A stretch of 64,000 nucleotides of DNA from an uncultured Acidobacteriota bacterium (lineage in GTDB: Bacteria > Acidobacteriota > Thermoanaerobaculia > Gp7-AA8), in the NCBI GenBank assembly GCA_963741955.1, contig CAVUKB010000005.1, positions 448,001-512,000 on the forward strand, written 5' to 3'. The position numbers and the translations under genes are program-made. Numbering within the stretch: position 1 is the stretch's first letter; each line of letters begins with the position of its first letter. Under the pieces are notes generated by a model, which saw only the letters and a list, made by a program, of their open reading frames with translations, was not told where the DNA came from and searched no databases. This document shows positions 1 to 64,000 of this stretch, one piece after another.

Positions 1-1
1 G

Positions 2-616
2 GACGAACGATTCACGGCCGGAGAAGTCCGGGTTCTGCGGGAGCTCGACGGGACGCGTCCGATCGAGGAGGTGATCCGGGAGAGCGGTCTCGCGAGCGAC
101 GAGGCGGCCGCAATCGTTGCATCGATGGTCCGCAGAGGATGGCTGATCTCCCGGCAGGGCTCGAAGATGAAGCTTCCCGCCGCACGACCTTCGGATTCCC
201 CCGCTCCTGATCGGGCGGGCGTTCCACGTCCCCCCACCGAGGAGATGCCGGCACCTGCGGGATCGGCCGGGCCCGCCGAACCGAGCTCACGGGCGCCATT
301 TCTCGCCTGTTTCACGCTCGACAATACCGCGAGCACGTCGTTCCCTCTCTTCGACGAGAGCTGCACGATCGGACGGAGCTCCAGGAATACGATCCAGCTC
401 GATGACCCGAGCGTCTCCTCTTCGCATGCCCGCATCACGGCCACCGCCGATGGGCATCTCCTCGAGGACCTCGGGTCGAGCAACGGGACGTTCGTCAACG
501 GCCGGAAGATCAGGACGGCGTCGCTGCGCGACAAGGACCGCATCCGGATGGGCGCGGTCTACATGGTCTACATGATTCCCGAAGTCCATCGACCCGAGAG
601 CGAGCCTCGCCCATGA
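2..616 (+). CDS. FHA-domain protein, 5'-truncated by window edge
   Basis: Frame is open from position 2. C-terminal FHA motifs IGRS, VSSSHA, DLGSSNGTFVNG. Stop overlaps the next start (ATGA). Confidence 0.85.
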   Translation, partial: DERFTAGEVRVLRELDGTRPIEEVIRESGLASDEAAAIVASMVRRGWLISRQGSKMKLPAARPSDSPAPDRAGVPRPPTEEMPAPAGSAGPAEPSSRAPFLACFTLDNTASTSFPLFDESCTIGRSSRNTIQLDDPSVSSSHARITATADGHLLEDLGSSNGTFVNGRKIRTASLRDKDRIRMGAVYMVYMIPEVHRPESEPRP

Positions 617-3015
617 CGGAGCTCGATCTCATCATCGTCGGCTCCGGACCCGCAGGATTGAGCGCTGCGTCTCACGCCGCGAGCAACGCTCTTCGCTACG
701 TGGTCCTCGAGCGAGCTCCACACATCGCCGACACCATCCAGTGCTATCAGGCGCGCAAGTACGTGATGGCCGAGCCGATGGTCATCCCCGGGCGCGGCGA
801 TCTCCCGTTCGAGGCGGGCTCGCGCGAGTCGATCCTCGACGCATGGAGTGTCCACTGTCGCGATCGCACGCTCCACATCGAGTTCGGAAAGGAAGTTCAG
901 TCGATCGAGCGCGGCTCGTCCGGATTCACGGTCCGCACGAAGGACGGCGGAAGCTGGGCGGCCCCGAACGTGATCCTCGGCGTCGGCACGCAGGGATCTC
1001 TGCGGAAGCCGAACGTCCCGGGCGAAGATCTCCCCCACGTTTTCTATCGACTGGCCGACCCGTCCGATTACAGCGATCAGGATCTCGTCGTGGTCGGTGC
1101 AGGCGATTCCGCGCTCGAGATCGCACTCGCGCTCGCCGACGAGAACCGCGTCAGCCTGGTCGTCCGCTCGTCCGAGATCGTCCGGGCGAAGGAGAGCCTC
1201 ACCCGCGAGGCACTGAGTCGCGAAGCGAGCGGACGGATGACGATCTACTTCAGCGCGACTCTGCACAACATCGAGCCGGGATTCACCGATCTCGACGTTC
1301 GCGGAGAGATCGTCCGTGTTCCCGCACAGGCTCTCTTTCTCAAGCTCGGAGCGGTCGCACCACGGAAGTTTTTCGAGTCGTGTGGCATCGAGTACAGCGG
1401 GAAAGATCGCGACGCCATCCCTCTCCTCTCGGAGCACTACGAGACGAGCGTTCCGGGCCTCTATCTGATCGGCGCGGCAAGCGGACGCGATCTGATCAAA
1501 CTCGGGATGAATCAGGGATGGGAAGTCGTCGAGCACATCCTCGGGCACGAGGTCGAACCCGCCGACGAAGCGGTGCTGCGGGAGAGAGTTCCCTTTCTGG
1601 AAGGAACCGTCCACCAGAGGATCGGACAGCTCAGAGAAAAGATTCCGCTATTCGCGGCCGCCGAGGTCGAGCAGATCCGCGAGATGCTGCTCGCGACGGA
1701 GTTGCGGGAGTTCACGAACGGGCAGACCGTCATCCGGCAGAACGATTACACGAACGAGTTCCTGGTGATCGCGAGCGGCCGGGTCGAGGTCCTGGTCCGG
1801 AGCGAGGAAGGCGTGGAGAGCCGGGTCGCCGAGCTGACCGCGGGGAACTTCTTCGGCGAGATGAGTCTCATCTCGGGACGTCGCCGGAGTGCGACGGTGA
1901 ATGTGGTCGGCCCGGCGAAGATCTTCGCCATTCCGCGAAAAGCCATGCTGAAGCTGATCCGCACTTCGCCCGCAGTGCGCGATCTGGTCGATCGCGCATT
2001 CCTGATCCGGGCGATTCAGGGCTACCTCTTCCCGAATGTCTCCACCGCACGGCTGGGAGAACTGGTCGGACGTGCCGAGCTCCTCTCGCTCCCGAAGGGT
2101 CACGCGGTGTTCTACGAGGGCGCCGAAGGAGACGCGTTCTACCTCATCCGGAATGGAATGGTGAAGATCGCCCGCAAGTCGGGTGATCGGGAGCTCGTTC
2201 TCTCCTATCTCGTCGCAGGCAACTTCTTCGGAGAAACGGCACTCCTTTCGAACCAGCCGCGGACTGCGACCGTCACCACGATCTTTCCCTCCGACCTGAT
2301 TCGCCTCAGCCGCGACGATTTCCAGTCGTTCCTCGCGGCCAATCCTCAGTTCCGCGCCGACCCGATGAAGAAGCTCGAGGAGCGACGGATCGGCGCTCTC
2401 GTCGCCGATGCGACACCGGGAGCGGGGAACGTTCTGAGCGATCTGATTCGCGAAGAAGTGGTGATGGGGACGGACACCCTGATCATCGACGAGCATCTCT
2501 GCATCCGCTGCAGCAACTGCGTCCGCGCGTGCGAGGGCGTTCACGATGACGGTCAATCGCGGCTCTCGCTCACCGGCATTCGTCTGTACAACGTCCTCGC
2601 ACCGAACTCCTGCTGGCAGTGCGAGAACCCTCTCTGCATGCTCGACTGCCCGCCGGATGCGATCGCGCGCGACCCGCGAGGAGAGGTCTACATCCGGAGC
2701 AACTGCATCGGATGCGGAAACTGCGAGTCGAATTGTCCCTACGGCAACATCTTCATGATTCACCCCAAACCGAAGTGGGATCCATTCGGCTGGGTCAAGT
2801 CACTCTTCGCCCGCGCTGCGGGAAGATCGGCCGACGGCAACGGCGGCGAGCACGGCATCGAGCGGACTCTCGCCGTGAAGTGCGATCTCTGTCGCGACCT
2901 CGGCAGCGGACCGGCATGCGTGCGGAGCTGTCCCACCGGTGCCGCGCTGCGTCTCACGCCGCAGGAGTATCGCAGCACGCTGGAGGAGATCGTGATCACC
3001 AGAGGAGATCGCTGA
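613..3015 (+). CDS. FAD/NAD(P)H oxidoreductase (TrxB-like) fused to two cNMP-binding domains and a DmsB-like 4x[4Fe-4S] domain
   Basis: GSGPAG and GAGDSA dinucleotide motifs. Two phosphate-binding cassettes (FFGEMSL..RRSATV, FFGETAL..PRTATV). Four Cys clusters: CIRCSNCVRAC, CWQC..CMLDCP, CIGCGNCESNCP, CDLC..CVRSCP. Confidence 0.9.
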   Translation: MTELDLIIVGSGPAGLSAASHAASNALRYVVLERAPHIADTIQCYQARKYVMAEPMVIPGRGDLPFEAGSRESILDAWSVHCRDRTLHIEFGKEVQSIERGSSGFTVRTKDGGSWAAPNVILGVGTQGSLRKPNVPGEDLPHVFYRLADPSDYSDQDLVVVGAGDSALEIALALADENRVSLVVRSSEIVRAKESLTREALSREASGRMTIYFSATLHNIEPGFTDLDVRGEIVRVPAQALFLKLGAVAPRKFFESCGIEYSGKDRDAIPLLSEHYETSVPGLYLIGAASGRDLIKLGMNQGWEVVEHILGHEVEPADEAVLRERVPFLEGTVHQRIGQLREKIPLFAAAEVEQIREMLLATELREFTNGQTVIRQNDYTNEFLVIASGRVEVLVRSEEGVESRVAELTAGNFFGEMSLISGRRRSATVNVVGPAKIFAIPRKAMLKLIRTSPAVRDLVDRAFLIRAIQGYLFPNVSTARLGELVGRAELLSLPKGHAVFYEGAEGDAFYLIRNGMVKIARKSGDRELVLSYLVAGNFFGETALLSNQPRTATVTTIFPSDLIRLSRDDFQSFLAANPQFRADPMKKLEERRIGALVADATPGAGNVLSDLIREEVVMGTDTLIIDEHLCIRCSNCVRACEGVHDDGQSRLSLTGIRLYNVLAPNSCWQCENPLCMLDCPPDAIARDPRGEVYIRSNCIGCGNCESNCPYGNIFMIHPKPKWDPFGWVKSLFARAAGRSADGNGGEHGIERTLAVKCDLCRDLGSGPACVRSCPTGAALRLTPQEYRSTLEEIVITRGDR

Positions 3016-3016
3016 G

Positions 3017-3856
3017 GTGCCGGTCCGGAGACATGCAGGCCGCTGGCAGCTGATCTCGGCGCTTCTTCTCGCCGCACTGCTCGGCTCATACGTCTGGTAC
3101 GAGCAGCGCGAGCCGTTCACCCATGGCGGATCGACGATGGGTCTGATCTACGGAATCGTGGCGCTCGCGCTGATGGGCCTCCTTCTCTGGTTCGGCATCC
3201 GGAAGCGCTCCTACCGAAGCCGCTTCGGCACGCTCGAGGAGTGGCTGCAGTCGCACATCTATCTCGGCCTCTTCACGTTTGCGGTGGTGATCGCGCACAC
3301 CGGATTCCAGTTCCGCGATCGGATGGCGATCGCGCTCCTGATCGTGGTCACTCTGGTGATCGCCAGCGGAATCCTCGGCGCGATTCTCTACAAGACGGTG
3401 CCGCGTCTGCTCACCGAGGTCGACTCGAATCTTCCTGCGGACGCGATGTCGGAAGAGATGAACCAGCTGACGCGATCGATGTCGCGGGCCGCATCGGGCA
3501 AGTCGGCCCCGTTCCAGCGCATTTACAAACGGCTGGTGCAGGAAGCAATCCCTCCTCCTCTCGCGGGATGGCGTCTCCTGCTCCGTTCTTCGAACCGACG
3601 GAATCCCACCACTCGTCCGGACGACTGGTCGTCATTCCTGGGGATGGTTCCGGAAGACGAACAGGCGGAGCTGCGACAGCTTCTGGTGCTCTCACGGCAG
3701 CAGAAGGAACTGCAACTGCGCCTGGTTGCACAGCAGAAGTACCGTAACCTGCTCGATTTCTGGCTCTACATGCACCTCCCTCTTTCCATCGCCATGATCC
3801 TCCTGATCATCGCGCATCTGTGGGGCGTGTTCTATTACGGCAAAATCCAGTTCTGA
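3017..3856 (+). CDS. Integral membrane protein, ferric-reductase-like (putative di-heme b)
   Basis: About five hydrophobic helices, with paired His in two of them (SHIYLG...IAH; MHLPL...IAH). Confidence 0.75.
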   Translation: MPVRRHAGRWQLISALLLAALLGSYVWYEQREPFTHGGSTMGLIYGIVALALMGLLLWFGIRKRSYRSRFGTLEEWLQSHIYLGLFTFAVVIAHTGFQFRDRMAIALLIVVTLVIASGILGAILYKTVPRLLTEVDSNLPADAMSEEMNQLTRSMSRAASGKSAPFQRIYKRLVQEAIPPPLAGWRLLLRSSNRRNPTTRPDDWSSFLGMVPEDEQAELRQLLVLSRQQKELQLRLVAQQKYRNLLDFWLYMHLPLSIAMILLIIAHLWGVFYYGKIQF

Positions 3857-3865
3857 GGAATCGGC

Positions 3866-6301
3866 GTGTCCTTTCTGCTTCAGAAGATCGACCGGCCCAG
3901 AGTCACTCTGGTCGAGGTGAAGTCGCCCCGATTGACGATCGGGCGAGGCACGGGTGCGGACCTTCGATCCGAAAACGCCGCGGTGGCGCTCGAGCACGCG
4001 GTCGTCGAACTGAGGAAGGATGCCGGATACGAGATCTTCGACCGGGGGAGCATCACCGGGACGTACGTGAACGGGCGTCCCATCGAGAGCCGGCTCCTCG
4101 CGGCAGGCGATCGGATCGAGATCGGCGACCTGGTGATGGACGTCCAGGTTGCGGCGGCGGATCGTCCCCTCTTCCTCCGCGTCGAGAAAACGCGGGAAGA
4201 GAACGAAGCTCCGCTTCAGACCGGCGCGGCGGACGAGCGTCCCGTCTTCCTCACCGGAGCGCGGGTCGGAGCGCCTCGGATTGACTTCTCCCGCGCCTAC
4301 GCACTGCGCCAGGGCTTTCTGTCGAAAGGTGGAATGGTCTTCTCCCTGATGGCCCTCACGGCGATTCTCGTTGCGGCGGCGATCATCGGTGCGAAGGGCC
4401 TCGCCTACCAGCCCGGGCCGATCTCCGTCGCGCACGCGACGGCGACCCGACCCGATGGCGAGCGCGTCATCGGCGAACACGAGTGCAACGCGTGTCACGT
4501 TCCCTTCGGAGGAGCGAGCAACCACAAGTGCGGCGAGTGCCACGAGCAGTCGTTCCACCAGGCGAGAGAAGCGAAGGTCGGCCCGTGCATCGACTGTCAC
4601 GCAGAGCATCGCGACGTCCCGAATCTCGCGATGGTCCAGGCACAGCAGTGCGTTCGATGTCATCGGAATCTCGAGGGGAGCTCCATCACCGCGAAACGAA
4701 CCATCACCGCGTTCGAGACCGACCATCCCGAATTCACGATCCGGCTGGCGAGCGGAAAGAACGAGGCGGTCAACACCGCGACGGCTCGTACCGCGGATGC
4801 GATTCCACTGAAGTTCAACCACCAGTGCCACCTTCAGGGAAAGTGCAATCTCACTCCGCCCACTGCGAGCGACCCGAGACGGGAGAAGGTCGAGCTTCAC
4901 TGTGTCTCCTGCCACACTTTCGATCCGCAGACCGGAGCGGCCCAGCCGGTCCGGTACGAGACCGCATGCTCGAAATGTCATCCGCTCACGTTCGACAATC
5001 GCTTTCCGCCCGTCCCCCATGGTCTCTCGCTCGAGACCGTCGCCGGAGTGATCGCGAACACGTACGCCGGGAACGAAGATCTGCTCACCAGATCGCCGTC
5101 CGAGATCGAAGGAATCTTCGCCCGGAGGGAACGACGCACCCTCGACACGTCGAGTATCGTCGTTCGAAACGCCCAACGCGTGATGCAGACCCGTTGCGCC
5201 CACTGCCACGTGATGGAGAAAGACGGACGCAACGTCGTTCCGGTGAAAGAAAGAGCGGTGTGGTTCCCGGGAATGCGCCGCTTCAACCACTCCGTCCATA
5301 TGGCGGAGACCCTGAAACTCTCGTGTGTGGACTGCCATCACGGAATCGGATCGAGCAGGAAGGCATCCGATCTCTCTCTTCCGTCGATCAACAGCTGCAA
5401 AGGATGCCATCGCGCCAGCGCAACATTCGCGAACGCAGGTCTCGGCACGTGCACGCGCTGCCACTACTACCATGAAGCGACCAGGAAGCTCGGCCCCGGA
5501 TGGACGGCACGTGCCAGCCTGGTCTCGACGAAACTCTCCAAACCAGTCATCCCGAACAAGGGATCGAACGACAAGCAGAAGAAGGGGTGGGACTTGATCC
5601 TGGCATTCGTCTGGCCGATGCTCGCCATCGGCGGAATCATCATCCTCGTGTTCCTTGCGGTCGTCGGAGTGGCGGTCTTCTTTGCCGCACGCCGCGACCG
5701 GCGTGCAGCCGGCGAAGCGCTGGCGGGAGTCGGTGCGGCGACGGGGCCGATTCAGAAACGGACTCCCTCCCCGGCGGCGCCATCTCCCCCACTTTCCTCA
5801 CCTTCGACGCCCTCTCCGGCCGCATCCTCGCCAGCCGCGCCCTCTCCGGCCGCACCCTCGCCGGCCACATCCTCTCCGGCGCCACCCTCGGCTGAGCCGG
5901 CGGTGCCGAAGGATGCGACGCCTTCCGTGCCCGAACCGACGATCGCGGTTCCTCTTCCTCAACCCGAGCCGCCTGCGAAGGACGGCAGCACGGTCATGAT
6001 CCAGTGGCACGGATCGCTGATCGGAACCGCCGGAAAGCTCGAAGGAAAACGCATTCCGGTGACCAGCGACGGGTTCTACATCGGCCGAGACAAGGCGGCC
6101 GCGACGCTGGTGATCGATGACGGACGCGTCTCCCGCCGTCATTTGTGGATCGGCGTGGAGGACGGCGAGGTCGTCGTCGTGGACCAGGGCTCCACGAACG
6201 GCACTTTCGTCAACGGAGAGCGCGTGACGCGGCGGGTTCTTGCCGCAGGTGATATCATTACCATCTCCGACAATGTTGCATCTCTGAAGTACGAAGTCTG
6301 A
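3866..6301 (+). CDS. FHA - TM - decaheme cytochrome c - TM - Pro-rich linker - FHA protein
   Basis: 10 CxxCH motifs between two hydrophobic segments. FHA motifs at both ends (IGRG..SITGTYVNG; IGRD..SRRH..STNGTFVNG). Confidence 0.88.
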   Translation: MSFLLQKIDRPRVTLVEVKSPRLTIGRGTGADLRSENAAVALEHAVVELRKDAGYEIFDRGSITGTYVNGRPIESRLLAAGDRIEIGDLVMDVQVAAADRPLFLRVEKTREENEAPLQTGAADERPVFLTGARVGAPRIDFSRAYALRQGFLSKGGMVFSLMALTAILVAAAIIGAKGLAYQPGPISVAHATATRPDGERVIGEHECNACHVPFGGASNHKCGECHEQSFHQAREAKVGPCIDCHAEHRDVPNLAMVQAQQCVRCHRNLEGSSITAKRTITAFETDHPEFTIRLASGKNEAVNTATARTADAIPLKFNHQCHLQGKCNLTPPTASDPRREKVELHCVSCHTFDPQTGAAQPVRYETACSKCHPLTFDNRFPPVPHGLSLETVAGVIANTYAGNEDLLTRSPSEIEGIFARRERRTLDTSSIVVRNAQRVMQTRCAHCHVMEKDGRNVVPVKERAVWFPGMRRFNHSVHMAETLKLSCVDCHHGIGSSRKASDLSLPSINSCKGCHRASATFANAGLGTCTRCHYYHEATRKLGPGWTARASLVSTKLSKPVIPNKGSNDKQKKGWDLILAFVWPMLAIGGIIILVFLAVVGVAVFFAARRDRRAAGEALAGVGAATGPIQKRTPSPAAPSPPLSSPSTPSPAASSPAAPSPAAPSPATSSPAPPSAEPAVPKDATPSVPEPTIAVPLPQPEPPAKDGSTVMIQWHGSLIGTAGKLEGKRIPVTSDGFYIGRDKAAATLVIDDGRVSRRHLWIGVEDGEVVVVDQGSTNGTFVNGERVTRRVLAAGDIITISDNVASLKYEV

Positions 6302-6345
6302 CAACGTCTCGGCTTTGCCGCCGGACGGGCGTAGAGGGGAAAGGT

Positions 6346-8139
6346 GTGTCCTCGAAAATGACGAATGCAGGAATCCGTCGATCTCGAGTCCCCAGGGTCC
6401 TCATCCCGATCGTCGTCTTGGCGCTCCTCGGCGTCGGCATTCCGGCAGCCGCCGGAGAACGGGGACGCGGGGTCAGGACTCCATCATCGGTCCGTTTCAC
6501 CACCTCGCCTGATTGCGGCGGTTCGGCCGACGGCTCTCCCTGTCTCGAAGCCAGCGGAGAATTCGCACCTCTTCAGACCGACGAGGTGGAGACCCTCGCC
6601 CGCAATGCCGCGGCGGCTCTATCCGATCCGCACATGACCATCGCCGTCGTCGACCGCGCCGGGCGGGTGCTCGCGCTGGCGCGCAAGCCGGAAGCGGATC
6701 CGGCCAACGACGATCTGGCGGTCGGCCTCGCGCGCACCGCCGCATTCTTCAGTCACGACATGGCCCCGCTCTCCTCGAGGACGGTGCGATTCATCAGCGG
6801 AGTGCACTTTCCACCGGGAGTCCGGGATGCCCCCACCGCGCCGCTCTACGGGATCGAGAACACCAACCGCGGATGCGATCTCAACGTGACGTTCAACCCC
6901 GGAAAATGCGTCCCTCGGGCGACTTCGCTCAACGCTCTCCCGTGCAACGCATTCGACGCGCGCGGTTGCGGCACCGGTCCGGTGACCGGAAAGGTGCAGC
7001 CGTACGATTCTCATGACGGCGGAAAGCATCCGAGCTGGCTCGGACTCGAAGGGCCGGGCAACCCGAAAGGACTCCCGGTGAACGCGGGTGGCATCCCGAT
7101 CTACAGAGTGAGTGACGTGCGCGTGACCGGAGGATCGCTGGAGAACGGCACCGCGAATGTCCACGCCGAGGGCCCGGGTCATCTCGTCGGGGGAATTGGT
7201 GTGGCCGGCGTCCCATCGTCACAGGCCGAATTCGCCGCCTTCTCGAGCGTCGCTCTCAGCAGCAGTCATCTCTTCCCCGCGCCTTCGTTCCCGCTGCCTT
7301 CGCCGGGACGCGTCTTCATAGGGGGGGTCCGCGTTCCGTTCGTCGAACAGGGCATCCGGCCGACCGGCACTGAGGCCGGTTCCGCCGTCGACGCGACGTT
7401 CATCGTCGGACCGCAGACGGGAGGATGCGTCGCGAACCGCTATCTGGTCGGTCCCGCGGCCGGTTCCGCACTCTCCCGCGACGAAGTCGACCGGATCATC
7501 CACCAGGCATTCGATGCGGCGGAGCGAACCCGCGCCGCGATCCGCCTGCCGCTCGGCAGCTATGCACGGATGGTGTTCGCGGTCTCCGATCTCGACGGAT
7601 CGATCCTCGCGCTCTACCGGATGCCGGATGCGACAGTCTTCTCGATCGACGTCGCGGTGGCGAAATCGCGCAACGTGATCTACTTCAGCAGCGCCGACGT
7701 CTCTGCCGATCTCCCCGGCCTTCCCTCCGGAACCGCGGTCTCGAACCGGACCATCAGCTTCGGAGCTCAACCGCTCTTCCCCGCCGGTATCGACGGCACG
7801 ACTCCCGGTCCGTTCTTCGGACTCTTTCAGCACGATCTCGGCAACGTCTGCTCCCAGGGGACGCAGCTCGCGAATGCGAATCAGAACGGAGTGGTCTTCT
7901 TCCCCGGGAGCATCCCGCTCTACCGCGACGGCCATCTGGTGGGAGGGCTCGGCGTGAGCGGCGACGGCGTGGAGCAGGACGACTACGTTTCCTATCACGG
8001 CGCGGTCGGATTCCATCCGGCGATGTCGATCTGGTCGGATCAGCACGAGATCCGCGGCGTCCGCATTCCATTCCTCAAGTTTCCCCGGCATCCGGAGGAC
8101 GTGACCGAACAGACGAAGGAGACATTCGATGCACCGTGA
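6346..8139 (+). CDS. Secreted tandem GlcG/HbpS-like heme-binding protein
   Basis: Signal peptide. Two copies of the GlcG-type pattern (IAVVDRAG..GGIGVAG; FAVSDLDG..AVAKSR..GSIPLYRDGHLVGGLGVSG). Confidence 0.75.
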   Translation: MSSKMTNAGIRRSRVPRVLIPIVVLALLGVGIPAAAGERGRGVRTPSSVRFTTSPDCGGSADGSPCLEASGEFAPLQTDEVETLARNAAAALSDPHMTIAVVDRAGRVLALARKPEADPANDDLAVGLARTAAFFSHDMAPLSSRTVRFISGVHFPPGVRDAPTAPLYGIENTNRGCDLNVTFNPGKCVPRATSLNALPCNAFDARGCGTGPVTGKVQPYDSHDGGKHPSWLGLEGPGNPKGLPVNAGGIPIYRVSDVRVTGGSLENGTANVHAEGPGHLVGGIGVAGVPSSQAEFAAFSSVALSSSHLFPAPSFPLPSPGRVFIGGVRVPFVEQGIRPTGTEAGSAVDATFIVGPQTGGCVANRYLVGPAAGSALSRDEVDRIIHQAFDAAERTRAAIRLPLGSYARMVFAVSDLDGSILALYRMPDATVFSIDVAVAKSRNVIYFSSADVSADLPGLPSGTAVSNRTISFGAQPLFPAGIDGTTPGPFFGLFQHDLGNVCSQGTQLANANQNGVVFFPGSIPLYRDGHLVGGLGVSGDGVEQDDYVSYHGAVGFHPAMSIWSDQHEIRGVRIPFLKFPRHPEDVTEQTKETFDAP

Positions 8140-10183
8140 CCGTCGCTTCTCCGGTCGCGGATCATCTCTGTTCGCGATCGCTGCGCTGTTCCTTCTCCTG
8201 GCGCCGTTCTGCCGGTCGTCTGCAGCAGAGCCTCCGACCATCACCATCGACGGCGGGACGCTCATTTCGACGTCCTCGCTCCCGGTCGTCATATCAGGAA
8301 CGGCCTCGCCACCCGACGCGCTCGTTCAGGTCACGATCCGGGCCCGAACGATCTCGACTGTCGTTCGCGACGGACGCTGGCGCGTCGAATGGCCGGAACC
8401 GATTCCGGTCGGGACACACACGGTCGAAGCGGCGCTCGTCGACCGGTACCACACACTCGCCACCGCGACCTCGCTGTTGAAGATGACCGTGACGGCACGG
8501 CTCGCGAGAAAACCGCTGGACGCGGCGCAACCGAAGGAGACCACGGTCCGGCCGGCGCTTCGACCTGAAGACTACCAGGCGTTCCCTGACCGCTGGCGGA
8601 TCACTCCTCCCACCGACTACGACCTTCTGGTTCATCCGCGGTCGAAACTCGATCCGTACAACCAGAACATCCTCAAAGGGGACAAGCCGATCATCGGGCA
8701 GGAGATCTTCCTCGACCTCACCGGTATCTCCGACACGCTGGTGGAAGGGCGCAAGGTGCCCACCGGATCGACGGTCAGCGCGCGCAACCCGGGAAGCATC
8801 GACTTCTTCGGGGAGGGCGACCAGGCGTCGTTCGCAGAGAACGTTCTCCTCTCTGCCGATCTGTTCCGCGGTCAGACTGCATTCCGTCCCGCCGACTGGC
8901 GCGCTCGCCTCACGCTCGTCGGCAACTTCAATCACGTTTCCGTCCGCGAGAACGCCGTGGTGAACCCGGACGTCCGCCGCGGCACGTCACGAGATTCCGG
9001 CTACCTCGGAGTGCAGGAAGCCTTCTTCGAGAAGAAGATCGCGGATCTTTCGCCGAACTTCGATTTCGTCTCGATCCGCGCCGGCGTTCAACCGTTCGTC
9101 AGCGATTTTCGCGGATTCGTCTTCGATGACTCGAATCTCGGCGTCCGCCTCTTCGGCAACGCCCGATCGAACCGGTATCAGTACAACCTCGCCTGGTTCG
9201 ACCGCCTGGAGAAGGACACCAACAGCGGTCTGAATGTCATCGACAAGCTGCGCAAGCAACAGCTCCTCATCGCGAATCTCTACCGGGAGGACTTCCTGGT
9301 TCCCGGTTACACGGTCGAGGCGAGCGCTCATTACCTGAGGGATCGGGGACGCATCGCGTACGACAGCAACGGCTTCCTCGTCCGTCCCGATCCGATCGGC
9401 GATTTTTCTCCCCACCAGATCACCGCGACGTATCTCGGATTCGCCGGATTCGGAAGGCTCGGACGGATCAATGTCGATCACGCGCTCTACTACGTCTTCG
9501 GGAAGGACAGCCACAATCCGATCGCCGGGGCAGACCCGATCGGCGGCGGAGTCGGTCCCGATGGCGCCGCCGCCGGACGCGAGAGCGTCGACATTTCCGC
9601 GGAAATGGCGGCCGTCGAGCTGTCGGTGGATCGCGACTGGTACCGGCCGCGAATCGGATACTTTTACGCGAGCGGGGATCACGACGGCTTCGACCGGCAT
9701 GCGAACGGATTCGCGGCGATCTTCGCGAACCCGAACTTCGCGGGCGGGGGATTCAGCTTCTGGAACCGTCTCGGACTCCCTCTCCCCGGTACCGGCGTCG
9801 CGCTCCTCCACCGCGGAAGTTTCCTCCCCGATCTCAACAGCAGCAAGACTGAAGGTCAGCCGAACTTCGTCAATCCGGGCCTCCATCTCGCGACAGCGGG
9901 TGTCGACGTCGATCTCACCACGAAGCTCGTGCTCCTCCTCACCACCAACTATCTCCGGTTCGATCAGACTGACGTGCTGCAGGGCGTCCTCTTCCAGGAC
10001 GCGATCGACAGAGAGATCGGGTGGGACCTCTCGATCGGAGCGCGTTACCGGCCGTTCCTGAACAACAACGTGATGCTGCTGATCGGGACCGCGGCATTCG
10101 TTCCGGGAAAGGGATTCGAACAGATCTACGACAGGAAAGACACGCTCTACCAGCTTTTCACCGACCTCACGGTGAAATTCTGA
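8129..10183 (+). CDS. Outer-membrane beta-barrel protein with N-terminal Ig-like domain
   Basis: Signal peptide, amphipathic beta-strand pattern, C-terminal Phe (LTVKF). Confidence 0.7.
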   Translation: MHRDRRFSGRGSSLFAIAALFLLLAPFCRSSAAEPPTITIDGGTLISTSSLPVVISGTASPPDALVQVTIRARTISTVVRDGRWRVEWPEPIPVGTHTVEAALVDRYHTLATATSLLKMTVTARLARKPLDAAQPKETTVRPALRPEDYQAFPDRWRITPPTDYDLLVHPRSKLDPYNQNILKGDKPIIGQEIFLDLTGISDTLVEGRKVPTGSTVSARNPGSIDFFGEGDQASFAENVLLSADLFRGQTAFRPADWRARLTLVGNFNHVSVRENAVVNPDVRRGTSRDSGYLGVQEAFFEKKIADLSPNFDFVSIRAGVQPFVSDFRGFVFDDSNLGVRLFGNARSNRYQYNLAWFDRLEKDTNSGLNVIDKLRKQQLLIANLYREDFLVPGYTVEASAHYLRDRGRIAYDSNGFLVRPDPIGDFSPHQITATYLGFAGFGRLGRINVDHALYYVFGKDSHNPIAGADPIGGGVGPDGAAAGRESVDISAEMAAVELSVDRDWYRPRIGYFYASGDHDGFDRHANGFAAIFANPNFAGGGFSFWNRLGLPLPGTGVALLHRGSFLPDLNSSKTEGQPNFVNPGLHLATAGVDVDLTTKLVLLLTTNYLRFDQTDVLQGVLFQDAIDREIGWDLSIGARYRPFLNNNVMLLIGTAAFVPGKGFEQIYDRKDTLYQLFTDLTVKF

Positions 10184-10223
10184 GCGCCGACGAATCGAAG
10201 ATCACGGAAGACCACCGAAGACG

Positions 10224-13200
10224 ATGAGCAGACCGATGCGACGTTCGATACGACTTGTGGCCAGCCTCACGTTGATCGCGGGAGCGGTGCTGGTGATCGC
10301 GGAAGCTCCGCTCGCCGGCGATCCCACCCCCGAGAACGCCCTTCTCCGACAGTCGGCCGCAGATGCCGCTCACAAGAGCCGCGGTTGCATCAGCTGCCAT
10401 CACGGGATCGAGCCGATGCATTCTTCCCCTGCAGTGAGGCTCGGATGCACGGACTGCCACGGAGGCGATGCGTCCGCGATCTTCGTTCCCGGCAACGACG
10501 CGAAAGAGGTCGAGCTTCGCGCACACGTCCAACCCGTTCACCCCGAGCACTGGAGCCGCAACGGTCACCGATCCTCCGCCAATCCGGAGCGCTCTTACAC
10601 CTGGCTCAACGAGGAAACGCCCGAGTTCATCCGCTTCATCAATCCGGGCGATCTTCGCGTCGCGCCGGAGACCTGCGGAGCGTGTCACCCGAGCGAAGTG
10701 GTGCGCGTCCCTCGCAGCACCATGGCCACCAGTGCCACGTTCTGGGCCGCGGCCGCGTATGCGAACGGCATCCTCGATCTGAAGTACGGTGTGCTCGGCG
10801 AGAACTACACGCGCGATGGGCAACCTGGCGCGATCATTCCGAAAGCGAATCCGCAACAGCCTGATCCCGCGATGGGAAGCGTCCCTGCGCTCTACCCGCT
10901 TCCGCGATGGGAGCTCACCCAGCCGGGCGAGTACTTCCGCGCGTTCGAGCGCGGCGGCCGCTTGCAACCGACTACTCCTCCGGAGATCGGGAATCCGAAC
11001 CTCGAGGCCGAGCCCGGACGACCCGACATCCGCCTCAGCTCACGTGGCCGCGGGACCGGACTCCGGATCAGCCCCGCACTGATCAATCTCCACAAGACGC
11101 GCCTGAACGATCCGCATCTCTTTTTCCTCGGGACCAACGACCATCCCGGCGACTACCGTTCGAGCGGCTGCAGCGGATGCCATGTCGTTTATGCGAACGA
11201 CCGTGACCCGCTCCACTCCGGACCGTGGGCGGCGTATGGCAACACGGGGCTGTCCGCAACGAAAGACCCCACCATTCCTCACGACGAGAAGGGGCACCCG
11301 ATCGTCCACCGGCTCACCCGATCGATCCCCACCAGCCAGTGCATGTCCTGCCACATGCACCAGCCGAACTCTTTCCTCAACACATACCTCGGATACACCA
11401 TGTGGGACTACGAATCCGACGCCGATCTCCTCTTTCCGAAGGAGCAGCGGTATCCGACCGAGGAGGAGAAGCGAGCCAGTCTCGACCGGGATCCGGAAGG
11501 TGCTGCGGTGCGGGGCCTGTGGAGCAACGGGAAGTTCCTGGAGAACGTCCGTGACCTCAACGCAAAGGCGAAGCACACGCAATTCGCCGATTACCACGGA
11601 CACGGATGGATCTTCCAGGCGGTGTACCGCCGTGACCGGAAGGGACGGCTGCTCGACAAGGAAGGAAAGGTCGTCCCGTTCGACGATCCGCAGAAGTTCC
11701 AGAAGGCGGTCCATCTCGAAGACATCCACCTCGAGAAGGGAATGCACTGCGTCGATTGCCATTTCGACGTCGATTCTCACGGCAACGGGATGATCCACAC
11801 CGACTACGCCGCATCGATCGAGATCGAGTGTCAGGACTGCCATGGCACGATCGAGCGCACCTCGACGTTGCGGACGTCCGGCCCCGCCGCACCGGAGGGA
11901 GGAACGGATCTCTCTCTCGGCACGACGCCGTTCGGCCAGCGGCGGTTCGCGTGGCGTGGAGGAAGCCTCTACCAGCGGTCGATGCTCACACCCGGTCTGG
12001 AGTGGCGCGTCATTCAGGTCAAGGACAGCATCGATCCGGCTTCTCCCGACTACGACGAGCGCGCGGCGAGGGCGAAGACGATGCAACGCGACGGAACCAG
12101 CTGGGGCACGGCGGCCGGTCACGATCTCGCCCACCCCGAATCGGCGATGACCTGCGACAGCTGCCACTCGTCATGGATGACAAGCTGCTCCGGCTGTCAT
12201 CTGCCGCAGGAAGCGAACGTCCGCTCCCGGATGATCCGCTACGAGGGAAACACCACCCGCAACTACGCTTCGTACAATCCGGAGACCATCCGCACCGATG
12301 TCTTCATGCTCGGGATCAACGGAACGAACAAGGGACACCGCATCGCTCCGGTCCGCTCGTCCAGCGCGCTCGTTCTCAGCTCGACCAACGCGAGCCGCGA
12401 TCACATCTACATCCAGCAGCCGACCATTTCCGCTCCCGGGTTCAGCGGACAGGCGTTCAATCCTCACGTCCCTCACACCGTGCGCACCACCGAATCGAAG
12501 CAGTGCAGCGACTGCCATCTCTCGGAGGAGAACGACAACAACGCCTGGATGGCCCAGCTCCTCCTGCAGGGAACGGACTGGGTCAATCTCATCGGCCGTT
12601 ACGCGTGGGTCGCCGAAGAGAATGCAGGGCTCGAGGCGGTCGGAGTGACGGAGTGGGAAGAGCCGCAGGCGGTGATCGGATCGAGCCTCCAGTCGATCGT
12701 CTATCCCGACGACTACGCCGCGCATCAGAAGAGAAAGGGTGAGCTGGAGGTCGCACACCATCACCATGGCCATCAGGTGCGAAGCATCCAGCTTCGCGGC
12801 GAGTATCTCTACACCGCACAGGGAAGCGACGGATTGGTGGTGTACGACGTCGCCAACGTCGACAACAAGGACTTCTCCGAACGGATCGTCAGCGCACCGG
12901 TCTCGCCGCTGGGACAACGCACTTACGTCCGGACGAAGGACGCGACGTGCGTCGCACTTCCGACCACCATGCCGATGGCGCCGTCACGCAAGACGCCGCC
13001 ACTGAGTGGAGAGCAGAAGATCCACCCTATCTACCGCTATGCACTGATCGGAGATCGGGTGGAAGGAGTGGTGCTGGTCAACGTCGAGACGCTGACCGAC
13101 GGCGACCCGGAGAACAACTTCCTGAAGCGGGCGCTCACCTTCAACCCGGACGGTGCTCTCGATGGAACGACCGCGATCACCATCGCCGGCAACTACGCGT

Positions 13201-13922
13201 ACGTCGTCGGCGATCACGGATTGACGGTGCTCGACCTCGACGAGCCGCTCTCGCCGCGCATCGTCGCGAACGTCCCGGACATCGTGAAGGGCACCGGTGT
13301 CGACGTCCAGTTCCGCTACGCGTTCGTGACGGATCAGGACGGACTGAAAGTGGTCGACATCACGTTTCCGGAAAAGCCGGCGATCGTCGCACGACTCCCG
13401 ATCGAAGACGCTCACGGCGTGTACGTGGCCCGCACTTACGCCTACGTCGCAGGAGGCCGCAACGGAATGGTCATCGTCGACGTCGAGAACCCGGAGAGAC
13501 CGTTCGTCGACCAGACCTTCACCGGCGGCGTGCTGCGCGACACGCGCGACATCAAGATCGGATCGACCAACGCGAGTCTTTTCGCCTACGTCGCAGACGG
13601 GACGAACGGATTCCACGTCGTGCAGCTGACCTCGCCGGACCGTACACCAGGATACGAGGGATTCAGTCCTCGTCCGGCGCCCGTTCTGATCGCGAGCCGG
13701 AAGACCGAAGGCCCCGCAGTGGCTCTCTCGAGAGGCCTCGATCGCGACCGTGCGGTGGACGAGAGCGGCAATCAGGTCGCGGTCTTCAACCGGATCGGAG
13801 CGCGTCCGATGAATCTCCAGGAGATGCAGAGACTCTATCTGCGAGACGGAAAGATCTACCGGGTGAGTGACCGCCCGACGGCTCCCGAGAAGCACGACTC
13901 GCAACGGAGAAAAGAGCGATGA
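10224..13922 (+). CDS. Large decaheme cytochrome c with C-terminal LVIVD-repeat beta-propeller
   Basis: Signal peptide, 10 CxxCH motifs, repeated YAYV..GL.V.D units. Confidence 0.88.
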   Translation: MSRPMRRSIRLVASLTLIAGAVLVIAEAPLAGDPTPENALLRQSAADAAHKSRGCISCHHGIEPMHSSPAVRLGCTDCHGGDASAIFVPGNDAKEVELRAHVQPVHPEHWSRNGHRSSANPERSYTWLNEETPEFIRFINPGDLRVAPETCGACHPSEVVRVPRSTMATSATFWAAAAYANGILDLKYGVLGENYTRDGQPGAIIPKANPQQPDPAMGSVPALYPLPRWELTQPGEYFRAFERGGRLQPTTPPEIGNPNLEAEPGRPDIRLSSRGRGTGLRISPALINLHKTRLNDPHLFFLGTNDHPGDYRSSGCSGCHVVYANDRDPLHSGPWAAYGNTGLSATKDPTIPHDEKGHPIVHRLTRSIPTSQCMSCHMHQPNSFLNTYLGYTMWDYESDADLLFPKEQRYPTEEEKRASLDRDPEGAAVRGLWSNGKFLENVRDLNAKAKHTQFADYHGHGWIFQAVYRRDRKGRLLDKEGKVVPFDDPQKFQKAVHLEDIHLEKGMHCVDCHFDVDSHGNGMIHTDYAASIEIECQDCHGTIERTSTLRTSGPAAPEGGTDLSLGTTPFGQRRFAWRGGSLYQRSMLTPGLEWRVIQVKDSIDPASPDYDERAARAKTMQRDGTSWGTAAGHDLAHPESAMTCDSCHSSWMTSCSGCHLPQEANVRSRMIRYEGNTTRNYASYNPETIRTDVFMLGINGTNKGHRIAPVRSSSALVLSSTNASRDHIYIQQPTISAPGFSGQAFNPHVPHTVRTTESKQCSDCHLSEENDNNAWMAQLLLQGTDWVNLIGRYAWVAEENAGLEAVGVTEWEEPQAVIGSSLQSIVYPDDYAAHQKRKGELEVAHHHHGHQVRSIQLRGEYLYTAQGSDGLVVYDVANVDNKDFSERIVSAPVSPLGQRTYVRTKDATCVALPTTMPMAPSRKTPPLSGEQKIHPIYRYALIGDRVEGVVLVNVETLTDGDPENNFLKRALTFNPDGALDGTTAITIAGNYAYVVGDHGLTVLDLDEPLSPRIVANVPDIVKGTGVDVQFRYAFVTDQDGLKVVDITFPEKPAIVARLPIEDAHGVYVARTYAYVAGGRNGMVIVDVENPERPFVDQTFTGGVLRDTRDIKIGSTNASLFAYVADGTNGFHVVQLTSPDRTPGYEGFSPRPAPVLIASRKTEGPAVALSRGLDRDRAVDESGNQVAVFNRIGARPMNLQEMQRLYLRDGKIYRVSDRPTAPEKHDSQRRKER

Positions 13923-15310
13923 ACATCAGCCGCAACCCACACCGAGCTCCGGGCAGGCGGGCTCAATCGATCTCGATCCCGGGTTGGTTCGCCCTGATCC
14001 TTCTCCTCGGATCCGGATCCGTGCCGGCCGCTCTCGCACAGATGACACCCGCAGCCGAGACTCCGGTCCTGAAGGAAGGGATGTACGTCGGGCCGGTCTC
14101 CTGCGCCGCGTCCGGATGCCACGGCAGTCCTGCACCGGTCGAGGGTGCGAAAGTGCTGATGAACGAGTACGACACCTGGCTCCACGCTCCTTCACCGACG
14201 CACGTACATGCGTGGGAAGTTCTTCTTCAGCCACTCTCCAGACGGATCGCGAAGAACCTCGGCCTCGAACAACCGCCCGAGAAATCGTCGGTCTGCATCG
14301 CCTGCCATTCGATGAACGTTCCGCAGAACCTGCAGGCCACGACCGGAGCGCTGGAGATCGCCGACGGCGTCTCGTGTGAAGGATGTCACGGGCCGGCCGG
14401 AGGATGGCTGGCCGGACACACCAGCGACGGGTGGTCGCACGCCGATTCCGTGGCGAAGGGAATGACCGATCTCAAGGACCTCCCGACCCGCGCTCGAACC
14501 TGTCTCGGCTGCCACATGGGCAACGACTCCAGGGAAGTCAACCACGACATGATCGCCTCCGGGCATCCGATCCTGAACTTCGAGCTCGACAACTTCTCGG
14601 GCAGTCCTCTCATGCCGAATCACTGGAAACCTGACCCCGCGCGGGACGGTGTGCCTGCGTGGGCCGTCGGACAAGTGGTTGCGCAACGCGAAGAAGCGGC
14701 CAACCTCGTCCGGCATGCCAACGGACCGCAGTGGCCCGAGTTCACGCACATGAGCTGCGCGAGTTGTCACCATCCCCTGAGGGAGGGAGAGTGGAGACAG
14801 GAGCGCGGATACCGCTACCGCCCCGGAATGCCTCTCCGGAGCCAGGCCCGATGGCTGGTGCTTCGTCACATCGTCGAAACCGCGGCCCCGCAGGAGTCCG
14901 CGCCGCTGACGGAAGAGATGGCGCAACTCTCCGACGCCGTCGGCCGGATGAAGGATCGAGCACGCATCGCGGAGCTCGCCGGTGCGGTGGAGGGCCGCCT
15001 CGATCGCGTTCTTCCGGCCGTGCAGGCGAAGAACTGGACGGACGCCGACGTCCGGAAGATGGTCGGCCTGATCGCCGGAGATGCCGATCGTTACGAGATC
15101 GCCGACCGGCAATCGGCCGAACAGGCCACCCTTGCCCTCATCTCTCTGGTCAGTCAACTCGATCGCTCCTCCCGCGGATCGATGTCGGGCACCGTCGACC
15201 AGCTCTATCAGCTCCTCCAGCGGCTCCGCTATCCCGACGAATACGACCGGAAGGAATTCGCCTCGACGCTACGTACGCTGCTGAAGCCTTCGACCGCGCC
15301 TGTGGGTTGA
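13919..15310 (+). CDS. Multiheme cytochrome c (c554-like N-domain plus helical C-domain)
   Basis: Signal peptide. YVGPVSC AASGCH (CX4CH) plus 4 CxxCH, including GVSCEGCHGP typical of c554-like domains. Confidence 0.85.
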   Translation: MNISRNPHRAPGRRAQSISIPGWFALILLLGSGSVPAALAQMTPAAETPVLKEGMYVGPVSCAASGCHGSPAPVEGAKVLMNEYDTWLHAPSPTHVHAWEVLLQPLSRRIAKNLGLEQPPEKSSVCIACHSMNVPQNLQATTGALEIADGVSCEGCHGPAGGWLAGHTSDGWSHADSVAKGMTDLKDLPTRARTCLGCHMGNDSREVNHDMIASGHPILNFELDNFSGSPLMPNHWKPDPARDGVPAWAVGQVVAQREEAANLVRHANGPQWPEFTHMSCASCHHPLREGEWRQERGYRYRPGMPLRSQARWLVLRHIVETAAPQESAPLTEEMAQLSDAVGRMKDRARIAELAGAVEGRLDRVLPAVQAKNWTDADVRKMVGLIAGDADRYEIADRQSAEQATLALISLVSQLDRSSRGSMSGTVDQLYQLLQRLRYPDEYDRKEFASTLRTLLKPSTAPVG

Positions 15311-16362
15311 GCGCTCCGCCCGATGCAGGGCGGGGTATGTGGGTTGGGCGTCCCGCCCGATGCAGGGCGGGGTATGTGGGTTGGGCGTCCTCGCCCGATG
15401 CAGGGCGGGGTCCCGCGCCGCCCTGCCCAGCGCAAGTTACGACGATCCTCCCGAGTAAAGAGACTCGAACGCACAACCTCCCGAGAGGAACGATTCGCGT
15501 TTCGTTGACACCATCGCTCCCCGGCACGATGCCGGGGAGCCTCGCGCAGGATGCGCGACCCACTATGTGGGTTGGGCGTCCTCGCCCGATGCAGGGCGGC
15601 GTCCAGCGCCGCCCTGCCCAGCGCAAGCTACGACGATCCTTCCGAGTAGAGAGACGCGAATGCACAACCTCCCGAGAGGAACGATTCGCGTTTCGTTGAC
15701 ACCATCGCTCCCCGGCACGATGCCGGGGAGCCTCGCGCAGGATGCGCGACCCACTATGTGGGTTGGGCGTCCCGCCCGATGCAGGGCGGGGTATGTGGGT
15801 TGGGCGTCCCGCCCGATGCAGGGCGGGGTATGTGGGTTGGGCGTCCCGCCCGATGCAGGGCGGGGTATGTGGGTTGGGCGTCCCGCCCGATGCAGGGCGG
15901 CGTCCAGCGCCGCCCTGCCCAGCGCAAGCTAGGACCCCCCGAGTAGAGAGACACGAACGCACCGCCTCCCGAGAGGAACGATTCGCGTTTCGTTGACACC
16001 ATCGCTCCCCGGCACGATGCCGGGGAGCCTCGCGCAGGATGCGCGACCCACTATGTGGGTTGGGCGTCCTCGCCCGATGCAGGGCGGGGTCCCGCGCCGC
16101 CCTGCCCAGCGCAAGTTACGACGATCCTCCCGAGTAAAGAGACTCGAACGCACAACCTCCCGAGAGGAACGATTCGCGTTTCGTTGACACCATCGCTCCC
16201 CGGCACGATGCCGGGGAGCCTCGCGCAGGATGCGCGACCCACTATGTGGGTTGGGCGTCCCGCCCGATGCAGGGCGGCGTCCCGCGCCGCCCTGCCCAGC
16301 GCAAGCTACGACGATCCTCTCGAGTAACGAGACGCGAACGCACCACAGCGCGAGAGGAACGA
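15301..16362. repeat. Tandem array of REP/REPIN-like units (family A): ~190-bp long units plus 37-bp short units
   Basis: Long units at 15375, 15566, 15868, 16054 and 16245 (partial). 37-bp TGTGGGTTGGGCGTCCCGCCCGATGCAGGGCGGGGTA at 15301, 15338, 15757, 15794, 15831. Internal palindromes, e.g. CTCCCCGGCA-CGA-TGCCGGGGAG. Confidence 0.92.
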
Positions 16363-16404
16363 CAGGAGCTTCTTCCTCCGGGCCGAAAGATGTTCAGGAG
16401 AGCG

Positions 16405-18360
16405 TCAGCGTCCCGCGGTCTCTTCCTTCCCTGCGCGGGCGAGCGGATCCGCGGCGCGAGCGGCCGCGCGCAGCTGGTCCGGCGTGAGGAGATCGAGCTG
16501 CGGCAGAAGTGGCCGTCCCGAATCGAGTCCGGCGATCTCGCTCCGGTGGTGATCCATCCACGAAACCAGATCGCGGATCACCCGAAGGTTCGCCTGACCG
16601 TGCGGGGTCTGGTCGCCGAGGTTCGGATGCAGGATCCCGCCGGAAAGTGCGAGGCGGGGAAGCTCGGCGAACGCGATCTCCGAGAGCTTCGCGCGATACT
16701 CCAGCTCCTCGTTCGATTTGATTCCGAGCTCTTTGTCGATCACGTGCCGTCCTTCGTGCGCGAAGATCGATGATCCGCGAGTGGCGTCTTCGACTTTGCG
16801 CAGAAATGCGGTGCGGAGATCGGCATTTTTCAGCCCCTGCGACTGCAGATCTGAGCGGACACTCTCGAGCGATGCACGTTCGAGCCGGCCTCGCAGTCCG
16901 GGAAGAAATGCGTGCGGATCCTTCCGTGCGATCGCGTCGTCGGCGGAGGAATCGCGCGCAATCTCCTCATCCCACTTCCGGCGCTGATCCGGATCGGTGA
17001 GCCGGTTCCATGAGTTCACCGGCCCGTTCGCATACGCCGCCCGCACCTGGTAGATCGCATTCGGTTTCGCCCAGCCTCCGTGCTGAGACCTGAAGTCCCA
17101 GGCCCACGACTCGAATCCATTCGAGACCATGTCGTCCAGAACAATAAGCCGCACCTTCACCTCATGGCCGTACTGCTCCACGCTCTGGTCCGTATCCGAG
17201 ACCTCGTGTCCCAGGTGGAGATCGAGGTATCCGGCGGTGATTCCGACGTTGAGGTACGCGCCGTATCGCGCGCCGAGCGCCTGGTTGACGATGGGTCCCG
17301 TGGTCTCGAGCAGCTTCTTGAACGACGCGACGTCTGCACCAGGGGGAACGACCGGTGCCTTCCCCGGAAGCTGGAGCGAGTCCCATCGCGCAACCAACTC
17401 GCCCATCAGGGAGTGGAGCCAGGCCGGGCCGTCTCCTCTCCCGATCGCGAGCTTTCGGTAGTACTCGTTCGTGAGCGGCTCGATCGCTTCGATCAGATCG
17501 GCGTAAGCGAGGAGCGGCGCGAGATCCTCGCGAGCGCTCTCCGGGATCTCGTAGCGAGAAGCGACCAGCGAAGCATCGTGGAAGAAGCGGCTCGCACCGA
17601 GCGCACCGACCAGCTTCGCGTTGACCTCCGGATTCGAACCGTCCCATCCCGGGAGGATCTTCACCAGCGTGCCGTACGAAGGGCGCATCAGATTGTACGG
17701 TTCCCCTCCGGGAGGAACTCTGTAATACGACCGCCACGCTTCGAGAGCCGCTGGGCCGTCGTGATTGAGCAGCGCCGCCCGAAGAAGAAGCCTGGATGAT
17801 TCGAGCTCTCCCGGCTGGTCGTCCACCAGCGCCTTCAGCACCGGCTCCAACTCTTCCCCGATCTCCGGTCCCGCGTCCGGGGGGAGAGGTATCTTCTCGA
17901 TCTCGTGCATTGCTGCGGCAGCCCAGAGGAGACGCGCGCTCCTGGCCCGGCTTTCGAGGTCGGCGTGCAGCAGCGCGCGGAGTGCGGCATCGCGCGCCGT
18001 CGCGAAGCGGCCTCTCGCGTCCTCCAGCCGGGAGATCATCGCCCACGCATCCGAGCTCTTCTTTCCTTCGCGAATCACACCGTGCAGCAGTGCCTGCGCA
18101 TGATCGTCGTTCCCGTAGTAACGCCATTCCAGCAACGCGAGCCGGAGCTGCGCCTTCGCCCGGTCGTCTCCCGCTTCCGATGCCGCCACGCTCCGGTACA
18201 GCACCGCGGCCCGTCCTATGTCGTGTGCAGCGAACGCCCGGTCTGCCGCAGTGAGAGAGACTTCCGTTTCGGCGGCGCTCGAGAAGAGAGGAAAGGTGAT
18301 CAGCGCGACGAAGACGATCAGGATTGCGGTTCTGCGATCGATGCACATGGGCAGCTCCAT
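16405..18360 (-). CDS. Secreted TPR-like protein with C-terminal HExxH (putative Zn metallopeptidase)
   Basis: Signal peptide, Ala-rich helical repeats, SIFAHEGRH followed by a downstream Glu (ELEYRA). Confidence 0.7.
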   Translation of the reverse strand: MELPMCIDRRTAILIVFVALITFPLFSSAAETEVSLTAADRAFAAHDIGRAAVLYRSVAASEAGDDRAKAQLRLALLEWRYYGNDDHAQALLHGVIREGKKSSDAWAMISRLEDARGRFATARDAALRALLHADLESRARSARLLWAAAAMHEIEKIPLPPDAGPEIGEELEPVLKALVDDQPGELESSRLLLRAALLNHDGPAALEAWRSYYRVPPGGEPYNLMRPSYGTLVKILPGWDGSNPEVNAKLVGALGASRFFHDASLVASRYEIPESAREDLAPLLAYADLIEAIEPLTNEYYRKLAIGRGDGPAWLHSLMGELVARWDSLQLPGKAPVVPPGADVASFKKLLETTGPIVNQALGARYGAYLNVGITAGYLDLHLGHEVSDTDQSVEQYGHEVKVRLIVLDDMVSNGFESWAWDFRSQHGGWAKPNAIYQVRAAYANGPVNSWNRLTDPDQRRKWDEEIARDSSADDAIARKDPHAFLPGLRGRLERASLESVRSDLQSQGLKNADLRTAFLRKVEDATRGSSIFAHEGRHVIDKELGIKSNEELEYRAKLSEIAFAELPRLALSGGILHPNLGDQTPHGQANLRVIRDLVSWMDHHRSEIAGLDSGRPLLPQLDLLTPDQLRAAARAADPLARAGKEETAGR

Positions 18361-18403
18361 TCGAGTGCGGCGCTTTCGCCGGCATCAGTTCTGTATCGAC
18401 TCT

Positions 18404-18432
18404 GGGTGCATACTGTACCCATTTAAGGTACA
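18404..18432. promoter_or_regulatory. Putative GntR operator between divergent genes
   Basis: TGTACC-N7-GGTACA (18414-18432) overlapping imperfect GGGTGCA-N3-TGTACCC in an AT-richer intergenic gap. Confidence 0.5.
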
Positions 18433-18458
18433 CTACGCAATGACGGAAGCGTGACGGA

Positions 18459-19403
18459 ATGGACCCCACCCGAAATGACACCCGAGCCACACGCCTGGTG
18501 CAGCACTGCACCTACATGATCGCCACGGGAAAGTGGCGCCCAGGGGGGAGGCTCCCCTCGATTCGCGCCATCCGGCAGGAATGGGGACTGAACCAGAGCG
18601 CCGTGCAGTCGGCGTATGGCGCACTGGTGGAGGCTGGACTGGTCGAGAGCCGCGACCGCTCGGGCTACTTCGTCCGCGGCGGCGGCGAGATCGACCACAT
18701 CTCCCGGCATCGTCGGACTCTCTCCCGGATCCGTCACCGGATCTCCGAGATGGTTCGCGAGGAATCGGATCTTTCGCTGCTCGGGACTCTTCGCTATCTC
18801 ACCTCCCTCGAGGAGATCGAGCAGCTGCAGGAGCCCCGGGTCGCGTTCGTCGAGTGCACTCGCCTCCAGGCGGAGTCGCATGCCGCGGAGATCAGCGAGC
18901 GCCTCCAGATCCCCGTCGTTCCTCTGCTCCTCAGAGAGATGGAGAGACGCCGCCGGCCGCTTCCTCACCACGTCGAAACGGTCCTCACCTCCTCGTTTCA
19001 TTTCCAGAAGGTGAAGTCGATTCTTCATTCGCAGCCGGTTCGCCTCGCCCCCGTTCCGATTGAAGTTTCCCCGGAGCTCCACGGGCGAATCATCGATCCG
19101 AAAAAGCCGCTCGTCCTCCTCGAGAGCGAAGAGACCATGGCCGCCGATATCGCGCGCGATTCCGCGGCGATCCTCGGGCGAAAACCGGATGTGCAGATCG
19201 TTGACGATCCGGGACCGGTTCTCGCACTCCTGCTCGGCGGTGGGCGCAGGAAGAGGAATGCTCCGATCGTACTTCTTTCCCCGCGACTCTGGGGGAACCT
19301 CGACGAGACGTGGCGGTCCCACCCGAACGTCCTTCAGGTGTCGTTCCGAATCGCGGCGACTGCGTGGCCGCGCATCGCGGAGGAGTGCGGTCTGCCGTTC
19401 TGA
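18459..19403 (+). CDS. GntR-family transcriptional regulator
   Basis: wHTH motif GKWRPGGRLPSIR..AYGALVEAGLVESRDRSGYFV. Confidence 0.88.
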   Translation: MDPTRNDTRATRLVQHCTYMIATGKWRPGGRLPSIRAIRQEWGLNQSAVQSAYGALVEAGLVESRDRSGYFVRGGGEIDHISRHRRTLSRIRHRISEMVREESDLSLLGTLRYLTSLEEIEQLQEPRVAFVECTRLQAESHAAEISERLQIPVVPLLLREMERRRRPLPHHVETVLTSSFHFQKVKSILHSQPVRLAPVPIEVSPELHGRIIDPKKPLVLLESEETMAADIARDSAAILGRKPDVQIVDDPGPVLALLLGGGRRKRNAPIVLLSPRLWGNLDETWRSHPNVLQVSFRIAATAWPRIAEECGLPF

Positions 19404-19752
19404 CGGAGCGCCCCCTCTTGTTCAAGCGAATGCGGGATGGCGTTTGTGGGTTGGGCGTCCTCGCCCGATGCAGGGCGGGGTCCCGCGCCGCCCTGCCCCG
19501 CGCAAGTTACGACGATCCTTCCGAGTAGAAAGACTCGAACGCACCACAGCGCGAGAGGAACGATTCGCGTGTCGTTGACGCCATCGCTCCCCGGCACGAT
19601 GCCGGGGAGCCTCGCGCAGGATGCGCGACCCACTGTGCAGGGTGGCCACTGTGGGTTGGGCGTCTTCGCCCGATGCAGGGCGGGGTATGTGGGTTGGGCG
19701 TCCCGCCCGATGCAGGGCGGCGTCCAGCGCCGCCCTGCCCAGCGCAAGCTAG

Positions 19753-21343
19753 GAGTCTGCGCGATAGGACGTAAGTTCGGCGCTTCCTGATGATCTCGGG
19801 TGACGTCCGCTCGCGAGCGGCAGAACCGGGCCATCGAAGCGCCTTGGGGTTGATGGAGCCGTTCTCGGGGAGGTGGCAGCGCGAAACACTTGCTCGGCGG
19901 GACTTTTCGGGGTTGGATACTGCTCTGCCAGGGCTATTCGACCGCAACCAGAGCGCTCATTCGCTTCAGATTGATCACCAGGCACACCAGAGCCCATTCG
20001 CCGGCAACTTTGCGCGTCCCGCGGAGACTGAATCGTCGAAAGCCGAGAACGTTTTTGACCCAGCCAAACACCGGCTCAACGATCGCCTTTCGCCGGCGAT
20101 AGACCGCCTTGCCTGCAGGTGAGTCCAACTTCTGCTTCATCCGCAGAGTAGCGGGGAGCGTCGTCTCAGCTGCGGTTTCTTTGCCTTCTCGTCCGAGAGA
20201 AACATACGCATCGATCTTCTTCTCCTCCAACTCGATGAACGAGCTTTCCGACTTGTAACCGGTGTCGGCAACAACCTGGTCGGGGCTTGTTTCGCAATTC
20301 TGTTCGACCACCTCGACCAAAGGCACGAGTGATCCGCTGTCCGCCGCAGATTGTGTGATCTCGAATCCGACGATGAGTTGGTTATCGGCATCGACTGCGA
20401 TCTGCGCGTTGTAGCACTGCTGAAATCCTTCCTGGGACTTCATGATTCGGCTCTCGGAATCGGTGAAGTTCTCTTGCGCTTTGTCCTCAGGTACGCCGAA
20501 CTTCCGTTTGAATGGCTTACCCTTCTTCCTGGCCGGATCATCGTCGCCTTCGGAGCGACCAGCCTTCGTGTCCAGTTCCCGCTGTCGCTGTTCGAGTCGC
20601 TCTCGTGCATCTCTGATCTTTCGGATGCGTGTTTCCCGGCGCTGGAGCTCTTCGGGCAACTCATCCCCGCGTCGATCAACCCCGTACTCGGCATCCTCCC
20701 GGGCATCCTCTTCCGCCGCTGTGGCCAAAATCTCCGCGATCTCCTTCTCGAGCTTCGCTTCTTCCTTCTTCATCCGATCGTAGCTCATCGCCTTGTGCTT
20801 GCTGGCATTCGCTCGCACCTTCGACCCGTCGATTGCGATCCTCCCGAGCGTAACTAACCCTGCCTCCTGAGCGGTCCGAATGATCTGGACCAGCAATGAG
20901 CTGAATGCGTCCACGTTTTCAAGCCGAAAGTCGCAGATGGTCCGATGCGATGGAAAGTTCCCGGCTGCAAGATACCGGACGGCGATATCTTCATCGATCC
21001 GCCGGGCAATCTTGCGCGAGGAGAACGTTCCCGTCAGGTACGAATAGGTGATCAACTTGAGCATCATCCTCGGCTCGTAGGGCTGCTTCCGCCTGCCGTC
21101 GCCCTTGTACCGCTCGTAGAATGCACTCAGATCAAGCTGATCGATCATGTCGGAAACGAAGTGCGCCAAGTGACCCTCAGGGAGCCACTCGTATGGCGAG
21201 GGCGGAAGCAGCAGCGACTGCTCCGGTCGGTATGGCCTATACGTGGTCGGCATGACCTAATCTTAACATATTATCGTTACTACTAACCATTCACCTTTTA
21301 TCATGCCGATTTGCCGCGAACCGGGTTTCTACCGCGCAGACTC
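19753..21343 (-). mobile_element. Complete IS1182-family insertion sequence (1591 bp)
   Basis: Terminal IRs GAGTCTGCGCGATAG / CTACCGCGCAGACTC (14/15). CTAG duplicated at 19749-19752 and 21344-21347. Empty equivalent site at 15929-15932. Confidence 0.93.
19934..21253 (-). CDS. IS1182-family DDE transposase
   Basis: LLPPS..WLPEGHLA, SSRKIA, IAIDGSK, YNAQ, ADTGY, RKAIVEPVFG motifs. Confidence 0.95.
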   Translation of the reverse strand: MPTTYRPYRPEQSLLLPPSPYEWLPEGHLAHFVSDMIDQLDLSAFYERYKGDGRRKQPYEPRMMLKLITYSYLTGTFSSRKIARRIDEDIAVRYLAAGNFPSHRTICDFRLENVDAFSSLLVQIIRTAQEAGLVTLGRIAIDGSKVRANASKHKAMSYDRMKKEEAKLEKEIAEILATAAEEDAREDAEYGVDRRGDELPEELQRRETRIRKIRDARERLEQRQRELDTKAGRSEGDDDPARKKGKPFKRKFGVPEDKAQENFTDSESRIMKSQEGFQQCYNAQIAVDADNQLIVGFEITQSAADSGSLVPLVEVVEQNCETSPDQVVADTGYKSESSFIELEEKKIDAYVSLGREGKETAAETTLPATLRMKQKLDSPAGKAVYRRRKAIVEPVFGWVKNVLGFRRFSLRGTRKVAGEWALVCLVINLKRMSALVAVE

Positions 21344-22386
21344 CTAGGACCCCCCGAGTAGAGAGACACGAACGCATCGCCTCCCGAGAGGAACGATTCG
21401 CGTTTCGTTGACACCATCGCTCCCCGGCACGATGCCGGGGAGCCTCGCGCAGGATGCGCGACCCACTATGTGGGTTGGGCGTCCTCGCCCGATGCAGGGC
21501 GGCGTCCCGCGCCGCCCTGCCCAGCGCAAGCTACGACGATCCCTCCGAGTAACGAGACTCGAACGCAGCCCCGCGCGAGAGGAACGATCCGCGTCTGGTT
21601 GACACCATCGCTCCCCGGCACGATGCCGGGGAGCCTCGCGCAGGATGCGCGACCCACTGTGCAGGGTTGGACGCTCCGCCCGATGCAGGGCGGGGTATGT
21701 GGGTTGGGCGTCCTCGCCCGATTCAGGGCGGCGTCCCGCGCCGCCCTGCCCAGCGCAAGCTACGACGATCCTCCCGAGTAGAAAGACTCGAACGCACCGC
21801 CGCGCGAGAGGAACGATTCGCGTGTCGTTGACGCCATCGCTCCCCGGCACGATGCCGGGGAGCCTCGCGCCCGGAGGCGCGACCCACTGTGCAGGGTTGG
21901 ACGCTCCGCCCGATGCAGGGCGGGGTATGTGGGTTGGGCGTCCCGCCCGATGCAGGGCGGGGTCCCGCGCCGACCTGCCCAGCGCAAGCTACGACGATCC
22001 CTCCGAGTAACGAGACTCGAACGCAACCCCTCCCGAGAGGAACGATCCCCGTCTGGTTGACACCATCGCTCCCCGGCACGATGCCGGGGAGCCTCGCGCA
22101 AGATGCGCGACCCACTGTGTGGGTTGGGCGTCCCGCCCGATGCAGGGCGGCGTCCCGCGCCGCCCTGCCCAGCGCAAGCTACGACGATCCTCTCGAGTAG
22201 AGAGACTCGAACGCAACCCCGCGCGAGAGGAACGATTCGCGTGTCGTTGACGCCATCGCTCCCCGGCACGATGCCGGGGAGCCTCGCGCCCGGAGGCGCG
22301 ACCCACAGTTCGCGACCCACAGTGCGCGACCCACAGTTCGCGACCCACAGTGCGCGACCCACTGTGCGCGATGCACCCGGCCCGGC

Positions 22387-25300
22387 TCACCTCCCGGAGG
22401 ATCCGTCGAGCTCCGGAGCCGATCCATCGCCGCCGGTGATCGCAATCACTCGCCCACTCCCCTTCTCCAGGAGCAGCAGCCGCGAACGTCCGGCCGGAAC
22501 TCCGATGTCGCGTTGCCGCCCTTCGACCGAAACGCGGCGCACCGCGTCCTCCGCAGTCTCGTTCACCAGCACCACGAGGAAAGCGCGCGACGAGCGGAGG
22601 ACGCGCAGTGCGACACCGCCATCATCCGGCTGCGTCTCGACACCGGCGGCCTGGAGTGATGCCCCGAGGAGCGCGACCAGCGGCTCGTCCTCTCGCGCGT
22701 GCTCCAGCGGCAGCGGCTCGTGCCAAACTGCGCCGTCCAATCTCTCGAGCGGCGGCGCACTGCTCCGGCGGAGACTCTCCCGGAGATTGTGGCCGAACGT
22801 TGCGAGCGTCCCACGTCCCCATCGCGTCCTCTCGTGAAATGCGACCGGCCGCCCCTGGTCCGCGACGCCGAGCGCTTCGAGTGGAGGAGAGATCCCGCCG
22901 TACGGATCGCTGACCACCGCGCCGGTCACCAGAATCTTCGTCCCCTTCCCGGCCGCCGCGACGAGAGCCTTCGCTGCTGATTCAGGGAGCACCTCCGGAG
23001 AAGGGACGATCACCAGCTTCGCATCCAGCAGACGATCCGCAGTCACGATCTGATCCGAGATCGCAGACGGGACGACGCCGAAGCGTTCAGCGAGAACGCG
23101 GATCATCCGGCGGGCTCCCTCCGTCGCGGCGGGCCGATTCAGGAAGAGGCGTGTCTGCGGGATCACGATCACCACCTCGTCCGGTTCGAAGTCGTCGAGC
23201 CACGACGCCGCGGCGGCGAAGAACCTCGCCAGCTCCGGGACGACCCGGAGCTCCGGCTTCGCCGTTCCGTCCGGCCGGAAAAAGCCGATCACCGATTCGT
23301 TGTCGATCGGCATGTAGGGGTTGATGTTCCACGCCCACTCGACGGCACCCGCTCCACGCGCCGCGAACGCGTACGCGAACTTGCGCTCCAGAGCGCGCGC
23401 CGCGAACTCCGGAGAGCGCCACGGATTGCCGTCGGCATCCTCGAGACGCATCAGCCCCGTCTCCTGGAAGAGCATCGGCTTTTCCGGGACTTTCGCGAAG
23501 AGCCCTGTCGAGAGGACGTCGTCGTTCTGCCACCACGGGTGAACTGCCGTGTAGTCGACCGCGCCCGCGTGAAGCTGCTGCGACGGACGGAGCCAGGTTC
23601 CTCCCTCGTCCTGACCGAGCGTGACGAGAACCTCGCCACCGGCCGCACGAAGGACTTCGCGCGACCCGCGAGCCCATTCGGCCACCACGTCATTGGAGAA
23701 GCGGACGAAGTCCATCACCTTCCGCGGGCGTCGCCTCTCGCGGATCATCGCGTAGTCGAGCTCTTCGCGCCGCGGCAGATCGAAGAGATCCTCACCCGTA
23801 TCCTTCCAGAGCGTCCGCAGGCGCACTCCGTCGTCGCCGTGCTGCGTGACGATCCACTCGCGCCACGCCTTCCTCTCCCACTCATCTCTGATCGGCCGGT
23901 TGCTCCAGAGTCCTTCCGGCGGGGCGTACGACGGTTCGTTGATCAGGTCGTAGTGAATCCAGCCCACCCCGCGATACCGTTGCCCGACCGCGGTAAGGAA
24001 TCTCCGCTGTCCCTCCAGCGATCGCGGATCGAAATACGGATTCGATCCCCCGTATGCGGGCGGGAGAAACGCGAAGAACGTGAAGTTCACCACGATGCCG
24101 TGCCTGGCCGCCGTCTGGACGTACGCGTCGAGCGCACGAAGGATTGCTTCGTCGACCACCCCTGAATCGGACATCACCCGCGACCATCCGGTCCAGAGTC
24201 CGGTCCGGACGAAGTTGATCCCGAGCTTCTGCATTTGTGCGAAGTCGCGATCCCAGACGTTCGGATTCGGCTCGAACAGGAACTTCCGGTGGACGTCGGA
24301 GGCCATGTACGTCGTCCCGATCACCGGGAAGACCTTCCCGTCACGACGGAGCCAATCCTTCGAGACCGTCAGACGTGGCCCCGTTCGCAGCAACGCGTCG
24401 TCGCGGACCCAGAAGCCGGTCGTTGTCGCGGAAGGATTCCAATTCGCATCCGGGATCGAGACGTCGACGTGATGGAGGCCCGGCTTCAGACGCGTGGTCG
24501 CGAACGTCGCCGTCGCCCGCAGGGCATGGCGATCTCCCTCCAGCTCGAGCGTCTGACGTGCGAGCACCCGACCCGTATCGTTCCGGAGACGCAGCTCCGC
24601 TCGGCGGACGGCGCGCTCGTCGCGGCGCGGCGCCGCGCGCATCACGGCCACCTCGATCCTCGCCGCTTCTCCCGCCATCACGCTCGCATACACCGGTTGT
24701 GCGCGAACTTCGCTCGCCCCTTCCATCGCGCGTTCGACGACCGCGCGGATCAGAGACGGCGTGAGCGGCGCATCGGTCGGTGCGAAGATCCACCGCGCAC
24801 CGGCGCGATCCCCCAGCAGATGATCGATCTCGAACAGCGGACATGCGCGCGGGACTCCGTCCGCGTCGACCAGTTGCACGAGAGGCCTCAGCAGCGCATC
24901 CCGGTATCCTTCCGATCCGTGCTCCTGCGGTTGATCGGGACGGGTCGCGAGACGCACCGTCGGCTCCCACACGGTCGTGCCACCCGTCAGCGGAAGTGTC
25001 CAGTCGGGCTGAGGAAGAGCGGTCTGCACTCCTTCGCTGATGGCCACCGCCTCCGCCGGTCCGATCAGGAGCTCGTGCGCGTACGTCGGCTGCCGGTCGA
25101 GCACCTTCCATCTGCCGTCTTCGAACCGCACCGGCTGATGGAACGGGGCCCCGCCGAGGACCACGAGACTGCCGCCGCGATCGAGGAACGACCGGATCGA
25201 GCCCCACGCGTCGAGTGGAAATGCACTCCCATGCGGAAGAACGAGGACTCCGCGATCGGAGCCGCTCAGCATCTCCGTGAGATCCTCGATCGACGCCGCA

Positions 25301-25590
25301 ACGACGTGCGGCACTTCGCTCAACGCGGCTCTTACGGCGGCGCGATCGATCACCAGAGCATCGATGGTCGGAAATTCAGGCGGTGCGAACACAACGACGC
25401 GTGAACGTGAAGAGCGAGACTCGCCAGCCGGTCGCTGCACACCGGCACCCGAGGAATCCGCGACATACAACGAAAGGACGACCAGCGCAGTGACGAACCC
25501 GATGCGCGGGCGCAGACGTCCGGACGTTCCCGGTCGACGCACACATCCCGCGGCTGACGCCATGAAGTCACCTCCCGTCCAGCCCGCCAT
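22387..25590 (-). CDS. Clan GH-A glycoside hydrolase (GH5/GH42-like), probably secreted
   Basis: YDLINEP acid/base and FQETG nucleophile-like motifs; GINFVRTG; C-terminal trimerisation-like domain. Start uncertain. Confidence 0.72.
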   Translation of the reverse strand: MAGWTGGDFMASAAGCVRRPGTSGRLRPRIGFVTALVVLSLYVADSSGAGVQRPAGESRSSRSRVVVFAPPEFPTIDALVIDRAAVRAALSEVPHVVAASIEDLTEMLSGSDRGVLVLPHGSAFPLDAWGSIRSFLDRGGSLVVLGGAPFHQPVRFEDGRWKVLDRQPTYAHELLIGPAEAVAISEGVQTALPQPDWTLPLTGGTTVWEPTVRLATRPDQPQEHGSEGYRDALLRPLVQLVDADGVPRACPLFEIDHLLGDRAGARWIFAPTDAPLTPSLIRAVVERAMEGASEVRAQPVYASVMAGEAARIEVAVMRAAPRRDERAVRRAELRLRNDTGRVLARQTLELEGDRHALRATATFATTRLKPGLHHVDVSIPDANWNPSATTTGFWVRDDALLRTGPRLTVSKDWLRRDGKVFPVIGTTYMASDVHRKFLFEPNPNVWDRDFAQMQKLGINFVRTGLWTGWSRVMSDSGVVDEAILRALDAYVQTAARHGIVVNFTFFAFLPPAYGGSNPYFDPRSLEGQRRFLTAVGQRYRGVGWIHYDLINEPSYAPPEGLWSNRPIRDEWERKAWREWIVTQHGDDGVRLRTLWKDTGEDLFDLPRREELDYAMIRERRRPRKVMDFVRFSNDVVAEWARGSREVLRAAGGEVLVTLGQDEGGTWLRPSQQLHAGAVDYTAVHPWWQNDDVLSTGLFAKVPEKPMLFQETGLMRLEDADGNPWRSPEFAARALERKFAYAFAARGAGAVEWAWNINPYMPIDNESVIGFFRPDGTAKPELRVVPELARFFAAAASWLDDFEPDEVVIVIPQTRLFLNRPAATEGARRMIRVLAERFGVVPSAISDQIVTADRLLDAKLVIVPSPEVLPESAAKALVAAAGKGTKILVTGAVVSDPYGGISPPLEALGVADQGRPVAFHERTRWGRGTLATFGHNLRESLRRSSAPPLERLDGAVWHEPLPLEHAREDEPLVALLGASLQAAGVETQPDDGGVALRVLRSSRAFLVVLVNETAEDAVRRVSVEGRQRDIGVPAGRSRLLLLEKGSGRVIAITGGDGSAPELDGSSGR

Positions 25591-25712
25591 GACAGTGAGG
25601 ACGAGTGCGACCGAACCATCTTCGTCGCTCGCTGATCACCGGCGGATCCATTCGACCGGCCTCATGACGGGAGCGCCGCGCGCTCACTGCTAAGGAGACT
25701 CCCGTCCTCCCC

Positions 25713-27197
25713 TCACCCCTTCAGTCCCCGCTTCATCGCCTTGTTCACCGTCTCCAGCACCTTCACCCGCGCGTAGTGCTTGTCGTTCGCGGGGACGATC
25801 GTCCACGGCGCGGCGGCGGTGCTGGTCCGTTCGATCATCTCGTTCACTGCGACCTCGTACGCGTCCCACTTCTCCCGGTTCCGCCAGTCTTCCTCCGTGA
25901 TCTTGTGCTGCTTCCACGGGACGACTTCGCGCTCCTGGAACCGCCGCAGCTGTTCTTCCTTCGTGATGTTCATCCAGAATTTCGCCAGGATGATGCCGCT
26001 CTCGACCAGCTGCTGCTCGAAGTCGTTGATCTCGCGATATGCGCGCGACCACTCTTCCGGCTTCGCAAAGCCTTCGACACGCTCGACGAGCACCCGTCCG
26101 TACCACGAGCGGTCGTAGATCGTGACGTGCCCCGCGCGCGGAAGGTGGCGCCAGAAGCGCCAGAGGTAATGCCGTGCGCGTTCTTCGTCCGTCGGCGCGG
26201 CGACCGAGATCACCTGATAGAGCCGCGCGTCGATCGCGGCGATCGCCCGCCGGATCGCTCCCCCTTTTCCTCCTGCATCCCATCCTTCGAAGAGGAGTAC
26301 CGTCGAGCGCTTCCCGTTCCACGCTTTCCACGCGTGTCGCGAGAGCTTCGCCTGCTGTTCTTCGATCGTTCCGTCGTACTCCTCCGGAGAGATCGAGGCG
26401 GTCATGTCGACGGAATCGAGAATCGTCGACAGCGGAGCCGCGTACGCCACGGCCGGCTCGGCGGGTGCGGCAGGAGGTGCCACCGCTCGAGGGGCACAGA
26501 GCTCCTCGAGCTTCTGGAGTACCGTCTGCGCGACCGTCAGGTCACGATAACGCGCGTTCGACGCTTCGATCACGTGCCACGGCGCGTCTGCAGTGTCGGT
26601 CATCCGGATCGCTCTTTCGGAGACCTCGAGAAACTTCTCGTACGAACGCGAGAACTTCTTCACCTCGGGATTCAGGCCCCACTTCTTCCCGTCCTTCTTC
26701 TCCCGCGCCTCGAGCCGTTTCTTCTGTTCCTTCTTCGTGATGTGGAACCAGAACTTCAGGATCAGCGTGCCGTCCTCGGACAGCTCGTGCTCGAAGAACG
26801 CGATCCGGTACATCTCTTCGTCGAACGTGTCCTGAGGCATGTCGCCCATCACCCGGTCGATGATCGGCGCGGTGTACCACGATCCGAACATGATCCCGAT
26901 GCTGCCCCGCGGAGGAAGCCGCCGCCAGAAGCGCCAGTAGCGAGGACGCTCGCGCTCTTCTTCCGAATCCTGCCAGAACGCCGTGGTCTGGATGCCGCGA
27001 GCGTCGAGCCATTCGTGAAGGCGGTTGACGACTTCGCTCTTCCCCGCCCCCTCCACACCGGAGACGACGATGATCACGCTTCGTCCGGTCTCGCGGAGCC
27101 GCCGCTGGGCATCCAGAAGCCGCGGCCGTATCTCCGTGAGCTGCTGCTCGAAATCGTCCCGGGCCACTTTCTGGCCGAGCTCTGCGGATTCGAACAT
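25713..27197 (-). CDS. pap: Polyphosphate:AMP phosphotransferase (two-domain PPK2)
   Basis: MFESAELG start with AAGGAGG RBS. Two PPK2 domains (GVEGAGK; EGWDAGGKGG..DRSWYGRVLVERV). Confidence 0.92.
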   Translation of the reverse strand: MFESAELGQKVARDDFEQQLTEIRPRLLDAQRRLRETGRSVIIVVSGVEGAGKSEVVNRLHEWLDARGIQTTAFWQDSEEERERPRYWRFWRRLPPRGSIGIMFGSWYTAPIIDRVMGDMPQDTFDEEMYRIAFFEHELSEDGTLILKFWFHITKKEQKKRLEAREKKDGKKWGLNPEVKKFSRSYEKFLEVSERAIRMTDTADAPWHVIEASNARYRDLTVAQTVLQKLEELCAPRAVAPPAAPAEPAVAYAAPLSTILDSVDMTASISPEEYDGTIEEQQAKLSRHAWKAWNGKRSTVLLFEGWDAGGKGGAIRRAIAAIDARLYQVISVAAPTDEERARHYLWRFWRHLPRAGHVTIYDRSWYGRVLVERVEGFAKPEEWSRAYREINDFEQQLVESGIILAKFWMNITKEEQLRRFQEREVVPWKQHKITEEDWRNREKWDAYEVAVNEMIERTSTAAAPWTIVPANDKHYARVKVLETVNKAMKRGLKG

Positions 27198-27316
27198 GAC
27201 GAACCTCCTTTCGAGGCGGGAGATCCCCAGCATACGCCGGTTCCGCCCGGCGGGGTCAAGGGGACAGATCGCAGGGTCGTACAATGGAAATAGGCGTTCA
27301 CCAAAGGAGGGAAGCC

Positions 27317-28312
27317 GTGCAGAAGACCGTGGTTCTCACCCGCCGCGACGTCGAGGATCTCCTCCCGATGCGGGAGTGCATCGAGGTGATGGAGCGTGCG
27401 CTGCGCGAGCTGGCCACCGGTCGCGCTTTTCAGCCCCTCCGGACGGTCTCCCGAACCAGCGACGCCGTGGGGCTCCTCGGGCTCATGCCGGCATGGCGCG
27501 GCGGCGAAGAACCGCTCTGGAGCCTGAAGGAGATCTGCGTCTTCCCCGACAACCCATCCCGCGGTCTCGACACGCACCTCGGCGCGGTGCTCCTCCACAG
27601 CGGGCGGACCGGTGAGCTGCTCGCGATCGTGAATGCGGCGGCCATCACCGCCATCCGGACCGCAGCGGTGACCGCGGTGGCGACACGGATCCTGGCCCGA
27701 ACCGGCGCACGAACGCTCGCGATCATCGGAACCGGAGCGCAGGCCCGCTCGCATGTCGCGGCGCTCGCCTGCGAGCGCGACCTCGCGCGGGTCGTGATCG
27801 CCGGCCGGACGCGGGAGAGAGCGACCGCTCTCGCGACCGAACTGCAGCCGAAGTACGAATTTCCGATCGAACCGGCGGCCTCGATCGAAGATGCCGTTCG
27901 CGCGGCCGAGATCGTGGTCACGGTGACCAGCTCCGCCGAGCCGGTTCTGCGGCGGGAGTGGATTCGCGACGGCGCGCACGTCAACCTGGTCGGATCGAGC
28001 GTGAAGCACGCTCGCGAAGCGGATGGGCCGACCATCGCTGCGGCACGCCTCTACGTCGACCGGCGCGAGTCGTGCGTGAACGAGTCGGGCGACTACCTGA
28101 TGGCGCTCCGCGAAGGGGCGATCACGCCCGACCATATCGTCGCCGAGATCGGCGAAGTGCTCCGCGACCCGGCGAAGGGGCGCCGCGACGACCGCGAGAT
28201 CACGATCTTCAAATCGCTCGGGCTCGGGATCGAAGACCTCGCCGCGGCCGCACACGCGTACGCAAAAGCATCCGCTCGCGGAGTCGGCTCGCGCATCGAA
28301 TTCGATCGATAG
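27317..28312 (+). CDS. Ornithine cyclodeaminase / mu-crystallin family protein
   Basis: ITAIRTAA, IIGTGAQA, FKSLGLGIEDLAAA. GTG start after AAGGAGG. Confidence 0.92.
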   Translation: MQKTVVLTRRDVEDLLPMRECIEVMERALRELATGRAFQPLRTVSRTSDAVGLLGLMPAWRGGEEPLWSLKEICVFPDNPSRGLDTHLGAVLLHSGRTGELLAIVNAAAITAIRTAAVTAVATRILARTGARTLAIIGTGAQARSHVAALACERDLARVVIAGRTRERATALATELQPKYEFPIEPAASIEDAVRAAEIVVTVTSSAEPVLRREWIRDGAHVNLVGSSVKHAREADGPTIAAARLYVDRRESCVNESGDYLMALREGAITPDHIVAEIGEVLRDPAKGRRDDREITIFKSLGLGIEDLAAAAHAYAKASARGVGSRIEFDR

Positions 28313-28403
28313 CGCCAGGCCACTCGACGGAATCCCTGAGGAGAGCAGGCTCATAGGCCGCTCTTTCGTCCCCACCGGCCACCACTCACTCCCACCCGCG
28401 CTG

Positions 28404-28485
28404 CCCCTCCCTCTCCCCGTCCGGGGTCACGTCTTCAGCCGAGGTTCGACTTCGGGGAGAGGGTCAGGGTGAGGGGCAACCCCGA
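28404..28485 (+). repeat. REP-like palindromic element, family B
   Basis: CCCTCTCCCCG..GGGGTCACGTCTTCAGC..CGGGGAGAGGGTCAGGGTGAGGGG. Copies at 37421, 47835, 47987, 62739, 62843. Confidence 0.8.
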
Positions 28486-28572
28486 AAATCGGATCGACGC
28501 CACTTGCCGTTTTGAATTGATCTTTCGATAGATTGGGAACACCTCCCGGAGCTGCTATGCTCCCTTCGCCAG

Positions 28573-31500
28573 TTGTGCTCCGTCCCTCCCTACCGAAATC
28601 TCCGACCCTCGGCCGATTCCCACTCTCGCGTACAGTGCCCCAGCTCCGCAGGGATCAGACCGAAGATGCAGGACTTCGAGGGCGGGTCAGCGGAGCATGG
28701 CGGCGATTGCCTTTGGGGGTTAGCCGTGCACGAGAGTTCCGCCCGTCTGAGATCGATTCTCCTTCTTCTCGCCACCATCTCGTTCCTCTTCCCGCTGACG
28801 GCCGCCGCCGTCATCACGGTCACACCGATCGGGTCGAACCGCGCGACCGGCGTCAGTTTTTCGATTACCGTCCCGGCATCGATACCCGCGGGAAAGACGA
28901 TCGTGGTCGCGATCTCGAAGGTCGCGTACAACACCGTGCCGCTCGTGAGCGACAGTGCGGGGAACACGTACTCGCTCAGGCTCACCCAGGGCGGCGCGTA
29001 CGGCGACACGCATTGGGTCTTCGTCGCCTCGAATGCGAATGCTCTCTCCGCGGGCCAGTCGATCACTGTCGACCCGCAGACGAACCATGAAACGAGCGCC
29101 TGCGCGATCGCGCTGGGCGGCGTACTTAATCCTCAGGATGTCTCGGCATCGTCGTCCGCGCACACCGCGACCCCCTCATCCGGAACGGCGACCACCACGC
29201 AGGCGAGAGAGGTTCTCGTCGGCAGCATCTACTGGTGGGATCTGAGCCGGCCGGCAGCCACCGCCGGAGCCGGCTACACCATCCAGACCTCGACGCCCCG
29301 GACCGCGAACAGCAACCTCCTCCTCGAGACGCGGCTAGTCGGCTCCATCGGAAGCTATGCGGCCGATGCCACGCTCGCCACGGCGAGCGACACCATCGCG
29401 TCCATGCTCGCCTTCAAGGAAGCGCCTCAGGATGCCGACGGGACGCTCATCCCGTCGGGTGTCGTCATCGAGCCGGTTGCCCTCGACACGACGAACGACA
29501 CCGTCGGCGAAGCGGTGTCCCTCTTCGATTTCACGCTCTTCGACCAGGGGACCTCGGACGGCCTTCCGATGAACGTCTCCCAGATCGTCCTCCACGTCTC
29601 CGGAACTTCCTCCAATACGGAGCGGGGCGACATCACCTGGCGACTGAACGGACCCGACACGTCGAACGTCACCGGAACCTACAACGCCGCATCCCAGACC
29701 ATCTCGTTCTCCGGTCTCTCCATCTCCGTGGCGAACGGAGCGAGTGAGACGTACACGGTCAACGGCTACTTCAACACGAACACGGGCATCACCGACGGAC
29801 ACACCGTCATCCTGAGCGTCGACGGAGACACCGACGTCACCGTCGACGGAACGAAGACGCTGATGGGAACGACCTCCGCGGTGACCAACTCCACCGGAAC
29901 TCCGCTCAGCGTCATCGCCTCGACTCTCTCGTTCACCACCCAGCCGGCGGGCTCCGTTTCCGGATCGGCTCTCACCACCCAGCCCGTCGTCGCAGCCAGC
30001 GACGCGTTCGGGAACGTCGATCTCGGCTTTTCGAACAACATCAGCCTCACCGAGGCCAGCGCCGGGTCGCTCAGCGGAACCACCACGCTCGCCGCGACCT
30101 CCGGCGTCGCGACATTCACCAACGTCGCGTACACCGCCACCGCCGACCTGGAGAGCTTCACTCTGACCGCGGCGGCGAGCGGGTTGACGAGTGCCACCTC
30201 CAACAGCGTCACGTCCGACGTCGTCGCGACGAAGCTGATATTCACCACCCAGCCGGCGCCGACCTCGATCCAGTCGGGAATCTCGACCGCGTTCTCCACG
30301 GTCCCGGTGGTGCGCGCAGTCGACGCGAACAACACCGTCGACACCGGCTACTCGACCGACATCGTCCTCTCGGTCACCGATCCGAACGACGGAGTCGTCG
30401 ACGGAACGGTCAACAGCATGACGGGAACCGGCGACGCCGACGGCAGCGGGTCCACCGTCACCCTCACTCCGAGCTCGGGGAGCGCGACCTTCTCCAATCT
30501 CACCCTCCAGTACACGAATGGCGGCGCAACCGACTCGATCGCCCTCCGCGCGACCTCCGGCGGTCTCACCGCCGCGAACAGCAGCACCATCACTTCGAGC
30601 TCGCTGCCGATCGTCACCGACCCGAACATCAGCATCAGCGGCGGGAGCGGCATCGGCGGCGCCTACATCATCGGCGACACCGTCACCGCCACATGGAACA
30701 ACACCGCCGGCGGCGACAACAACGGCGGCATCACCGGCGTGACCGTCGACTTCTCCCAGTTCGGCGGAGGGGCCGCCGTTTCGGCGAGCAACAGCGCAGG
30801 CACGTGGACCGCCACATACACCATCACCGCGGGCGCGATCGACGCGACCAACCGCAACGTCAGCGTGAGCGCCACGAATGCATCCGGTACCACCACCACG
30901 CCCGACAGCACGAACGCGACCGTCGACAACATCGCTCCCACCGTCACCGACGGGAACATCAGCATCAGCGGTGCCTCCGGCACCGGCGGCACGTTCATCA
31001 TCGGCGACACCGTCACCGCCACCTGGAACAACACCGCAGGCGGCGACAACAACTCCGACACCATCACCTCCGTCACCGTCGACTTCTCCCAGTTCGGCGG
31101 AGGCTCCGGCGTCGCCGCCTCGAACAGCTCCGGCACCTGGACCGCGACCTACACCGTCGTCTCCGGCGCGATCGACGCGACGAATCGCAACGTCGCCGTC
31201 TCCGCGACCGACAACGCCGGCAACTCCAGAACCACGGCCGACAGCACGAACGCCAGCGTCGACAACGTTGCACCGACCGTCACCGACGCGAACATCAGCA
31301 TCAGCGGCGCCTCCGGCACCGGCGGCGCGTTCAAGATCGGCGACACCGTCACCGCCACCTGGGACGACACCGCGGGCGGCGACAACAACAGCGACACCAT
31401 CGTCGGCGTGACCATCGACTTCTCTCAGTTCGGGGGAGGCGCCGCCGTCGCCGCCTCGAACAGCTCCGGCACCTGGACCGCCACCTACACCATTACCGCC

Positions 31501-34500
31501 GGCGCCATCGACGCGACGAACCGCAACGTCAGCGTCACTGCCACCGACAACGCCGGCAACACCACCACAACCGCAGACACCACGAACGCCACGGTCGACA
31601 ACGGCGCACCCGGCGTCACCGACGCGAACATCAGCATCAGCGGCGCCTCCGGCACCGGCGGCACGTTCATCATCGGCGACACCGTCACCGCAACCTGGGA
31701 CGACACCGCCGGCGGCGACAACAACAGCGACACGATCGCCGGCGTCACCGTCGACTTCTCCCAGTTCGGCGGAGGCTCCGCCATCGCCGCTTCGAACAGC
31801 GCCGGCACCTGGACCGCCACGTACTCCCTCGTCTCCGGTGCGATCGACGCGGCGAACCGCAACGTCAGCGTCACCGCCACCGACAACGCCGGCAACACCA
31901 CCACCGCCTCGGACACGTCGAACGCGAGCGTCGACAACGTCGCGCCGACCGTCACCTCCGGCAACATCACCGTCACCGGCGGCTCTGGCCCGGGCGGCGA
32001 GTTCCGCATCGGCGACACCATGACCGTCACCTGGAACAACACCGCCGGCGGCGACAACAACAGCGACACCATCAGCGGCGTCACCTTCGACTTCTCCGCG
32101 TTCGGCGGAGGTGCTGCCGTCGCGGCAACCAACAGCGCCGGCAGCTGGAGCGCGACCTACACCAGCTCGTCCTGCTCCATCAGCGGGCCGTCCCTGAACG
32201 TCTCCGCGACCGCCACCGACGACGCCGGCAACTCCACCACAACCGCGAAGGCCGTCTCCTTCAATAAACTCTCGGGAACGCTCGCCCTCTCCAGCGCGAC
32301 CTACTCGGTCAGCGAGAGCGGCGGCTCGGTGACCGTCACCGTCGACCGGACCGGCGGGAGCGATTGCACCGTCACCGTCGACTACGCGACCTCCGACGGA
32401 ACCGCAAAGAGCACCGCCGCCGGCACAGGCACGCCCGACTACACCGCGACATCAGGAACGCTGACCTTCAATGCCGGCGTCACTTCACAGACCTTCGCCG
32501 TCCCCGTCACCTCCGACGCCGTCTACGAAGGCGACGAGACGTTCACCGTCACCCTCACGAATCCGGGCGGCGGAGCGACGCTCGGCGGCACGGCGAGCGC
32601 CACCGTCACCATCGTCGATGACGATCCGGCACCAGCGTTCTCCATCGGCGACGTCTCGCAGTCGGAGGGAGACAGCGGCACCACGGCATTCACGTTCACC
32701 GTCACGAAGAGCGGCGCGACCGCAGTCAATGCCACCGTCGACGCGGCGAGCTCGGATGGAACGGCGACGACCGCCGATGCCGACTACGTCGCGCTCGGCA
32801 CGACCACTGTCACCTTCGCGCCAACCGACCTCACGAAGACAGTGACCGTCAACGTGAACGGCGACACGACCTACGAGTCGGACGAGACGTTCGACGTGAA
32901 TCTCTCCAATCCCACCGACGCCACCATCTCCGACAACCTCGGCGTCGGGACCATCGTCAACGACGACACCGCGCCCTCGTTCGCCATCGACGACGTCTCC
33001 CTCTCCGAAGGCAACAGCGGCACCACCGCATTCACCTTCACCGTCACGAAGAGCGGCACCACCGCCCTCCCCGCCACCGTAGACGTCGCATCCTCCGACG
33101 GGACCGCAACCGTCGCGGACAACGACTACGCCGCCCTCGCAACGACCACCCTCACGTTCGCGCCCGCCGATACGACGAAGACGGTCACCGTGAACGTCAC
33201 CGGCGACCAGCGCGTCGAGCTCGACGAGACCTTCAACGTGAACCTCTCCAATCCCGTCGACTCCACCATCTCGGACAGCCTCGGCGTCGGCACGATTCTC
33301 AATGACGACGCCGCCGGCGTCACCGTCACCCCCACCTCCGGTCTCGTGACGACCGAGGCCGGAGGCACCGCGACGTTCACCATCGTGCTGAATACGCAGC
33401 CTTCCGCTGACGTCACGTTCGGCCTCTCCTCGTCCGACACCACGGAGGGGACCGTGAATCCCGCCAGCGTCACGTTCACCGCCGTGAACTGGATCACGCC
33501 CCAGACGGTCACCATCACCGGCGTCGACGACACCATCATCGACGGCGACATCGCGTACACCATCACCACCGCGCCGGATACCGTCACCGCCGATCCCGAC
33601 TACCGCAATCTCGACCCGGCCGACGTCTCGGTCACCAACACCGACAACGACGCCGCCGGCGTCACCTTCTCGAAGAGCACCGTCAACACATCCGAGAGCG
33701 GAACGACCGACACCTACACCGTCGTACTCAACGCACAGCCAGCTGCAGACGTGACCCTCACCGTCACCTCGGGTGACACCACCGAGGGACTCCTCTCCGA
33801 CTCCGACGAGACGCTCCAGCCGGCAGTGACGCTGACATTCACTGCGGCGGACTGGAACGTCGCTCAGACGGTCACCGTGACCGGTCAGGACGACTCTCTG
33901 ACCGACGGCAATCAGACCTACGCCGTCTCCACCTCCAGCGCGAGCAGCGATTCGAACTGGAACGGCCTCACGATCGCGGACGTCACCGCGACGAACAGCG
34001 ACGACGACTCGCCGGGAGTGACCGTCGCTCCGATCACCGGTCTCATCACCACGGAGGCCGGCGGCACGGCGACGTTCACCGTCGTTCTCAATGCGCAACC
34101 TGCGGCGGACGTGTCGATCGACCTCTCCTCGAGCGACACCACCGAGGGACTCGTTTCGACCAACGGCGTGACGCAGCAGTCGAGCGTGACGCTCACGTTC
34201 ACTCCGGCCGCATGGAACGTCCCGCAGACCATCACCGTCCACGGTCAGGACGACTTCGTCACCGACGGCGATCAGGGCTACGCGGTCACCACGTCCGCCT
34301 CGACCTCGACGGACCCGCTCTGGAACGGACTCACCGTCGACGACGTCTCGGTGACGAACCAGGACGACGAGGTCTCCCAGGTCACCGTCACTCCGACCAG
34401 CGGCCTGGTCACGACCGAAGCCGGGGGCACCGCGACGTTCACCATCGTTCTGACCAGTCAGCCGATGCCCGGAACGGACGTGTCGATCCTTCTCTCTTCG

Positions 34501-36009
34501 AGCGACACCACCGAAGGAACCGTCTCTCCGTCGAGCGTGGTGTTCGATCCGACGAACTGGAACGTCCCGCAGACCGTGACGGCGGCCGGCGTCGACGACT
34601 CGGTCGACGACGGTGACCAGCCGTGGACTGTGGTGACCTCGGATGCCATCTCCGCCGACCCGACCTACAGTGGGCTAGGAGTGGCCGATCCGGGCGTGAC
34701 CAACATCGACGACGACTCGCGCGGCGTCACGGTCACCCCGACCAGCGGACTGACCACGACGGAAGCCGGCGGCACGGCCACATTCACCATCGTCCTCGAC
34801 TCGCAGCCACTGGCGGACGTCACGATCGGCGTCGGCTCGAGCGACGGCTCGGAGGGAGCGGTTTCTCCGGCGAACGTGGTCTTCACCGCGGCGAACTGGA
34901 ACGTTCCTCAGACGGTCACCGCGATCGGCGTGGACGATCTGATCGACGACGGCGACCAGGCGTGGACGATCGTCACCGCCAATGCCGTCTCGACCGATCC
35001 CGCTTACAACGGGCTTCCGGTCGCCGACGTGAGCGCGGTGAATCTCGACAACGACACCAGTGGCGTGACTGTCATGCCCAGCAGTGGACTCTCGACCACC
35101 GAGGCGGGAGGGAGTGGGAGCTTCACGATCGTGCTCGACACTCAGCCTGCGTCGAACGTCACCATCACCCTGAGCTCCAGCGACACCACGGAGGGGACGG
35201 TCTCACCGATCGCGGTGACGTTCACCAGCTCCAACTGGAACGTGCCGCAGAGCGTCACGGTGACGGGAGTGGACGACAACCTCGCGGACGGCGATCAGCC
35301 GTACACGATCGTCACTTCGACGACGGCGTCGGCGGATCCGACGTACGCGGGGCTTGCGGTACCGGACGTATCGGTCACCAACGTCGACGACGAGACGTCG
35401 GCGTCCGACAGCGACGGCGACGGAGTGCTGGACGTGACGGAGAATGCCGGACCAAACGGCGGCGACGCGAACGACGACGGCACCTCGGACTATCTCCAGC
35501 CGCAGGTGGCGAGCCTTCCGCCGGCGAGAGGTGGCGGATATCTGACCGTGATCTCGAGCTGCGAGCTGCGGGACGTCCGGACGCTGACGAAGGACTCGAT
35601 CGCGCCGACGCCTCTCACGTTCCCGTACGGGCTGGTCCAGTTCCGGATGCCGTGCGCGACCGCGGACATGCACATCCTCTATCACGCCGGGAGCGCGTGG
35701 CCGGACGCGACGCAGTACTGGAAACATGGCCCCACCACGCCGGGCGACACGTCGACCACGAAGTGGTACCAGCTCCCGGCCGTGACGTTCGACACGACCA
35801 CCGTGGCCGGATCCACAGTGGCGCGCGCGAACTTCACACTGACGGACGGCACGCTCGGCGACGACACCGGCGTCGACGGGGAGATCATCGACCAGGGCGG
35901 TCCGATCGCGCCCGCCTCGTCCGCCACGGCCATTCCGACCGCGTCGGGATGGGCGCTCCTTCTGATGGCGATGCTCCTCGCCGTGATCGCCGTCGTCCGT
36001 CTCCGCTAA
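28573..36009 (+). CDS. Giant repetitive surface adhesin: five ~112-aa repeats, Calx-beta domains, six TEAGG repeats, choice-of-anchor-U-like domain, IPTL-CTERM
   Basis: Thr/Ser/Asp-rich tandem repeats. VDYATSDGTA..DY..SGTLTF Calx-beta motif. C-terminal AIPTASGWALLLMAMLLAVIAVVRLR. True start is probably downstream (about 28726). Confidence 0.88.
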   Translation: MCSVPPYRNLRPSADSHSRVQCPSSAGIRPKMQDFEGGSAEHGGDCLWGLAVHESSARLRSILLLLATISFLFPLTAAAVITVTPIGSNRATGVSFSITVPASIPAGKTIVVAISKVAYNTVPLVSDSAGNTYSLRLTQGGAYGDTHWVFVASNANALSAGQSITVDPQTNHETSACAIALGGVLNPQDVSASSSAHTATPSSGTATTTQAREVLVGSIYWWDLSRPAATAGAGYTIQTSTPRTANSNLLLETRLVGSIGSYAADATLATASDTIASMLAFKEAPQDADGTLIPSGVVIEPVALDTTNDTVGEAVSLFDFTLFDQGTSDGLPMNVSQIVLHVSGTSSNTERGDITWRLNGPDTSNVTGTYNAASQTISFSGLSISVANGASETYTVNGYFNTNTGITDGHTVILSVDGDTDVTVDGTKTLMGTTSAVTNSTGTPLSVIASTLSFTTQPAGSVSGSALTTQPVVAASDAFGNVDLGFSNNISLTEASAGSLSGTTTLAATSGVATFTNVAYTATADLESFTLTAAASGLTSATSNSVTSDVVATKLIFTTQPAPTSIQSGISTAFSTVPVVRAVDANNTVDTGYSTDIVLSVTDPNDGVVDGTVNSMTGTGDADGSGSTVTLTPSSGSATFSNLTLQYTNGGATDSIALRATSGGLTAANSSTITSSSLPIVTDPNISISGGSGIGGAYIIGDTVTATWNNTAGGDNNGGITGVTVDFSQFGGGAAVSASNSAGTWTATYTITAGAIDATNRNVSVSATNASGTTTTPDSTNATVDNIAPTVTDGNISISGASGTGGTFIIGDTVTATWNNTAGGDNNSDTITSVTVDFSQFGGGSGVAASNSSGTWTATYTVVSGAIDATNRNVAVSATDNAGNSRTTADSTNASVDNVAPTVTDANISISGASGTGGAFKIGDTVTATWDDTAGGDNNSDTIVGVTIDFSQFGGGAAVAASNSSGTWTATYTITAGAIDATNRNVSVTATDNAGNTTTTADTTNATVDNGAPGVTDANISISGASGTGGTFIIGDTVTATWDDTAGGDNNSDTIAGVTVDFSQFGGGSAIAASNSAGTWTATYSLVSGAIDAANRNVSVTATDNAGNTTTASDTSNASVDNVAPTVTSGNITVTGGSGPGGEFRIGDTMTVTWNNTAGGDNNSDTISGVTFDFSAFGGGAAVAATNSAGSWSATYTSSSCSISGPSLNVSATATDDAGNSTTTAKAVSFNKLSGTLALSSATYSVSESGGSVTVTVDRTGGSDCTVTVDYATSDGTAKSTAAGTGTPDYTATSGTLTFNAGVTSQTFAVPVTSDAVYEGDETFTVTLTNPGGGATLGGTASATVTIVDDDPAPAFSIGDVSQSEGDSGTTAFTFTVTKSGATAVNATVDAASSDGTATTADADYVALGTTTVTFAPTDLTKTVTVNVNGDTTYESDETFDVNLSNPTDATISDNLGVGTIVNDDTAPSFAIDDVSLSEGNSGTTAFTFTVTKSGTTALPATVDVASSDGTATVADNDYAALATTTLTFAPADTTKTVTVNVTGDQRVELDETFNVNLSNPVDSTISDSLGVGTILNDDAAGVTVTPTSGLVTTEAGGTATFTIVLNTQPSADVTFGLSSSDTTEGTVNPASVTFTAVNWITPQTVTITGVDDTIIDGDIAYTITTAPDTVTADPDYRNLDPADVSVTNTDNDAAGVTFSKSTVNTSESGTTDTYTVVLNAQPAADVTLTVTSGDTTEGLLSDSDETLQPAVTLTFTAADWNVAQTVTVTGQDDSLTDGNQTYAVSTSSASSDSNWNGLTIADVTATNSDDDSPGVTVAPITGLITTEAGGTATFTVVLNAQPAADVSIDLSSSDTTEGLVSTNGVTQQSSVTLTFTPAAWNVPQTITVHGQDDFVTDGDQGYAVTTSASTSTDPLWNGLTVDDVSVTNQDDEVSQVTVTPTSGLVTTEAGGTATFTIVLTSQPMPGTDVSILLSSSDTTEGTVSPSSVVFDPTNWNVPQTVTAAGVDDSVDDGDQPWTVVTSDAISADPTYSGLGVADPGVTNIDDDSRGVTVTPTSGLTTTEAGGTATFTIVLDSQPLADVTIGVGSSDGSEGAVSPANVVFTAANWNVPQTVTAIGVDDLIDDGDQAWTIVTANAVSTDPAYNGLPVADVSAVNLDNDTSGVTVMPSSGLSTTEAGGSGSFTIVLDTQPASNVTITLSSSDTTEGTVSPIAVTFTSSNWNVPQSVTVTGVDDNLADGDQPYTIVTSTTASADPTYAGLAVPDVSVTNVDDETSASDSDGDGVLDVTENAGPNGGDANDDGTSDYLQPQVASLPPARGGGYLTVISSCELRDVRTLTKDSIAPTPLTFPYGLVQFRMPCATADMHILYHAGSAWPDATQYWKHGPTTPGDTSTTKWYQLPAVTFDTTTVAGSTVARANFTLTDGTLGDDTGVDGEIIDQGGPIAPASSATAIPTASGWALLLMAMLLAVIAVVRLR

Positions 36010-36025
36010 AACGCGATCCGCATGG

Positions 36026-36053
36026 GGGCGCCACGGTTCTCGCCGTGGCGCCC
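36026..36053. terminator. GC-rich hairpin after adhesin stop
   Basis: GGGCGCCACGG-TTCTCG-CCGTGGCGCCC. No U-tract, so it may be a REP or stability hairpin. Confidence 0.4.
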
Positions 36054-36182
36054 TCGGCGTCACTCCGAGGACCGCAAGCCTGTTTCCTTCACCCATCCCC
36101 GAACTGCAAACTCGGCGGGGAGCAGGCTTATAGCGTGCTCTTTCGTCCCCAACGAGTATGCGCGAATCACCACCGTCCTCCA

Positions 36183-36280
36183 GCCCGGAGGACGCGAGCT
36201 CGTGCAGCCCCCGGCGTGAGCCGGGGGGGCCGCTCGGGCTCAGAAGAAAAGGTGTGAGCCCCCTGTGAAGGGGGCGGAAC
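36183..36280 (+). repeat. REP/MITE-like element, family C
   Basis: AGCCCCCGGCGTGAGCCGGGGG...GAGCCCCCTGTGAAGGGGGCG. Related to 45298-45397, 62622-62700 and 63018-63097. Confidence 0.55.
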
Positions 36281-36394
36281 GAACGCTTGCGGCAGCACCC
36301 CCGAAACCTGGATTCGAGGCCCTTCCGCTCCCGCCTCGTACCTTCGTCCAAATCCGGCTCTTCAGCCGACGTACCCGCAGATCCCGCCTGACCG

Positions 36395-36598
36395 TCATTC
36401 CCCCGATAGATCCCACACCCGTTCGTGCGGGCGCAAGGCTCGCCTCCGGGCGATCAGAGGGAGGGCGATCCTCTGCAGTTCCACCACGATTCGGACCTTT
36501 TCCGGAAGTGGAAGTGCGCGACGCTCTGCGCGGAGCTCTTCCTTCCCGCGGCGGAGGCGCTCCATCAGTTGCTCCGGAGTCTCCCGACTCGACATCAT
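36395..36598 (-). CDS. Small basic protein translationally coupled to the nucleotidyltransferase
   Basis: 67-aa ORF (MMSSRETPEQL..LPLPEKVRIVVELQ). ATGA overlap with the upstream gene. Confidence 0.6.
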   Translation of the reverse strand: MMSSRETPEQLMERLRRGKEELRAERRALPLPEKVRIVVELQRIALPLIARRRALRPHERVWDLSGE

Positions 36599-37083
36599 TC
36601 CTCCGGAAGTCGCAGGCCGAATCGCTCGGCCAGTGACACCAGACGTCGCCGATCGACGACGCCGTCCTCCAGCATCGATCGAACCCGGGCAATGCGTTTC
36701 GAAGATCGCGCCGACGACTCCAGTGACAGCGCAGCAAGGTATTCCGGGAGCATGACGCGGACCGGAACACCGTCGTAGTCCAGCGTCGCCGCCGTCTGAA
36801 TCGCCTCCTCCACGAGATCCGAATGCGCCGGGATGACCTGCACGGGTGTTCCGGCGATCATCAGATGTTCGTGCTCTGCCGCATATCCATGGCCTTTCGC
36901 CCAGTCGTAGACGCCGGAGAGGGAAATGCGCGATCCGCTCGCCGGCAGCGTCACGAAGACGTCGAGGTCGAAGGTCGTCACCGGATCGGCCCGGAACGAA
37001 AGCGCCATCGCACCACCGATGGCGTATTCGGTCACGGTCCCATCGCCCCGCATCGCGTTGATCGCCTCGAGAGTTCTCTTCAC
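36595..37083 (-). CDS. Pol-beta-superfamily nucleotidyltransferase (TA-like)
   Basis: YAIGGAMA..TFDLDVFV (GG..DxD) motif. Confidence 0.8.
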   Translation of the reverse strand: MKRTLEAINAMRGDGTVTEYAIGGAMALSFRADPVTTFDLDVFVTLPASGSRISLSGVYDWAKGHGYAAEHEHLMIAGTPVQVIPAHSDLVEEAIQTAATLDYDGVPVRVMLPEYLAALSLESSARSSKRIARVRSMLEDGVVDRRRLVSLAERFGLRLPEE

Positions 37084-37420
37084 TTGTCGACCTTCCGGGG
37101 AGATCCGTCGTGGACCGAAATCCCTCGCCGGATATTATGCCGAATCCTCTCGCGCAGGATACGGAGGTTGCCCGCGTCGTCTCGGAGCCTCGGCCACGCG
37201 GACAAACTCGCCCGCGCCTCAACCCGCGGCGGAAAGTACAAGACCCCTGTCCGCCCTTCCCACGGTCCCCATCCATGCCACGACGACCGTGACCGCCGAG
37301 ACGGGCTGCGGCTCGAAATCGTCGTGGTCTCCGCACGGGCAGGTCGCGCCGCTCATCCCGGACATTCGTGCTCCAAAACTTCGGTACTCCGTCCCCACAA
37401 AGCACCCACTCCCTCGCGCC

Positions 37421-37500
37421 GCCCTCCTATTCCCGTCCGGGGTCACGTCTTCAGCCGCGGTCCGAGTTCGGTGACAGCGTCAGGGTGAAGGGCAACTCGA
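37421..37500 (+). repeat. Degenerate family-B REP copy
   Basis: CCGTCCGGGGTCACGTCTTCAGCCG..CAGGGTGAAGGGCAAC. Confidence 0.7.
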
Positions 37501-37852
37501 AAGTCGGATTCCACGCCGTAGCCACCCGCCTCGTGCCACGGAGCACCTCACGCCATTGCCACACGTCTCTCCGAGTGCACGCGCCATCTCACCGACAATG
37601 CCGCTCCTCTCGTCTCCCTCGATGGAGGTAAAATGCTCCCAAATGCGACTCCCCCTCGGCGCACTCGCGTACACCGAAGGGGACGGAGTCCGTCCAGCGG
37701 CGGGCGCAGAAGCGGGATCGCCGCTCGAAACCCAGGACGCCTCCGCCGAAACCGACAGTCGATTCCCGCCGACCGTCCCACCGTCGCGCAGCCGCCCTCA
37801 CGCCAGGCCTGGCTCCGCCGAATCCGGAACCGCACCCATTTTCGTGAATCAT

Positions 37853-38004
37853 TTTATCGGACCGAAAATGTCCGGACGAAACCGGACATTCCGAAGAACG
37901 AAACGAAGAACCTGTTTCCTTTCAACAGCTTCGACCGAACTATACGAACGGACCGCGGAATGTTATCGGACAAAAACTGTCCGGTTTCACGATTTTCGTT
38001 AGGT
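37853..38004 (+). other. Atypical att-like site at the 5' end of the cassette array
   Basis: Ends in GTTAGGT (GTTRRRY, 37998-38004). IR GAAACCGGACA/TGTCCGGTTTC and direct repeats TTATCGGAC-N6-TGTCCGG (37853, 37963). Confidence 0.45.
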
Positions 38005-38027
38005 CCACTACAATCCCTTAAACAGTA

Positions 38028-38131
38028 GTTGAACGAAGCCGCTGCAGGCGACGAAGACGCGGCACACCATCTGTCGTAAATTGTTTGGCCAGCTCGGCCG
38101 CGTCTTCGCGCCTGAGCTCTATACGTTAGGC
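38028..38131 (+). other. attC site (a)
   Basis: GTTGAAC ... GCT[G]CAGGCG[A]CGAAGACGCGGC / GCCGCGTCTTCGCGCCTGAGC ... GTTAGGC. Perfect stem with two extrahelical bases. Confidence 0.8.
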
Positions 38132-38164
38132 GGCGCTAGAATGCTTACCATGAACGGAGGTTAT

Positions 38165-38521
38165 GTGCGACAGATTGTCACGGTTCTTTTCGCCATCTTC
38201 CTGCTTGCCGGTTGCGCCTCGGGTCCTGGTGGCGAGCTTCTGCCGAATGGGACGATCACTCCTTGCGGCGGACACCATACAGACCCGCAAGCCTGCGGCA
38301 ACGCGACATTCAACGCGCGCGTTATCGGGAAAGTCCAGGTCGGCCAGTCGAAGCAAGACGTTCGGGCGATCATGCAGCACGACCCCGAGCGGCGCGAAAT
38401 ATCCGCAAACGTGGAAACTTGGTCGTACATCACGGATTACCCGTCCGAGCTCGTAACGGAAATTGTGTTCACGGACGGCAAAGTTACGGGCCTGAAGCAG
38501 GCGCCGTGGCACACCGACTAG
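38165..38521 (+). CDS. Cassette-borne small lipoprotein (SmpA/BamE-like domain)
   Basis: Lipobox LAGC. GQSKQDVRAIM..P..ETWSY..IVFTDGKV pattern. Alternative ATG starts at 38141/38150. Confidence 0.75.
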   Translation: MRQIVTVLFAIFLLAGCASGPGGELLPNGTITPCGGHHTDPQACGNATFNARVIGKVQVGQSKQDVRAIMQHDPERREISANVETWSYITDYPSELVTEIVFTDGKVTGLKQAPWHTD

Positions 38522-38525
38522 CGCC

Positions 38526-38648
38526 GCCTAACTCATAGGACTCTTTACCGCATCCGAACTGGCACGGCTCACGTTCGCGCGGTGAGTGTCAGGACGCGGA
38601 GGTCGCGTTCGCTCGCCTAACAGGATGCGGAAAAGAGTTCAGTTGGAC
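38526..38648 (+). other. Atypical attC-like site joining the lipoprotein cassette to the recombinase/transposase module
   Basis: R'' GCCTAAC (38526), R' GTTGGAC (38642). 16-bp IR ACTCTTTACCGCATCC/GGATGCGGAAAAGAGT. Second GCCTAAC at 38615. No canonical L boxes. Confidence 0.65.
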
Positions 38649-38892
38649 GAAGCCGCGACGCCATGGGTGGAGTATCGAAGCGGGAGGGCGGCGGAGGGAG
38701 TGGCCGGCGGACGAATCGATGCCGAAGCGCGCGATTCGAGCGTGAATAATCGCGATGATGGGCATGATTCGGCCCGTGTTGCGAGGCGGGTCGGTCGGCG
38801 AGACGTCGCAAAACCGACGGACGCGCAGAGCTGCCGCAGAGCAACCGGATTCGGCCGTCGCAGGATGTCGAGGCGAATGGTCATCGCGAGTC

Positions 38893-40026
38893 TCATGAGC
38901 TATCGAACCACGTCCTGGGGATGTACGGGGCGACGCGCGCGATGATCGACATGACGCCGGTGCCGCATTCGGGACAGAGACGTTGCGGCGCGGGCCGAGG
39001 ATCGCGCGGGCGCAACTTCGAAGCGATCATGTTGCGGGCGAGCTCGATGTTGTGGTGCCGGAGGCGATTGGCGAGGAAGCCAAAGTAGCGGATCCTTACG
39101 AATCGCGACGGGACGATGTGCATTGCGAAGCGGCGGAGGAACTCTGTCGCCGTGAGAGTGGCAGTCCTGGCGGCGTAATGGTTGGCGTAGTCGTGCCACG
39201 TGAACGTGACGCTCTTACCGTCGAAGGCCAGAATGCGGCGGTTGCTGATGGCAATACGGTGCGTATAGGACGATAGATAGGCGAGCACCTGATCCGGTCC
39301 ACCGAACGGCTTCTTGACATAGGCGTGCCAGTCGGTGCGACACGAGAGGCACAGAAGCTGTTCGAGCGCGGGGGCATCGGGAATCGACGGCGGCAGGGTC
39401 ATCTCTCCACTCGCGAGTGCTTCGCGGATGGCGGTCGTGACGAGCGAGCGGAAACGACGCGAGATGACCTTGACGGCGAGTAGGAACGAGAGCTTGCGCA
39501 CGCGCACCCATCGCGCGCCGTCGAGCGAGAAGCCGCCGCCGGTGACGACGCAATGGACATGCGGATGAAACGGCAGCTGCTGGCCCCAGGTGTGGAGCAT
39601 GGCGGTGACGCCGAGAGTCGCTCGGAGCTTGGTCTGGCCGACGTCGATGAGCGCGCGGCCTGCTGCGCGGAGCAGGATCGCATAGACGACCGCCGGCGCG
39701 TGAATCGCGAGCCCATTGAGCTCCTCGGGGATCGTGAAGGCGGCGTGGAAGTACGGCGTTGGGAGTACCTCGCTGCGGCGCGCCTCGACCCACGCGGCTC
39801 GCGCCGCAGCGCCACAGAGAGGACAGTGGCGGTTGCGGCACGAGTTCCATTGCGTCTGCTCGTGACCGCAGGAGGCGCAGCGATTGCGATGGCCGCCGAG
39901 AGCGGGCGTGCGGCAGTCCGCAATTGCGCGGAACGTGCGGAGCTGGTGCGGAGACAGACTCTGCGAAGCGAGCAGCTCTCCGGCTTTAGCGCGCACGATC
40001 GCACCGAGAGTCGGCGCGGAGTCCAT
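38893..40026 (-). CDS. IS91-family (HUH, Y2) rolling-circle transposase
   Basis: Zn finger CRT..LGG..C..C..NSCRNRHCPLC, HPHVH HUH motif, YLSSY dyad, RIRYFGFL. Confidence 0.93.
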   Translation of the reverse strand: MDSAPTLGAIVRAKAGELLASQSLSPHQLRTFRAIADCRTPALGGHRNRCASCGHEQTQWNSCRNRHCPLCGAAARAAWVEARRSEVLPTPYFHAAFTIPEELNGLAIHAPAVVYAILLRAAGRALIDVGQTKLRATLGVTAMLHTWGQQLPFHPHVHCVVTGGGFSLDGARWVRVRKLSFLLAVKVISRRFRSLVTTAIREALASGEMTLPPSIPDAPALEQLLCLSCRTDWHAYVKKPFGGPDQVLAYLSSYTHRIAISNRRILAFDGKSVTFTWHDYANHYAARTATLTATEFLRRFAMHIVPSRFVRIRYFGFLANRLRHHNIELARNMIASKLRPRDPRPAPQRLCPECGTGVMSIIARVAPYIPRTWFDSS

Positions 40027-40030
40027 CGAC

Positions 40031-40879
40031 CTAACGCTTCTTTGGGGGCGTGATGTGATCGAGTGGGCTGCCGATCTTGCCGGGCGTCACGTGCGTATAG
40101 GTCTGGGTGGTGCGGAGGTGCGCGTGCCCCATCGCGACCTGAATCATCGGCATCGGCTCGCCCTGCTCCATCAGATGCGTGGCGAAGGAGTGGCGCAGGG
40201 TGCGGTGACAGACGTGCTTGGTCAGGCCGGCGCGGCGCACGGCGATGCGTAAGGCGCGCTGGAACGTGGAGTGGTTGATCGGCCGGGAAGGATCCTTCCG
40301 GATGGGGAACAGCAGATCGCGAGGACGTGTCTCCCGCCACCACTCGCGCAGCAGCTCGAGGGCGATCGGCGAGAGCGGCGCGTAACGATCCTTGAGGCCT
40401 TTGCCCTGCCGCACGCGGATGAGCATGCGCGAAGAATCGATGTCGCCGACCGAGAGCCGGCACACTTCACCAAGGCGCAGGCCGGCCGAGTACGTCACGG
40501 TGATGAGTACGCGATCGCGCAGAGTCTCGGCGGCATCGATGAGCCGCAGGACCTCCTCGGGGGCCAGGACGACGGGAAGGCGACGCTCGCGGTGCATGAA
40601 GGGGATGCGCTCGACCATCTCCTCGCGCCCCAGGACCTTGCAGTAGAAGAGGCGGAGTGCGGACATCACCTGATTGAAGAAGCTGAACGAAGCGTGACGC
40701 TCATCGCGAAGGTGGAGCTGATAGGTGAGGATCTCGTTAGGACCGAGCGTGTCGGGAGAAGCATGAAAGAAGGCCGCGAACTTCGCGACCGCGCCGAGGT
40801 AGGTCTTCTGTGTCCGTTCCGAGTAGTTGCGGACGCGCATGAAGTCGTGCATCCGTTGACGAAGGGGTGAAGTGGCCAT
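40031..40879 (-). CDS. Tyrosine recombinase, IntI-related N-terminus, lacking the integron I2 insertion
   Basis: RNYSERTQKTY N-domain; YSAGLRLGE, GKGLKDR, TLRHSFATH, MGH, TTQTY. Confidence 0.92.
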   Translation of the reverse strand: MATSPLRQRMHDFMRVRNYSERTQKTYLGAVAKFAAFFHASPDTLGPNEILTYQLHLRDERHASFSFFNQVMSALRLFYCKVLGREEMVERIPFMHRERRLPVVLAPEEVLRLIDAAETLRDRVLITVTYSAGLRLGEVCRLSVGDIDSSRMLIRVRQGKGLKDRYAPLSPIALELLREWWRETRPRDLLFPIRKDPSRPINHSTFQRALRIAVRRAGLTKHVCHRTLRHSFATHLMEQGEPMPMIQVAMGHAHLRTTQTYTHVTPGKIGSPLDHITPPKKR

Positions 40880-40985
40880 GACCGATCTCCTTTCATTGAG
40901 ATTCGGTCAGTGGATCACCCCGGACCCTTCGTCGCTACCCGCGCACCCGCCGGGAGGCCGGGCGGCTATGCCGCGCAGCGGCTTC

Positions 40986-41091
40986 GTTCAACAAGCGCTT
41001 GCAGTGGTCCCGGCCCGCTTCGTTCCTGCGTGGCAGCTGGTTTACCGTTGCGCGTCGCGGGCCGGGCGGCTGAGGCGCTGGTCCGTTGGGC
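40986..41091 (+). other. attC site (b)
   Basis: GTTCAAC-AAGCGCTT[G]CAGTGG[T]CCCGGCCCGC ... GCGGGCCGGGCGGCTGAGGCG-CTGGTCC-GTTGGGC. Confidence 0.82.
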
Positions 41092-41140
41092 TGACCGAAG
41101 GACGGCGCGAAATCAGAAACGTGTGAGAACATCATCTCCG

Positions 41141-42181
41141 ATGTACCCGCCACGTCCGCCCGACATTCGCGTTCGGCAGAACGCAGTCGAAGCTCCTCAT
41201 GTCGTGATTCTCGGCGCGGGAGCAAGCATCGCGACCTGCGTGAAAGGCGACCGGGGCGGGCGTCGGCTGCCGGCCATGGGCTCTCTCGTCGATGTTGTGG
41301 GACTTGGACCACTTCTCGATGCCGCCGAGATCCCTCTCGAGCAAAGATCGGACCTTGAAGAGTTGTACGGTTCCATGCTTGCCGACGCGCGTTTGCTTGA
41401 CCTGCGCCATGCGATTGAGATCAAGATCAAAGAGTACTTCGACGACATCGAGCTCCCGCGCGCGGTTACGCTGTATGACGAGCTTCTTCTTACGCTCCGC
41501 CGGAAGGATCTTGTCGCCTCGTTCAACTGGGACCCCCTTTTGATTCAGGCATTTCACCGCAATCGGCACCTTCGTGAGCTCCCCGAAATTGCATTTCTGC
41601 ACGGCAATGTTGGCGTTGGCGTGTGTCTCAAAGATCGCCGCAATGGTTTCTTTGGTGGTCGATGCGGCGCGTGCGGCGAGCTCTACGAGCAGTCGCCGCT
41701 CCTGTATCCAGTTGCCGACAAGCGGTATGACGAGAATCCTTTCATATCAAGCCAGTGGGCACGGCTTGAATCAAAGCTGAGCGACGCATTCATCGTGACC
41801 ATCTTCGGATACTCGGCGCCGGTATCCGATGTGCGAGCCCGTGAGCTCATGCATCTGGCTTGGAACGCGAATGGAGCGCGAACTCTCGCCGAGATCGAGA
41901 TTGTTGACATTCGACCGAGACGGGCACTGGTAAAGAGCTGGGAGCAATTCATAACCGGTGGCCACTATTCGATTCGAAAGCGCGTATCCGGTACCTTGGC
42001 GTTCCGTTTTCCGCGACGGAGTTGCGATGCATGGGGCTGGGCGGTGCTGCAGAACGATCCGTGGCGAGAGCGTCCACTGCCACGCTACGGCCGCCTCGAT
42101 CGCCTGCAACGATGGTGTGAACCGCTTGTAGTCGAAGAAGCTGAACACTATGACCGCGGAATGCCGCTCACGCAGTGGTGA
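41141..42181 (+). CDS. Cassette-borne SIR2-like domain protein
   Basis: VILGAGAS, SFNWDPLL, LHG, IFGYS motifs and a CxxC. ATG is downstream of attC b. Confidence 0.72.
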   Translation: MYPPRPPDIRVRQNAVEAPHVVILGAGASIATCVKGDRGGRRLPAMGSLVDVVGLGPLLDAAEIPLEQRSDLEELYGSMLADARLLDLRHAIEIKIKEYFDDIELPRAVTLYDELLLTLRRKDLVASFNWDPLLIQAFHRNRHLRELPEIAFLHGNVGVGVCLKDRRNGFFGGRCGACGELYEQSPLLYPVADKRYDENPFISSQWARLESKLSDAFIVTIFGYSAPVSDVRARELMHLAWNANGARTLAEIEIVDIRPRRALVKSWEQFITGGHYSIRKRVSGTLAFRFPRRSCDAWGWAVLQNDPWRERPLPRYGRLDRLQRWCEPLVVEEAEHYDRGMPLTQW

Positions 42182-42190
42182 GAGCCGGCA

Positions 42191-42293
42191 GCCCAACTTT
42201 CGCACTGCACCGGCCGTGGGCCCGCACCGCGGCAAGCGAAAGAGTACAATCCCCGTGAGCGGGTCCACGCCGGTGAGCGCGGAAACGTTGGGC
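42191..42293 (+). other. attC site (c)
   Basis: GCCCAAC..CT[G]CACCGG[C]CGTGGGCCCGC / GCGGGTCCACGCCGGTGAG..GTTGGGC. Confidence 0.85.
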
Positions 42294-42311
42294 GGCAGGA
42301 GCCACATTCGG

Positions 42312-42644
42312 ATGCAAAAAGCCAAGACGGTGACGGCGGCGGTATTTGGCGTGGGCTTGCTCGCCCTCGCCGCGCTCACGTTCGCGGAAGCTCGTGCCGC
42401 GCACCTCAGTCCGTCGGAATATCACTTTGGAAGCGAAGCTATGCTCTTCCACGGCGGCTGGATCTATCAGTCGCAGGCCTCGTACGTTAGGACGACCTTG
42501 CTGGAGGGAAGTTTGTTCCTAGCCGCGGGGGGCGCCTCGGTAGCGTTTGTTTTTCTAAAACGGTGGCCGTACGCAGCGATCGCACTGATCGCGGCGCTCG
42601 TCGGAATCGGTGTCCATCTCAGTGCAATCGTGCCGGCCGCGTGA
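42312..42644 (+). CDS. Cassette-borne small membrane protein (3 TM)
   Basis: AGGAG RBS, hydrophobic segments, stop directly before R''. Confidence 0.7.
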   Translation: MQKAKTVTAAVFGVGLLALAALTFAEARAAHLSPSEYHFGSEAMLFHGGWIYQSQASYVRTTLLEGSLFLAAGGASVAFVFLKRWPYAAIALIAALVGIGVHLSAIVPAA

Positions 42645-42648
42645 TGCC

Positions 42649-42752
42649 GCCCAACTCGCAGTCGCACCGGACGCCGACCGCTGCGTTACTCCCCTCCCGG
42701 TTGTGTCATCATCGCGCGGCGGACAGCGCCGGTGAGCGCCGAGCCGTTGGGC
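42649..42752 (+). other. attC site (d)
   Basis: GCCCAAC..[G]CACCGG[A]CGCCGACCGC / GCGGACAGCGCCGGTG..GTTGGGC. Confidence 0.8.
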
Positions 42753-42775
42753 GTCATGACCCCCACAATCACCCA

Positions 42776-43150
42776 ATCACCACGCGGCCCCTGACCGATG
42801 ATGAACTGCGCCTCGCCCGCTGGATGCTCGAGAACGGCGGTCCCGACGCACGCGCCTACCTCAGTCAACTCGAGGCATCAGAGGCGACAACGTGGCGTTG
42901 CCCCTGCGTCTGCGCGAGCTTCAACTTCAAGGTGCAGGGGAGGCAGGAAGCTCCTCCCGGTGTGCACATCCTCCGGGACTTCGTGTTCGGTTCTGAAGCA
43001 AACCTCTCGGGCGTATTCATTTTCGAAAGCAATCGCACCCTCAGTGGAGTTGAAGTCTATGGGTTGGCCGGGGATGCGCCAGCTGCCCTTCCGGAACCAG
43101 GGTCGCTTCGTCCTTGGGGCTCGCACCCGGAGGTGTCGATGAAGATGTAA
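42776..43150 (+). pseudogene. Cassette ORF of unknown function (CPCxCAS motif), start damaged or uncertain, 3' end replaced by an IS end
   Basis: Coherent frame RPLTDDE..RCPCVCASFNF..GVEVY. The ATG at 42756 is out of frame. The last codons come from the IS21-like end. Confidence 0.5.
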
Positions 43151-43188
43151 AAGTGACCCACTGCGAAGTAGTAAGAGTTGACCACCTG
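43134..43188 (+). mobile_element. Isolated IS21-family-like terminal repeat
   Basis: Begins TGT and carries tandem subrepeats GTAAAAGTGACCCAC / GTAAGAGTTGACCAC. No istA/istB follows. Confidence 0.55.
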
Positions 43189-43288
43189 AGGGGAAGGGGC
43201 TCCGCCGGGGAGAGAGGCACGGGCGACCGTGCTGGGTGATGATTCCTCCGTCCGGAGGCGAGCGGAGCGAGCCGGAGGGCGCGAGGGG

Positions 43289-44091
43289 GCAGAGTCAGGC
43301 CTTCGCCCGTCGGCTCTGTTTGCTAAGTATTTGACACGACCTCACTTCGAGGTACGTTTCGCTGCGCACAATCCTGCGACTGCCACAGCCGGATCGCCGA
43401 TCTGGACCCACCGAGGAAGGCTTGCGGAGACGCCGACGATTCTATGAGGAGTAGAATCCACGGCGTCTCGTGAAGCCCAGGGTTTCTCGAGCCCATGCCA
43501 CGATCCACTTCGCCTCGGGTTCCCGGCGCGATCTTCCACGCCCCTGCGCACAAGGAAGTTCCGAAATGCCAATTACTTCTGAATGGTAACCAACAGGCAG
43601 AGCCCTGACTCTACTCACCCCGAGACAACATCGAAGGATCGCGTCATTTCTACGGAAAAACCTTCCGCCTTCGCCGCGGGTCATCGGAGAGTACTCGACC
43701 GATACCGATTCGGGGTTTGTTCAGGCCGGCGAACAACGTCTCGAGGCGAACGGAGCGATGAACGTGAAATCGGATTTTCGATCGTTCTATCGGCTGGTAG
43801 GCTTTCTCGAACTCGCTCTTGAAATTCCTGATCCGTACGAGAGGGCAGGGTCAGGCCTTCGCCCGTCGCTCTTCACGATGAGTGTCGGAGCGTTCGCCCG
43901 GGTGGAGCACGCTGTGAGAGCGCAGGGTCAGGCCTTCGCCCGTCGGCTCTGTTAGCTAAGTATTTGACACGACCTCACTTCGACGCACGGTTCGCTGCGC
44001 AGAATCCTGCGACTGCCACAGCCGGACCGCCGATCTGGACCCACCGAGGAAGGCTTGCGGAGACGCCGACGATTCTATGAGGGGTGGAATC
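43289..44091 (+). repeat. 170-bp direct repeat pair (43289-43458, 43922-44091) plus a 24-bp partial copy at 43845
   Basis: GCAG.GTCAGGCCTTCGCCCGTCGGCTCTGTT.GCTAAGTATTTGACACGACCTCAC...GATTCTATGAGG present twice. Confidence 0.88.
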
Positions 44092-44098
44092 TCGTTTC

Positions 44099-44178
44099 GC
44101 TGCTTTCGCGGCCTGCGGCCCCGAGACAGCCTCCTGGCTGGCGCTCGGCCGCAGCCGCTGAGCAGCAAACCGTCAGGG
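44099..44178 (+). other. Degenerate attC-like remnant
   Basis: GCTGCT..GCGG[C]CTGCGGCC / GGCCGCAGCCGCTGAGCAGC followed by GTCAGGG at the R' position. No R''. Confidence 0.35.
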
Positions 44179-44296
44179 GCTCGGAAGCCGCCTTCGGCCA
44201 GGCTTTTATTACTATTCCATTCACCGTTCCCAGCGCGGGCGTGGCACCTGATCGGCCACTTTTGGACCCCACATCCGAACGAGTCACAGGAGAATC

Positions 44297-44926
44297 ATGA
44301 GCAAACTGTTCGTCAACATCGCGCTCAGCCTCGACGGCTACATGGCACCGGAAGGAATGACCATGGAGAACCCCGGGTATATGAATTGGGGCGCCAAGTG
44401 GGGCGCGCTGATGGCCTGGCTCCTCAATTCGCAGTACTTCCGCGAGATCCTCGAGCTCGGCCCCGGGGGAAAGACCGGTCCGGTCAACGACATGGTTCGC
44501 TCCACGTTCGAGCGCACCGGTGCCAACATCATGGGGAAGCGTATGTTCGACCAGGGTGAGGTCAGTTGGCCGGAGGAAGCTCCGTTCCACACCCCGGTCT
44601 ACGTCCTCACCCACCAGAAACGAGACCCCTGGGCACGTCCGGGCGGAACCACGTTCTACTTCATCAACGAAGGGCCCGAACGCGCGCTCGCGCTGGCTCG
44701 GGAGGCTGCTGGCAGTCGTGACATCCGCATTTCAGGAGGCGCGGATGTGATCCAGCAGTACTTGAACCTCGGTGTCGTCGATGAGCTGGAAATTGCCTTG
44801 GCGCCCGTGTTCTTCGGCGGCGGGCGACGACTCTTCGAAAACCTCAGCGAGCCCGGACCTCAGTTTCGCATCGACAAAGTTCTCGATGGTCCGGCCGCAA
44901 CGCACCTGCGATACGTGCATAAGTAA
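44297..44926 (+). CDS. Dihydrofolate reductase-fold (RibD C-terminal) protein
   Basis: SLDGY, IMGKRMF, ISGGA, VDELEI..APVFFGGG..LF. AGGAG RBS. Confidence 0.9.
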   Translation: MSKLFVNIALSLDGYMAPEGMTMENPGYMNWGAKWGALMAWLLNSQYFREILELGPGGKTGPVNDMVRSTFERTGANIMGKRMFDQGEVSWPEEAPFHTPVYVLTHQKRDPWARPGGTTFYFINEGPERALALAREAAGSRDIRISGGADVIQQYLNLGVVDELEIALAPVFFGGGRRLFENLSEPGPQFRIDKVLDGPAATHLRYVHK

Positions 44927-45297
44927 GCGTCACAGCAATTGCGGAGCAACTGAAGGCTCGGCGGTGCTGGTTCAGGATACCCGGTTGACCCGATACCTGG
45001 TGTTCGGTGGTTTCGAGTACACATTTCGATTTCCGCTGCCATTCTGTCGTCCGTGTGCGCCGACGATTCGGAGACGACCTGCATCACCACTCCACCAGCT
45101 GATGGTGTTCGGCGTTTCTTCGTCATCGGCCTCTAGATCGATACGATCGTCGGCATCCTCCTCCGGTCGTCGATCCTGATCGACCGTCCGTGGCCGTGTA
45201 GTCCATCTTCGCTGTCGGCGCGGCTGAAGCGATGGCCATCGATTACGCCTTCGCATTCATCCTTGGACTCGCCCTCACGAAGATCCGCCACTCACGA

Positions 45298-45397
45298 CAT
45301 GTCGTCCGCTTCGCGGACTCCATGACTTTCCTGCCGTCTGCCCGTTCCCGGGGCTCACGCCCCGGGCTACAGATATATCGTCCGCTTCGCGGACTCC
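45298..45397 (-). repeat. REP/MITE-like element, family C
   Basis: TCGTCCGCTTCGCGGACT twice, flanking CCCGGGGCTCACGCCCCGGG. Confidence 0.6.
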
Positions 45398-45809
45398 GTC
45401 AACCAGCGCTGCAACCGACCCACACGGCGCTGCGCCGCGCCACCAATCGATCGGAGATCTCTCCATTGTGCCACTGCCAACTCAGCATCACCCGTGTCCC
45501 GGCCAGAAACGGAGCGAAACGCCAGAACCACGCGAGCGTCCAGGCGTAAGCCGATGCGGGAGTGCATGAAAGGAACGAACGGCGGGGTACCGCCACCGGT
45601 GCCCCTCCGTTCGAATGCTTCTGTCACAGGCATCCTCTCGATCCGCTCCGAACGCGAGCGTCGCGGCGGCTTGCAAGTCCGCACTCCATCCGCTCAGAAG
45701 GCGATGATCGCAGCGGACTGCAGATCCGCACTCCACCCGCCAGCGCTCGGCTCGGTCCCTCCACCCGCCGATGGCCGCTCTCTCGAAGAGCCGACGATCG
45801 ACTGCCGGC

Positions 45810-46283
45810 TCACGAGACGCGCTCCTCCCGCCCCCGCGGCTCGTACCCTCCTACCTCCGTGCGGAATGAGATGGCGAGACGGTTCCACCCGTTGATGGTG
45901 ATCACCGCCATCGTCAGATTCACGAGCTCGCCCTCGTCGAAGTATTGTCTCGCTTCCTCGTACAACGCGTCGCTGACTCCGCCCCGCCCGATCTCGGTCA
46001 CCGCCTCCGTCCACGCGAGAGCTGCGCGTTCCCGCGGCGTGAAGAATGGCGTCTCGCGCCAGACCGGGATCGCGTAGAGACGCTGCTCCTTCTCCCCCGC
46101 CGCGCGTGCATCCTTCGTGTGCATGTCGACACAGTAGGCGCAGCCGTTGATGTAGGAGGCGCGCAGTTTCACCAGCTCGAGCAACTCGTGCTCGAGCCCA
46201 CAGCCGTCGACGTACTGCTGCATCGCAAACATGGCGCGGTACGCGCCGGCGTGGTCGTTCGAGTCATGGATTCGTTCGGACAT
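45810..46283 (-). CDS. Carboxymuconolactone decarboxylase/AhpD-family protein
   Basis: LVKLRASYINGCAYCVDMH..INGWNR. Confidence 0.92.
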   Translation of the reverse strand: MSERIHDSNDHAGAYRAMFAMQQYVDGCGLEHELLELVKLRASYINGCAYCVDMHTKDARAAGEKEQRLYAIPVWRETPFFTPRERAALAWTEAVTEIGRGGVSDALYEEARQYFDEGELVNLTMAVITINGWNRLAISFRTEVGGYEPRGREERVS

Positions 46284-46299
46284 GTTTTCCTCTATTCTG

Positions 46300-46376
46300 A
46301 AGCATAGACGGATGGGGACCCGCGTTTGTGACGGCTCGAACGGTGTCACGAACGCGCGGCTCGTTCGTCTATGCTT
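46300..46376. promoter_or_regulatory. Divergent pair of ECF41-type promoters
   Basis: Plus strand TGTCACG-N15-CGTC (46344-46369); minus strand CGTCACA-N16-CGTC (46333-46307). Known ECF41 consensus is TGTCACA-N16-CGTC. Confidence 0.7.
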
Positions 46377-46381
46377 GCGGA

Positions 46382-47272
46382 ATGGAGACCGACCTTCGAT
46401 CTGGCGACCTCGACCATCTTCGTCCTCGGCTCTTCGCGATCGCATACCGGATGCTCGGTAACGTCCACGACGCGGAAGATCTCGCCCAGGAGGCGTTCCT
46501 CCGGTGGCATCAGTCGCCGCGGGAAGACGTCGTGCAACCGGAGGCGTGGCTGGTCGCGGTGGTCACGCGCCTCGCGATCGACCGCTTGCGGCGGAGGGTG
46601 CACGAACAGTCGGAGTACCCCGGACCATGGCTCCCTGAACCGATCGCTCCGGAGCGCGTTGCCCCCCCTCCCGATCGCAAGGTCGAGCTCGCGTCGGATC
46701 TCTCCATGGCATTTCTGGTCCTCCTCGAGCGGCTGTCGCCGGATGAGCGTGCGGCGTTCCTCCTGCGCGAGGTCTTCGAATACCGCTATGACGACATCGC
46801 CCGCATCCTGGAGAAGTCTCCCTCCGCCGCACGTCAGATCGTCCACCGCGCTCGCGAGCGGGTCCGCTCGGACCGCCCGCGCTTCGTGGTCGCGCCGGAA
46901 GTGACGGAGACTCTTCTCCGGCGTTTCGTCGCCGCGCTGGAGCGGGAGGACGAGGCCGAGATGATGGCGCTGTTCGCCCCCGAGGCGACGCTCACGAGCG
47001 ACGGCGGAGGAAAGGTCGCGGCGGCGCGTCGCGTGATCCGCGGCGCAGACCGCGTGGTCCGGATGCTCCTCGGCATCGAACGAAAATACGGCCATCCGTT
47101 CCGCTATCGGATCGTCGAGCTGAACGGCGAGCCGGCGCTCGTGCAGGACGTGTCGGGAGACGTTTTCTCCTCGACGTTCGTCGAGACGGACGGAACGCGG
47201 ATCCTCGCGCTGTACCGGGTGATGAACCCGGACAAGCTTGGCGATGTCCGCCCCGGCGTCGCCGACGCTTGA
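46382..47272 (+). CDS. sigJ: ECF41 (SigJ-like) sigma factor with SnoaL-like C-terminus
   Basis: LFAIAYRMLG, YPGPWLPEP, SDGGGK, MNPDKL signature motifs. Confidence 0.92.
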   Translation: METDLRSGDLDHLRPRLFAIAYRMLGNVHDAEDLAQEAFLRWHQSPREDVVQPEAWLVAVVTRLAIDRLRRRVHEQSEYPGPWLPEPIAPERVAPPPDRKVELASDLSMAFLVLLERLSPDERAAFLLREVFEYRYDDIARILEKSPSAARQIVHRARERVRSDRPRFVVAPEVTETLLRRFVAALEREDEAEMMALFAPEATLTSDGGGKVAAARRVIRGADRVVRMLLGIERKYGHPFRYRIVELNGEPALVQDVSGDVFSSTFVETDGTRILALYRVMNPDKLGDVRPGVADA

Positions 47273-47645
47273 GGCCCCACCATCTCCCGGCGCGCGCGTT
47301 CGCTCGGGACGGAACGCCGACGTCGGAAATCAACACCCTTTCGACGGATACTCCTGCGGTCCGGACCGCGGTGATCTCGACCGGCGCGGAATACGCGCTC
47401 GTCTACGATACGGCCCTCATTTACAGTGAGCGCGCGAGTGCCCTGATGATGTCGCCTTCCCCCGAGGGCCCGCAAATCGATACGCCGAACGCCTCGAGCA
47501 CGATTCGCTGGTCGGGTGTCCGCATGTACATCTGCCGTCCCGACTATCTGCTGCTCATCGATCAGTCGAATGGGGTGTTCGGTCTTCCCCGGGACTTCTT
47601 CGTTTCCGTCGAACAATTCCAGCTTGCGATGGCGATCGTTCGTGG

Positions 47646-47807
47646 GCGCTCGCCGCGTTCCTGCAGATCGTCACCGAACGTCCTCTCCACGCGCACGTCG
47701 CCGAACACAACGCCGGCTCGATCCACGTCCTCGAGAAGTGCGCCTTCCGGTTCGAACGCGAGGAGGAGGGCGGAGAAATCGTCGAGCGGGTCTTCGTGCT
47801 CGAGTGA
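47646..47807 (+). pseudogene. 3' fragment of a RimJ/RimL-type GNAT acetyltransferase
   Basis: ALAAFLQIVTERPLHAHVAEHNAGSIHVLEKCAF..VLE* with no start or N-terminal half. Confidence 0.6.
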
Positions 47808-47834
47808 GGGGCTCGCTCCTTGCGCGACGGCGCG

Positions 47835-48067
47835 CCTCCCCTCTTCCCATCCGGGGTCATGTCTTCAGCGTAATCAATGATTCGGGCGAGGGGCGACGGG
47901 ATCTTCCTCATGCTGAGCGGGAGGGCTGAAGTTCATGAGTCGTGCGAGTGGCACGATGTCTCTTTGCTCGAGTTTCGACACAACTATCGGGGCTGCCCCT
48001 CACCCTGCCCTCTCCCCGAAGCGCGGACCTCAGCTGAAGACATGACCCCGGACGGGGAGAGGGGGAG
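47835..48067. repeat. Inverted pair of family-B REP elements
   Basis: CCGGGGTCATGTCTTCAGC at about 47851 and its complement GCTGAAGACATGACCCCGG at about 48033. Confidence 0.75.
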
Positions 48068-48220
48068 CGGCGCGAGAGGGAGTAGAAATCGAGCATGGGC
48101 AGGACTCGGACGCCGCTCGCGCCGATGAAGTCGCGGTTCGTCAGCCCCGCGGAAGACGAACTGGCCGCGAAGGCACGCGTACGAGATAATGCGATCACTC
48201 GTTGCGTTCGAGCGTCGACA

Positions 48221-48763
48221 ATGCGACCACTTCGCTATTCGATCAACGTCACGCTGGACGGCTGTTGTGATCATCGGGCGATCGTCCCGAACGAAGACGT
48301 ACACCGTGTCGCACTGGAGAATATCGAGCGGTCCGATGCCCTCCTCTTCGGCCGGGTGACGTACGAGATGATGGAGGCCGGCTGGCGAGGAACACCTGCG
48401 GAGCCGAGGCCCGATTGGATGGAACCGTTCGCCCGAACGATCGACGCGGCGAAGAAGTACGTCGTGTCGAGCACCCTGACCCGGGTCGACTGGAACGCGG
48501 AGCTCGTCCGCGGCGATCTCCGGACCGCCGTCGAGCGGCTGAAGCAGGAGCCGGGAAAGGGATTGCTCGTGGGAGGCATGACCCTTCCGCTCGCGCTCGC
48601 GGAGCTCGGATTGATCGACGAGTACGAGCTCGTCGTGCAGCCACGGGTGGCCGGCCACGGACCGACGTTGCTCGCAGGCCTCTCGAAACCACGCGACCTC
48701 GAGCTCGTGAGCCGGGTCGAGCTCGACTCGGGCGTGGTGGCGCTGAGGTACGTGCCATCTTGA
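48221..48763 (+). CDS. Dihydrofolate reductase-fold (RibD C-terminal) protein
   Basis: TLDG, LLFGRVTYEMM, KYVVSSTL, GLIDEY. Confidence 0.9.
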   Translation: MRPLRYSINVTLDGCCDHRAIVPNEDVHRVALENIERSDALLFGRVTYEMMEAGWRGTPAEPRPDWMEPFARTIDAAKKYVVSSTLTRVDWNAELVRGDLRTAVERLKQEPGKGLLVGGMTLPLALAELGLIDEYELVVQPRVAGHGPTLLAGLSKPRDLELVSRVELDSGVVALRYVPS

Positions 48764-48818
48764 ACGAACCCGCCATCCACCACCGTGTCGGCGCGCGCAT
48801 CCGAGGTACAATCCGAAG

Positions 48819-49010
48819 ATGCCGACCAAGGTCCGCGAAGCCATCAGGATGCTCGAAGCGGACGGATGGTATCTGGTGAAATCGAAGGGTGGTCACCGGC
48901 AGTTCAAACATCCTGAAAAGCCGGGTCGAGTGACCGTTCCGGGAAATCCGGGCGACGATCTCGCAACCGGTACGTTCAACAGCGTTTTGAAGTAGGCAGG
49001 GCTGAAATGA
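48819..49010 (+). pseudogene. hicA: HicA toxin with in-frame TAG (48993-48995) just before the expected stop
   Basis: MPTKVREAIRMLEADGW..KGGHRQFKHP..GRVTVPG..GTFNSVLK*AGLK*. May still be functional as a 58-aa protein. Confidence 0.8.
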
Positions 49011-49234
49011 TGAATACCACGCATCGATTCCTGATCGTCATCGAGAACGCCGGCTCGAACTTCTCCGCGTATTCTCCCGACCTGCCTGGCTGCGTCGCCA
49101 CCGGATCGACTCGTGAGGAGACGGAGCGCAATATGTACGAGGCGATTCAGTTTCACATCGAGGGCCTGCGGGAGGATGGTCTTCCGATCCCGTCGTCGGA
49201 TTCGTTCGCCGAGTATGTCGTCGTCGGCGCATGA
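49007..49234 (+). CDS. hicB: Short HicB antitoxin
   Basis: SAYSPDLPGCVATGSTREE..EAIQFHIEGL. Overlaps the ancestral hicA stop. Confidence 0.9.
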   Translation: MMNTTHRFLIVIENAGSNFSAYSPDLPGCVATGSTREETERNMYEAIQFHIEGLREDGLPIPSSDSFAEYVVVGA

Positions 49235-49600
49235 CCCGCAGGAGAGTCCTGCTGCGACTTCTCGGACGGCTCGCGCCGCGGAGAGCGGCGGCGCGAGATG
49301 AAGCAGTTCGCGGGCTTCGTTCTGTTCGGACAACAGCTGTCCGATTTTGCATTCGGCCGACGACGCGAGATGCTCTCCAGGGTTCTCCCATGCATGTGGG
49401 AGCTGCTCTCCCGCACCGATCGCAATGCCGGTTGCGACCTGGTGCCGGAGCCGCTGCTCGGCAGCGATCAGGTCGCGCTCCTCATGTACGACCGCAGCAG
49501 GCACTTCCACGTCGAGAAGAAGTAGCGGAGCCGGCTCGCTGCGCTCGCCGATGCCACCGGGGCGGTCGCACCACACGAGGGGTGCAGTTGCAGTCCGCGC

Positions 49601-52600
49601 TCACTCGATCCGCAACGTCTGGTCCGCGGTGCCGTTGTCGACCGAGGAGGTCATCGGGATCACTGCACCGGCACCGCCGGTGATCCGGATCTCCAGCTGC
49701 ACGTTGCGGAGATCGCCCACCCCCGGATTCACCTCGCCGATCAGACTCGTGACGTTCATGATCTGCAGATCGTACGGCTTCAGCTCGATCGATCTCGAGA
49801 CCAGACGCGTTCCGGTCGCGAGATGCCCGACTTCTGCGTAGATCACGGTGACCTTCGCCGTCGCCGGAGCGCCGGAGGTTTCGACGAGGATCAGATTCGT
49901 GCGGAACGTCGCCGGGGTCTTCGCGCCGATCGTCTTCACCGATGCGACGTCGAGACCGGCGATGATCCGCTTCTGTCCGGCGTGCAGTGCGAACGAGCCG
50001 GGAAGCGTCGGCACGCCGGTGCCGAACGTCCCGTCGACTCCGTCCTGCGTGGCGAAGGTCCGGCTGGTCACCAGCGCTGCTCCGCGGGTCGGGGTCACGG
50101 TCATGAAGCCGACCGTTCCGCCGAGCGAAGGGAAGAGCGTGCCGACCACGTCCTGAACCACGCGCGTCTGATGCGCCGTGAGCGAGATCGACTCCTCGGC
50201 GTCGCCCGCTCCACCGTTGTAGTGGTATCGGAGGATGGCGGACGCGGGATCCGATCCGGGATTGGTGATCGCGATGTCGGTGCGGAAGAAGTTGTTGTTC
50301 GCTCCGTGCAGGGAGCCGGCGACCGGGATGATCTGCGGCTCGGTGCGTGTGGAAGCGAAATAGCTGTTCCAGTCCGCAATGCTCCAGGTGTCGCCGCTCC
50401 GGTCGTCCACCGGAGTCGCGTACACGACGATGCTTCCCGCGGAATCGGGGCGGTTGGTCACCGCGGCGAGAACCGCGCCGTCGGGAACGATCCCGTTCAG
50501 ACGAGAGAGGCGGAAGGCCGGCACGCTGACTCCGGTCGCCGCGGCCGTCGACGGCACGACAGTGCCATCGGCGGCGTAGAACGTGAGGTCGGCGGTCGCA
50601 TCGTTCCCCGAGACTTCCTGAAGGAGGATGTTCGTGTGGGATGACGCGTCCTTGCGCAAACCGGTCAGGAGAATCATCCCTCCGGGCCCCGCCGCGCGAT
50701 CGCCACGGAAGACCGGGATCGACGTCCCGTACGTCCCTCGCGAGCTCGAAACGTTGATGATGTTCGCGTTGAGCGCGAGGCTGTTCCAGTCGAGGCTCCG
50801 GATCTGGAGCGTTCCCTGTTCGCCGTCGCCGTCGAAGACGTTCTTCACCACGTCCGCGAGGGCGAGCGCCTGTCCCGGCTGAACCGGCGCGGCGGCTGTG
50901 ACGCCGCTCTGCGCTATCGTTCCGTTCGTCGGCGTGTAGTAGATCGCGACGTCGCTGATCGCGTCGCTTCCGTAGACGTTGACCAGGGAGAGATCCGAGA
51001 GGAAGAGACCGACGCTTCCTTCGATGTGACCGACGCCGGCGATGAAGAGAGGGACCTCGCCCGGACGGAGCGGAGGGATGGACGTCGACGAGGTGGGCGG
51101 CTTGACCGTGTCGACCACCGTCACCAGACTCGTGCTCACCGGAATTCCGTCCTGTGGGGTCAGGTCTTTTGTACGATGGGCGTAGGCCGTCACCATTGAG
51201 GCGGCATTCGTCCCCGATGCATAGACGAGTGCCAGCGTTCCGATCGCGGTTCCATCGAGCGATGCGGCATCGGGCCGCAGGGTCCGGTCGACGCCGAACT
51301 CCACCGTGGCCGAGGCGCCCGGGTCGATGGTGACGAATCCCGAAGGGGGGACGATCCACGGCTGGTCTGCGACCACGATGCCGGTCAGCTTCGCACTGCC
51401 ACTGTTCGTGAAGACGACCGAGCCGCTCAGGTCGGTGTCTGCCGCGGTCGCCGCGACGTCGATCCGGTTCGTATTCGCGATGGCGAGGACCGTCCCGCTT
51501 GCGGGAGCGACCGAGGCGAGGCGGACCGGAATCCGGGTTCCCGCCGGCACACCCTCTCCCGCCAGAATCGCCGCGCCGCGGTAGTCTCCTTCGTCGCGTG
51601 CGAGTCCGGTCAGATCGACTTCCTGCGATGCGCCTCCCCCCAGCGTGAACGACGCCGGTGAGAGGGTGAAGAAGTCGCCTTCCTGCGAGACGGTGACCGT
51701 CGTCGCGAGATCTCCGACGTTCACTACGATGAAGCGGTCGCCCGCTCCGCCCTTCCCCGCCTCCTGGTACATCCCGTCGGGATACGAGAGGACGACCACA
51801 CTCGCCGGCGCGGGCGTGCCGTTCGTCGTGCGCGCGTGGAGGACGGCAGTCGGCTCGCTCACGAGCGTGTTGGGATTGTCGCGGTTCGAATAGGTGACGG
51901 TCGACACGCGGACGAAGTAATCGGTCGTCGGTTCGAGCCCGTCGAGAATGAACGTAGCAGTCGTCTTGTCCGGAGTCGTCACGAGGACGGAGAACGGCCC
52001 GCCCGCCGACGTCGCGACCTCGATCTGGTAGCCGCCCGGATTCCACTGGTAGCGGATCGGGGTCCAGCTCACCACCACGGAGCGATCCTTCACCGCGCGG
52101 ATCGCGGCGTCCGCCGGAGCGACGGTCTGCGAGGCCGCCCAATCGCCGGCCTTCTCCATCAGGAACGCATCGACGGACGGATCGCTGCTTGAGAGCGCGT
52201 TGTAATCGAGAATCAGCCCGCCGTCGCGCAGCGCGGTGAGGTTCGCGATCTCGGACGGGATCGCGCCACTGAGGCGGTTGCCCTCGAGCGCGAGGTACTC
52301 CAGCTGCGAGAGCGCACCGATCGACGACGGGATCTCGCCGTCGAGACCGTTCTTCGAGAGATCGAGTTGCCGGAGTGCCCTCAGCTGCCCGATATCGCCG
52401 GGGATCGGCCCGGTGAGGAGGTTCTCATTGAGGCGGAGCTCCTCGAGCTTCGCCGCCTCCCCGAGCGGCGGGATCGATCCGGTCAACCGGTTTCCGGCGA
52501 GGGAGAGATCGACGATCTCCGGCATCGAGAAAACCGCCGGCGGAATCTCTCCTTGAATGCGGTTGATCGAAAGATCGAAGTACTGGAGCTTCGCGAGTCC

Positions 52601-53962
52601 TTCCAGTCCGACGGGAAACGCGGTGAACTGGTTATCCGCGGCCTCGAGGACCACGAGCTCAGCGAGTGATCCGAGGTTCGCATCGAAGGAAGCGAGCTGG
52701 TTCTCGTCGAGGTGGAGGTAGAGGAGCTGCGTCAGATTGCCGAGCGACGCGGGGACGACGCCGTTGAGCCGATCGTCCTGCAGAGAGAGATCGCGGAGCG
52801 TGGTGATGTTGCCGAGCTCCGCCGGGATCTCGCCTCCGATCGGATTGTGCTCGAGATGGAGGTCCGCCAGCTTCGTGAGCGATCCGATCTGCGAGGGAAT
52901 CGGACCGGTGAACGCGTTGCTCCCGATGTAGAGAGAGCGGAGTGACGTGAAGACCATGAAGTCGGCGAGACTGCCACCGAGCGCCGTGCCGGAATCGGCG
53001 CGGCCGGTGAGCCCGAGGTTCTCGAGCTTGGTGAGTGTGAAGAGCTCGGGCGGAACGGGACCGCTCAGGAGCAGGTTCGAGAGGCCGAGGTCACGCAGCT
53101 GCTGCAGCTGGCCGATCGACGGCGGGATCGAACCGGACAGGTCGTTGTTGTCGAGAACCAGGCGGGTGAGTGCGGTGAGGTTCCCGAGATCCGTCGGAAT
53201 CGATCCGGAGAGCTGGTTGTCGGGGAGCTCGATCTGTTCGAGCGCACCGAGTCTCGTGATGCCTGCCGGAATCTCGCCAGTGAACGCGTTCGAGCCCAAT
53301 CGGAGCTCGCGCAGATGAGGCGAGCTCACGATCGCTGGAGGTATGACCCCGCTGAACTGGTTGTACGAAAGATCGAGGACCTCGAGGAGCGGGAGATTCA
53401 TCGTGGCCGGAATGGTTCCGGTCAGCTGGTTCGCCCAGAGGGAGAGCACTTTCAGTCTCGGGCTGCGGAAGAGCGCCTCAGGAATCGTTCCGGAGAAGTC
53501 GTTGCCCGAGAGATCCAGCTGTTCCAGTCCGCCGAGGTTCGCCACGCCCGCGGGGAACGTTCCGCCGAACGGCGTTCCGTAGAACTCGCCCGCGTTCAGC
53601 ACCCGGAGTTTCGACAGATCGAGGATCGCGCCCGGAAATCCGCCCGCGAGCTCCGTCGACGTGAGATCGAGCACCTCGAGATTCGTGAGATTCCGGATCT
53701 GGGGCGGCAGGGTTCCTTTGACATTGTTCCACGCGAGGTCGAGACCGGTGACGGCGGAGCCGCTCGTGTCGCATGTCACCCCGTCCCACGTGCACTCAGT
53801 TCCGGGCGCACCTTTCCAGTTCGCGTTCGACTGCCACTGGTCGCCGTTCGTGGAGTCGTAGATCGCGATCAGCGCGTCGCGCTCGGAGGACGGAATCGCG
53901 GCGGTCGCGGAGGGCGCGATCGTCGCGAAGACCAGAGCCATGGCCGGAATGAGGGCGCGCAT
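49601..53962 (-). CDS. Secreted LRR protein (plant-type repeats) with FN3 and repeated C-terminal beta domains
   Basis: Signal peptide MRALIPAM.., ERDALIAIY..NG..W cap, about 20 LxxLxLxxNxLxGxIP repeats, GLEPTTDYFVRV FN3. The longer ORF 5' extension runs through repeat DNA. Confidence 0.9.
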   Translation of the reverse strand: MRALIPAMALVFATIAPSATAAIPSSERDALIAIYDSTNGDQWQSNANWKGAPGTECTWDGVTCDTSGSAVTGLDLAWNNVKGTLPPQIRNLTNLEVLDLTSTELAGGFPGAILDLSKLRVLNAGEFYGTPFGGTFPAGVANLGGLEQLDLSGNDFSGTIPEALFRSPRLKVLSLWANQLTGTIPATMNLPLLEVLDLSYNQFSGVIPPAIVSSPHLRELRLGSNAFTGEIPAGITRLGALEQIELPDNQLSGSIPTDLGNLTALTRLVLDNNDLSGSIPPSIGQLQQLRDLGLSNLLLSGPVPPELFTLTKLENLGLTGRADSGTALGGSLADFMVFTSLRSLYIGSNAFTGPIPSQIGSLTKLADLHLEHNPIGGEIPAELGNITTLRDLSLQDDRLNGVVPASLGNLTQLLYLHLDENQLASFDANLGSLAELVVLEAADNQFTAFPVGLEGLAKLQYFDLSINRIQGEIPPAVFSMPEIVDLSLAGNRLTGSIPPLGEAAKLEELRLNENLLTGPIPGDIGQLRALRQLDLSKNGLDGEIPSSIGALSQLEYLALEGNRLSGAIPSEIANLTALRDGGLILDYNALSSSDPSVDAFLMEKAGDWAASQTVAPADAAIRAVKDRSVVVSWTPIRYQWNPGGYQIEVATSAGGPFSVLVTTPDKTTATFILDGLEPTTDYFVRVSTVTYSNRDNPNTLVSEPTAVLHARTTNGTPAPASVVVLSYPDGMYQEAGKGGAGDRFIVVNVGDLATTVTVSQEGDFFTLSPASFTLGGGASQEVDLTGLARDEGDYRGAAILAGEGVPAGTRIPVRLASVAPASGTVLAIANTNRIDVAATAADTDLSGSVVFTNSGSAKLTGIVVADQPWIVPPSGFVTIDPGASATVEFGVDRTLRPDAASLDGTAIGTLALVYASGTNAASMVTAYAHRTKDLTPQDGIPVSTSLVTVVDTVKPPTSSTSIPPLRPGEVPLFIAGVGHIEGSVGLFLSDLSLVNVYGSDAISDVAIYYTPTNGTIAQSGVTAAAPVQPGQALALADVVKNVFDGDGEQGTLQIRSLDWNSLALNANIINVSSSRGTYGTSIPVFRGDRAAGPGGMILLTGLRKDASSHTNILLQEVSGNDATADLTFYAADGTVVPSTAAATGVSVPAFRLSRLNGIVPDGAVLAAVTNRPDSAGSIVVYATPVDDRSGDTWSIADWNSYFASTRTEPQIIPVAGSLHGANNNFFRTDIAITNPGSDPASAILRYHYNGGAGDAEESISLTAHQTRVVQDVVGTLFPSLGGTVGFMTVTPTRGAALVTSRTFATQDGVDGTFGTGVPTLPGSFALHAGQKRIIAGLDVASVKTIGAKTPATFRTNLILVETSGAPATAKVTVIYAEVGHLATGTRLVSRSIELKPYDLQIMNVTSLIGEVNPGVGDLRNVQLEIRITGGAGAVIPMTSSVDNGTADQTLRIE

Positions 53963-54048
53963 GGAGCCACCTCGCATCGACGTTGGGGCATTTTCGTTTC
54001 GGGTTGTGCGGGCCATTGTAGCAGGTGTCTGTCTGCAGGGTGCCATCC

Positions 54049-54432
54049 GTGGGTTGGGCGTCCCGCCCGATGCGGAGCGGGGCCGTGGGTTGGGCGTCCC
54101 TCGCCCGATGCGATGCGGCGTCTGTGGGTTGGGCGTCCTCGCCCGATGCGATGCGGCGTCTGTGGGTTGGGCGTCCTCGCCCGATGCGATGCGGCGTCTG
54201 TGGGTTGGGCGTCCTCGCCCGATGCGATGCGGCGTCCCGCGCCGCATTGCCCGGCGCAAGCTACGACGATCCTTCCGAGAAGAGAGACACGAACTTACCT
54301 CCGCGCGAGAGGAACGATCACCGATCCGTTGACACCATCGCTCCCGGCACGATGCCGGGAGCCTCGCGCCCGGAGGCGCGACCCACCTTGGGGCGACCCA
54401 CCTTGGGGCGACCCACCGGAGGCGCGACCCAC
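54049..54432. repeat. Diverged family-A array (~38-bp tandem units plus one long unit)
   Basis: GTGGGTTGGGCGTCCTCGCCCGATGCGATGCGGCGTCT-type units, then GCAAGCTACGACGATCC..CCCGGCACGATGCCGGGAG..GCGCGACCCAC. Confidence 0.85.
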
Positions 54433-54436
54433 GCGA

Positions 54437-54730
54437 TTACGACGCCCGCTCTTCCTTCTTCCGCGGCTGATACGTCCCCACATCACTCCGGAACGAGATC
54501 GCGAGCCGGTTCCAGCCGTTGATGGTGATCACGCAGATGGTCAGGTTCACCAGTTCTTTCTCGTCGAAATGCTTCCTCGTTTCCTCGTACAGCTCGTCGC
54601 TGACCCCGCCCTTTCCTCCTCCATTTTGAATCGTAGAGGCTCGCGCCGGAGGAGCGCGCTGCATTCCTGCTGCGCGAAGTTTTCGACTACCGCTACGACG
54701 AGATCGCCCGCATTCTGGAGAAGTCACCGG
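54437..54730. pseudogene. Collapsed remnant of a second CMD / ECF41 divergent pair
   Basis: Minus strand GGVSDELYEETRKHF..INGWNRLAISFR; plus strand LAPEERAAFLLREVFDYRYDEIARILEKSP. Both match 45810-47272. Confidence 0.8.
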
Positions 54731-55013
54731 CATATTTCGAGACCGAGGTTTCCCGTCGCTCCCGTTATCGGATGCGCGGTTCTCTCTTTCGGTCGTGATG
54801 AGCGAAGGAGAGTATCACCGCCTGCAGGGAGCGACCTGAGCTGCCGGCGACGGGCGATGCTTCCGGCACGGCCTACTGCTCGAGGAGCTCGCGTGCGCGC
54901 GGCGGTGATGAAGCGAAAGTAGCTCCCGTAACGCTCAGTCGATTCGGGCTCGGCCAGCGACGTCCGATTCCTCGACACCGTTCTTCCCGACGCCAGACTC
55001 CCGAGGGTCTCCG

Positions 55014-55481
55014 TCATCTACGTCGTTTGTTTGCTTCCCCACTTTCATCGTGCATCGAACGTTTACGCTCTCTCTCCCTTCGTGCCCGTTCCGCCCGGCG
55101 AAGGGAATCTCTCCATGCGGCCTCGTACTCTGGAGTAAGCGACCCGACGACGACCGTCGCCCGCTTCTCTCCTGCACGCACGAACTCGAACGGGACCCGC
55201 TGTCCAGGCTTCATTCCCGCGACGTACTGAAGAAACGCGAGCTCGTCCAGAAAGTCACTGGCCCTCCTTCCGATTCGGGTGATTACGTCTCCGGGACGGA
55301 GACCTGCAGCGAACGCGGGACTCGCGTTTCCGATGCGAGCGACGAAAAGAAAGTTCGAGCCATCCGGTGCTCGCTGAACAATTACTCCCATCCCAAGCCA
55401 CGGCTTCAAGTGCTCTTTAGTGCGTGCGAATCCTGGGATTCCGATCTGGAGCGTTAGAAGGATGATCGTCGCAACCGTCAT
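55014..55481 (-). CDS. Small secreted PDZ-domain protein
   Basis: PWLGMG, SPAFAAGLRPGDVITRI. Confidence 0.82.
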   Translation of the reverse strand: MTVATIILLTLQIGIPGFARTKEHLKPWLGMGVIVQRAPDGSNFLFVARIGNASPAFAAGLRPGDVITRIGRRASDFLDELAFLQYVAGMKPGQRVPFEFVRAGEKRATVVVGSLTPEYEAAWRDSLRRAERARRERERKRSMHDESGEANKRRR

Positions 55482-57649
55482 GGCGTTTCGGCCTCAGAGA
55501 CATAGTCCACCGTCGCGATCGCGCCCGAAGGAAGAGTGACGTTGCGGCAGTCGCCGCTTCTGCAAACGCGGTACATGCCGGGCTCGATCGCGAACTGGAA
55601 CGCTCCGTCCACGAACTCTCTCATCGCAGCCGCTCCGAACGATGGCATCAGAAACATCTGCAGAGAAATGGAAAAACTGCCACTGGCGAGGATCGGCCAT
55701 GGCGGGACTCGCATTACGACGATACGGAGGGTCGCGCTTTCCGATGGCACCGCGATGGTGAGGAACGGTCCCTGCCACTCCGTGCGGGCGAAACGACGCG
55801 CGATGACCGGCGCGGGAGGCGCGATCACGACGATGTCGATTGCGGCATCGGACTTCAACTCCACCGAGAACAGTCCCTCCGCATCTGCGATGGTATCGTC
55901 GAAGACACCGCTCGCTTCGTCGACCACTCTCACGATCGCTCCGCTGAGGGGTCGTCCGGCGGCGCCGAGAATCACTCCGCGTGCCACTCGCAGAGGCTGG
56001 AGCGTCAGCTCAATCTCCTTTTCGTGCGGCGATGACGACAGATCGACGGCGATCGGGCGTGCCGCGCTGGATGAACCGTCGGCTTCTACCATGAAGCTCT
56101 TTTCGTCGAGGTGCGCAAAGAGGAAAGTCCCGTCGTCGCCCGTCCGTGTTTCAGCGACGACCCGTCCCTTTCGCCTGACTCTCACGAACGCTTCCGCCCG
56201 TTCACCGTCGAGATTTCGCACCGTTCCCCTGATTCGGCCCGCGGGCAAAACGAGATCCAGCTTCTCTGTATCATCGTCGATCGTGACGGGCGCGAGTCTC
56301 AACTCGTCCCTTGAAGACGGCGGAACGGTCACCGTGACGTCCCACGAACCTTTGGAAGGAAACATCACCTCGAACCGGCCTTCGGCGTCCGTCACCGCGC
56401 GAACCCGGGTTCCTTTGCGGTCGGCGAAGACGAGCGAACCACTGACGGGATCATCCCCCGAGACGAGTGTTCCTCGAACTGCAATCCCCGCGATCGTGAA
56501 CGACACGCGCGTTTGGCCGTCGTTTACCTCAACCTGCCGGTTTGCGACTTCCGAATGCAGCTCGTTCATCACCACGACGCCGTAGGAGCCTGCGGGAATG
56601 AGATCGCTCTCCCAGAAGCCTGCGGGAGACGCTACGCCGGACGCGACCACGACGATCTCGTGGGCCCGCCTTCCTTCACCGATGATCCGGACCGTCCAAG
56701 GCGTGCCGGAGGCCGCCATCGGAGGATCGATCTGAACCTCGACCGTTCCAGGAGGAGAGTGCACCAGGGAACCTGCGTGAACGTCCCTCGACGCAACCAC
56801 GATCGAATCGCGGACGGCGTCGGGCAAACCCTCCATTCTGGACTCGAGACGATACGTGCCCGGCTCGACTCCTTCGATCCGGTACCTCCCGTGCAGATCG
56901 GTACGGGCTTCGCGAGTGCGCAATAGCCGGTCGCTGCGCGTCATCTCAGCAGCCGTCGCCGGCACGAGCCGAACCAATGCGGTCACCAGCGGACTGCCCT
57001 TCCGCGTTACGACGTCACCGTCCACGACACGTGCCGATGCAGACGGTGCGGGGGAAAGATCCAGTGTCTCGCCTTCCCGCAACGCGATGTTCTTCGCATA
57101 GCTCGGCACGAGCCCACCCCATTCCAGGCGGAGATCGATTCGCCGGCTGGCCGGAATACGGCAGCGACCGGTCGCACCCTGGACGGTGCAAGGGGCGGTC
57201 TCGAGAATCGACGTGTCACTGGATGGTTCGTCGACGAAGGAAAGACCGAGAGTCGCCGGGACGGGCTTCGTATCCGGCCGCTCCTGGGTCACGAACCCCA
57301 GCGGCCAGACGTTCAGGACGATGCGCGCGTCGCGTCCACGGACGTCGATCTCGTCGACCCAGCAATCCGCCGAGTCGGCGCCGGCACGATCCGCGGACGC
57401 CGGGATTGCGAACGACCGTGTCACCGCTCCGCCGGTCAGTGTGATTGGAGGGTCGAGTGTAAGTTGCTTCTCGGAGCCGTCGGCGAGTCGAAAGTGGACC
57501 GCCGAGATCCGGCATGTGCCGTGCCCGGACCCGGACCGCTGGAACGAGACTTCGGAACCCCATCCGGCGGCGGCACATCCTGCGACAAGAGCACAGCCCA
57601 GAACTCCGACGAGGATGGCGGGCGGAGACTCGCCGCGTCGTCGTCTCAT
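55478..57649 (-). CDS. Exported protein with carboxypeptidase-regulatory-like (prealbumin-fold) repeats
   Basis: Repeated G.V....G.P..A.V...TD..G.F units and an N-terminal hydrophobic segment. Confidence 0.75.
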   Translation of the reverse strand: MRRRRGESPPAILVGVLGCALVAGCAAAGWGSEVSFQRSGSGHGTCRISAVHFRLADGSEKQLTLDPPITLTGGAVTRSFAIPASADRAGADSADCWVDEIDVRGRDARIVLNVWPLGFVTQERPDTKPVPATLGLSFVDEPSSDTSILETAPCTVQGATGRCRIPASRRIDLRLEWGGLVPSYAKNIALREGETLDLSPAPSASARVVDGDVVTRKGSPLVTALVRLVPATAAEMTRSDRLLRTREARTDLHGRYRIEGVEPGTYRLESRMEGLPDAVRDSIVVASRDVHAGSLVHSPPGTVEVQIDPPMAASGTPWTVRIIGEGRRAHEIVVVASGVASPAGFWESDLIPAGSYGVVVMNELHSEVANRQVEVNDGQTRVSFTIAGIAVRGTLVSGDDPVSGSLVFADRKGTRVRAVTDAEGRFEVMFPSKGSWDVTVTVPPSSRDELRLAPVTIDDDTEKLDLVLPAGRIRGTVRNLDGERAEAFVRVRRKGRVVAETRTGDDGTFLFAHLDEKSFMVEADGSSSAARPIAVDLSSSPHEKEIELTLQPLRVARGVILGAAGRPLSGAIVRVVDEASGVFDDTIADAEGLFSVELKSDAAIDIVVIAPPAPVIARRFARTEWQGPFLTIAVPSESATLRIVVMRVPPWPILASGSFSISLQMFLMPSFGAAAMREFVDGAFQFAIEPGMYRVCRSGDCRNVTLPSGAIATVDYVSEAETP

Positions 57650-57924
57650 ACCCAGACGCAGTTAGAATACGTCAACTGACAGCTGTACGAGCAGGCGAAC
57701 ACGGGGATGACTCCTCCGTTCTCGACTTTGATCCATCCAGCGATCACACAATTCTGAATCGGCTGACAATCGCTTGCGGCTCTCGATGTTGGTCCAATAC
57801 TGATACAGGTCGCGGTGTCCGTGGTTCGCTCACACTTATAGACACAATCACCCCCACGCACAGGAGATGCGACGAATGAGAGTAGACCCAAGGACACGAC
57901 AACGAAGCGTAGGATGCGATACAT
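57646..57924 (-). CDS. Small secreted Cys-rich protein (8 Cys)
   Basis: GGAGGT RBS, signal-like N-terminus, stop overlapping the next ATG. Confidence 0.7.
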   Translation of the reverse strand: MYRILRFVVVSLGLLSFVASPVRGGDCVYKCERTTDTATCISIGPTSRAASDCQPIQNCVIAGWIKVENGGVIPVFACSYSCQLTYSNCVWV

Positions 57925-58064
57925 GTGACCTCCTTCCAGATTGCACAGTCGTCCTAACATAGGCTCGCGGCCGCCCAGCGCCAACGTGAGTAGCAGGTTA
58001 TACCAAAACATTGCTGACCCGTTGTAAGGCCGCGCTGCGCTCTTTCATCCTCTCCTTCTCCGCT

Positions 58065-59417
58065 TTACGCGAACGCGAACAGCGGCGGAAAGACGATCAC
58101 CACGAGCGCCGCCCAGATGGCGTAGACCGGGAGGTAACGCGTCTGCCACCGTTCGAGTGCCGCAAATGAACCGCGGCCTCGTAGAAACCGCACATACAGC
58201 ACCGCGGACCACGCGAGATTGATCAGGAGAATCGCGTTCTCTCCGAGCGCCGCCACGCGGTTCGGGGTGAAGCCGAGGTCCGTGATTCGTGCGGCGATCG
58301 CCGAGAGCGCGACGGCGTCCGCGATCAGCGCGCTTATGACGAGAACGACCTGGACGACGTCGAACGCGCCGGGAGGCGACAGGGGGTCGCGCGCCGAGAT
58401 CGCGTAGAGAAGAAGTCCAACGATCACGACGAGAAGGAGATCGAACGCGATCAGGACGTTTCGATCCATCCCGATTCCCCGTCCGGTCAGGACCAGCGTC
58501 ACGAGAAACGTGATCAGCAGTCCGGCGAAGAGCGGCGTGAAGATGCGCGTCAGGACCGGCGCCATGTTCTCGGCCACGCTCTCCTTCCCTTCGACCAGCC
58601 ACGACGCAATGATGACCGCGCCTGCCGCTCCGCATGGAATCAGCCACGACTGGAGGAAGGGTTGTGCGTTGATGCCGATCGCCTCGAAGATCATCATCAT
58701 GGCCGCGGAGAAGACGGCGCCGCCGAGGGCGATGAGAACGTAGTCGATGAAGAGCTCGCCGGAGAAGCGGACGAAATCCATGCGTCGCGCGAGATCGCTC
58801 CAGCGGCCGGAGGCGTATGCGATCCCGACCAGCAGCCAGAGCGCGATCGGCAGGTGCAGAATCGCAAGGACTTCGGTCGCGCCGCCCGGGGCGAAGGGAT
58901 AGGCGTTGACTGCTGCGGCGGCTGCGACGAACCCTGCCGCGATCGAGGCGATGGCAACGCCGTTGAGGCGGCGCTTCAACGCGAAGTACGCGGTGAGGAT
59001 CGGGAAGGCGAGGAGGCTCGCGTTGCGCGGATAGAACGTCTCTTCAGTGCCGGGCTGAAGCCCGAAGAGCGCGGGGAGCTTGATGGCGATGGCCGCCGCG
59101 ACCGCCAAACAGAACGCGATCAGCAGATCCCGTCGTGCCGCGCTCGCAGAGAAGGGCGCCACCGGCGTCGCGACGGACTCCTTCCAGACGCGCTCCACGC
59201 GCTCGCGCGCGAATCTCTCCCCCGCCGCATCGCGGCTTCCGATGCGTTTCACGGCGATGAGGAACGCTTCATCCGGCGCGAGCCCGACGGCGGTGAGGCG
59301 TGCGATCTCCTCGCGCAGCGTCTCCTCGAGTTTCTCGCGATCCGCCTCCTGCAGGCGGAGCGAGGTGCGCCACCGTTCGATTTCCGTCTCGAGAGGAGAT
59401 TCGAGATTCTCAGTCAT
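58065..59417 (-). CDS. Polytopic membrane protein with permease-prefix-like N-terminal domain
   Basis: LEETLREEIARL..GLAPDEAFLIAVKRIG followed by about 10 TM segments. Confidence 0.8.
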   Translation of the reverse strand: MTENLESPLETEIERWRTSLRLQEADREKLEETLREEIARLTAVGLAPDEAFLIAVKRIGSRDAAGERFARERVERVWKESVATPVAPFSASAARRDLLIAFCLAVAAAIAIKLPALFGLQPGTEETFYPRNASLLAFPILTAYFALKRRLNGVAIASIAAGFVAAAAAVNAYPFAPGGATEVLAILHLPIALWLLVGIAYASGRWSDLARRMDFVRFSGELFIDYVLIALGGAVFSAAMMMIFEAIGINAQPFLQSWLIPCGAAGAVIIASWLVEGKESVAENMAPVLTRIFTPLFAGLLITFLVTLVLTGRGIGMDRNVLIAFDLLLVVIVGLLLYAISARDPLSPPGAFDVVQVVLVISALIADAVALSAIAARITDLGFTPNRVAALGENAILLINLAWSAVLYVRFLRGRGSFAALERWQTRYLPVYAIWAALVVIVFPPLFAFA

Positions 59418-59506
59418 GGTTGAAGGTTACGAAAAGTACTTTGTATCGTCAAGTTAATTCTCCGGACTGAACTGCGTCCGTATCCGGAAGGTCTCGAATC
59501 GTCTCC

Positions 59507-60223
59507 TCAACTGGGAAGGCTCTCGGGCTCGTCACCGCGCAGGCTCGCCCGGCTGAAGCCGAGGTTCGAGATCGGCCCGCCGCCGTCCGCGGACGCCACG
59601 ATCAGGAAATCGGGCCCCCACCACTCGTAGAACATCACTTCTTCATCGCCGTCGACGAATGACGGCTCGCCGAGAGCATCGACCAGCTGCGACACCTGCA
59701 GACTGGCGCATGAGAGGCGACTCCCGTCGGGCAGGACCAGCGATGGAACGGCGCCTTCGGCGGTCGCGCCGTCGACGTCCGTCCAATCGAGAGCGAGATC
59801 GATCAGATGGTCCTCCTCCGGGGCCGGACACTCCTCCATCTCCATCTCCTCCAGGAGCGGTTCGATGGGGATCGATTCGTGTGTGCGGCAGCCGGCGCTC
59901 TCGAAAGCATCGGCAGTGAGGAGATTGATCTCCTCCACTTTCATCAGCATCTCGTCGCGATCGTAAAGACACTCCTCGTCGGAGAAAAAGACCAGTTGCA
60001 GGGTCACCGGCGGCTTCGGTTCACGCCGGACTCCCCAGAGCGATCGTCGGGTCACGCCGAGGATGCGCTCGACGTCAGCGCGCGTGTCGTGGATCGAGAG
60101 CGCACCGATCCGTCCTTCGGAGAGGAAGATCTCCGGGGCGCCGAGCCTCTCGATCGGCCAGCCTCGCTCCGCCGATCCCATCAGATCACCTTCGATCAGA
60201 ACCTCTTTCGTCTCATCGCTCAT
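59507..60223 (-). CDS. Acidic hypothetical protein
   Basis: Open frame with plausible composition. No motif recognised; start uncertain. Confidence 0.5.
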   Translation of the reverse strand: MSDETKEVLIEGDLMGSAERGWPIERLGAPEIFLSEGRIGALSIHDTRADVERILGVTRRSLWGVRREPKPPVTLQLVFFSDEECLYDRDEMLMKVEEINLLTADAFESAGCRTHESIPIEPLLEEMEMEECPAPEEDHLIDLALDWTDVDGATAEGAVPSLVLPDGSRLSCASLQVSQLVDALGEPSFVDGDEEVMFYEWWGPDFLIVASADGGGPISNLGFSRASLRGDEPESLPS

Positions 60224-60679
60224 CGGAACCGTTCTCCTGATTCGCGTCGTACCCGGGGACATGAAATTCCTCTGGCCTACTCTCGAAGCATACCCCCTCG
60301 TCCACATTTCTCGCGTGATGTCGGCATGATCCCGCGGCAGCATATGTCGAATGCCTTACATCGAGACGAACCGCGCGCACGGCGTCACGCCGGGATTACG
60401 ACGCGACTATGGAACGCGGACCGTGACCTCGGGCACCACACGGAACGCGCGCGCGGAGAGATCCGTCGCGTTCTGCGAACCGGGACGGCATGCTCCAGGC
60501 GATTTCAGACCGACGATGAGGCTTGATTACGGCCGCGGCCTGACCTCGGGACGCCATTCGAGCCGTTCCTGAATGGCCTGCGGAATTCGGGGCATGGCGA
60601 TCGCAAAGCCGCAACTGGTAACCCACCGTCGACGCAATATACTACCGGAGACTTCAGTCTCCGCTCCGAAGGACTCGCC

Positions 60680-62521
60680 ATGGAATCCCACATCGAACGC
60701 GCCGACCTCGCGCGCATCGTCATCGTCGCGCTCGCGAGCGCCGCGGTCTGGTTCCACCTCTGGGAGCCGTTTGCCCGCGTCAGCCTCATCGGAATCGCCG
60801 CCGCGCTGATCGGAATCTACCCGATCCTCGAGGAAGCTCTGGAAGCGATCGCGGCGCGCCGCATGACGATGGAGCTCTCCATGACGCTCGCGATCGTCGC
60901 AGCGCTCGCGATCGGACAGTTCTTCACCGCTCTGATCATCATTCTCTTCGTCCTCGTCGCCGAAGTCCTCGAAGGGATGACCGTGGGTCGAGGACGCCGC
61001 GCGATCAAGGACCTCCTCGATCTCCTTCCCCGCAGCGCCACTGTGCGGCGGGACGGGAGCGCCCACGAGATCACTGCGGCCGACCTGGAGGTCGACGACG
61101 TCGTGATCGCGAAGCCCGGCGCACGCATTCCGGTCGACGGCGTCGTGGTTGCGGGAAGCTCGTACGTCGATCAGGCGCCGATCACCGGCGAATCCGTTCC
61201 GGTGAGGAAAGTGAACGGAGTCACGGTGTACGCCGGCACGATCAACCAGACCGGCGCTCTCGAGATCCGCACGACCGGGATCGGTCGCGATACCGCCTTC
61301 GGCAAGATCATCGAGGCGGTCGAAGCCGCAGAGCGTTCGCGCGCGCCGATCCAGAAAACCGCTGACCGCCTCGCCGGCTATCTCGTCTACTTCGCCCTCG
61401 GCTGTGCCGTGCTCACCTTCCTCGTCACGCGGAACCTCACTTCGACGATCTCGGTGATCATCGTCGCGGGCGCGTGCGGCGTCGCGGCAGGAACCCCTCT
61501 GGCGATCCTCGGGGCAATCGGACGTGCGGCGCGCGAGGGGGCGATCGTCAAGGGTGGTCTGTACCTGGAGATCCTCAGCCGCGTCGACACCGTGGTGCTC
61601 GACAAGACCGGAACCGTCACCTACGGCAGACCCGAGCTCACTGCGATCCATCCATTGCCCGGCAGCTCCGAACCGGAAGTACTCGCCGCAGCAGCGATTG
61701 CGGAGCGCTCCTCCGAACATCCGTTGGCGCGAGCCATTCTCGAACGCGCAAAGGAGCATGATCTTCCCGTCATCGAGGCGGATACCTTCGCCGCGATTCC
61801 CGGTCGAGGAGTCGTCTGCTCGATCGACGGCGAGGAGATCGTCGTCGGCAACAGGAGCTTCTTCACCGAGCGCGGGATCACGATGCCCGGGACTCCCGAC
61901 GCGTTGGAACACTCCTCGGAAGTCCTCGTCGCACGCGGCGGCCGCATGCTCGGGTCGCTCGAGATCGCCGATCGCCTGCGGCCGGAAGCCGTCGCGGCGG
62001 TCGCGGCACTACACCGTCTCGGCGTGCAGACGGTTCTCCTCACCGGCGATACAAGGCCGATCGCTGAAGCGATCGCGCGCGAGCTCGGCATCGATCGAGT
62101 GGAAGGAGAGCTCCTCCCCCAAGCGAAGCTCGAGCGCATCAAGGCGCTCAAGAGCAGCGGACGGAGGGTCGCGATGGTTGGTGACGGCATCAACGACGCG
62201 CCTGCGTTGATGGAGGCCGACGTCGGAATCGCGATGGGGTCGGGGACCGACGTCGCGCGCGAGAGCGCCAGCATCATGCTCCTGGGAAACGATCTCCGCC
62301 ACTTCGTCGAAACGCTCGAGATCGCACGCCGCACCCACCGCATCATCATGGCGAATTTCAGCGGGACGGTCGCAGTCGACGCGATCGGCGTCGGTCTGGC
62401 CGCGTTCGGCCTCCTCAATCCCCTCTTTGCGGCTTTCATACACGTGACGTCGGAGCTCGCGTTCATCCTCAACTCGGCGCGGCTCCTTCCCGCCGCCTCG
62501 CGTACGCGGACGACCACGTGA
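60680..62521 (+). CDS. Heavy-metal P1B-type ATPase with non-canonical ACG motif
   Basis: TGES, DKTGT, SEHPL, GDGINDAP. VAGACG replaces CPC. Confidence 0.93.
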   Translation: MESHIERADLARIVIVALASAAVWFHLWEPFARVSLIGIAAALIGIYPILEEALEAIAARRMTMELSMTLAIVAALAIGQFFTALIIILFVLVAEVLEGMTVGRGRRAIKDLLDLLPRSATVRRDGSAHEITAADLEVDDVVIAKPGARIPVDGVVVAGSSYVDQAPITGESVPVRKVNGVTVYAGTINQTGALEIRTTGIGRDTAFGKIIEAVEAAERSRAPIQKTADRLAGYLVYFALGCAVLTFLVTRNLTSTISVIIVAGACGVAAGTPLAILGAIGRAAREGAIVKGGLYLEILSRVDTVVLDKTGTVTYGRPELTAIHPLPGSSEPEVLAAAAIAERSSEHPLARAILERAKEHDLPVIEADTFAAIPGRGVVCSIDGEEIVVGNRSFFTERGITMPGTPDALEHSSEVLVARGGRMLGSLEIADRLRPEAVAAVAALHRLGVQTVLLTGDTRPIAEAIARELGIDRVEGELLPQAKLERIKALKSSGRRVAMVGDGINDAPALMEADVGIAMGSGTDVARESASIMLLGNDLRHFVETLEIARRTHRIIMANFSGTVAVDAIGVGLAAFGLLNPLFAAFIHVTSELAFILNSARLLPAASRTRTTT

Positions 62522-62621
62522 CGAGGTTGCGAGTCGTCCGTTGCGGGTTGCCAGTTGCGAATTGCGAATTGCGAATTGCGCAAACCGGTCCACGCTGCTC
62601 CTCTTCCCCGAAAGTCGCCAC

Positions 62622-63097
62622 TTCGTTCAGCCGCCGCCGCCACGCGGCGGTTCGGAGATCGACGAATTGAGGCGGAGCCCCCATGAGCGGGCGACACACT
62701 TCACCCACGAAGCGCTACCCAATCCCACTCGGCAGGACCTCCCCTCTCCCCGTCCGCACTCATGACCTTCAGCCGAGATCCGTCATTCGGGGAGAGGGAA
62801 GGGTGAGGGGCAACCCCGAAAGTTCATCTCGTGGATCGTGCGATGGCTTCCCCTCACCCCCTGGCCCCTCTCCCCGAATAGCGATTCCCGACTGACGATG
62901 AGGATTGCTGACGGGGAGAGGGGAGAGCGACCGTCGCGAGTGCGGAACGACTTCGGCTTACGGGAGCGCCGCTCACTCCCACTCGTGCCACACTCCGCCG
63001 AGCCCGAAGGGCGCCACCTCGTTTAGCCGCCACCGTCAGGCGGCGGTTCGGAGATCCAGAAATAGAGGTGCGAGCCCCCGTGAGGGGGCGACACACC
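62622..63097. repeat. Composite REP cluster: two family-C copies flanking an inverted family-B pair
   Basis: AGCCGCC..GGCGGTTCGGAGATC..GAGCCCCC.TGAG.GGGCGACACA twice. CCCTCTCCCCG..CGGGGAGAGGG at 62742 and 62866. Confidence 0.7.
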
Positions 63098-63276
63098 ATC
63101 TGCTTCTCCTGAACGAATCCGAAATGGCCAAGGCGAGCAACTCCCGTGAGATTCCGACGCCGCAGCGGATCGCCTCATCGCCGCTCCCCTCAAGGGCCGC
63201 CGCGGCCGTTACGGCGGAAGCCGTGCAACCCCGCTGAGATATGCGCGAGCTCGCGCGGGTTGGTTCGCCTGAAATG

Positions 63277-63304
63277 AAAAAGGCGCCCGCGAAGGGCGCC
63301 TTTT
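63277..63304 (-). terminator. Intrinsic (probably bidirectional) terminator
   Basis: AAAAAGGCGCCC-GCGAA-GGGCGCCTTTT just after the transporter stop. Confidence 0.85.
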
Positions 63305-63324
63305 CGTTTCACTCGGTTCGTGGT

Positions 63325-64000
63325 TCAGGGGGCGGGGGCGGATGCGACGGCTTCCGCTTCCGGATCGGTCGGCGCCTGGCTCGCAATCGACAGGCGCTTC
63401 ATCATCGGGATCATCGCCGCGGCGATCAGAGTCCCGAGCACTGCAACGTACCCGAGCTTCATGAAGAGGTTCGTATAGAGCGGCAGCGACTGCACCGGAT
63501 CGGTCACGTTCGCGGGGACGCTGGCGAATGTCGCCACCATGCTGCCGAGGTATTGCGAGATTCCGGTGGCCAGGAACCAGACGCCCATGATGAATCCGCG
63601 CAGGTTCGGTCCGACGTATCGGGCGACCACGGCGAGTCCCAGTCCGCTGATCAGCAGCTCACCGAGCGACTGGAAGCCGTACCCGGTGATCATCCACCAG
63701 AACGAGACCCGTCCGGCATGGGCGAAGTGTCCGCTGAAGCCGTAAGTGAAGAATCCGAGAGCGAGAATCGCGAAGCCCATCGCGAACTTCGTGGCGATGT
63801 GGAAGTCGCCCTTCCCCTTCCCGAGGTGGTTGTAGAGCCACGCGAGCGGTGGGCTGAGGGCGAAGATCCAGATCGGATTGAGCGCCTGAACCTGACCGGC
63901 AGGGACGTTGTAGCCGAAGAAATTCAGGTCGACATTACGCAGCGAGAAGAGGGTGAGCGAGGTCGACATCTGCTGGTAGAAGATGAAGAAGAGCATCCCC
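63325..64000 (-). CDS. POT-family di/tripeptide MFS transporter, 5' part outside window
   Basis: FYQQMSTSL, QALNPIWI, GELLISGLGL, MGVWFLA motifs. Confidence 0.9.
   Translation of the reverse strand, partial: GMLFFIFYQQMSTSLTLFSLRNVDLNFFGYNVPAGQVQALNPIWIFALSPPLAWLYNHLGKGKGDFHIATKFAMGFAILALGFFTYGFSGHFAHAGRVSFWWMITGYGFQSLGELLISGLGLAVVARYVGPNLRGFIMGVWFLATGISQYLGSMVATFASVPANVTDPVQSLPLYTNLFMKLGYVAVLGTLIAAAMIPMMKRLSIASQAPTDPEAEAVASAPAP

Follow-up and report, generated by a model that had tools for sequence, protein, structure and literature searches.

In the Tmc and Hmc complexes of sulfate reducers, a multiheme cytochrome c on the periplasmic side is joined to a cytochrome b in the membrane and an iron-sulfur protein in the cytoplasm. 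Among outer-membrane barrels, MtrB has 26 strands, and AlgE, the barrel for alginate export, has the partner AlgK docked on its periplasmic face. Two preprints describe clusters that come closer to the one considered here. The ptdABCDEFG operon has been reported from in silico analysis and metatranscripts of marine oxygen-deficient zones, and its function is called "completely unknown" (bioRxiv 10.1101/2023.11.21.568154). An FHA-nonaheme cytochrome c cluster has been reported from Ferrigenium straubiae, and its authors describe FHA domains with multiheme cytochromes as previously unreported (bioRxiv 10.64898/2026.01.22.701106). The original prediction for the present locus had named no characterised example; no characterised pathway matched the cluster and no characterised member was found in the literature, but the two preprints already describe related, uncharacterised clusters.

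Gene content and conservation of the locus

The window, the whole 64,000-nucleotide stretch of DNA analysed, comes from a soil bacterium, an uncultured member of the Acidobacteriota. Eight genes (g1 to g8) lie on the plus strand with junctions of -11 to +44 nt, three pairs overlapping, and the GC3 of their reading frames (0.76-0.79) is as in real genes. Domains were assigned from Pfam and NCBIfam profile matches, which agree with the reading frames in confirming the predicted eight co-oriented, tightly packed genes and their domains:

g1 (3' part), 2..616, + strand: cytoplasmic DUF4388 (PATAN-like) and FHA protein
g2, 613..3015, + strand: cytoplasmic flavo-iron-sulfur protein
g3, 3017..3856, + strand: inner-membrane protein with about five transmembrane helices
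g4, 3866..6301, + strand: FHA, transmembrane helix, ten CXXCH, transmembrane helix, FHA
g5, 6346..8139, + strand: secreted tandem GlcG/HbpS-like (DUF336) protein
g6, 8129..10183, + strand: outer-membrane protein with signal peptide, Ig-like domain, linker, and beta-barrel
g7, 10224..13922, + strand: secreted decaheme domain and LVIVD beta-propeller
g7 loop, amino acids 252-265, PPEIGNPNLEAEPG, 10977..11018, + strand: predicted insert of the g6 barrel
g8, 13919..15310, + strand: secreted pentaheme cytochrome, c554/c552-like

The estimate of about 25 c-type hemes was borne out by the motif count, which gave 24 CXXCH and one CX4CH over the whole cluster. These motifs are not chance occurrences, since the heme count of each protein is kept in its homologs. 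Hydrophobic segments are absent from g1 and g2, are confined to an N-terminal signal in g5 to g8, and in g4 form two transmembrane helices around the heme domain.

The syntenic conservation on which the prediction depended was found, with gene order held across phyla. Among 81 regions, g7 is present in 79, g6 in 75, g4 in 59, g5 in 57, g2 and g3 in 54 each, and g8 in 51. In the complete loci (n=36), defined by at least 9.4 kb of upstream and at least 4 kb of downstream flank, all seven of g2 to g8 occur in 24, g2, g3, and g4 together in 33, and g6 lies beside g7 in every one; g8 is absent or on the other strand in one third. Judged by synteny, g2 to g8 are a conserved core of seven genes. The full-length g1 protein (328 amino acids, starting 370 nt upstream of the window) has DUF4388 and FHA domains by Pfam and NCBIfam, and a tblastn search of related loci gave a g1-like match upstream of g2 only in L011, L012, and L015; by these matches g1 is lineage-specific and outside the core. 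Carriers of the cluster belong to Acidobacteriota, Nitrospirota, Binatia, Bacteroidota, Ignavibacteriae/Chlorobi, Planctomycetota, Rokubacteria, Myxococcales, and Alpha-, Beta-, and Gammaproteobacteria. Within 301 genomes of the phylum, a tally that includes one unpublished genome (G049), a g3-family gene was present in 31 of 31 g7-positive genomes and in 35 of 270 g7-negative genomes.

Cytoplasmic, inner-membrane, and periplasmic proteins

The profile matches of g2 are Pyr_redox_3 (121 bits), two cNMP_binding domains (147 bits), and 4Fe-4S domains. Amino acids 1-320 correspond to a TrxR/YpdA-like FAD and NAD(P)H domain without the CxxC, amino acids ~345-590 to two cNMP-binding domains that both carry FGE...R[ST]A, and amino acids ~620-790 to a HycB-like ferredoxin domain with 16 cysteines. 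These cysteines are nearly invariant in 48 sequences and their number fits four [4Fe-4S] clusters; cNMP_binding is present in 48 of 48 g2 homologs. The membrane protein g3 has two His pairs, H80/H94, invariant in 54 sequences, and H253/H267, at least 90% conserved in the same set, which would serve as ligands of two b-type hemes placed close to opposite faces of the membrane. It fell below the Pfam threshold for any di-heme family (20.6 bits where 28 is required, and 25.9 where 30.1 is), its sub-threshold matches being to cytochrome b561 and Ferric_reduct. In two relatives, two cNMP domains, Fer4, and the g3 membrane domain are fused in one reading frame (L084:249-2732 and L086:4176-6638) that adjoins an FHA-cytochrome, a separate flavoprotein, and g6-g7. 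Such a Rosetta-stone fusion appears to tie the cNMP-ferredoxin part of g2 to g3 and was counted for a reading of the cluster as an electron chain.

In g4, a cytoplasmic FHA domain (amino acids 1-100) and a transmembrane helix (151-181) precede the periplasmic decaheme domain (190-536), which is followed by a second helix (574-611), a Pro-rich linker, and another cytoplasmic FHA domain (715-805). The ten CXXCH motifs are accompanied by nine further invariant His in 53 sequences, and FHA or YscD-like domains occur in 32-36 of 53 homologs. Read against the consensus, the conserved N-terminal FHA has no Ser at the canonical phosphate-binding place of its pThr pocket. The pentaheme g8 has four CXXCH, a CX4CH (CAASGCH), and five further invariant His; it is c554/c552-like and matches c552 5ze8 at E 1.4e-4, and its C-terminal domain is of no recognised fold. 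The secreted g5 has two HbpS-like/GlcG stretches. No invariant His or Cys was found on comparison of its homologs, so g5 probably acts as a ligand-binding or accessory subunit and not as a heme carrier.

Gating by cyclic nucleotides and Thr phosphorylation had been predicted, with kinases and cyclases expected in the neighbourhood. The cNMP and FHA domains are indeed family-wide; however, the prediction is weakened by the missing Ser of the g4 N-terminal FHA, by the restriction of g1 to one lineage, and by the finding that no kinase was linked to the cluster in any of 80 loci. A CHASE2 cyclase lies beside the cluster in 8 of the 80 and a PP2C phosphatase in 10, five of these directly after g8; in the host genome, the only class III cyclase and the nearest PP2C are located away from the cluster. 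Given the unusual density of signalling modules (two cNMP, up to three FHA, and DUF4388), PP2C or cyclase genes adjoining the cluster in 18 of 80 loci, and the membership of g5 in the family that includes the sensors EfgA and HbpS, the cluster could be a redox sensor, in which the heme chain reports the periplasmic or external redox state to the cytoplasm, where signalling partners would be bound or let go by the FHA and cNMP domains. This explanation is rated very unlikely: a sensor would need far less than a flavoprotein for NAD(P)H, four Fe-S clusters, and 25 c-hemes, the very high identity of g7 across phyla (53-68%) suggests a catalytic or structural constraint, and the neighbourhood contains no conserved transcription factor or kinase.

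The outer-membrane barrel and its predicted cytochrome partner

The AlphaFold2 model of g6 (pLDDT 86) gives a confident barrel. After the signal peptide come an Ig-like domain (amino acids 37-119), a flexible linker, and an 18-strand barrel (193-683) ending in a C-terminal Phe. No Pfam family matched g6 at E <= 0.01, but the barrel matches AlgE by Foldseek (E 8.9e-18, TM-target 0.63-0.68). A role for g6 as an MtrB/Mtr-type sheath able to house hemes is ruled out by this 18-strand AlgE-like model, as far as the prediction holds.

The neighbouring g7 (1,232 amino acids) shows the highest conservation of all genes in the cluster and consists of a decaheme domain (amino acids 31-~790), with ten CXXCH and ten invariant His, and a seven-bladed LVIVD beta-propeller (~790-1175). 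Its conserved loop at amino acids 252-265 is of low confidence in the monomer model and was named as the likely insert before the complex was run. As had been suggested for the barrel and a cytochrome, g6 is predicted to bind g7, with this loop inside the barrel. The three runs gave ipSAE values of 0.65, 0.47, and 0.68 (median 0.65), the best of three controls being 0.00; of 80 solved complexes 58 attain the ipSAE mark, as do 2 of 110 mismatched pairs, counts that apply here only approximately, own alignments having been used. The runs agree in at least 32% of contacts, the partner pLDDT is at least 70, and the interface takes in 52 of 515 residues and with them 13 of the 32 invariant g6 positions of the modelled range. 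The inserted loop carries no heme motif, so the complex could serve as a gated channel for solutes, or just as an anchor, rather than as an electron exit.

This interface bears on the possibility of an Mtr/Pcc-like conduit, in which g6 and g7, perhaps with g8, export electrons to insoluble Fe(III)/Mn(IV), humics, or partner cells, either in respiration or in assimilatory metal reduction. The named isolates with the cluster are Limnobacter alexandrii and Silanimonas lenta, both aerobes; if the carriers are aerobic, this argues against dedicated anaerobic respiration. The parts list does resemble porin-cytochrome clusters, with a barrel beside decahemes and 25 c-hemes, and the predicted g6-g7 interface lies deep in the lumen. 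However, the known cytochrome sheaths are larger than the 18-strand AlgE-like barrel, the loop within it is heme-free, the signal peptides of g7 and g8 are plain ones lacking a lipobox, conserved secretion genes are absent from the neighbourhood, and the DmsE/MtrA family model scored 24 bits where its cut-off is 192. Variant clusters carry additional cytochromes with domains like those of MtrC/MtrF (L086:1845-3083 and L084:6147-7310), and the same suggestion of a conduit is made in the ptd preprint (bioRxiv 10.1101/2023.11.21.568154). On balance, a conduit is considered unlikely.

Proposed electron path and comparison with described systems

The somewhat favoured reading is that g2 to g8 form a signal-controlled electron chain that connects NAD(P)(H) in the cytoplasm with an outer-membrane-docked cytochrome complex. 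NAD(P)H would reduce the FAD of g2, and electrons would pass along its four [4Fe-4S] clusters, cross the inner membrane via two b-hemes on the g3 His pairs, and be taken up by the periplasmic decaheme domain of g4. They would continue through the pentaheme g8 and then the decaheme g7, although the relative order of g8 and g7 is a guess. On the periplasmic face of the g6 pore, with its loop in the lumen, g7 would most likely reduce a small solute arriving through that pore; direct contact with an insoluble extracellular acceptor is a less likely end. In g2, the flavin module is separated from the ferredoxin module by the two cNMP domains; along with one or both cytoplasmic FHA domains of g4, these may act as a gate that lets NAD(P)H drain only on signal. 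The continuous path from NAD(P)H to the periplasm or surface in the original prediction thus keeps its inner part, in which the putative series of FAD/NAD(P)H, four [4Fe-4S] clusters, two membrane hemes, and 25 c-hemes is coherent and conserved, but loses the surface exit, which is not supported because the 18-strand AlgE-like barrel is no heme-housing sheath.

Outward flow would be thermodynamically easy: the potential of NAD(P)H (~-320 mV) is lower than bis-His c-hemes typically have, and the exit of electrons is helped by the membrane potential. With inward flow, g7 and g8 would take electrons from a donor in the periplasm or supplied by the pore (Fe(II), reduced humics, or a reduced compound of sulfur or nitrogen). 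By way of g4 and g3, these electrons would reach the Fe-S/flavin protein in the cytoplasm and reduce NAD(P)+ or another cytoplasmic acceptor. A periplasmic multiheme c, membrane b, and cytoplasmic Fe-S protein are the Tmc/Hmc architecture, and carriers include Nitrospira, Limnobacter, and methanotroph MAGs, in keeping with this direction. The related FHA-nonaheme, 5-TM, and [4Fe-4S] trio is also expressed in the Fe(II) oxidiser F. straubiae, for which inward transfer is proposed in the preprint (bioRxiv 10.64898/2026.01.22.701106). Inward flow is nevertheless given a low probability: transfer from c-heme to NAD(P)+ would be uphill and against the membrane potential with no coupling module, no quinone-site family was detected in g3, and broad occurrence in heterotrophs speaks against a lithotrophic role.

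The cluster is thus widely shared yet uncharacterised, and appears to wire NAD(P)H to an outer-membrane-docked cytochrome with built-in cNMP and FHA modules. By description rather than sequence, ptdABCDEFG is alike in its FAD/NAD(P) oxidoreductase, cNMP-binding 4Fe-4S protein, ferric-reductase-like membrane protein, periplasmic decaheme, porin, and c552-related pentaheme, and likewise occurs in Alpha- and Gammaproteobacteria, Nitrospirales, and Planctomycetes. Here, however, the flavoprotein and cNMP-FeS protein are a single polypeptide, the decaheme bears FHA domains, the tetraheme is absent, and the tandem GlcG protein and decaheme-LVIVD propeller are additions unmentioned in the accessible part of that preprint. 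The Ferrigenium cluster, again judged by description, resembles the g4-g3-g2 trio in having a cytoplasmic FHA, one transmembrane helix, and a periplasmic multiheme domain beside motif-less 5-TM and cytoplasmic [4Fe-4S] proteins. It has nine hemes where g4 has ten, the accessible part of its preprint describes no barrel, GlcG, or LVIVD partner and mentions no cNMP domain, and its authors favour inward transfer to quinone.

MtrCAB/Pcc clusters share the outer-membrane barrel gene beside decaheme cytochromes, and cytochrome-barrel contact is predicted here as well; the present cluster differs in its 18-strand AlgE-like barrel with a heme-free loop as the insert, in having no lipoprotein cytochromes, in the absence of MtrA/DmsE or MtrC family membership among g1 to g8 by profile search, and in a putative electron source that is not the quinol pool but a dedicated flavo-FeS protein using NAD(P)H. 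AlgE shares the 18-strand fold and the docking of a partner on the periplasmic face, but g6 has no Pfam match and no polysaccharide genes nearby, and its predicted partner is a multiheme cytochrome. Tmc and Hmc combine the same three kinds of component as g2 to g4, from other protein families, and are without the flavin/NAD(P)H module, signalling domains, and outer-membrane part. Finally, NADPH oxidase, ferric reductase, and MsrQ resemble the proposed step from a cytoplasmic NAD(P)H flavin to two stacked b-hemes held by two His pairs on two helices, with a His-pair spacing in g3 that is presumably as in NOX. In the present cluster, by contrast, g3 is below the Pfam thresholds, the flavin belongs to another protein, of TrxR fold, and four Fe-S clusters would lie between it and the b-hemes, and the acceptor would be a c-heme chain, not O2 or a molybdoenzyme.

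Gene layout, conservation, and spread

Positions 2-15310 of the window are filled by eight plus-strand ORFs in a source genome of 5.4 Mb that is 99% complete and comprises 16 contigs, the window being 448001-512000 of contig C5. A soil metagenome is the one sequencing run that contains the whole window, and may be where it came from. The third-position GC of the eight ORFs (0.76-0.79) matches that of real genes of the genome, and their junctions measure, in order, -4, +1, +9, +44, -11, +40, and -4 nt. The eight-gene parts list of the original prediction is borne out in every item, including ORFs, domains, and heme motifs:

Start 370 nt upstream of the window, plus strand: g1, 328 aa, DUF4388 and FHA domains
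Plus strand: g2, 800 aa, flavo-cNMP-ferredoxin protein
Plus strand: g3, 279 aa, membrane protein with paired histidines
Plus strand: g4, 811 aa, FHA-decaheme protein
Plus strand: g5, 597 aa, secreted tandem GlcG/HbpS-like protein
Plus strand: g6, 684 aa, outer-membrane barrel
Plus strand: g7, 1,232 aa, decaheme-LVIVD propeller cytochrome
Plus strand: g8, 463 aa, pentaheme c554/c552-like cytochrome

The gene unit is delimited as g1-g8 because the genes flanking it are of other kinds: a sulfatase, an amidohydrolase, and a DDE transposase 5' of g1, and minus-strand ORFs without a Pfam family, a GntR regulator, and a second transposase 3' of g8. A scan for promoters and terminators gave no promoters (1.4 expected) and nine terminator-like sites (9.8 expected). 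The surroundings also include the following.

Locus L002, 2486-3898, minus strand: DDE_5 transposase, about 4.1-5.5 kb upstream of the window and upstream of the cluster
Window 16405-18360, minus strand: 651-aa ORF, gene-like GC3, no Pfam family at E <= 0.001
Window 19934-21253, minus strand: DDE_Tnp_1 transposase, downstream of the cluster in a local GC dip (0.57 vs about 0.64)
Window 22387-25590, minus strand: 1,067-aa ORF, gene-like GC3, no Pfam family at E <= 0.001
Window 28573-36009, plus strand: 2,478-aa ORF with Calx-beta domains
Window 38893-40026: IS91-type transposase
Window 49601-54259, minus strand: 1,552-aa ORF with leucine-rich repeats and an fn3 domain

Given the transposases, the surroundings of the cluster may be mobile or rearranged, in keeping with a distribution that is patchy across phyla.

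Searches with g7 find at least 594 relatives when one genome per species is scanned, and querying with the Limnobacter copy instead yields 582 of 599. Of 8,000 candidates scored in the protein collection, 7,999 match at E <= 1e-20, and the family numbers at least 7,999 clusters when proteins are grouped at 90% identity; among the 120 best matches listed, every source name is "hypothetical protein." The best 80 loci encode proteins 53-68% identical to g7 over the full length and belong to Acidobacteriota, Nitrospirota, Binatia, Bacteroidota, Ignavibacteriae/Chlorobi, Planctomycetota, Rokubacteria, Myxococcales, and Alpha-, Beta-, and Gammaproteobacteria. Metagenome-assembled genomes (MAGs) labelled Thermoanaerobaculia, phylum Acidobacteriota, contain the nearest relatives of the cluster genes.

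When all ORFs of these 80 loci and the cluster's own region were clustered all against all, exactly seven families recurred among the 81 regions: g7 (79), g6 (75), g4 (59), g5 (57), g2 (54), g3 (54), and g8 (51), the presence of g7 being by construction since loci were picked by similarity to it. The other large ORF clusters are shadow ORFs in other frames of the core genes. Many of the loci are short contigs; in the 36 with at least 9.4 kb upstream and at least 4 kb downstream of g7, all seven genes are present in 24, g2, g3, and g4 occur together in 33, and g6 adjoins g7 in all 36. The commonest order, found in 13 of the 36, is that of the window itself. The synteny of the cluster holds across phyla, and g2-g8 is a real, strongly conserved, uncharacterised system. 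g1 is outside the conserved core: it has a match upstream of g2 in three loci only (L011, L012, and L015), and is absent from L009, L013, L027, and L082 despite at least 1.4 kb of upstream sequence in each.

Within the phylum, g7 is patchy, being present in 31 of 301 genomes and in four of the five genomes of its own family, and the g3 profile is found in 66 of the 301, namely all 31 with g7 and 35 of the 270 without it; both tallies include one unpublished genome (G049), and related genomes are non-independent samples. The inner-membrane module is therefore wider in distribution than the outer. In a comparison of L122, L124, and L130 with L066, g7 of Limnobacter (Betaproteobacteria) is 68-69% identical to copies from Vicinamibacteria/Acidobacteriota MAGs, and so as near to these as to many proteobacterial copies. 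These identity levels suggest transfer of g7 between phyla. On a contig labelled "MAG: Klebsiella pneumoniae" (L119) there is a g7 homolog with 69% identity to that of Limnobacter; for a MAG with this content, such a label seems doubtful.

The inner-membrane module and its signalling domains

g2 has no hydrophobic segment. Its N-terminus is a TrxR/YpdA-fold domain for FAD and NAD(P)H (Pyr_redox_3, 121 bits against a cut-off of 30) that falls below both the YpdA equivalog (TIGR04018, 128 bits against 339.9) and the TrxR model (TIGR01292, 69 bits against 343), and the redox-active CxxC is not present in residues 1-320. The protein also has tandem cNMP-binding domains (146.7 bits over two stretches, Pfam cut-off 27.5) that resemble the regulatory subunits of PKA and PKG (E 1e-18 to 5e-24) and contain the phosphate-binding cassettes FGEM...RRSA and FGET...PRTA, as well as a HycB-like ferredoxin domain with 16 nearly invariant cysteines.

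NOX and cytochrome b561 each have a two-heme transmembrane wire. In g3, H80 and H94 are on one helix and H253 and H267 on another; across 54 sequences the first two are invariant and the other two are at least 90% conserved. By the positive-inside rule, H80 and H253 would lie towards the cytoplasmic side of the membrane and H94 and H267 towards the periplasmic side, a placement that, by analogy with NOX and cytochrome b561, would suit a wire of this type. g3 scores under the Pfam gathering thresholds for Ferric_reduct (PF01794, 20.6 vs 28) and cytochrome b561 (PF01292, 25.9 vs 30.1), and among the 120 relatives listed PF01794 is found in 15 and PF01292 in five. g4 is organised as an FHA domain, a transmembrane segment, ten CXXCH motifs, a second transmembrane segment, a Pro-rich linker, and another FHA domain; a PDB sequence search with g4 matches its FHA domains only.

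In two other genomes of the phylum (L084 and L086), the two cNMP domains and the ferredoxin part are fused to the g3 membrane domain in single ORFs (827 aa and 820 aa); an FHA-multiheme protein comes next, and the flavoprotein is encoded by a separate Fer4 and Pyr_redox gene. The fusion region adjoins g6-g7 homologs, a third genome (L085) has the same arrangement by tblastn, and about 20 further g3-profile matches are located in open frames of at least 790 aa. Docking of the ferredoxin wire on g3 is well supported by the fusion in L084 and L086.

The cNMP_binding domain is present in all 48 g2 homologs, and 32-36 of 53 g4 homologs have an FHA or YscD-like domain at the N-terminus. Against a Pfam cut-off of 20.7, FHA scores 76 bits in g1 and 107 bits, over two stretches, in g4; only the longer g4 copies, those of Acidobacteriota, have the second FHA at the C-terminus. 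The canonical pThr-binding residues of FHA domains are GR ... SxxH ... NG. As read from the sequence, these are found in the FHA of g1 and in the C-terminal FHA of g4, but the family-wide N-terminal FHA of g4 keeps GR, H, and NG and is missing the canonical Ser of the pThr pocket. A PP2C phosphatase gene is present in ten of the 80 loci, directly after g8 in five (L045, L048, L049, L052, and L064), and a CHASE2 adenylate/guanylate cyclase in eight, including two close relatives (L009 and L082) and three Limnobacter genomes, with no overlap between the two sets. A kinase is not recurrent among the non-core genes of the 80 loci. The single class III cyclase of the source genome is located on another contig (C7), together with a PP2C gene and two kinase genes:

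C7, 246051-246848: Ser/Thr kinase
C7, 247465-248244: Ser/Thr kinase
C7, 250934-251635: PP2C phosphatase
C7, 253057-253599: class III cyclase, the only one of the genome

These four genes are candidates for trans-acting inputs to the cluster. Domain content and neighbour context together support a link to cNMP and phospho-signalling. For the gating by cyclic nucleotides and Thr phosphorylation proposed originally, the cNMP domains and the cyclase and PP2C neighbours are supporting context; its phospho-Thr part is weakened by the N-terminal g4 FHA without its Ser and the want of a recurrent kinase. A redox sensor, another reading of a locus with both cytochromes and signalling domains, is given very little probability. 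A different layout is found in the Bacteroidota/Ignavibacteria type, where a flavoprotein combines Pyr_redox, two FHA domains, and 2Fe-2S (L022:10992-13295; also L024, L028, and L040) and is preceded by a separate double-FHA protein (L022:10006-10992; also L024, L028, and L040); here FHA is coupled to the electron chain by a different route.

Periplasmic proteins and the predicted barrel-cytochrome complex

The nearest solved relative of g5 is EfgA (E 5.6e-11). A role for g5 as a heme carrier was dropped as the leading idea, no His or Cys being invariant in 54 sequences. g8 has the motif CAASGCH and four CXXCH motifs, bringing the c-type heme sites of the cluster to 25. Heme counts are kept in homologs (mostly ten in g4, ten in g7, and four plus one in g8), with further invariant histidines in g4 (nine), g7 (ten), and g8 (five), a number sufficient to give nearly every heme bis-His ligation.

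g6 has one Cys and no CXXCH, and matches no Pfam family at E <= 0.01 and no PDB sequence at E <= 1. Its AlphaFold2 model (68 sequences, pLDDT 86) has an Ig-like domain at residues 37-119, a disordered linker, and 18 long strands (DSSP) at residues 193-683. In Foldseek the alginate exporter AlgE is the top match (E 8.9e-18, TM-target 0.63-0.68), followed by OprD/Occ porins and other porins of 16-18 strands; as modelled, the g6 barrel is not an MtrB-like sheath.

g7 has ten CXXCH motifs and LVIVD repeats. The model of residues 31-1230 (76 sequences) has a pLDDT of 87.7 and a pTM of 0.90, with the C-terminal third folded as a propeller of seven blades (VIA Z 22; over 268-276 residues, rmsd 2.1-2.3). 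With the whole 1,200-residue model as query, Foldseek and VIA-align match the propeller and leave the heme domain without a match, a PDB sequence search returns only small c3 cytochromes at E of about 0.08, and the ESM Atlas gives only LVIVD-cytochrome clusters without a name. Two assignments were set aside: g7 is only a distant relative of the ExtM family (NCBIfam, 76.5 bits against a cut-off of 800), and its likeness to hydrazine synthase or cd1-NirS enzymes is that of a generic propeller (E about 4e-8, TM 0.19 on the query).

Residues 243-266 of g7 (full-length numbering) have a pLDDT below 50 yet are fairly conserved, and were for this reason guessed, before any complex was predicted, to enter the g6 barrel. 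Complex prediction with g6 170-684 and g7 31-500 gave ipSAE values of 0.65, 0.47, and 0.68 (median 0.65), against 0.00 for the best of three controls; solved complexes attain the ipSAE mark in 58 of 80 cases and mismatched pairs in two of 110, a rough guide here as the alignments were made for this analysis. At least 32% of contacts agree between runs, and partner pLDDT is at least 70. The confident contacts of g7 are residues 252-265 (PPEIGNPNLEAEPG), 178-191, and 224-246; those of g6 are periplasmic turns, residues on many strands that face into the barrel, and two residues (534 and 536) in a long external loop. The 52 interface residues of g6 include 13 of its 32 positions that are invariant within the modelled range, against about three expected by proportion. 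The prediction supports binding of g7 to g6, in keeping with the barrel-cytochrome contact implied by the original prediction; g7 would sit below the pore, in the periplasm, and reach into the lumen with a loop that has no heme.

The proposed electron chain and known systems

On the reading preferred here, electrons would pass outward from NAD(P)H through FAD, four [4Fe-4S] clusters, and two b hemes to g4 and then to g8 and g7, with g7 docked below the g6 pore and acting on a small solute, and with gating by cNMP and FHA interactions. This reading as a whole is considered somewhat probable. Outward direction is inferred from thermodynamics and from two isolates named among the carriers, Limnobacter alexandrii and Silanimonas lenta, which we take to be aerobes; inward flow from a donor, which would run the chain in the opposite sense, is judged improbable. 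A bolder version of the outward chain, also unlikely, is a bacterial equivalent of NADPH oxidase, assembled from prokaryotic components and gated by second messenger and phosphorylation: NAD(P)H electrons would travel through Fe-S clusters, two b hemes, and 25 c hemes to a cytochrome plugged into an AlgE-like pore, where reducing power would be released to a small external oxidant, which could be O2 (yielding superoxide), a chelated metal ion (Fe(III) or Mn(III)), or a nitrogen oxide.

If the preferred reading is true, many aerobic soil, freshwater, and marine bacteria own a regulated route from NAD(P)H to the envelope that bypasses the quinone pool, cyclic nucleotides and FHA/PP2C signalling directly control an electron-transfer chain, and small AlgE-type barrels could be docking pores for large cytochromes. 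If the comparison with NADPH oxidase is true, such a system is present in hundreds of mostly aerobic species; as a multiheme conduit under direct cNMP/FHA control it would be without precedent, and it would couple a cytochrome to an outer-membrane barrel in a new way. For oxic and low-oxygen habitats, the question bears on which organisms reduce iron, or generate reactive oxygen or nitrogen species, outside cells, and the existence of cultured carriers makes the system testable.

Among known systems, MtrCAB resembles the cluster in the association of cytochrome and barrel, here predicted in silico for g6 and g7. MtrB is a large barrel of 26 strands that sheathes a decaheme cytochrome, whereas g6 has 18 strands and is nearest to AlgE and OprD/Occ porins. 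MtrCAB also has a decaheme of the MtrA/DmsE family and a surface lipoprotein cytochrome of the MtrC/OmcA type. For the former, TIGR03508 matches neither g4 nor g7 and reaches 24 bits in g8, below its cut-off of 192.2; for the latter, g8 scores 16.8 bits against a cut-off of 30 for PF22113, and the signal peptides of g7 and g8 have no Cys. A true extracellular conduit, for which the predicted g6-g7 association speaks, is judged unlikely. The electron path proposed originally remains plausible and its parts list is right, but the 18-strand AlgE-like barrel weakens its Mtr-like extension to the cell surface. Cyc2 differs in having a heme motif and a barrel in one polypeptide, g6 having no CXXCH. 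The g6 model shares the 18-strand fold of AlgE, but g6 has neither membership of its sequence family nor an alginate context, and its neighbours are cytochromes. g3 is like Ferric_reduct proteins and cytochrome b561 in its two His pairs on two transmembrane helices, although below the Pfam thresholds.

Literature searches, with most subscription journals outside their range, found nothing on a decaheme-LVIVD protein or on alginate export with multiheme cytochromes; for LVIVD with multiheme proteins, or with cytochrome and porin, they found a Tenderiales preprint only, whose LVIVD protein is non-heme and different from g7. In Ferrigenium straubiae, an FHA-nonaheme cytochrome adjoins a 5-TM protein and a [4Fe-4S] protein, and the authors state in the accessible part of the preprint that FHA was previously unseen with multiheme cytochromes (10.64898/2026.01.22.701106). 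The ptdABCDEFG operon of marine bacteria, as described in the accessible part of another preprint, encodes a pentaheme, a porin, an FAD/NAD(P) oxidoreductase, a tetraheme, a cNMP and 4Fe-4S protein, a ferric-reductase-like membrane protein, and a decaheme, and its function is called "completely unknown" by its authors (10.1101/2023.11.21.568154). Absent from these two accounts, in the same accessible parts, are the decaheme-LVIVD protein, the tandem GlcG protein, the AlgE-like barrel fold, the fusion, the loop-in-pore model, and the neighbouring cyclase and PP2C genes. The cluster matches no system that has been solved or characterised, as the original prediction had held, but its claim of novelty is tempered by the two preprints, which cover related pieces. 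By component description in the accessible part of the ptd preprint, six of its seven kinds are present here, the tetraheme not being found, and g5 and g7 are additional to them.

What the first reader, a model, noticed from the sequence alone, without database searches (positions are those of the whole stretch)
37853..43150. Integron-like cassette array in which the recombinase + rolling-circle HUH transposase module is itself a cassette
Seen: four attC sites (38028, 40986, 42191, 42649; 103-106 bp) with R''/R' boxes and two extrahelical bases. Each intervening segment starts and ends with complementary sequence, as integrated circular cassettes do: GTTAGGCGGCGCTAG/CTAGCGCCGCCTAAC (15/15), GTTGGGCTG/CAGCCCAAC (9/9) and GTTGGGCGGCA/TGCCGCCCAAC (11/11). 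The same rule holds for 38642-40992 (GTTGGACGAAGCCGC/GCGGCTTCGTTCAAC, 14/15), which encodes, antisense to the other cassettes, a tyrosine recombinase and an IS91-type Y2 transposase. Established: IntI recombines attC as folded ssDNA and has an I2 insertion, which this recombinase lacks (GKGLKDR runs straight to LLFP). IS91-family enzymes generate ssDNA and cleave at GTTC/CTTG-type tetramers; GTTC and GTCC sit in these ends. Integrase+IS91 gene pairs are known, but I do not know of them being described as cassette-system components. Inference: either a non-IntI, self-mobilising cassette-capture system in which the HUH enzyme supplies the ssDNA substrate, or an element that mimics a cassette to parasitise attC arrays.
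Basis: partly seen in the sequence, partly recalled or inferred. Interest (0 to 1): 0.92.

Follow-up and report, generated by a model that had tools for sequence, protein, structure and literature searches.

The report
Cassette-mimicking IS91 element splitting an attC
A jumping gene of the IS91 family, carrying an integron-like recombinase and its own attC-like hairpin, sits backwards inside a recombination site of a small integron that has lost its integrase, and its relatives hit the same spot in many other soil bacteria.

Summary
The four attC sites, the complementary segment ends and the insert-less recombinase are real. An attC model built only from other arrays scores the four sites at 50.9-62.7 bits on the + strand.

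- A canonical IntI with a 27-site array lies 364 kb away on the same contig.
- The window array is a second integron whose intI core is gone. Its attI-like site remains and ends at G|TT, 38028|38029.
- The recombinase plus Y2 module is a 2460-bp IS91-family element, 38532-40991 on the minus strand.
- It splits the R'' box GCCTAA|C of cassette 1's attC, antisense to the array.

Relatives repeat this pattern.
- 47 of 50 right-end junctions continue with TT, with consensus TTAGGC.
- 9 of 9 attC-abutting left ends of this lineage are antisense, at R''.
- Relatives without the hairpin are multicopy in four genomes with no IntI found.
- A recombinase-less relative is an ordinary sense-oriented cassette at attI in an IntI-bearing genome.

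"A non-IntI cassette-capture system" is not. Which enzyme does the joining remains inferred.

The parts
37625..37703 (+). Remnant of the region 5' of an integron integrase gene. The intI core that should follow is missing.
   Evidence: 80% identity over 80 nt to G000:C5:853469-853545, just upstream of the canonical IntI match. No TIGR02249 match here other than the element's recombinase.
37860..38028 (+). attI-like region of an intI-deleted integron platform. The recombination point is G|TT at 38028|38029.
   Evidence: 37963-38030 is 82% identical to C5:852198-852265, which lies between the canonical intI and its first cassette. Similarity stops exactly at G|TT in both. Calling it attI is inferred from position.
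38028..38045 (+). Solo 18-nt copy of the element's left end, in sense orientation directly at the attI G|TT. Read as the remnant of an earlier copy inserted at attI.
   Evidence: 18/18 identical to the reverse complement of 40975-40992. It occupies the place of the R'' box and spacer of the attC that follows (alignment marks non-pairing positions there).
38028..38131 (+). attC site 0. It is a hybrid: the body and R' are host-type attC, while the first 15-18 nt come from the element's left end.
   Evidence: R1 52.0 bits, E 1.5e-10. 77% identity over 73 nt to the canonical-array attC at C5:841860-841932.
38126..38531 (+). Cassette 1 body, up to the interrupted R'' box GCCTAA. The ORF 38141-38521 encodes a 126-aa protein with a lipoprotein-like signal (LAGC).
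   Evidence: No Pfam, NCBIfam or PADLOC hit. The lipobox is read by eye.
38532..40991 (-). IS91-family insertion sequence of 2460 bp, with recombinase then Y2 transposase. It is flanked by the triplet AAC at 38530-38532 and 40990-40992, so each junction can be placed anywhere within that triplet.
   Evidence: Boundaries come from comparison with copies in G070, G040, G431, G420, G428 and G401 and with 49 metagenome loci. Conservation stops at ...CCTATGAG|TT on the right and begins at G|TTGRAC on the left. It is single-copy in G000.
38532..38648 (-). The element's own attC-like hairpin (attC_IS). It runs from R'' GTCCAAC through a conserved stem and a variable centre of about 70 nt back to the conserved stem, and ends ...CCTATGAG at the junction.
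   Evidence: It travels with the element in relatives. In 30 distinct copies the arms are invariant and the centre variable. DNA fold z = -2.95/-2.98. Host-attC model R1 does not detect it at E<=10.
38642..38656 (+). The reverse complement of GCGGCTTC-GTCCAAC, the extended R'' box of attC_IS. It pairs with the left end GTTGAAC-GAAGCCGC once the element is circular.
   Evidence: 14/15 complementary here, and 13-15/15 in all 13 complete elements, with covariation at position 5. The circle-junction fold gives a continuous stem at -43.0 kcal/mol on the window's + strand.
38893..40026 (-). Y2 (HUH) rolling-circle transposase, 377 aa.
   Evidence: NF033538 IS91 family transposase, 367.8 bits against a cut-off of 125. 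Pfam Y2_Tnp 2.3e-53 and Zn_Tnp_IS91 5.5e-30.
40031..40879 (-). IntI-like tyrosine recombinase, 282 aa, without the IntI-specific insertion. Its stop lies 4 nt before the Y2 start codon.
   Evidence: Pfam Phage_integrase 4.1e-41 and SAM_4 3.2e-19. TIGR02249 181 bits, below the 265 cut-off, in two stretches. 33% identity to G000 IntI. R135, K160, R229, H252 and Y261 are invariant in all 24 aligned sequences.
40975..40991 (-). Left end of the element, TTGAAC GAAGCCGC TGC, leading into a GCCGC/GCGGC hairpin that continues leftward on the + strand.
   Evidence: The same left end is conserved in elements of G393, G250, G279, G258, G070, G431 and others.
40992..41091 (+). The rest of cassette 1's attC: the last base of R'', spacer, stems and R' GTTGGGC. 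Its first six bases are at 38526-38531.
   Evidence: R1 56.8 bits for 40986-41091. The six bases before the element plus the sequence after it give the same 19-nt start as two intact attCs of G420, at L091:4178 and L091:15454.
41086..42293 (+). Cassette 2, with ORF 41141 (or 41123)-42181 of 346-352 aa and no family assignment, and attC 42191-42293.
   Evidence: R1 62.7 bits. ORF. No Pfam, NCBIfam or PADLOC hit.
42288..42752 (+). Cassette 3, with ORF 42312-42644 of 110 aa (hydrophobic) and attC 42649-42752.
   Evidence: R1 50.9 bits. ORF. The hydrophobic character is read by eye.

Best explanation
SHOWN. The region is a small second integron of this acidobacterial genome. Its integrase gene has been deleted, but its attI-like site and three cassettes with host-type attC sites remain. 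An IS91-family insertion sequence (38532-40991, minus strand) has inserted into it. The element encodes an IntI-like tyrosine recombinase lacking the IntI insertion, followed by a Y2/HUH transposase. It is built like a gene cassette. It starts with TTGAAC, carries its genes in sense, and ends with its own attC-like hairpin. The extended R'' box of that hairpin is complementary to the element's first 15 nt, so a circular copy would hold one complete attC-like site. The element sits exactly in the AAC of the R'' box of cassette 1's attC, antisense to the array. Relatives occupy the same position and orientation in other arrays.

INFERRED. By analogy with IS91, the Y2 enzyme peels off and circularises one strand. 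That strand folds at the junction into the attC-like hairpin. The element's own recombinase, not the host IntI, then exchanges strands at the GTT/AAC core, with a site and strand choice opposite to IntI's (R'' of the top strand rather than R' of the bottom strand). An earlier copy that entered in sense at attI, the canonical IntI reaction, has left only its first 18 nt at 38028-38045.
For: Identity. IS91 transposase model 367.8 bits against a 125 cut-off; the recombinase hits the IntI model in two pieces. Five catalytic-type residues are invariant in 24 of 24 aligned sequences.

Boundaries. Conservation among copies in six other genomes and 49 metagenome loci stops at ...CCTATGAG|TT and starts at G|TTGRAC.

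Target. 47 of 50 right-end junctions continue with TT, and 32 of 48 fit TTRRRY: TTAGGC 13, TTGGGC 12, TTAGCC 7.

Empty site. The bases either side of the element rebuild the start of an intact attC as seen twice in G420.

Orientation. 15 left-end junctions of this lineage were seen. 9 abut an R1-detected attC (window, L090, L096, L108, L112, L116, L125, L141, L142), and in all 9 the attC is on the strand opposite the element with ...GCGGCTTC-GTYCAAC as its hybrid R''. A tenth case is L060, a relative without the hairpin.

Cassette-like circle. Left end and R'' extension are complementary at 13-15 of 15 positions in 13 of 13 complete elements. Position 5 reads A/T three times, G/C four times, A/C six times and G/T never. 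A/C is a T.G wobble on the antisense strand only.

Own enzymes suffice. Relatives without the hairpin are multicopy in G393 (6), G279 (5), G250 (6) and G258 (3). No IntI match at E<=1e-40 was found in any of those four.

Recombinase rather than Y2 sets site choice. The recombinase-less relative in G432 (Y2 53% identical) has an R1-detectable attC (22-36 bits). Of its five copies, one lies at an attI and one at an attI-like site, one lies tandem behind the first, one lies at an attC R' box, and one is cut off by a contig end. All are sense-oriented, in a genome with a canonical IntI of 464.8 bits.

ssDNA circle. For IS91, only one single-stranded circle is inserted and double-stranded circles are not (PMC13181058, section 11 read).

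Platform. attI and intI-5' homology with breaks at G|TT. Canonical IntI 466 bits at C5:852424-853368, with 27 attC hits beside it.
Against: No experiment or read evidence shows that this copy moves. Only contigs were available, and they show neither circles nor empty sites.

For IS91 itself the transposase alone inserts the circle at a tetranucleotide that resembles the terIS end (PMC13181058). Here both junctions share YAAC on one strand, so Y2 alone could explain them.

The G432 contrast is a single lineage. Its Y2 is only 53% identical, so differing Y2 specificity is not excluded.

Four left-end junctions with at least 74 nt of flank show no R1 attC at E<=0.05 (L089, L103, L119, L121). Two others had too little flank (L134, L145).

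The host-attC model does not recognise attC_IS. Its stems are nearly invariant, so only 1 of 12 pairs shows a compensatory change.

The 3' arm of the hairpin was the search pattern for the metagenome loci, so its invariance there is by construction.

Stand-alone symmetric hairpins of the same type exist without the element (L099, L104/L120/L124, L118). The hairpin may therefore be a captured attC rather than an element-specific site.

Three genomes holding this lineage gave no IntI match (G428, G401, G040). That argues against IntI dependence but says nothing for the recombinase.
Confidence: 0.6

Rival explanations
1. Classical IS91 mechanism only. The Y2 transposase nicks after a YAAC tetranucleotide at both ends, makes the single-stranded circle, and inserts it after a YAAC in single-stranded target DNA. 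attC R boxes (RYYYAAC) are hit because they carry that tetranucleotide in DNA that is often a hairpin. The recombinase is an accessory, for example resolving tandem copies or regulating as Orf121 does in IS91.
For: IS91 TnpA alone inserts the single-stranded circle. Targets are CTTG/GTTC/GTCC, and the terIS end of IS801 and IS1294 ends in a like tetranucleotide (PMC13181058). Here the left end reads ...CGTTCAAC and targets read ...YAAC on the same strand. Relatives without the hairpin, in genomes with no IntI found, show loose four-base-like targets: GTTA, GTTG, GTCA, GTTT. The recombinase-less G432 element has the same G|TT junctions. The recombinase gene sits where orf121 sits, directly upstream of tnpA.
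Against: The target consensus extends over about 9 nt (TTAGGC.GC), more than a tetranucleotide. YAAC occurs on both strands of every attC, yet 9 of 9 junctions of this lineage use the top-strand R'', while the G432 lineage uses attI and R' in sense. The recombinase keeps its catalytic residues in 24 of 24 sequences, so it does cut DNA somewhere. The 15-nt pairing between left end and R'' extension looks like an integrase substrate.
Confidence: 0.25
2. The element is a passive cassette moved by the genome's canonical IntI (C5:852424-853368) acting in trans on attC_IS. Its two genes are cargo.
For: A canonical IntI is present in G000. The solo left end lies at the attI G|TT in sense, where IntI would place a cassette. 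G432's recombinase-less element behaves exactly like an IntI-handled cassette.
Against: IntI puts cassettes in sense at attI or at R'. This copy and 8 of 8 related attC junctions are antisense at R''. The lineage also occurs in three genomes with no IntI match (G428, G401, G040, 95-100% complete). Relatives without the hairpin multiply without IntI. Host-attC model R1 does not see attC_IS.
Confidence: 0.08
3. Recombinase plus Y2 is the engine of a non-IntI cassette-capture system that assembled this array.
For: The recombinase is IntI-like. The array has no intact intI next to it.
Against: The array's attCs belong to the same type as the 27 sites beside the canonical IntI. An attI and an intI-5' remnant homologous to that integron flank the array. 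The element interrupts an attC and is single-copy here. In other genomes it is an ordinary multicopy IS, often outside any array.
Confidence: 0.03

Closest known systems
IS91 family rolling-circle insertion sequences (IS91, IS801, IS1294, IS1294b)
   Same: A Y2/HUH transposase with an N-terminal zinc-binding domain. Subterminal palindromes at both ends. No target duplication in multicopy relatives. A short conserved target beside the end downstream of the transposase gene. GTTC or GTCC inside the ends. A small gene directly upstream of tnpA.
   Different: The upstream gene is a 282-aa IntI-like tyrosine recombinase, not orf121. The right end carries a roughly 117-nt attC-like hairpin. The target is the integron core site (consensus TTAGGC.GC), not CTTG/GTTC (PMC13181058 passages).
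IS91-family members with an integrase-type gene, and the 'Integron-like' tyrosine recombinase subgroup
   Same: Smyshlyaev et al. (bioRxiv 10.1101/542381, passages read) place recombinases of IS91 and IS3 elements next to IntI and note that they lack the IntI insertion, as found here. [quoted passage not shown]
   Different: My 8 full-text searches returned no paper on these points: the element's own attC-like end, the left-end/R'' pairing, the R''-specific antisense insertion, or a recombinase-less sense cassette form. That ISfinder lists IS91 members with an upstream integrase gene is my recollection, not a call.
Integron gene cassettes and IntI
   Same: A GTT/AAC crossover triplet. An imperfect palindrome with R''/R' boxes and a variable centre at the 3' end of the unit. 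A circle that would hold one complete site. A recombinase whose nearest relative in this genome is IntI (33% identity).
   Different: The unit encodes its own enzymes. The recombinase lacks the IntI insertion and scores below the family cut-off. Insertion is at R'' and inverted. The hairpin is not recognised by a model of the host's attCs.
Other attC-targeting elements: the IS1111-attC group and group IIC-attC introns
   Same: They specialise on attC sites. The introns are reported to insert opposite to the cassettes (PMC9229058 passage).
   Different: The enzymes are unrelated: IS110-type DDE transposase and reverse transcriptase. Pfam finds neither here. Those elements do not mimic a cassette.

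Membership tests
IS91 family insertion sequence | Y2/HUH transposase with a zinc-binding N-terminus | tested here: met
   NF033538 367.8 bits against a cut-off of 125. PF04986 2.3e-53 and PF14319 5.5e-30. The HUH-like HPHVH and the YLSSY pair are seen by eye in the translation.
IS91 family insertion sequence | Discrete ends, no target-site duplication, short conserved target at the end downstream of tnpA | tested here: met
   Multicopy relatives have sharp boundaries and no duplication beyond the shared GTT core. 47 of 50 right-end flanks start with TT.
IS91 family insertion sequence | Single-stranded circular intermediate made by rolling-circle replication | not testable with these tools
   Only assembled contigs of three runs were available, with no circle or empty-site joints.
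Integron (IntI + attI + attC array) for the window array | An adjacent integron integrase with the IntI-specific insertion | tested here: not met
   The only TIGR02249 match in the window is the element's recombinase, below cut-off and in two pieces. The intI core is missing between 37703 and about 37860. A canonical IntI lies at C5:852424-853368 (466 bits).
Integron (IntI + attI + attC array) for the window array | An attI site followed by cassettes that end in attC sites of one polarity | tested here: met
   attI homology ends at G|TT. Four R1 hits of 50.9-62.7 bits lie on the + strand. The cassette ORFs are on +.
Integron gene cassette (for the recombinase + Y2 unit) | One attC at the 3' end whose R'' pairs with the R' formed at the circle junction, with genes in sense | tested here: met
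   On the minus strand, left end and R'' extension pair at 14/15 here and 13-15/15 in 13 of 13 elements. Both ORFs are sense.
Integron gene cassette (for the recombinase + Y2 unit) | Insertion at G|TT of attI or of an attC R' box, in the same orientation as the array | tested here: not met
   It sits in the R'' box and is inverted, as do 8 of 8 other attC-abutting copies of the lineage.
Integron gene cassette (for the recombinase + Y2 unit) | An attC recognisable by an attC covariance model | tested here: not met
   R1 gives no hit on 38526-38648 on either strand at E<=10. IntegronFinder's own model could not be run.
Integron integrase IntI (for the recombinase) | Family score above cut-off, and the extra domain between the conserved patches | tested here: not met
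   TIGR02249 181.3 bits against 265. Model positions 173-236 are unmatched. Gaps appear in the alignment to G000 IntI.
Integron integrase IntI (for the recombinase) | Catalytic residues of tyrosine recombinases | tested here: met
   R135, K160, R229, H252 and Y261 are invariant in 24 of 24 aligned sequences, including IntI. Assigning them catalytic roles rests on general knowledge.
IS1111-attC group / group IIC-attC intron | IS110-type DDE transposase, or a reverse transcriptase with a ribozyme | tested here: not met
   Pfam finds only Y2_Tnp, Zn_Tnp_IS91 and Phage_integrase domains. Rfam finds no intron in the window.

The most novel reading that the evidence does not exclude
IS91-type elements carrying an IntI-like recombinase would be a self-mobilising sister system of integrons. 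The HUH enzyme would make a single-stranded circle whose junction folds into an attC-like hairpin. The insert-less IntI relative would then integrate it at GTTRRRY sites. On this reading, integron cassettes, the recombinase-less Y2 cassettes found at attI, and these elements are stages of one evolutionary series. IntI plus attI would then be a domesticated, or conversely an escaped, form of such an element.
Probability: 0.2. Interest if true: 0.85.

Novelty: new variant of a known kind. Interest (0 to 1): 0.63.

Why it matters
Integron integrases have no known origin, and their closest relatives are recombinases of IS91-type elements whose role is unknown.

This locus and its relatives show that such elements use the integron's own crossover triplet. 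They can carry an attC-like hairpin that closes only in the circular form, and they home to attC sites with a strict, reversed polarity. That turns two questions into simple two-gene assays in E. coli:
- what the recombinase in IS91-type elements does;
- how strand choice at attC is set without the IntI insertion.

It also matters for annotation.
- Cassette arrays without an integrase may be integrons whose intI was deleted.
- 'attC sites' called next to such elements can be hybrids of an element end and a split attC.

Tried and rejected
Rfam: no attC or related family. The only hit is Acido-Lenti-1 outside the region.

ORFs 36395-37405(-), 36823-37488(+) and 37589-37852(-) were tested as a possible adjacent intI. 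They gave no family hit in Pfam, and the first two were also negative in NCBIfam. The missing integrase was explained instead by DNA homology.

The genome-contig scan with the recombinase returned only 10 distant loci (36% identity or less) and was not used further.

Sequencing runs. Three runs of one study were found, all stored as contigs, and one is probably the source of this genome. They showed no joint indicating a circle or an empty site, so this says nothing about activity.

I tested whether a replication-strand bias explains the antisense rule. By GC skew the array's top strand is the leading-strand template. Preference for single-stranded lagging-strand template does not explain this copy. 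This is one case only and stays inconclusive.

An empty-site orthologue was sought by searching cassette 1 in 121 genomes of the family. Only 70-73% matches over about 115 nt turned up, in 3 genomes, and none is usable.

Covariation in attC_IS: the stems are almost invariant, so it neither supports nor contradicts the fold.

PADLOC on the four cassette proteins gave no hits.

The IS91 hit in PMC11023631 was IS911 and is irrelevant to the element.

Tools and sources not available:
- IntegronFinder could not be run, and R1 is a home-made substitute.
- Supplementary tables of PMC13181058 and PMC9229058 were not consulted. They may hold target lists and the ISShvi3 figure that bear on the comparison.

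Full report
**Observation**

I built an attC covariance model, R1, from 19 sites outside the window: 8 beside this genome's canonical integrase, 5 from G056 and 6 from G420. It has 25 base pairs, 14 of them with compensatory changes.

| Site | Bits |
|---|---|
| 42191-42293 | 62.7 |
| 40986-41091 | 56.8 |
| 38028-38131 | 52.0 |
| 42649-42752 | 50.9 |

The minus strand scores 27.7 bits at best. The next + strand hit is a weak 19.2 bits at 44089-44178. The complementary starts and ends of the segments are as stated. The two minus-strand genes are an IS91-family Y2 transposase (NF033538, 367.8 bits against a cut-off of 125) and a tyrosine recombinase. The recombinase matches the integron-integrase model only in two pieces, skipping model positions 173-236. 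It aligns to this genome's IntI at 33% identity, with gaps where IntI has its extra segment.

**The array is an integron that lost its integrase**

The genome (G000; the window is contig C5:448001-512000) has a canonical IntI at C5:852424-853368 (466 bits against a cut-off of 265). R1 finds 27 attC sites on one strand just beyond it, and they are of the same type as the window's sites.

The DNA left of the window array is homologous to both sides of that integrase gene.
- 37625-37703 matches the region 5' of it (80%).
- 37963-38030 matches the stretch between intI and its first cassette (82%).
- About 1 kb in between, the intI core, is absent from the window.

In both loci the similarity ends exactly at G|TT (window 38028|38029), which is where an attI site recombines. 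So the array is a second integron platform with intI deleted. It is not a cassette system without an integrase. Calling this stretch attI is an inference from position.

**The module is a discrete insertion sequence with different borders**

The recombinase has thousands of relatives at 58% identity or more. At E<=1e-60 it is found in 17 of 401 sampled genomes of the phylum. In G393, G279, G250 and G258 it is multicopy, always followed by a Y2 gene, within sharply bounded units of 2.52-2.57 kb.

It often lies at contig ends, as repeats do.
- Read in the direction of the genes, conservation runs to ...CCTATGAG and stops.
- The next bases fit TTRRRY in 9 of 9 copies.
- On the other side conservation begins at TTGRAC after a G.

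In the window the unit is therefore 38532-40991, 2460 bp. It is flanked by AAC at 38530-38532 and 40990-40992. It is single-copy in G000.

**Target and polarity**

The element splits the R'' box of cassette 1's attC after GCCTAA (38526-38531). The rest of that attC follows at 40992. Put together, the two parts give the same 19-nt start as two intact attCs of G420.

A metagenome scan with a 21-nt right-end pattern gave 49 loci with 50 junctions.
- 47 of 50 continue with TT.
- 32 of 48 fit TTRRRY.
- The commonest flanks are TTAGGC (13), TTGGGC (12) and TTAGCC (7).
- G and C are also preferred two bases further on.

Three of these loci share one flank and are probably one insertion. Roughly half of the 50 are complete right ends. 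The others are truncated by contig ends, decayed remnants, two mini-elements, or stand-alone hairpins.

I saw 15 left-end junctions of this lineage.
- 9 abut an attC detected by R1. In all 9 the attC lies on the strand opposite the element, with the element's last bases supplying a hybrid R'' box.
- 4 with at least 74 nt of flank have no R1 hit.
- 2 have no usable flank.

Arrays near other copies are also antisense in eleven loci. They are in the same sense in two loci that hold other subtypes, and one locus is ambiguous.

**A cassette in reverse**

On the minus strand the element has the anatomy of a cassette. It begins with TTGAAC, carries both genes in sense, and ends with an imperfect palindrome with conserved arms and a variable centre. 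The 15 nt in front of that palindrome's first arm are complementary to the element's first 15 nt. The match is 14/15 here and 13-15/15 in all 13 complete elements.

One position co-varies: A/T three times, G/C four times, A/C six times, G/T never. The A/C combination is a T.G wobble only on the strand antisense to the genes. That hints that this strand is the folded one. These elements are related, so the counts are not independent.

But the attC belonging to the module is 38532-38648, not 40986-41091. R1, the host-attC model, does not recognise that hairpin.

**Relatives that bear on the mechanism**

(a) The elements without the hairpin are multicopy in four genomes where no IntI match was found at E<=1e-40. 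So the element's own genes suffice for it to multiply.

(b) G432 holds at least five copies of a 1.58-kb relative with Y2 only (53% identical) and no recombinase.
- It starts with TTGGAC GAAGCTGC.
- It ends in an attC that R1 detects (22-36 bits).
- It always lies in sense. Two tandem copies sit directly behind a canonical IntI (464.8 bits) at its attI, one sits at another attI-like site, and one sits at an attC R' box.
- It behaves as an ordinary IntI-handled cassette.

(c) In the window the first 18 nt after the attI G|TT (38028-38045) are an exact copy of the element's left end in sense, fused to an attC that lacks its R'' box and spacer. I read this as the stump of an earlier copy that had entered at attI. 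How the rest was lost is unknown.

**Mechanism**

What is shown is the anatomy, the target and the polarity.

What is established for the family is this. IS91 TnpA makes single-stranded circles, and only one strand's circle is inserted while double-stranded circles are not. Targets are tetranucleotides resembling the terIS end (PMC13181058; passages and section 11 read).

My inference is that Y2 supplies the single-stranded circle and the IntI-like recombinase joins it at the GTT/AAC core. The reasons are:
- the target consensus spans about 9 nt and equals the integron core site;
- the circle junction forms a long R-box stem, as IntI substrates do;
- the recombinase keeps its catalytic residues in 24 of 24 sequences;
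- site and orientation change with the kind of tyrosine recombinase available (own recombinase: R'', antisense; host IntI only: attI or R', sense) rather than staying fixed with Y2.

The main rival is that Y2 alone does everything at a YAAC tetranucleotide and the recombinase is accessory. Nothing here excludes it, and I give it 0.25. Mobilisation by the host IntI fits the polarity badly (0.08). A cassette-capture role for the module fits nothing (0.03).

**Comparison with what is in print**

Two things are in print. Recombinases of IS91 and IS3 elements are the nearest relatives of IntI and lack its insertion (bioRxiv 10.1101/542381, passages read). [quoted passage not shown]

Eight full-text searches returned no description of the element-borne attC-like end, its pairing with the left end, the R''-specific antisense insertion, or the recombinase-less cassette form. 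The library holds open-access papers only, and supplements were closed. I therefore rate this a new variant of a known kind.

**Limits**

- All polarity calls outside the window rest on R1 scores.
- R1 and the strand convention derive from arrays of one bacterial family.
- Metagenome copies are related to one another.
- No read-level evidence of movement exists.

Noticed in passing
window 45347-45395 (+): Rfam Acido-Lenti-1 small RNA, 37.6 bits against a gathering score of 37. It is the only Rfam family in the window and fits an acidobacterial host.
   Followed up: no
window 44089-44178 (+): A weak attC-like match to R1 (19.2 bits, E 0.018), about 1.3 kb beyond the last strong attC. It may be a decayed terminal attC, which would make 42753-44178 a fourth cassette.
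   Followed up: no
window 43128-43500: In the probable source run several short contigs with higher depth (up to about 58 against about 9.5) and sequence variants pile up here. That suggests a repeat or a strain-variable stretch right after the array.
   Followed up: no
window array versus G000:C5:828-853 kb: By GC skew the intact integron has its attC bottom strands on the leading-strand template. That is the orientation described as conserved in PMC11023631 (abstract and passages read). The integrase-less window array has the opposite orientation. That paper reports that inverted arrays select for loss of the integrase.
   Followed up: partly
L153 (G432:C13) 9478-13776: A canonical intI, then attI, then two tandem copies of a 1.58-kb Y2-only cassette joined head to tail at G|TT. 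The same cassette occurs at three further places in that genome.
   Followed up: yes
L099, L104/L120/L124, L118; L117, L132, L116: Stand-alone, fully symmetric hairpins of the attC_IS type occur without any element. There are also mini-elements of about 130-330 nt made of a left end plus a right end. These look like non-autonomous derivatives or the source of the captured hairpin.
   Followed up: partly
G070: This relative has five matches over the integron-integrase cut-off (one of them with an internal TGA), as well as a copy of the element.
   Followed up: no
L090 (G431:C12) 6084-6185 and 6180 onward: A second IS91-type element of another subtype (left end TTGGACTAAACCGC) sits in sense at the R' end of an attC. 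It lies 600 bp from an antisense copy of the attC_IS lineage, so both polarities occur in one array.
   Followed up: partly
window 28573-36009 (+): A 2478-aa open reading frame ends about 1.6 kb before the integron remnant. It was not examined.
   Followed up: no
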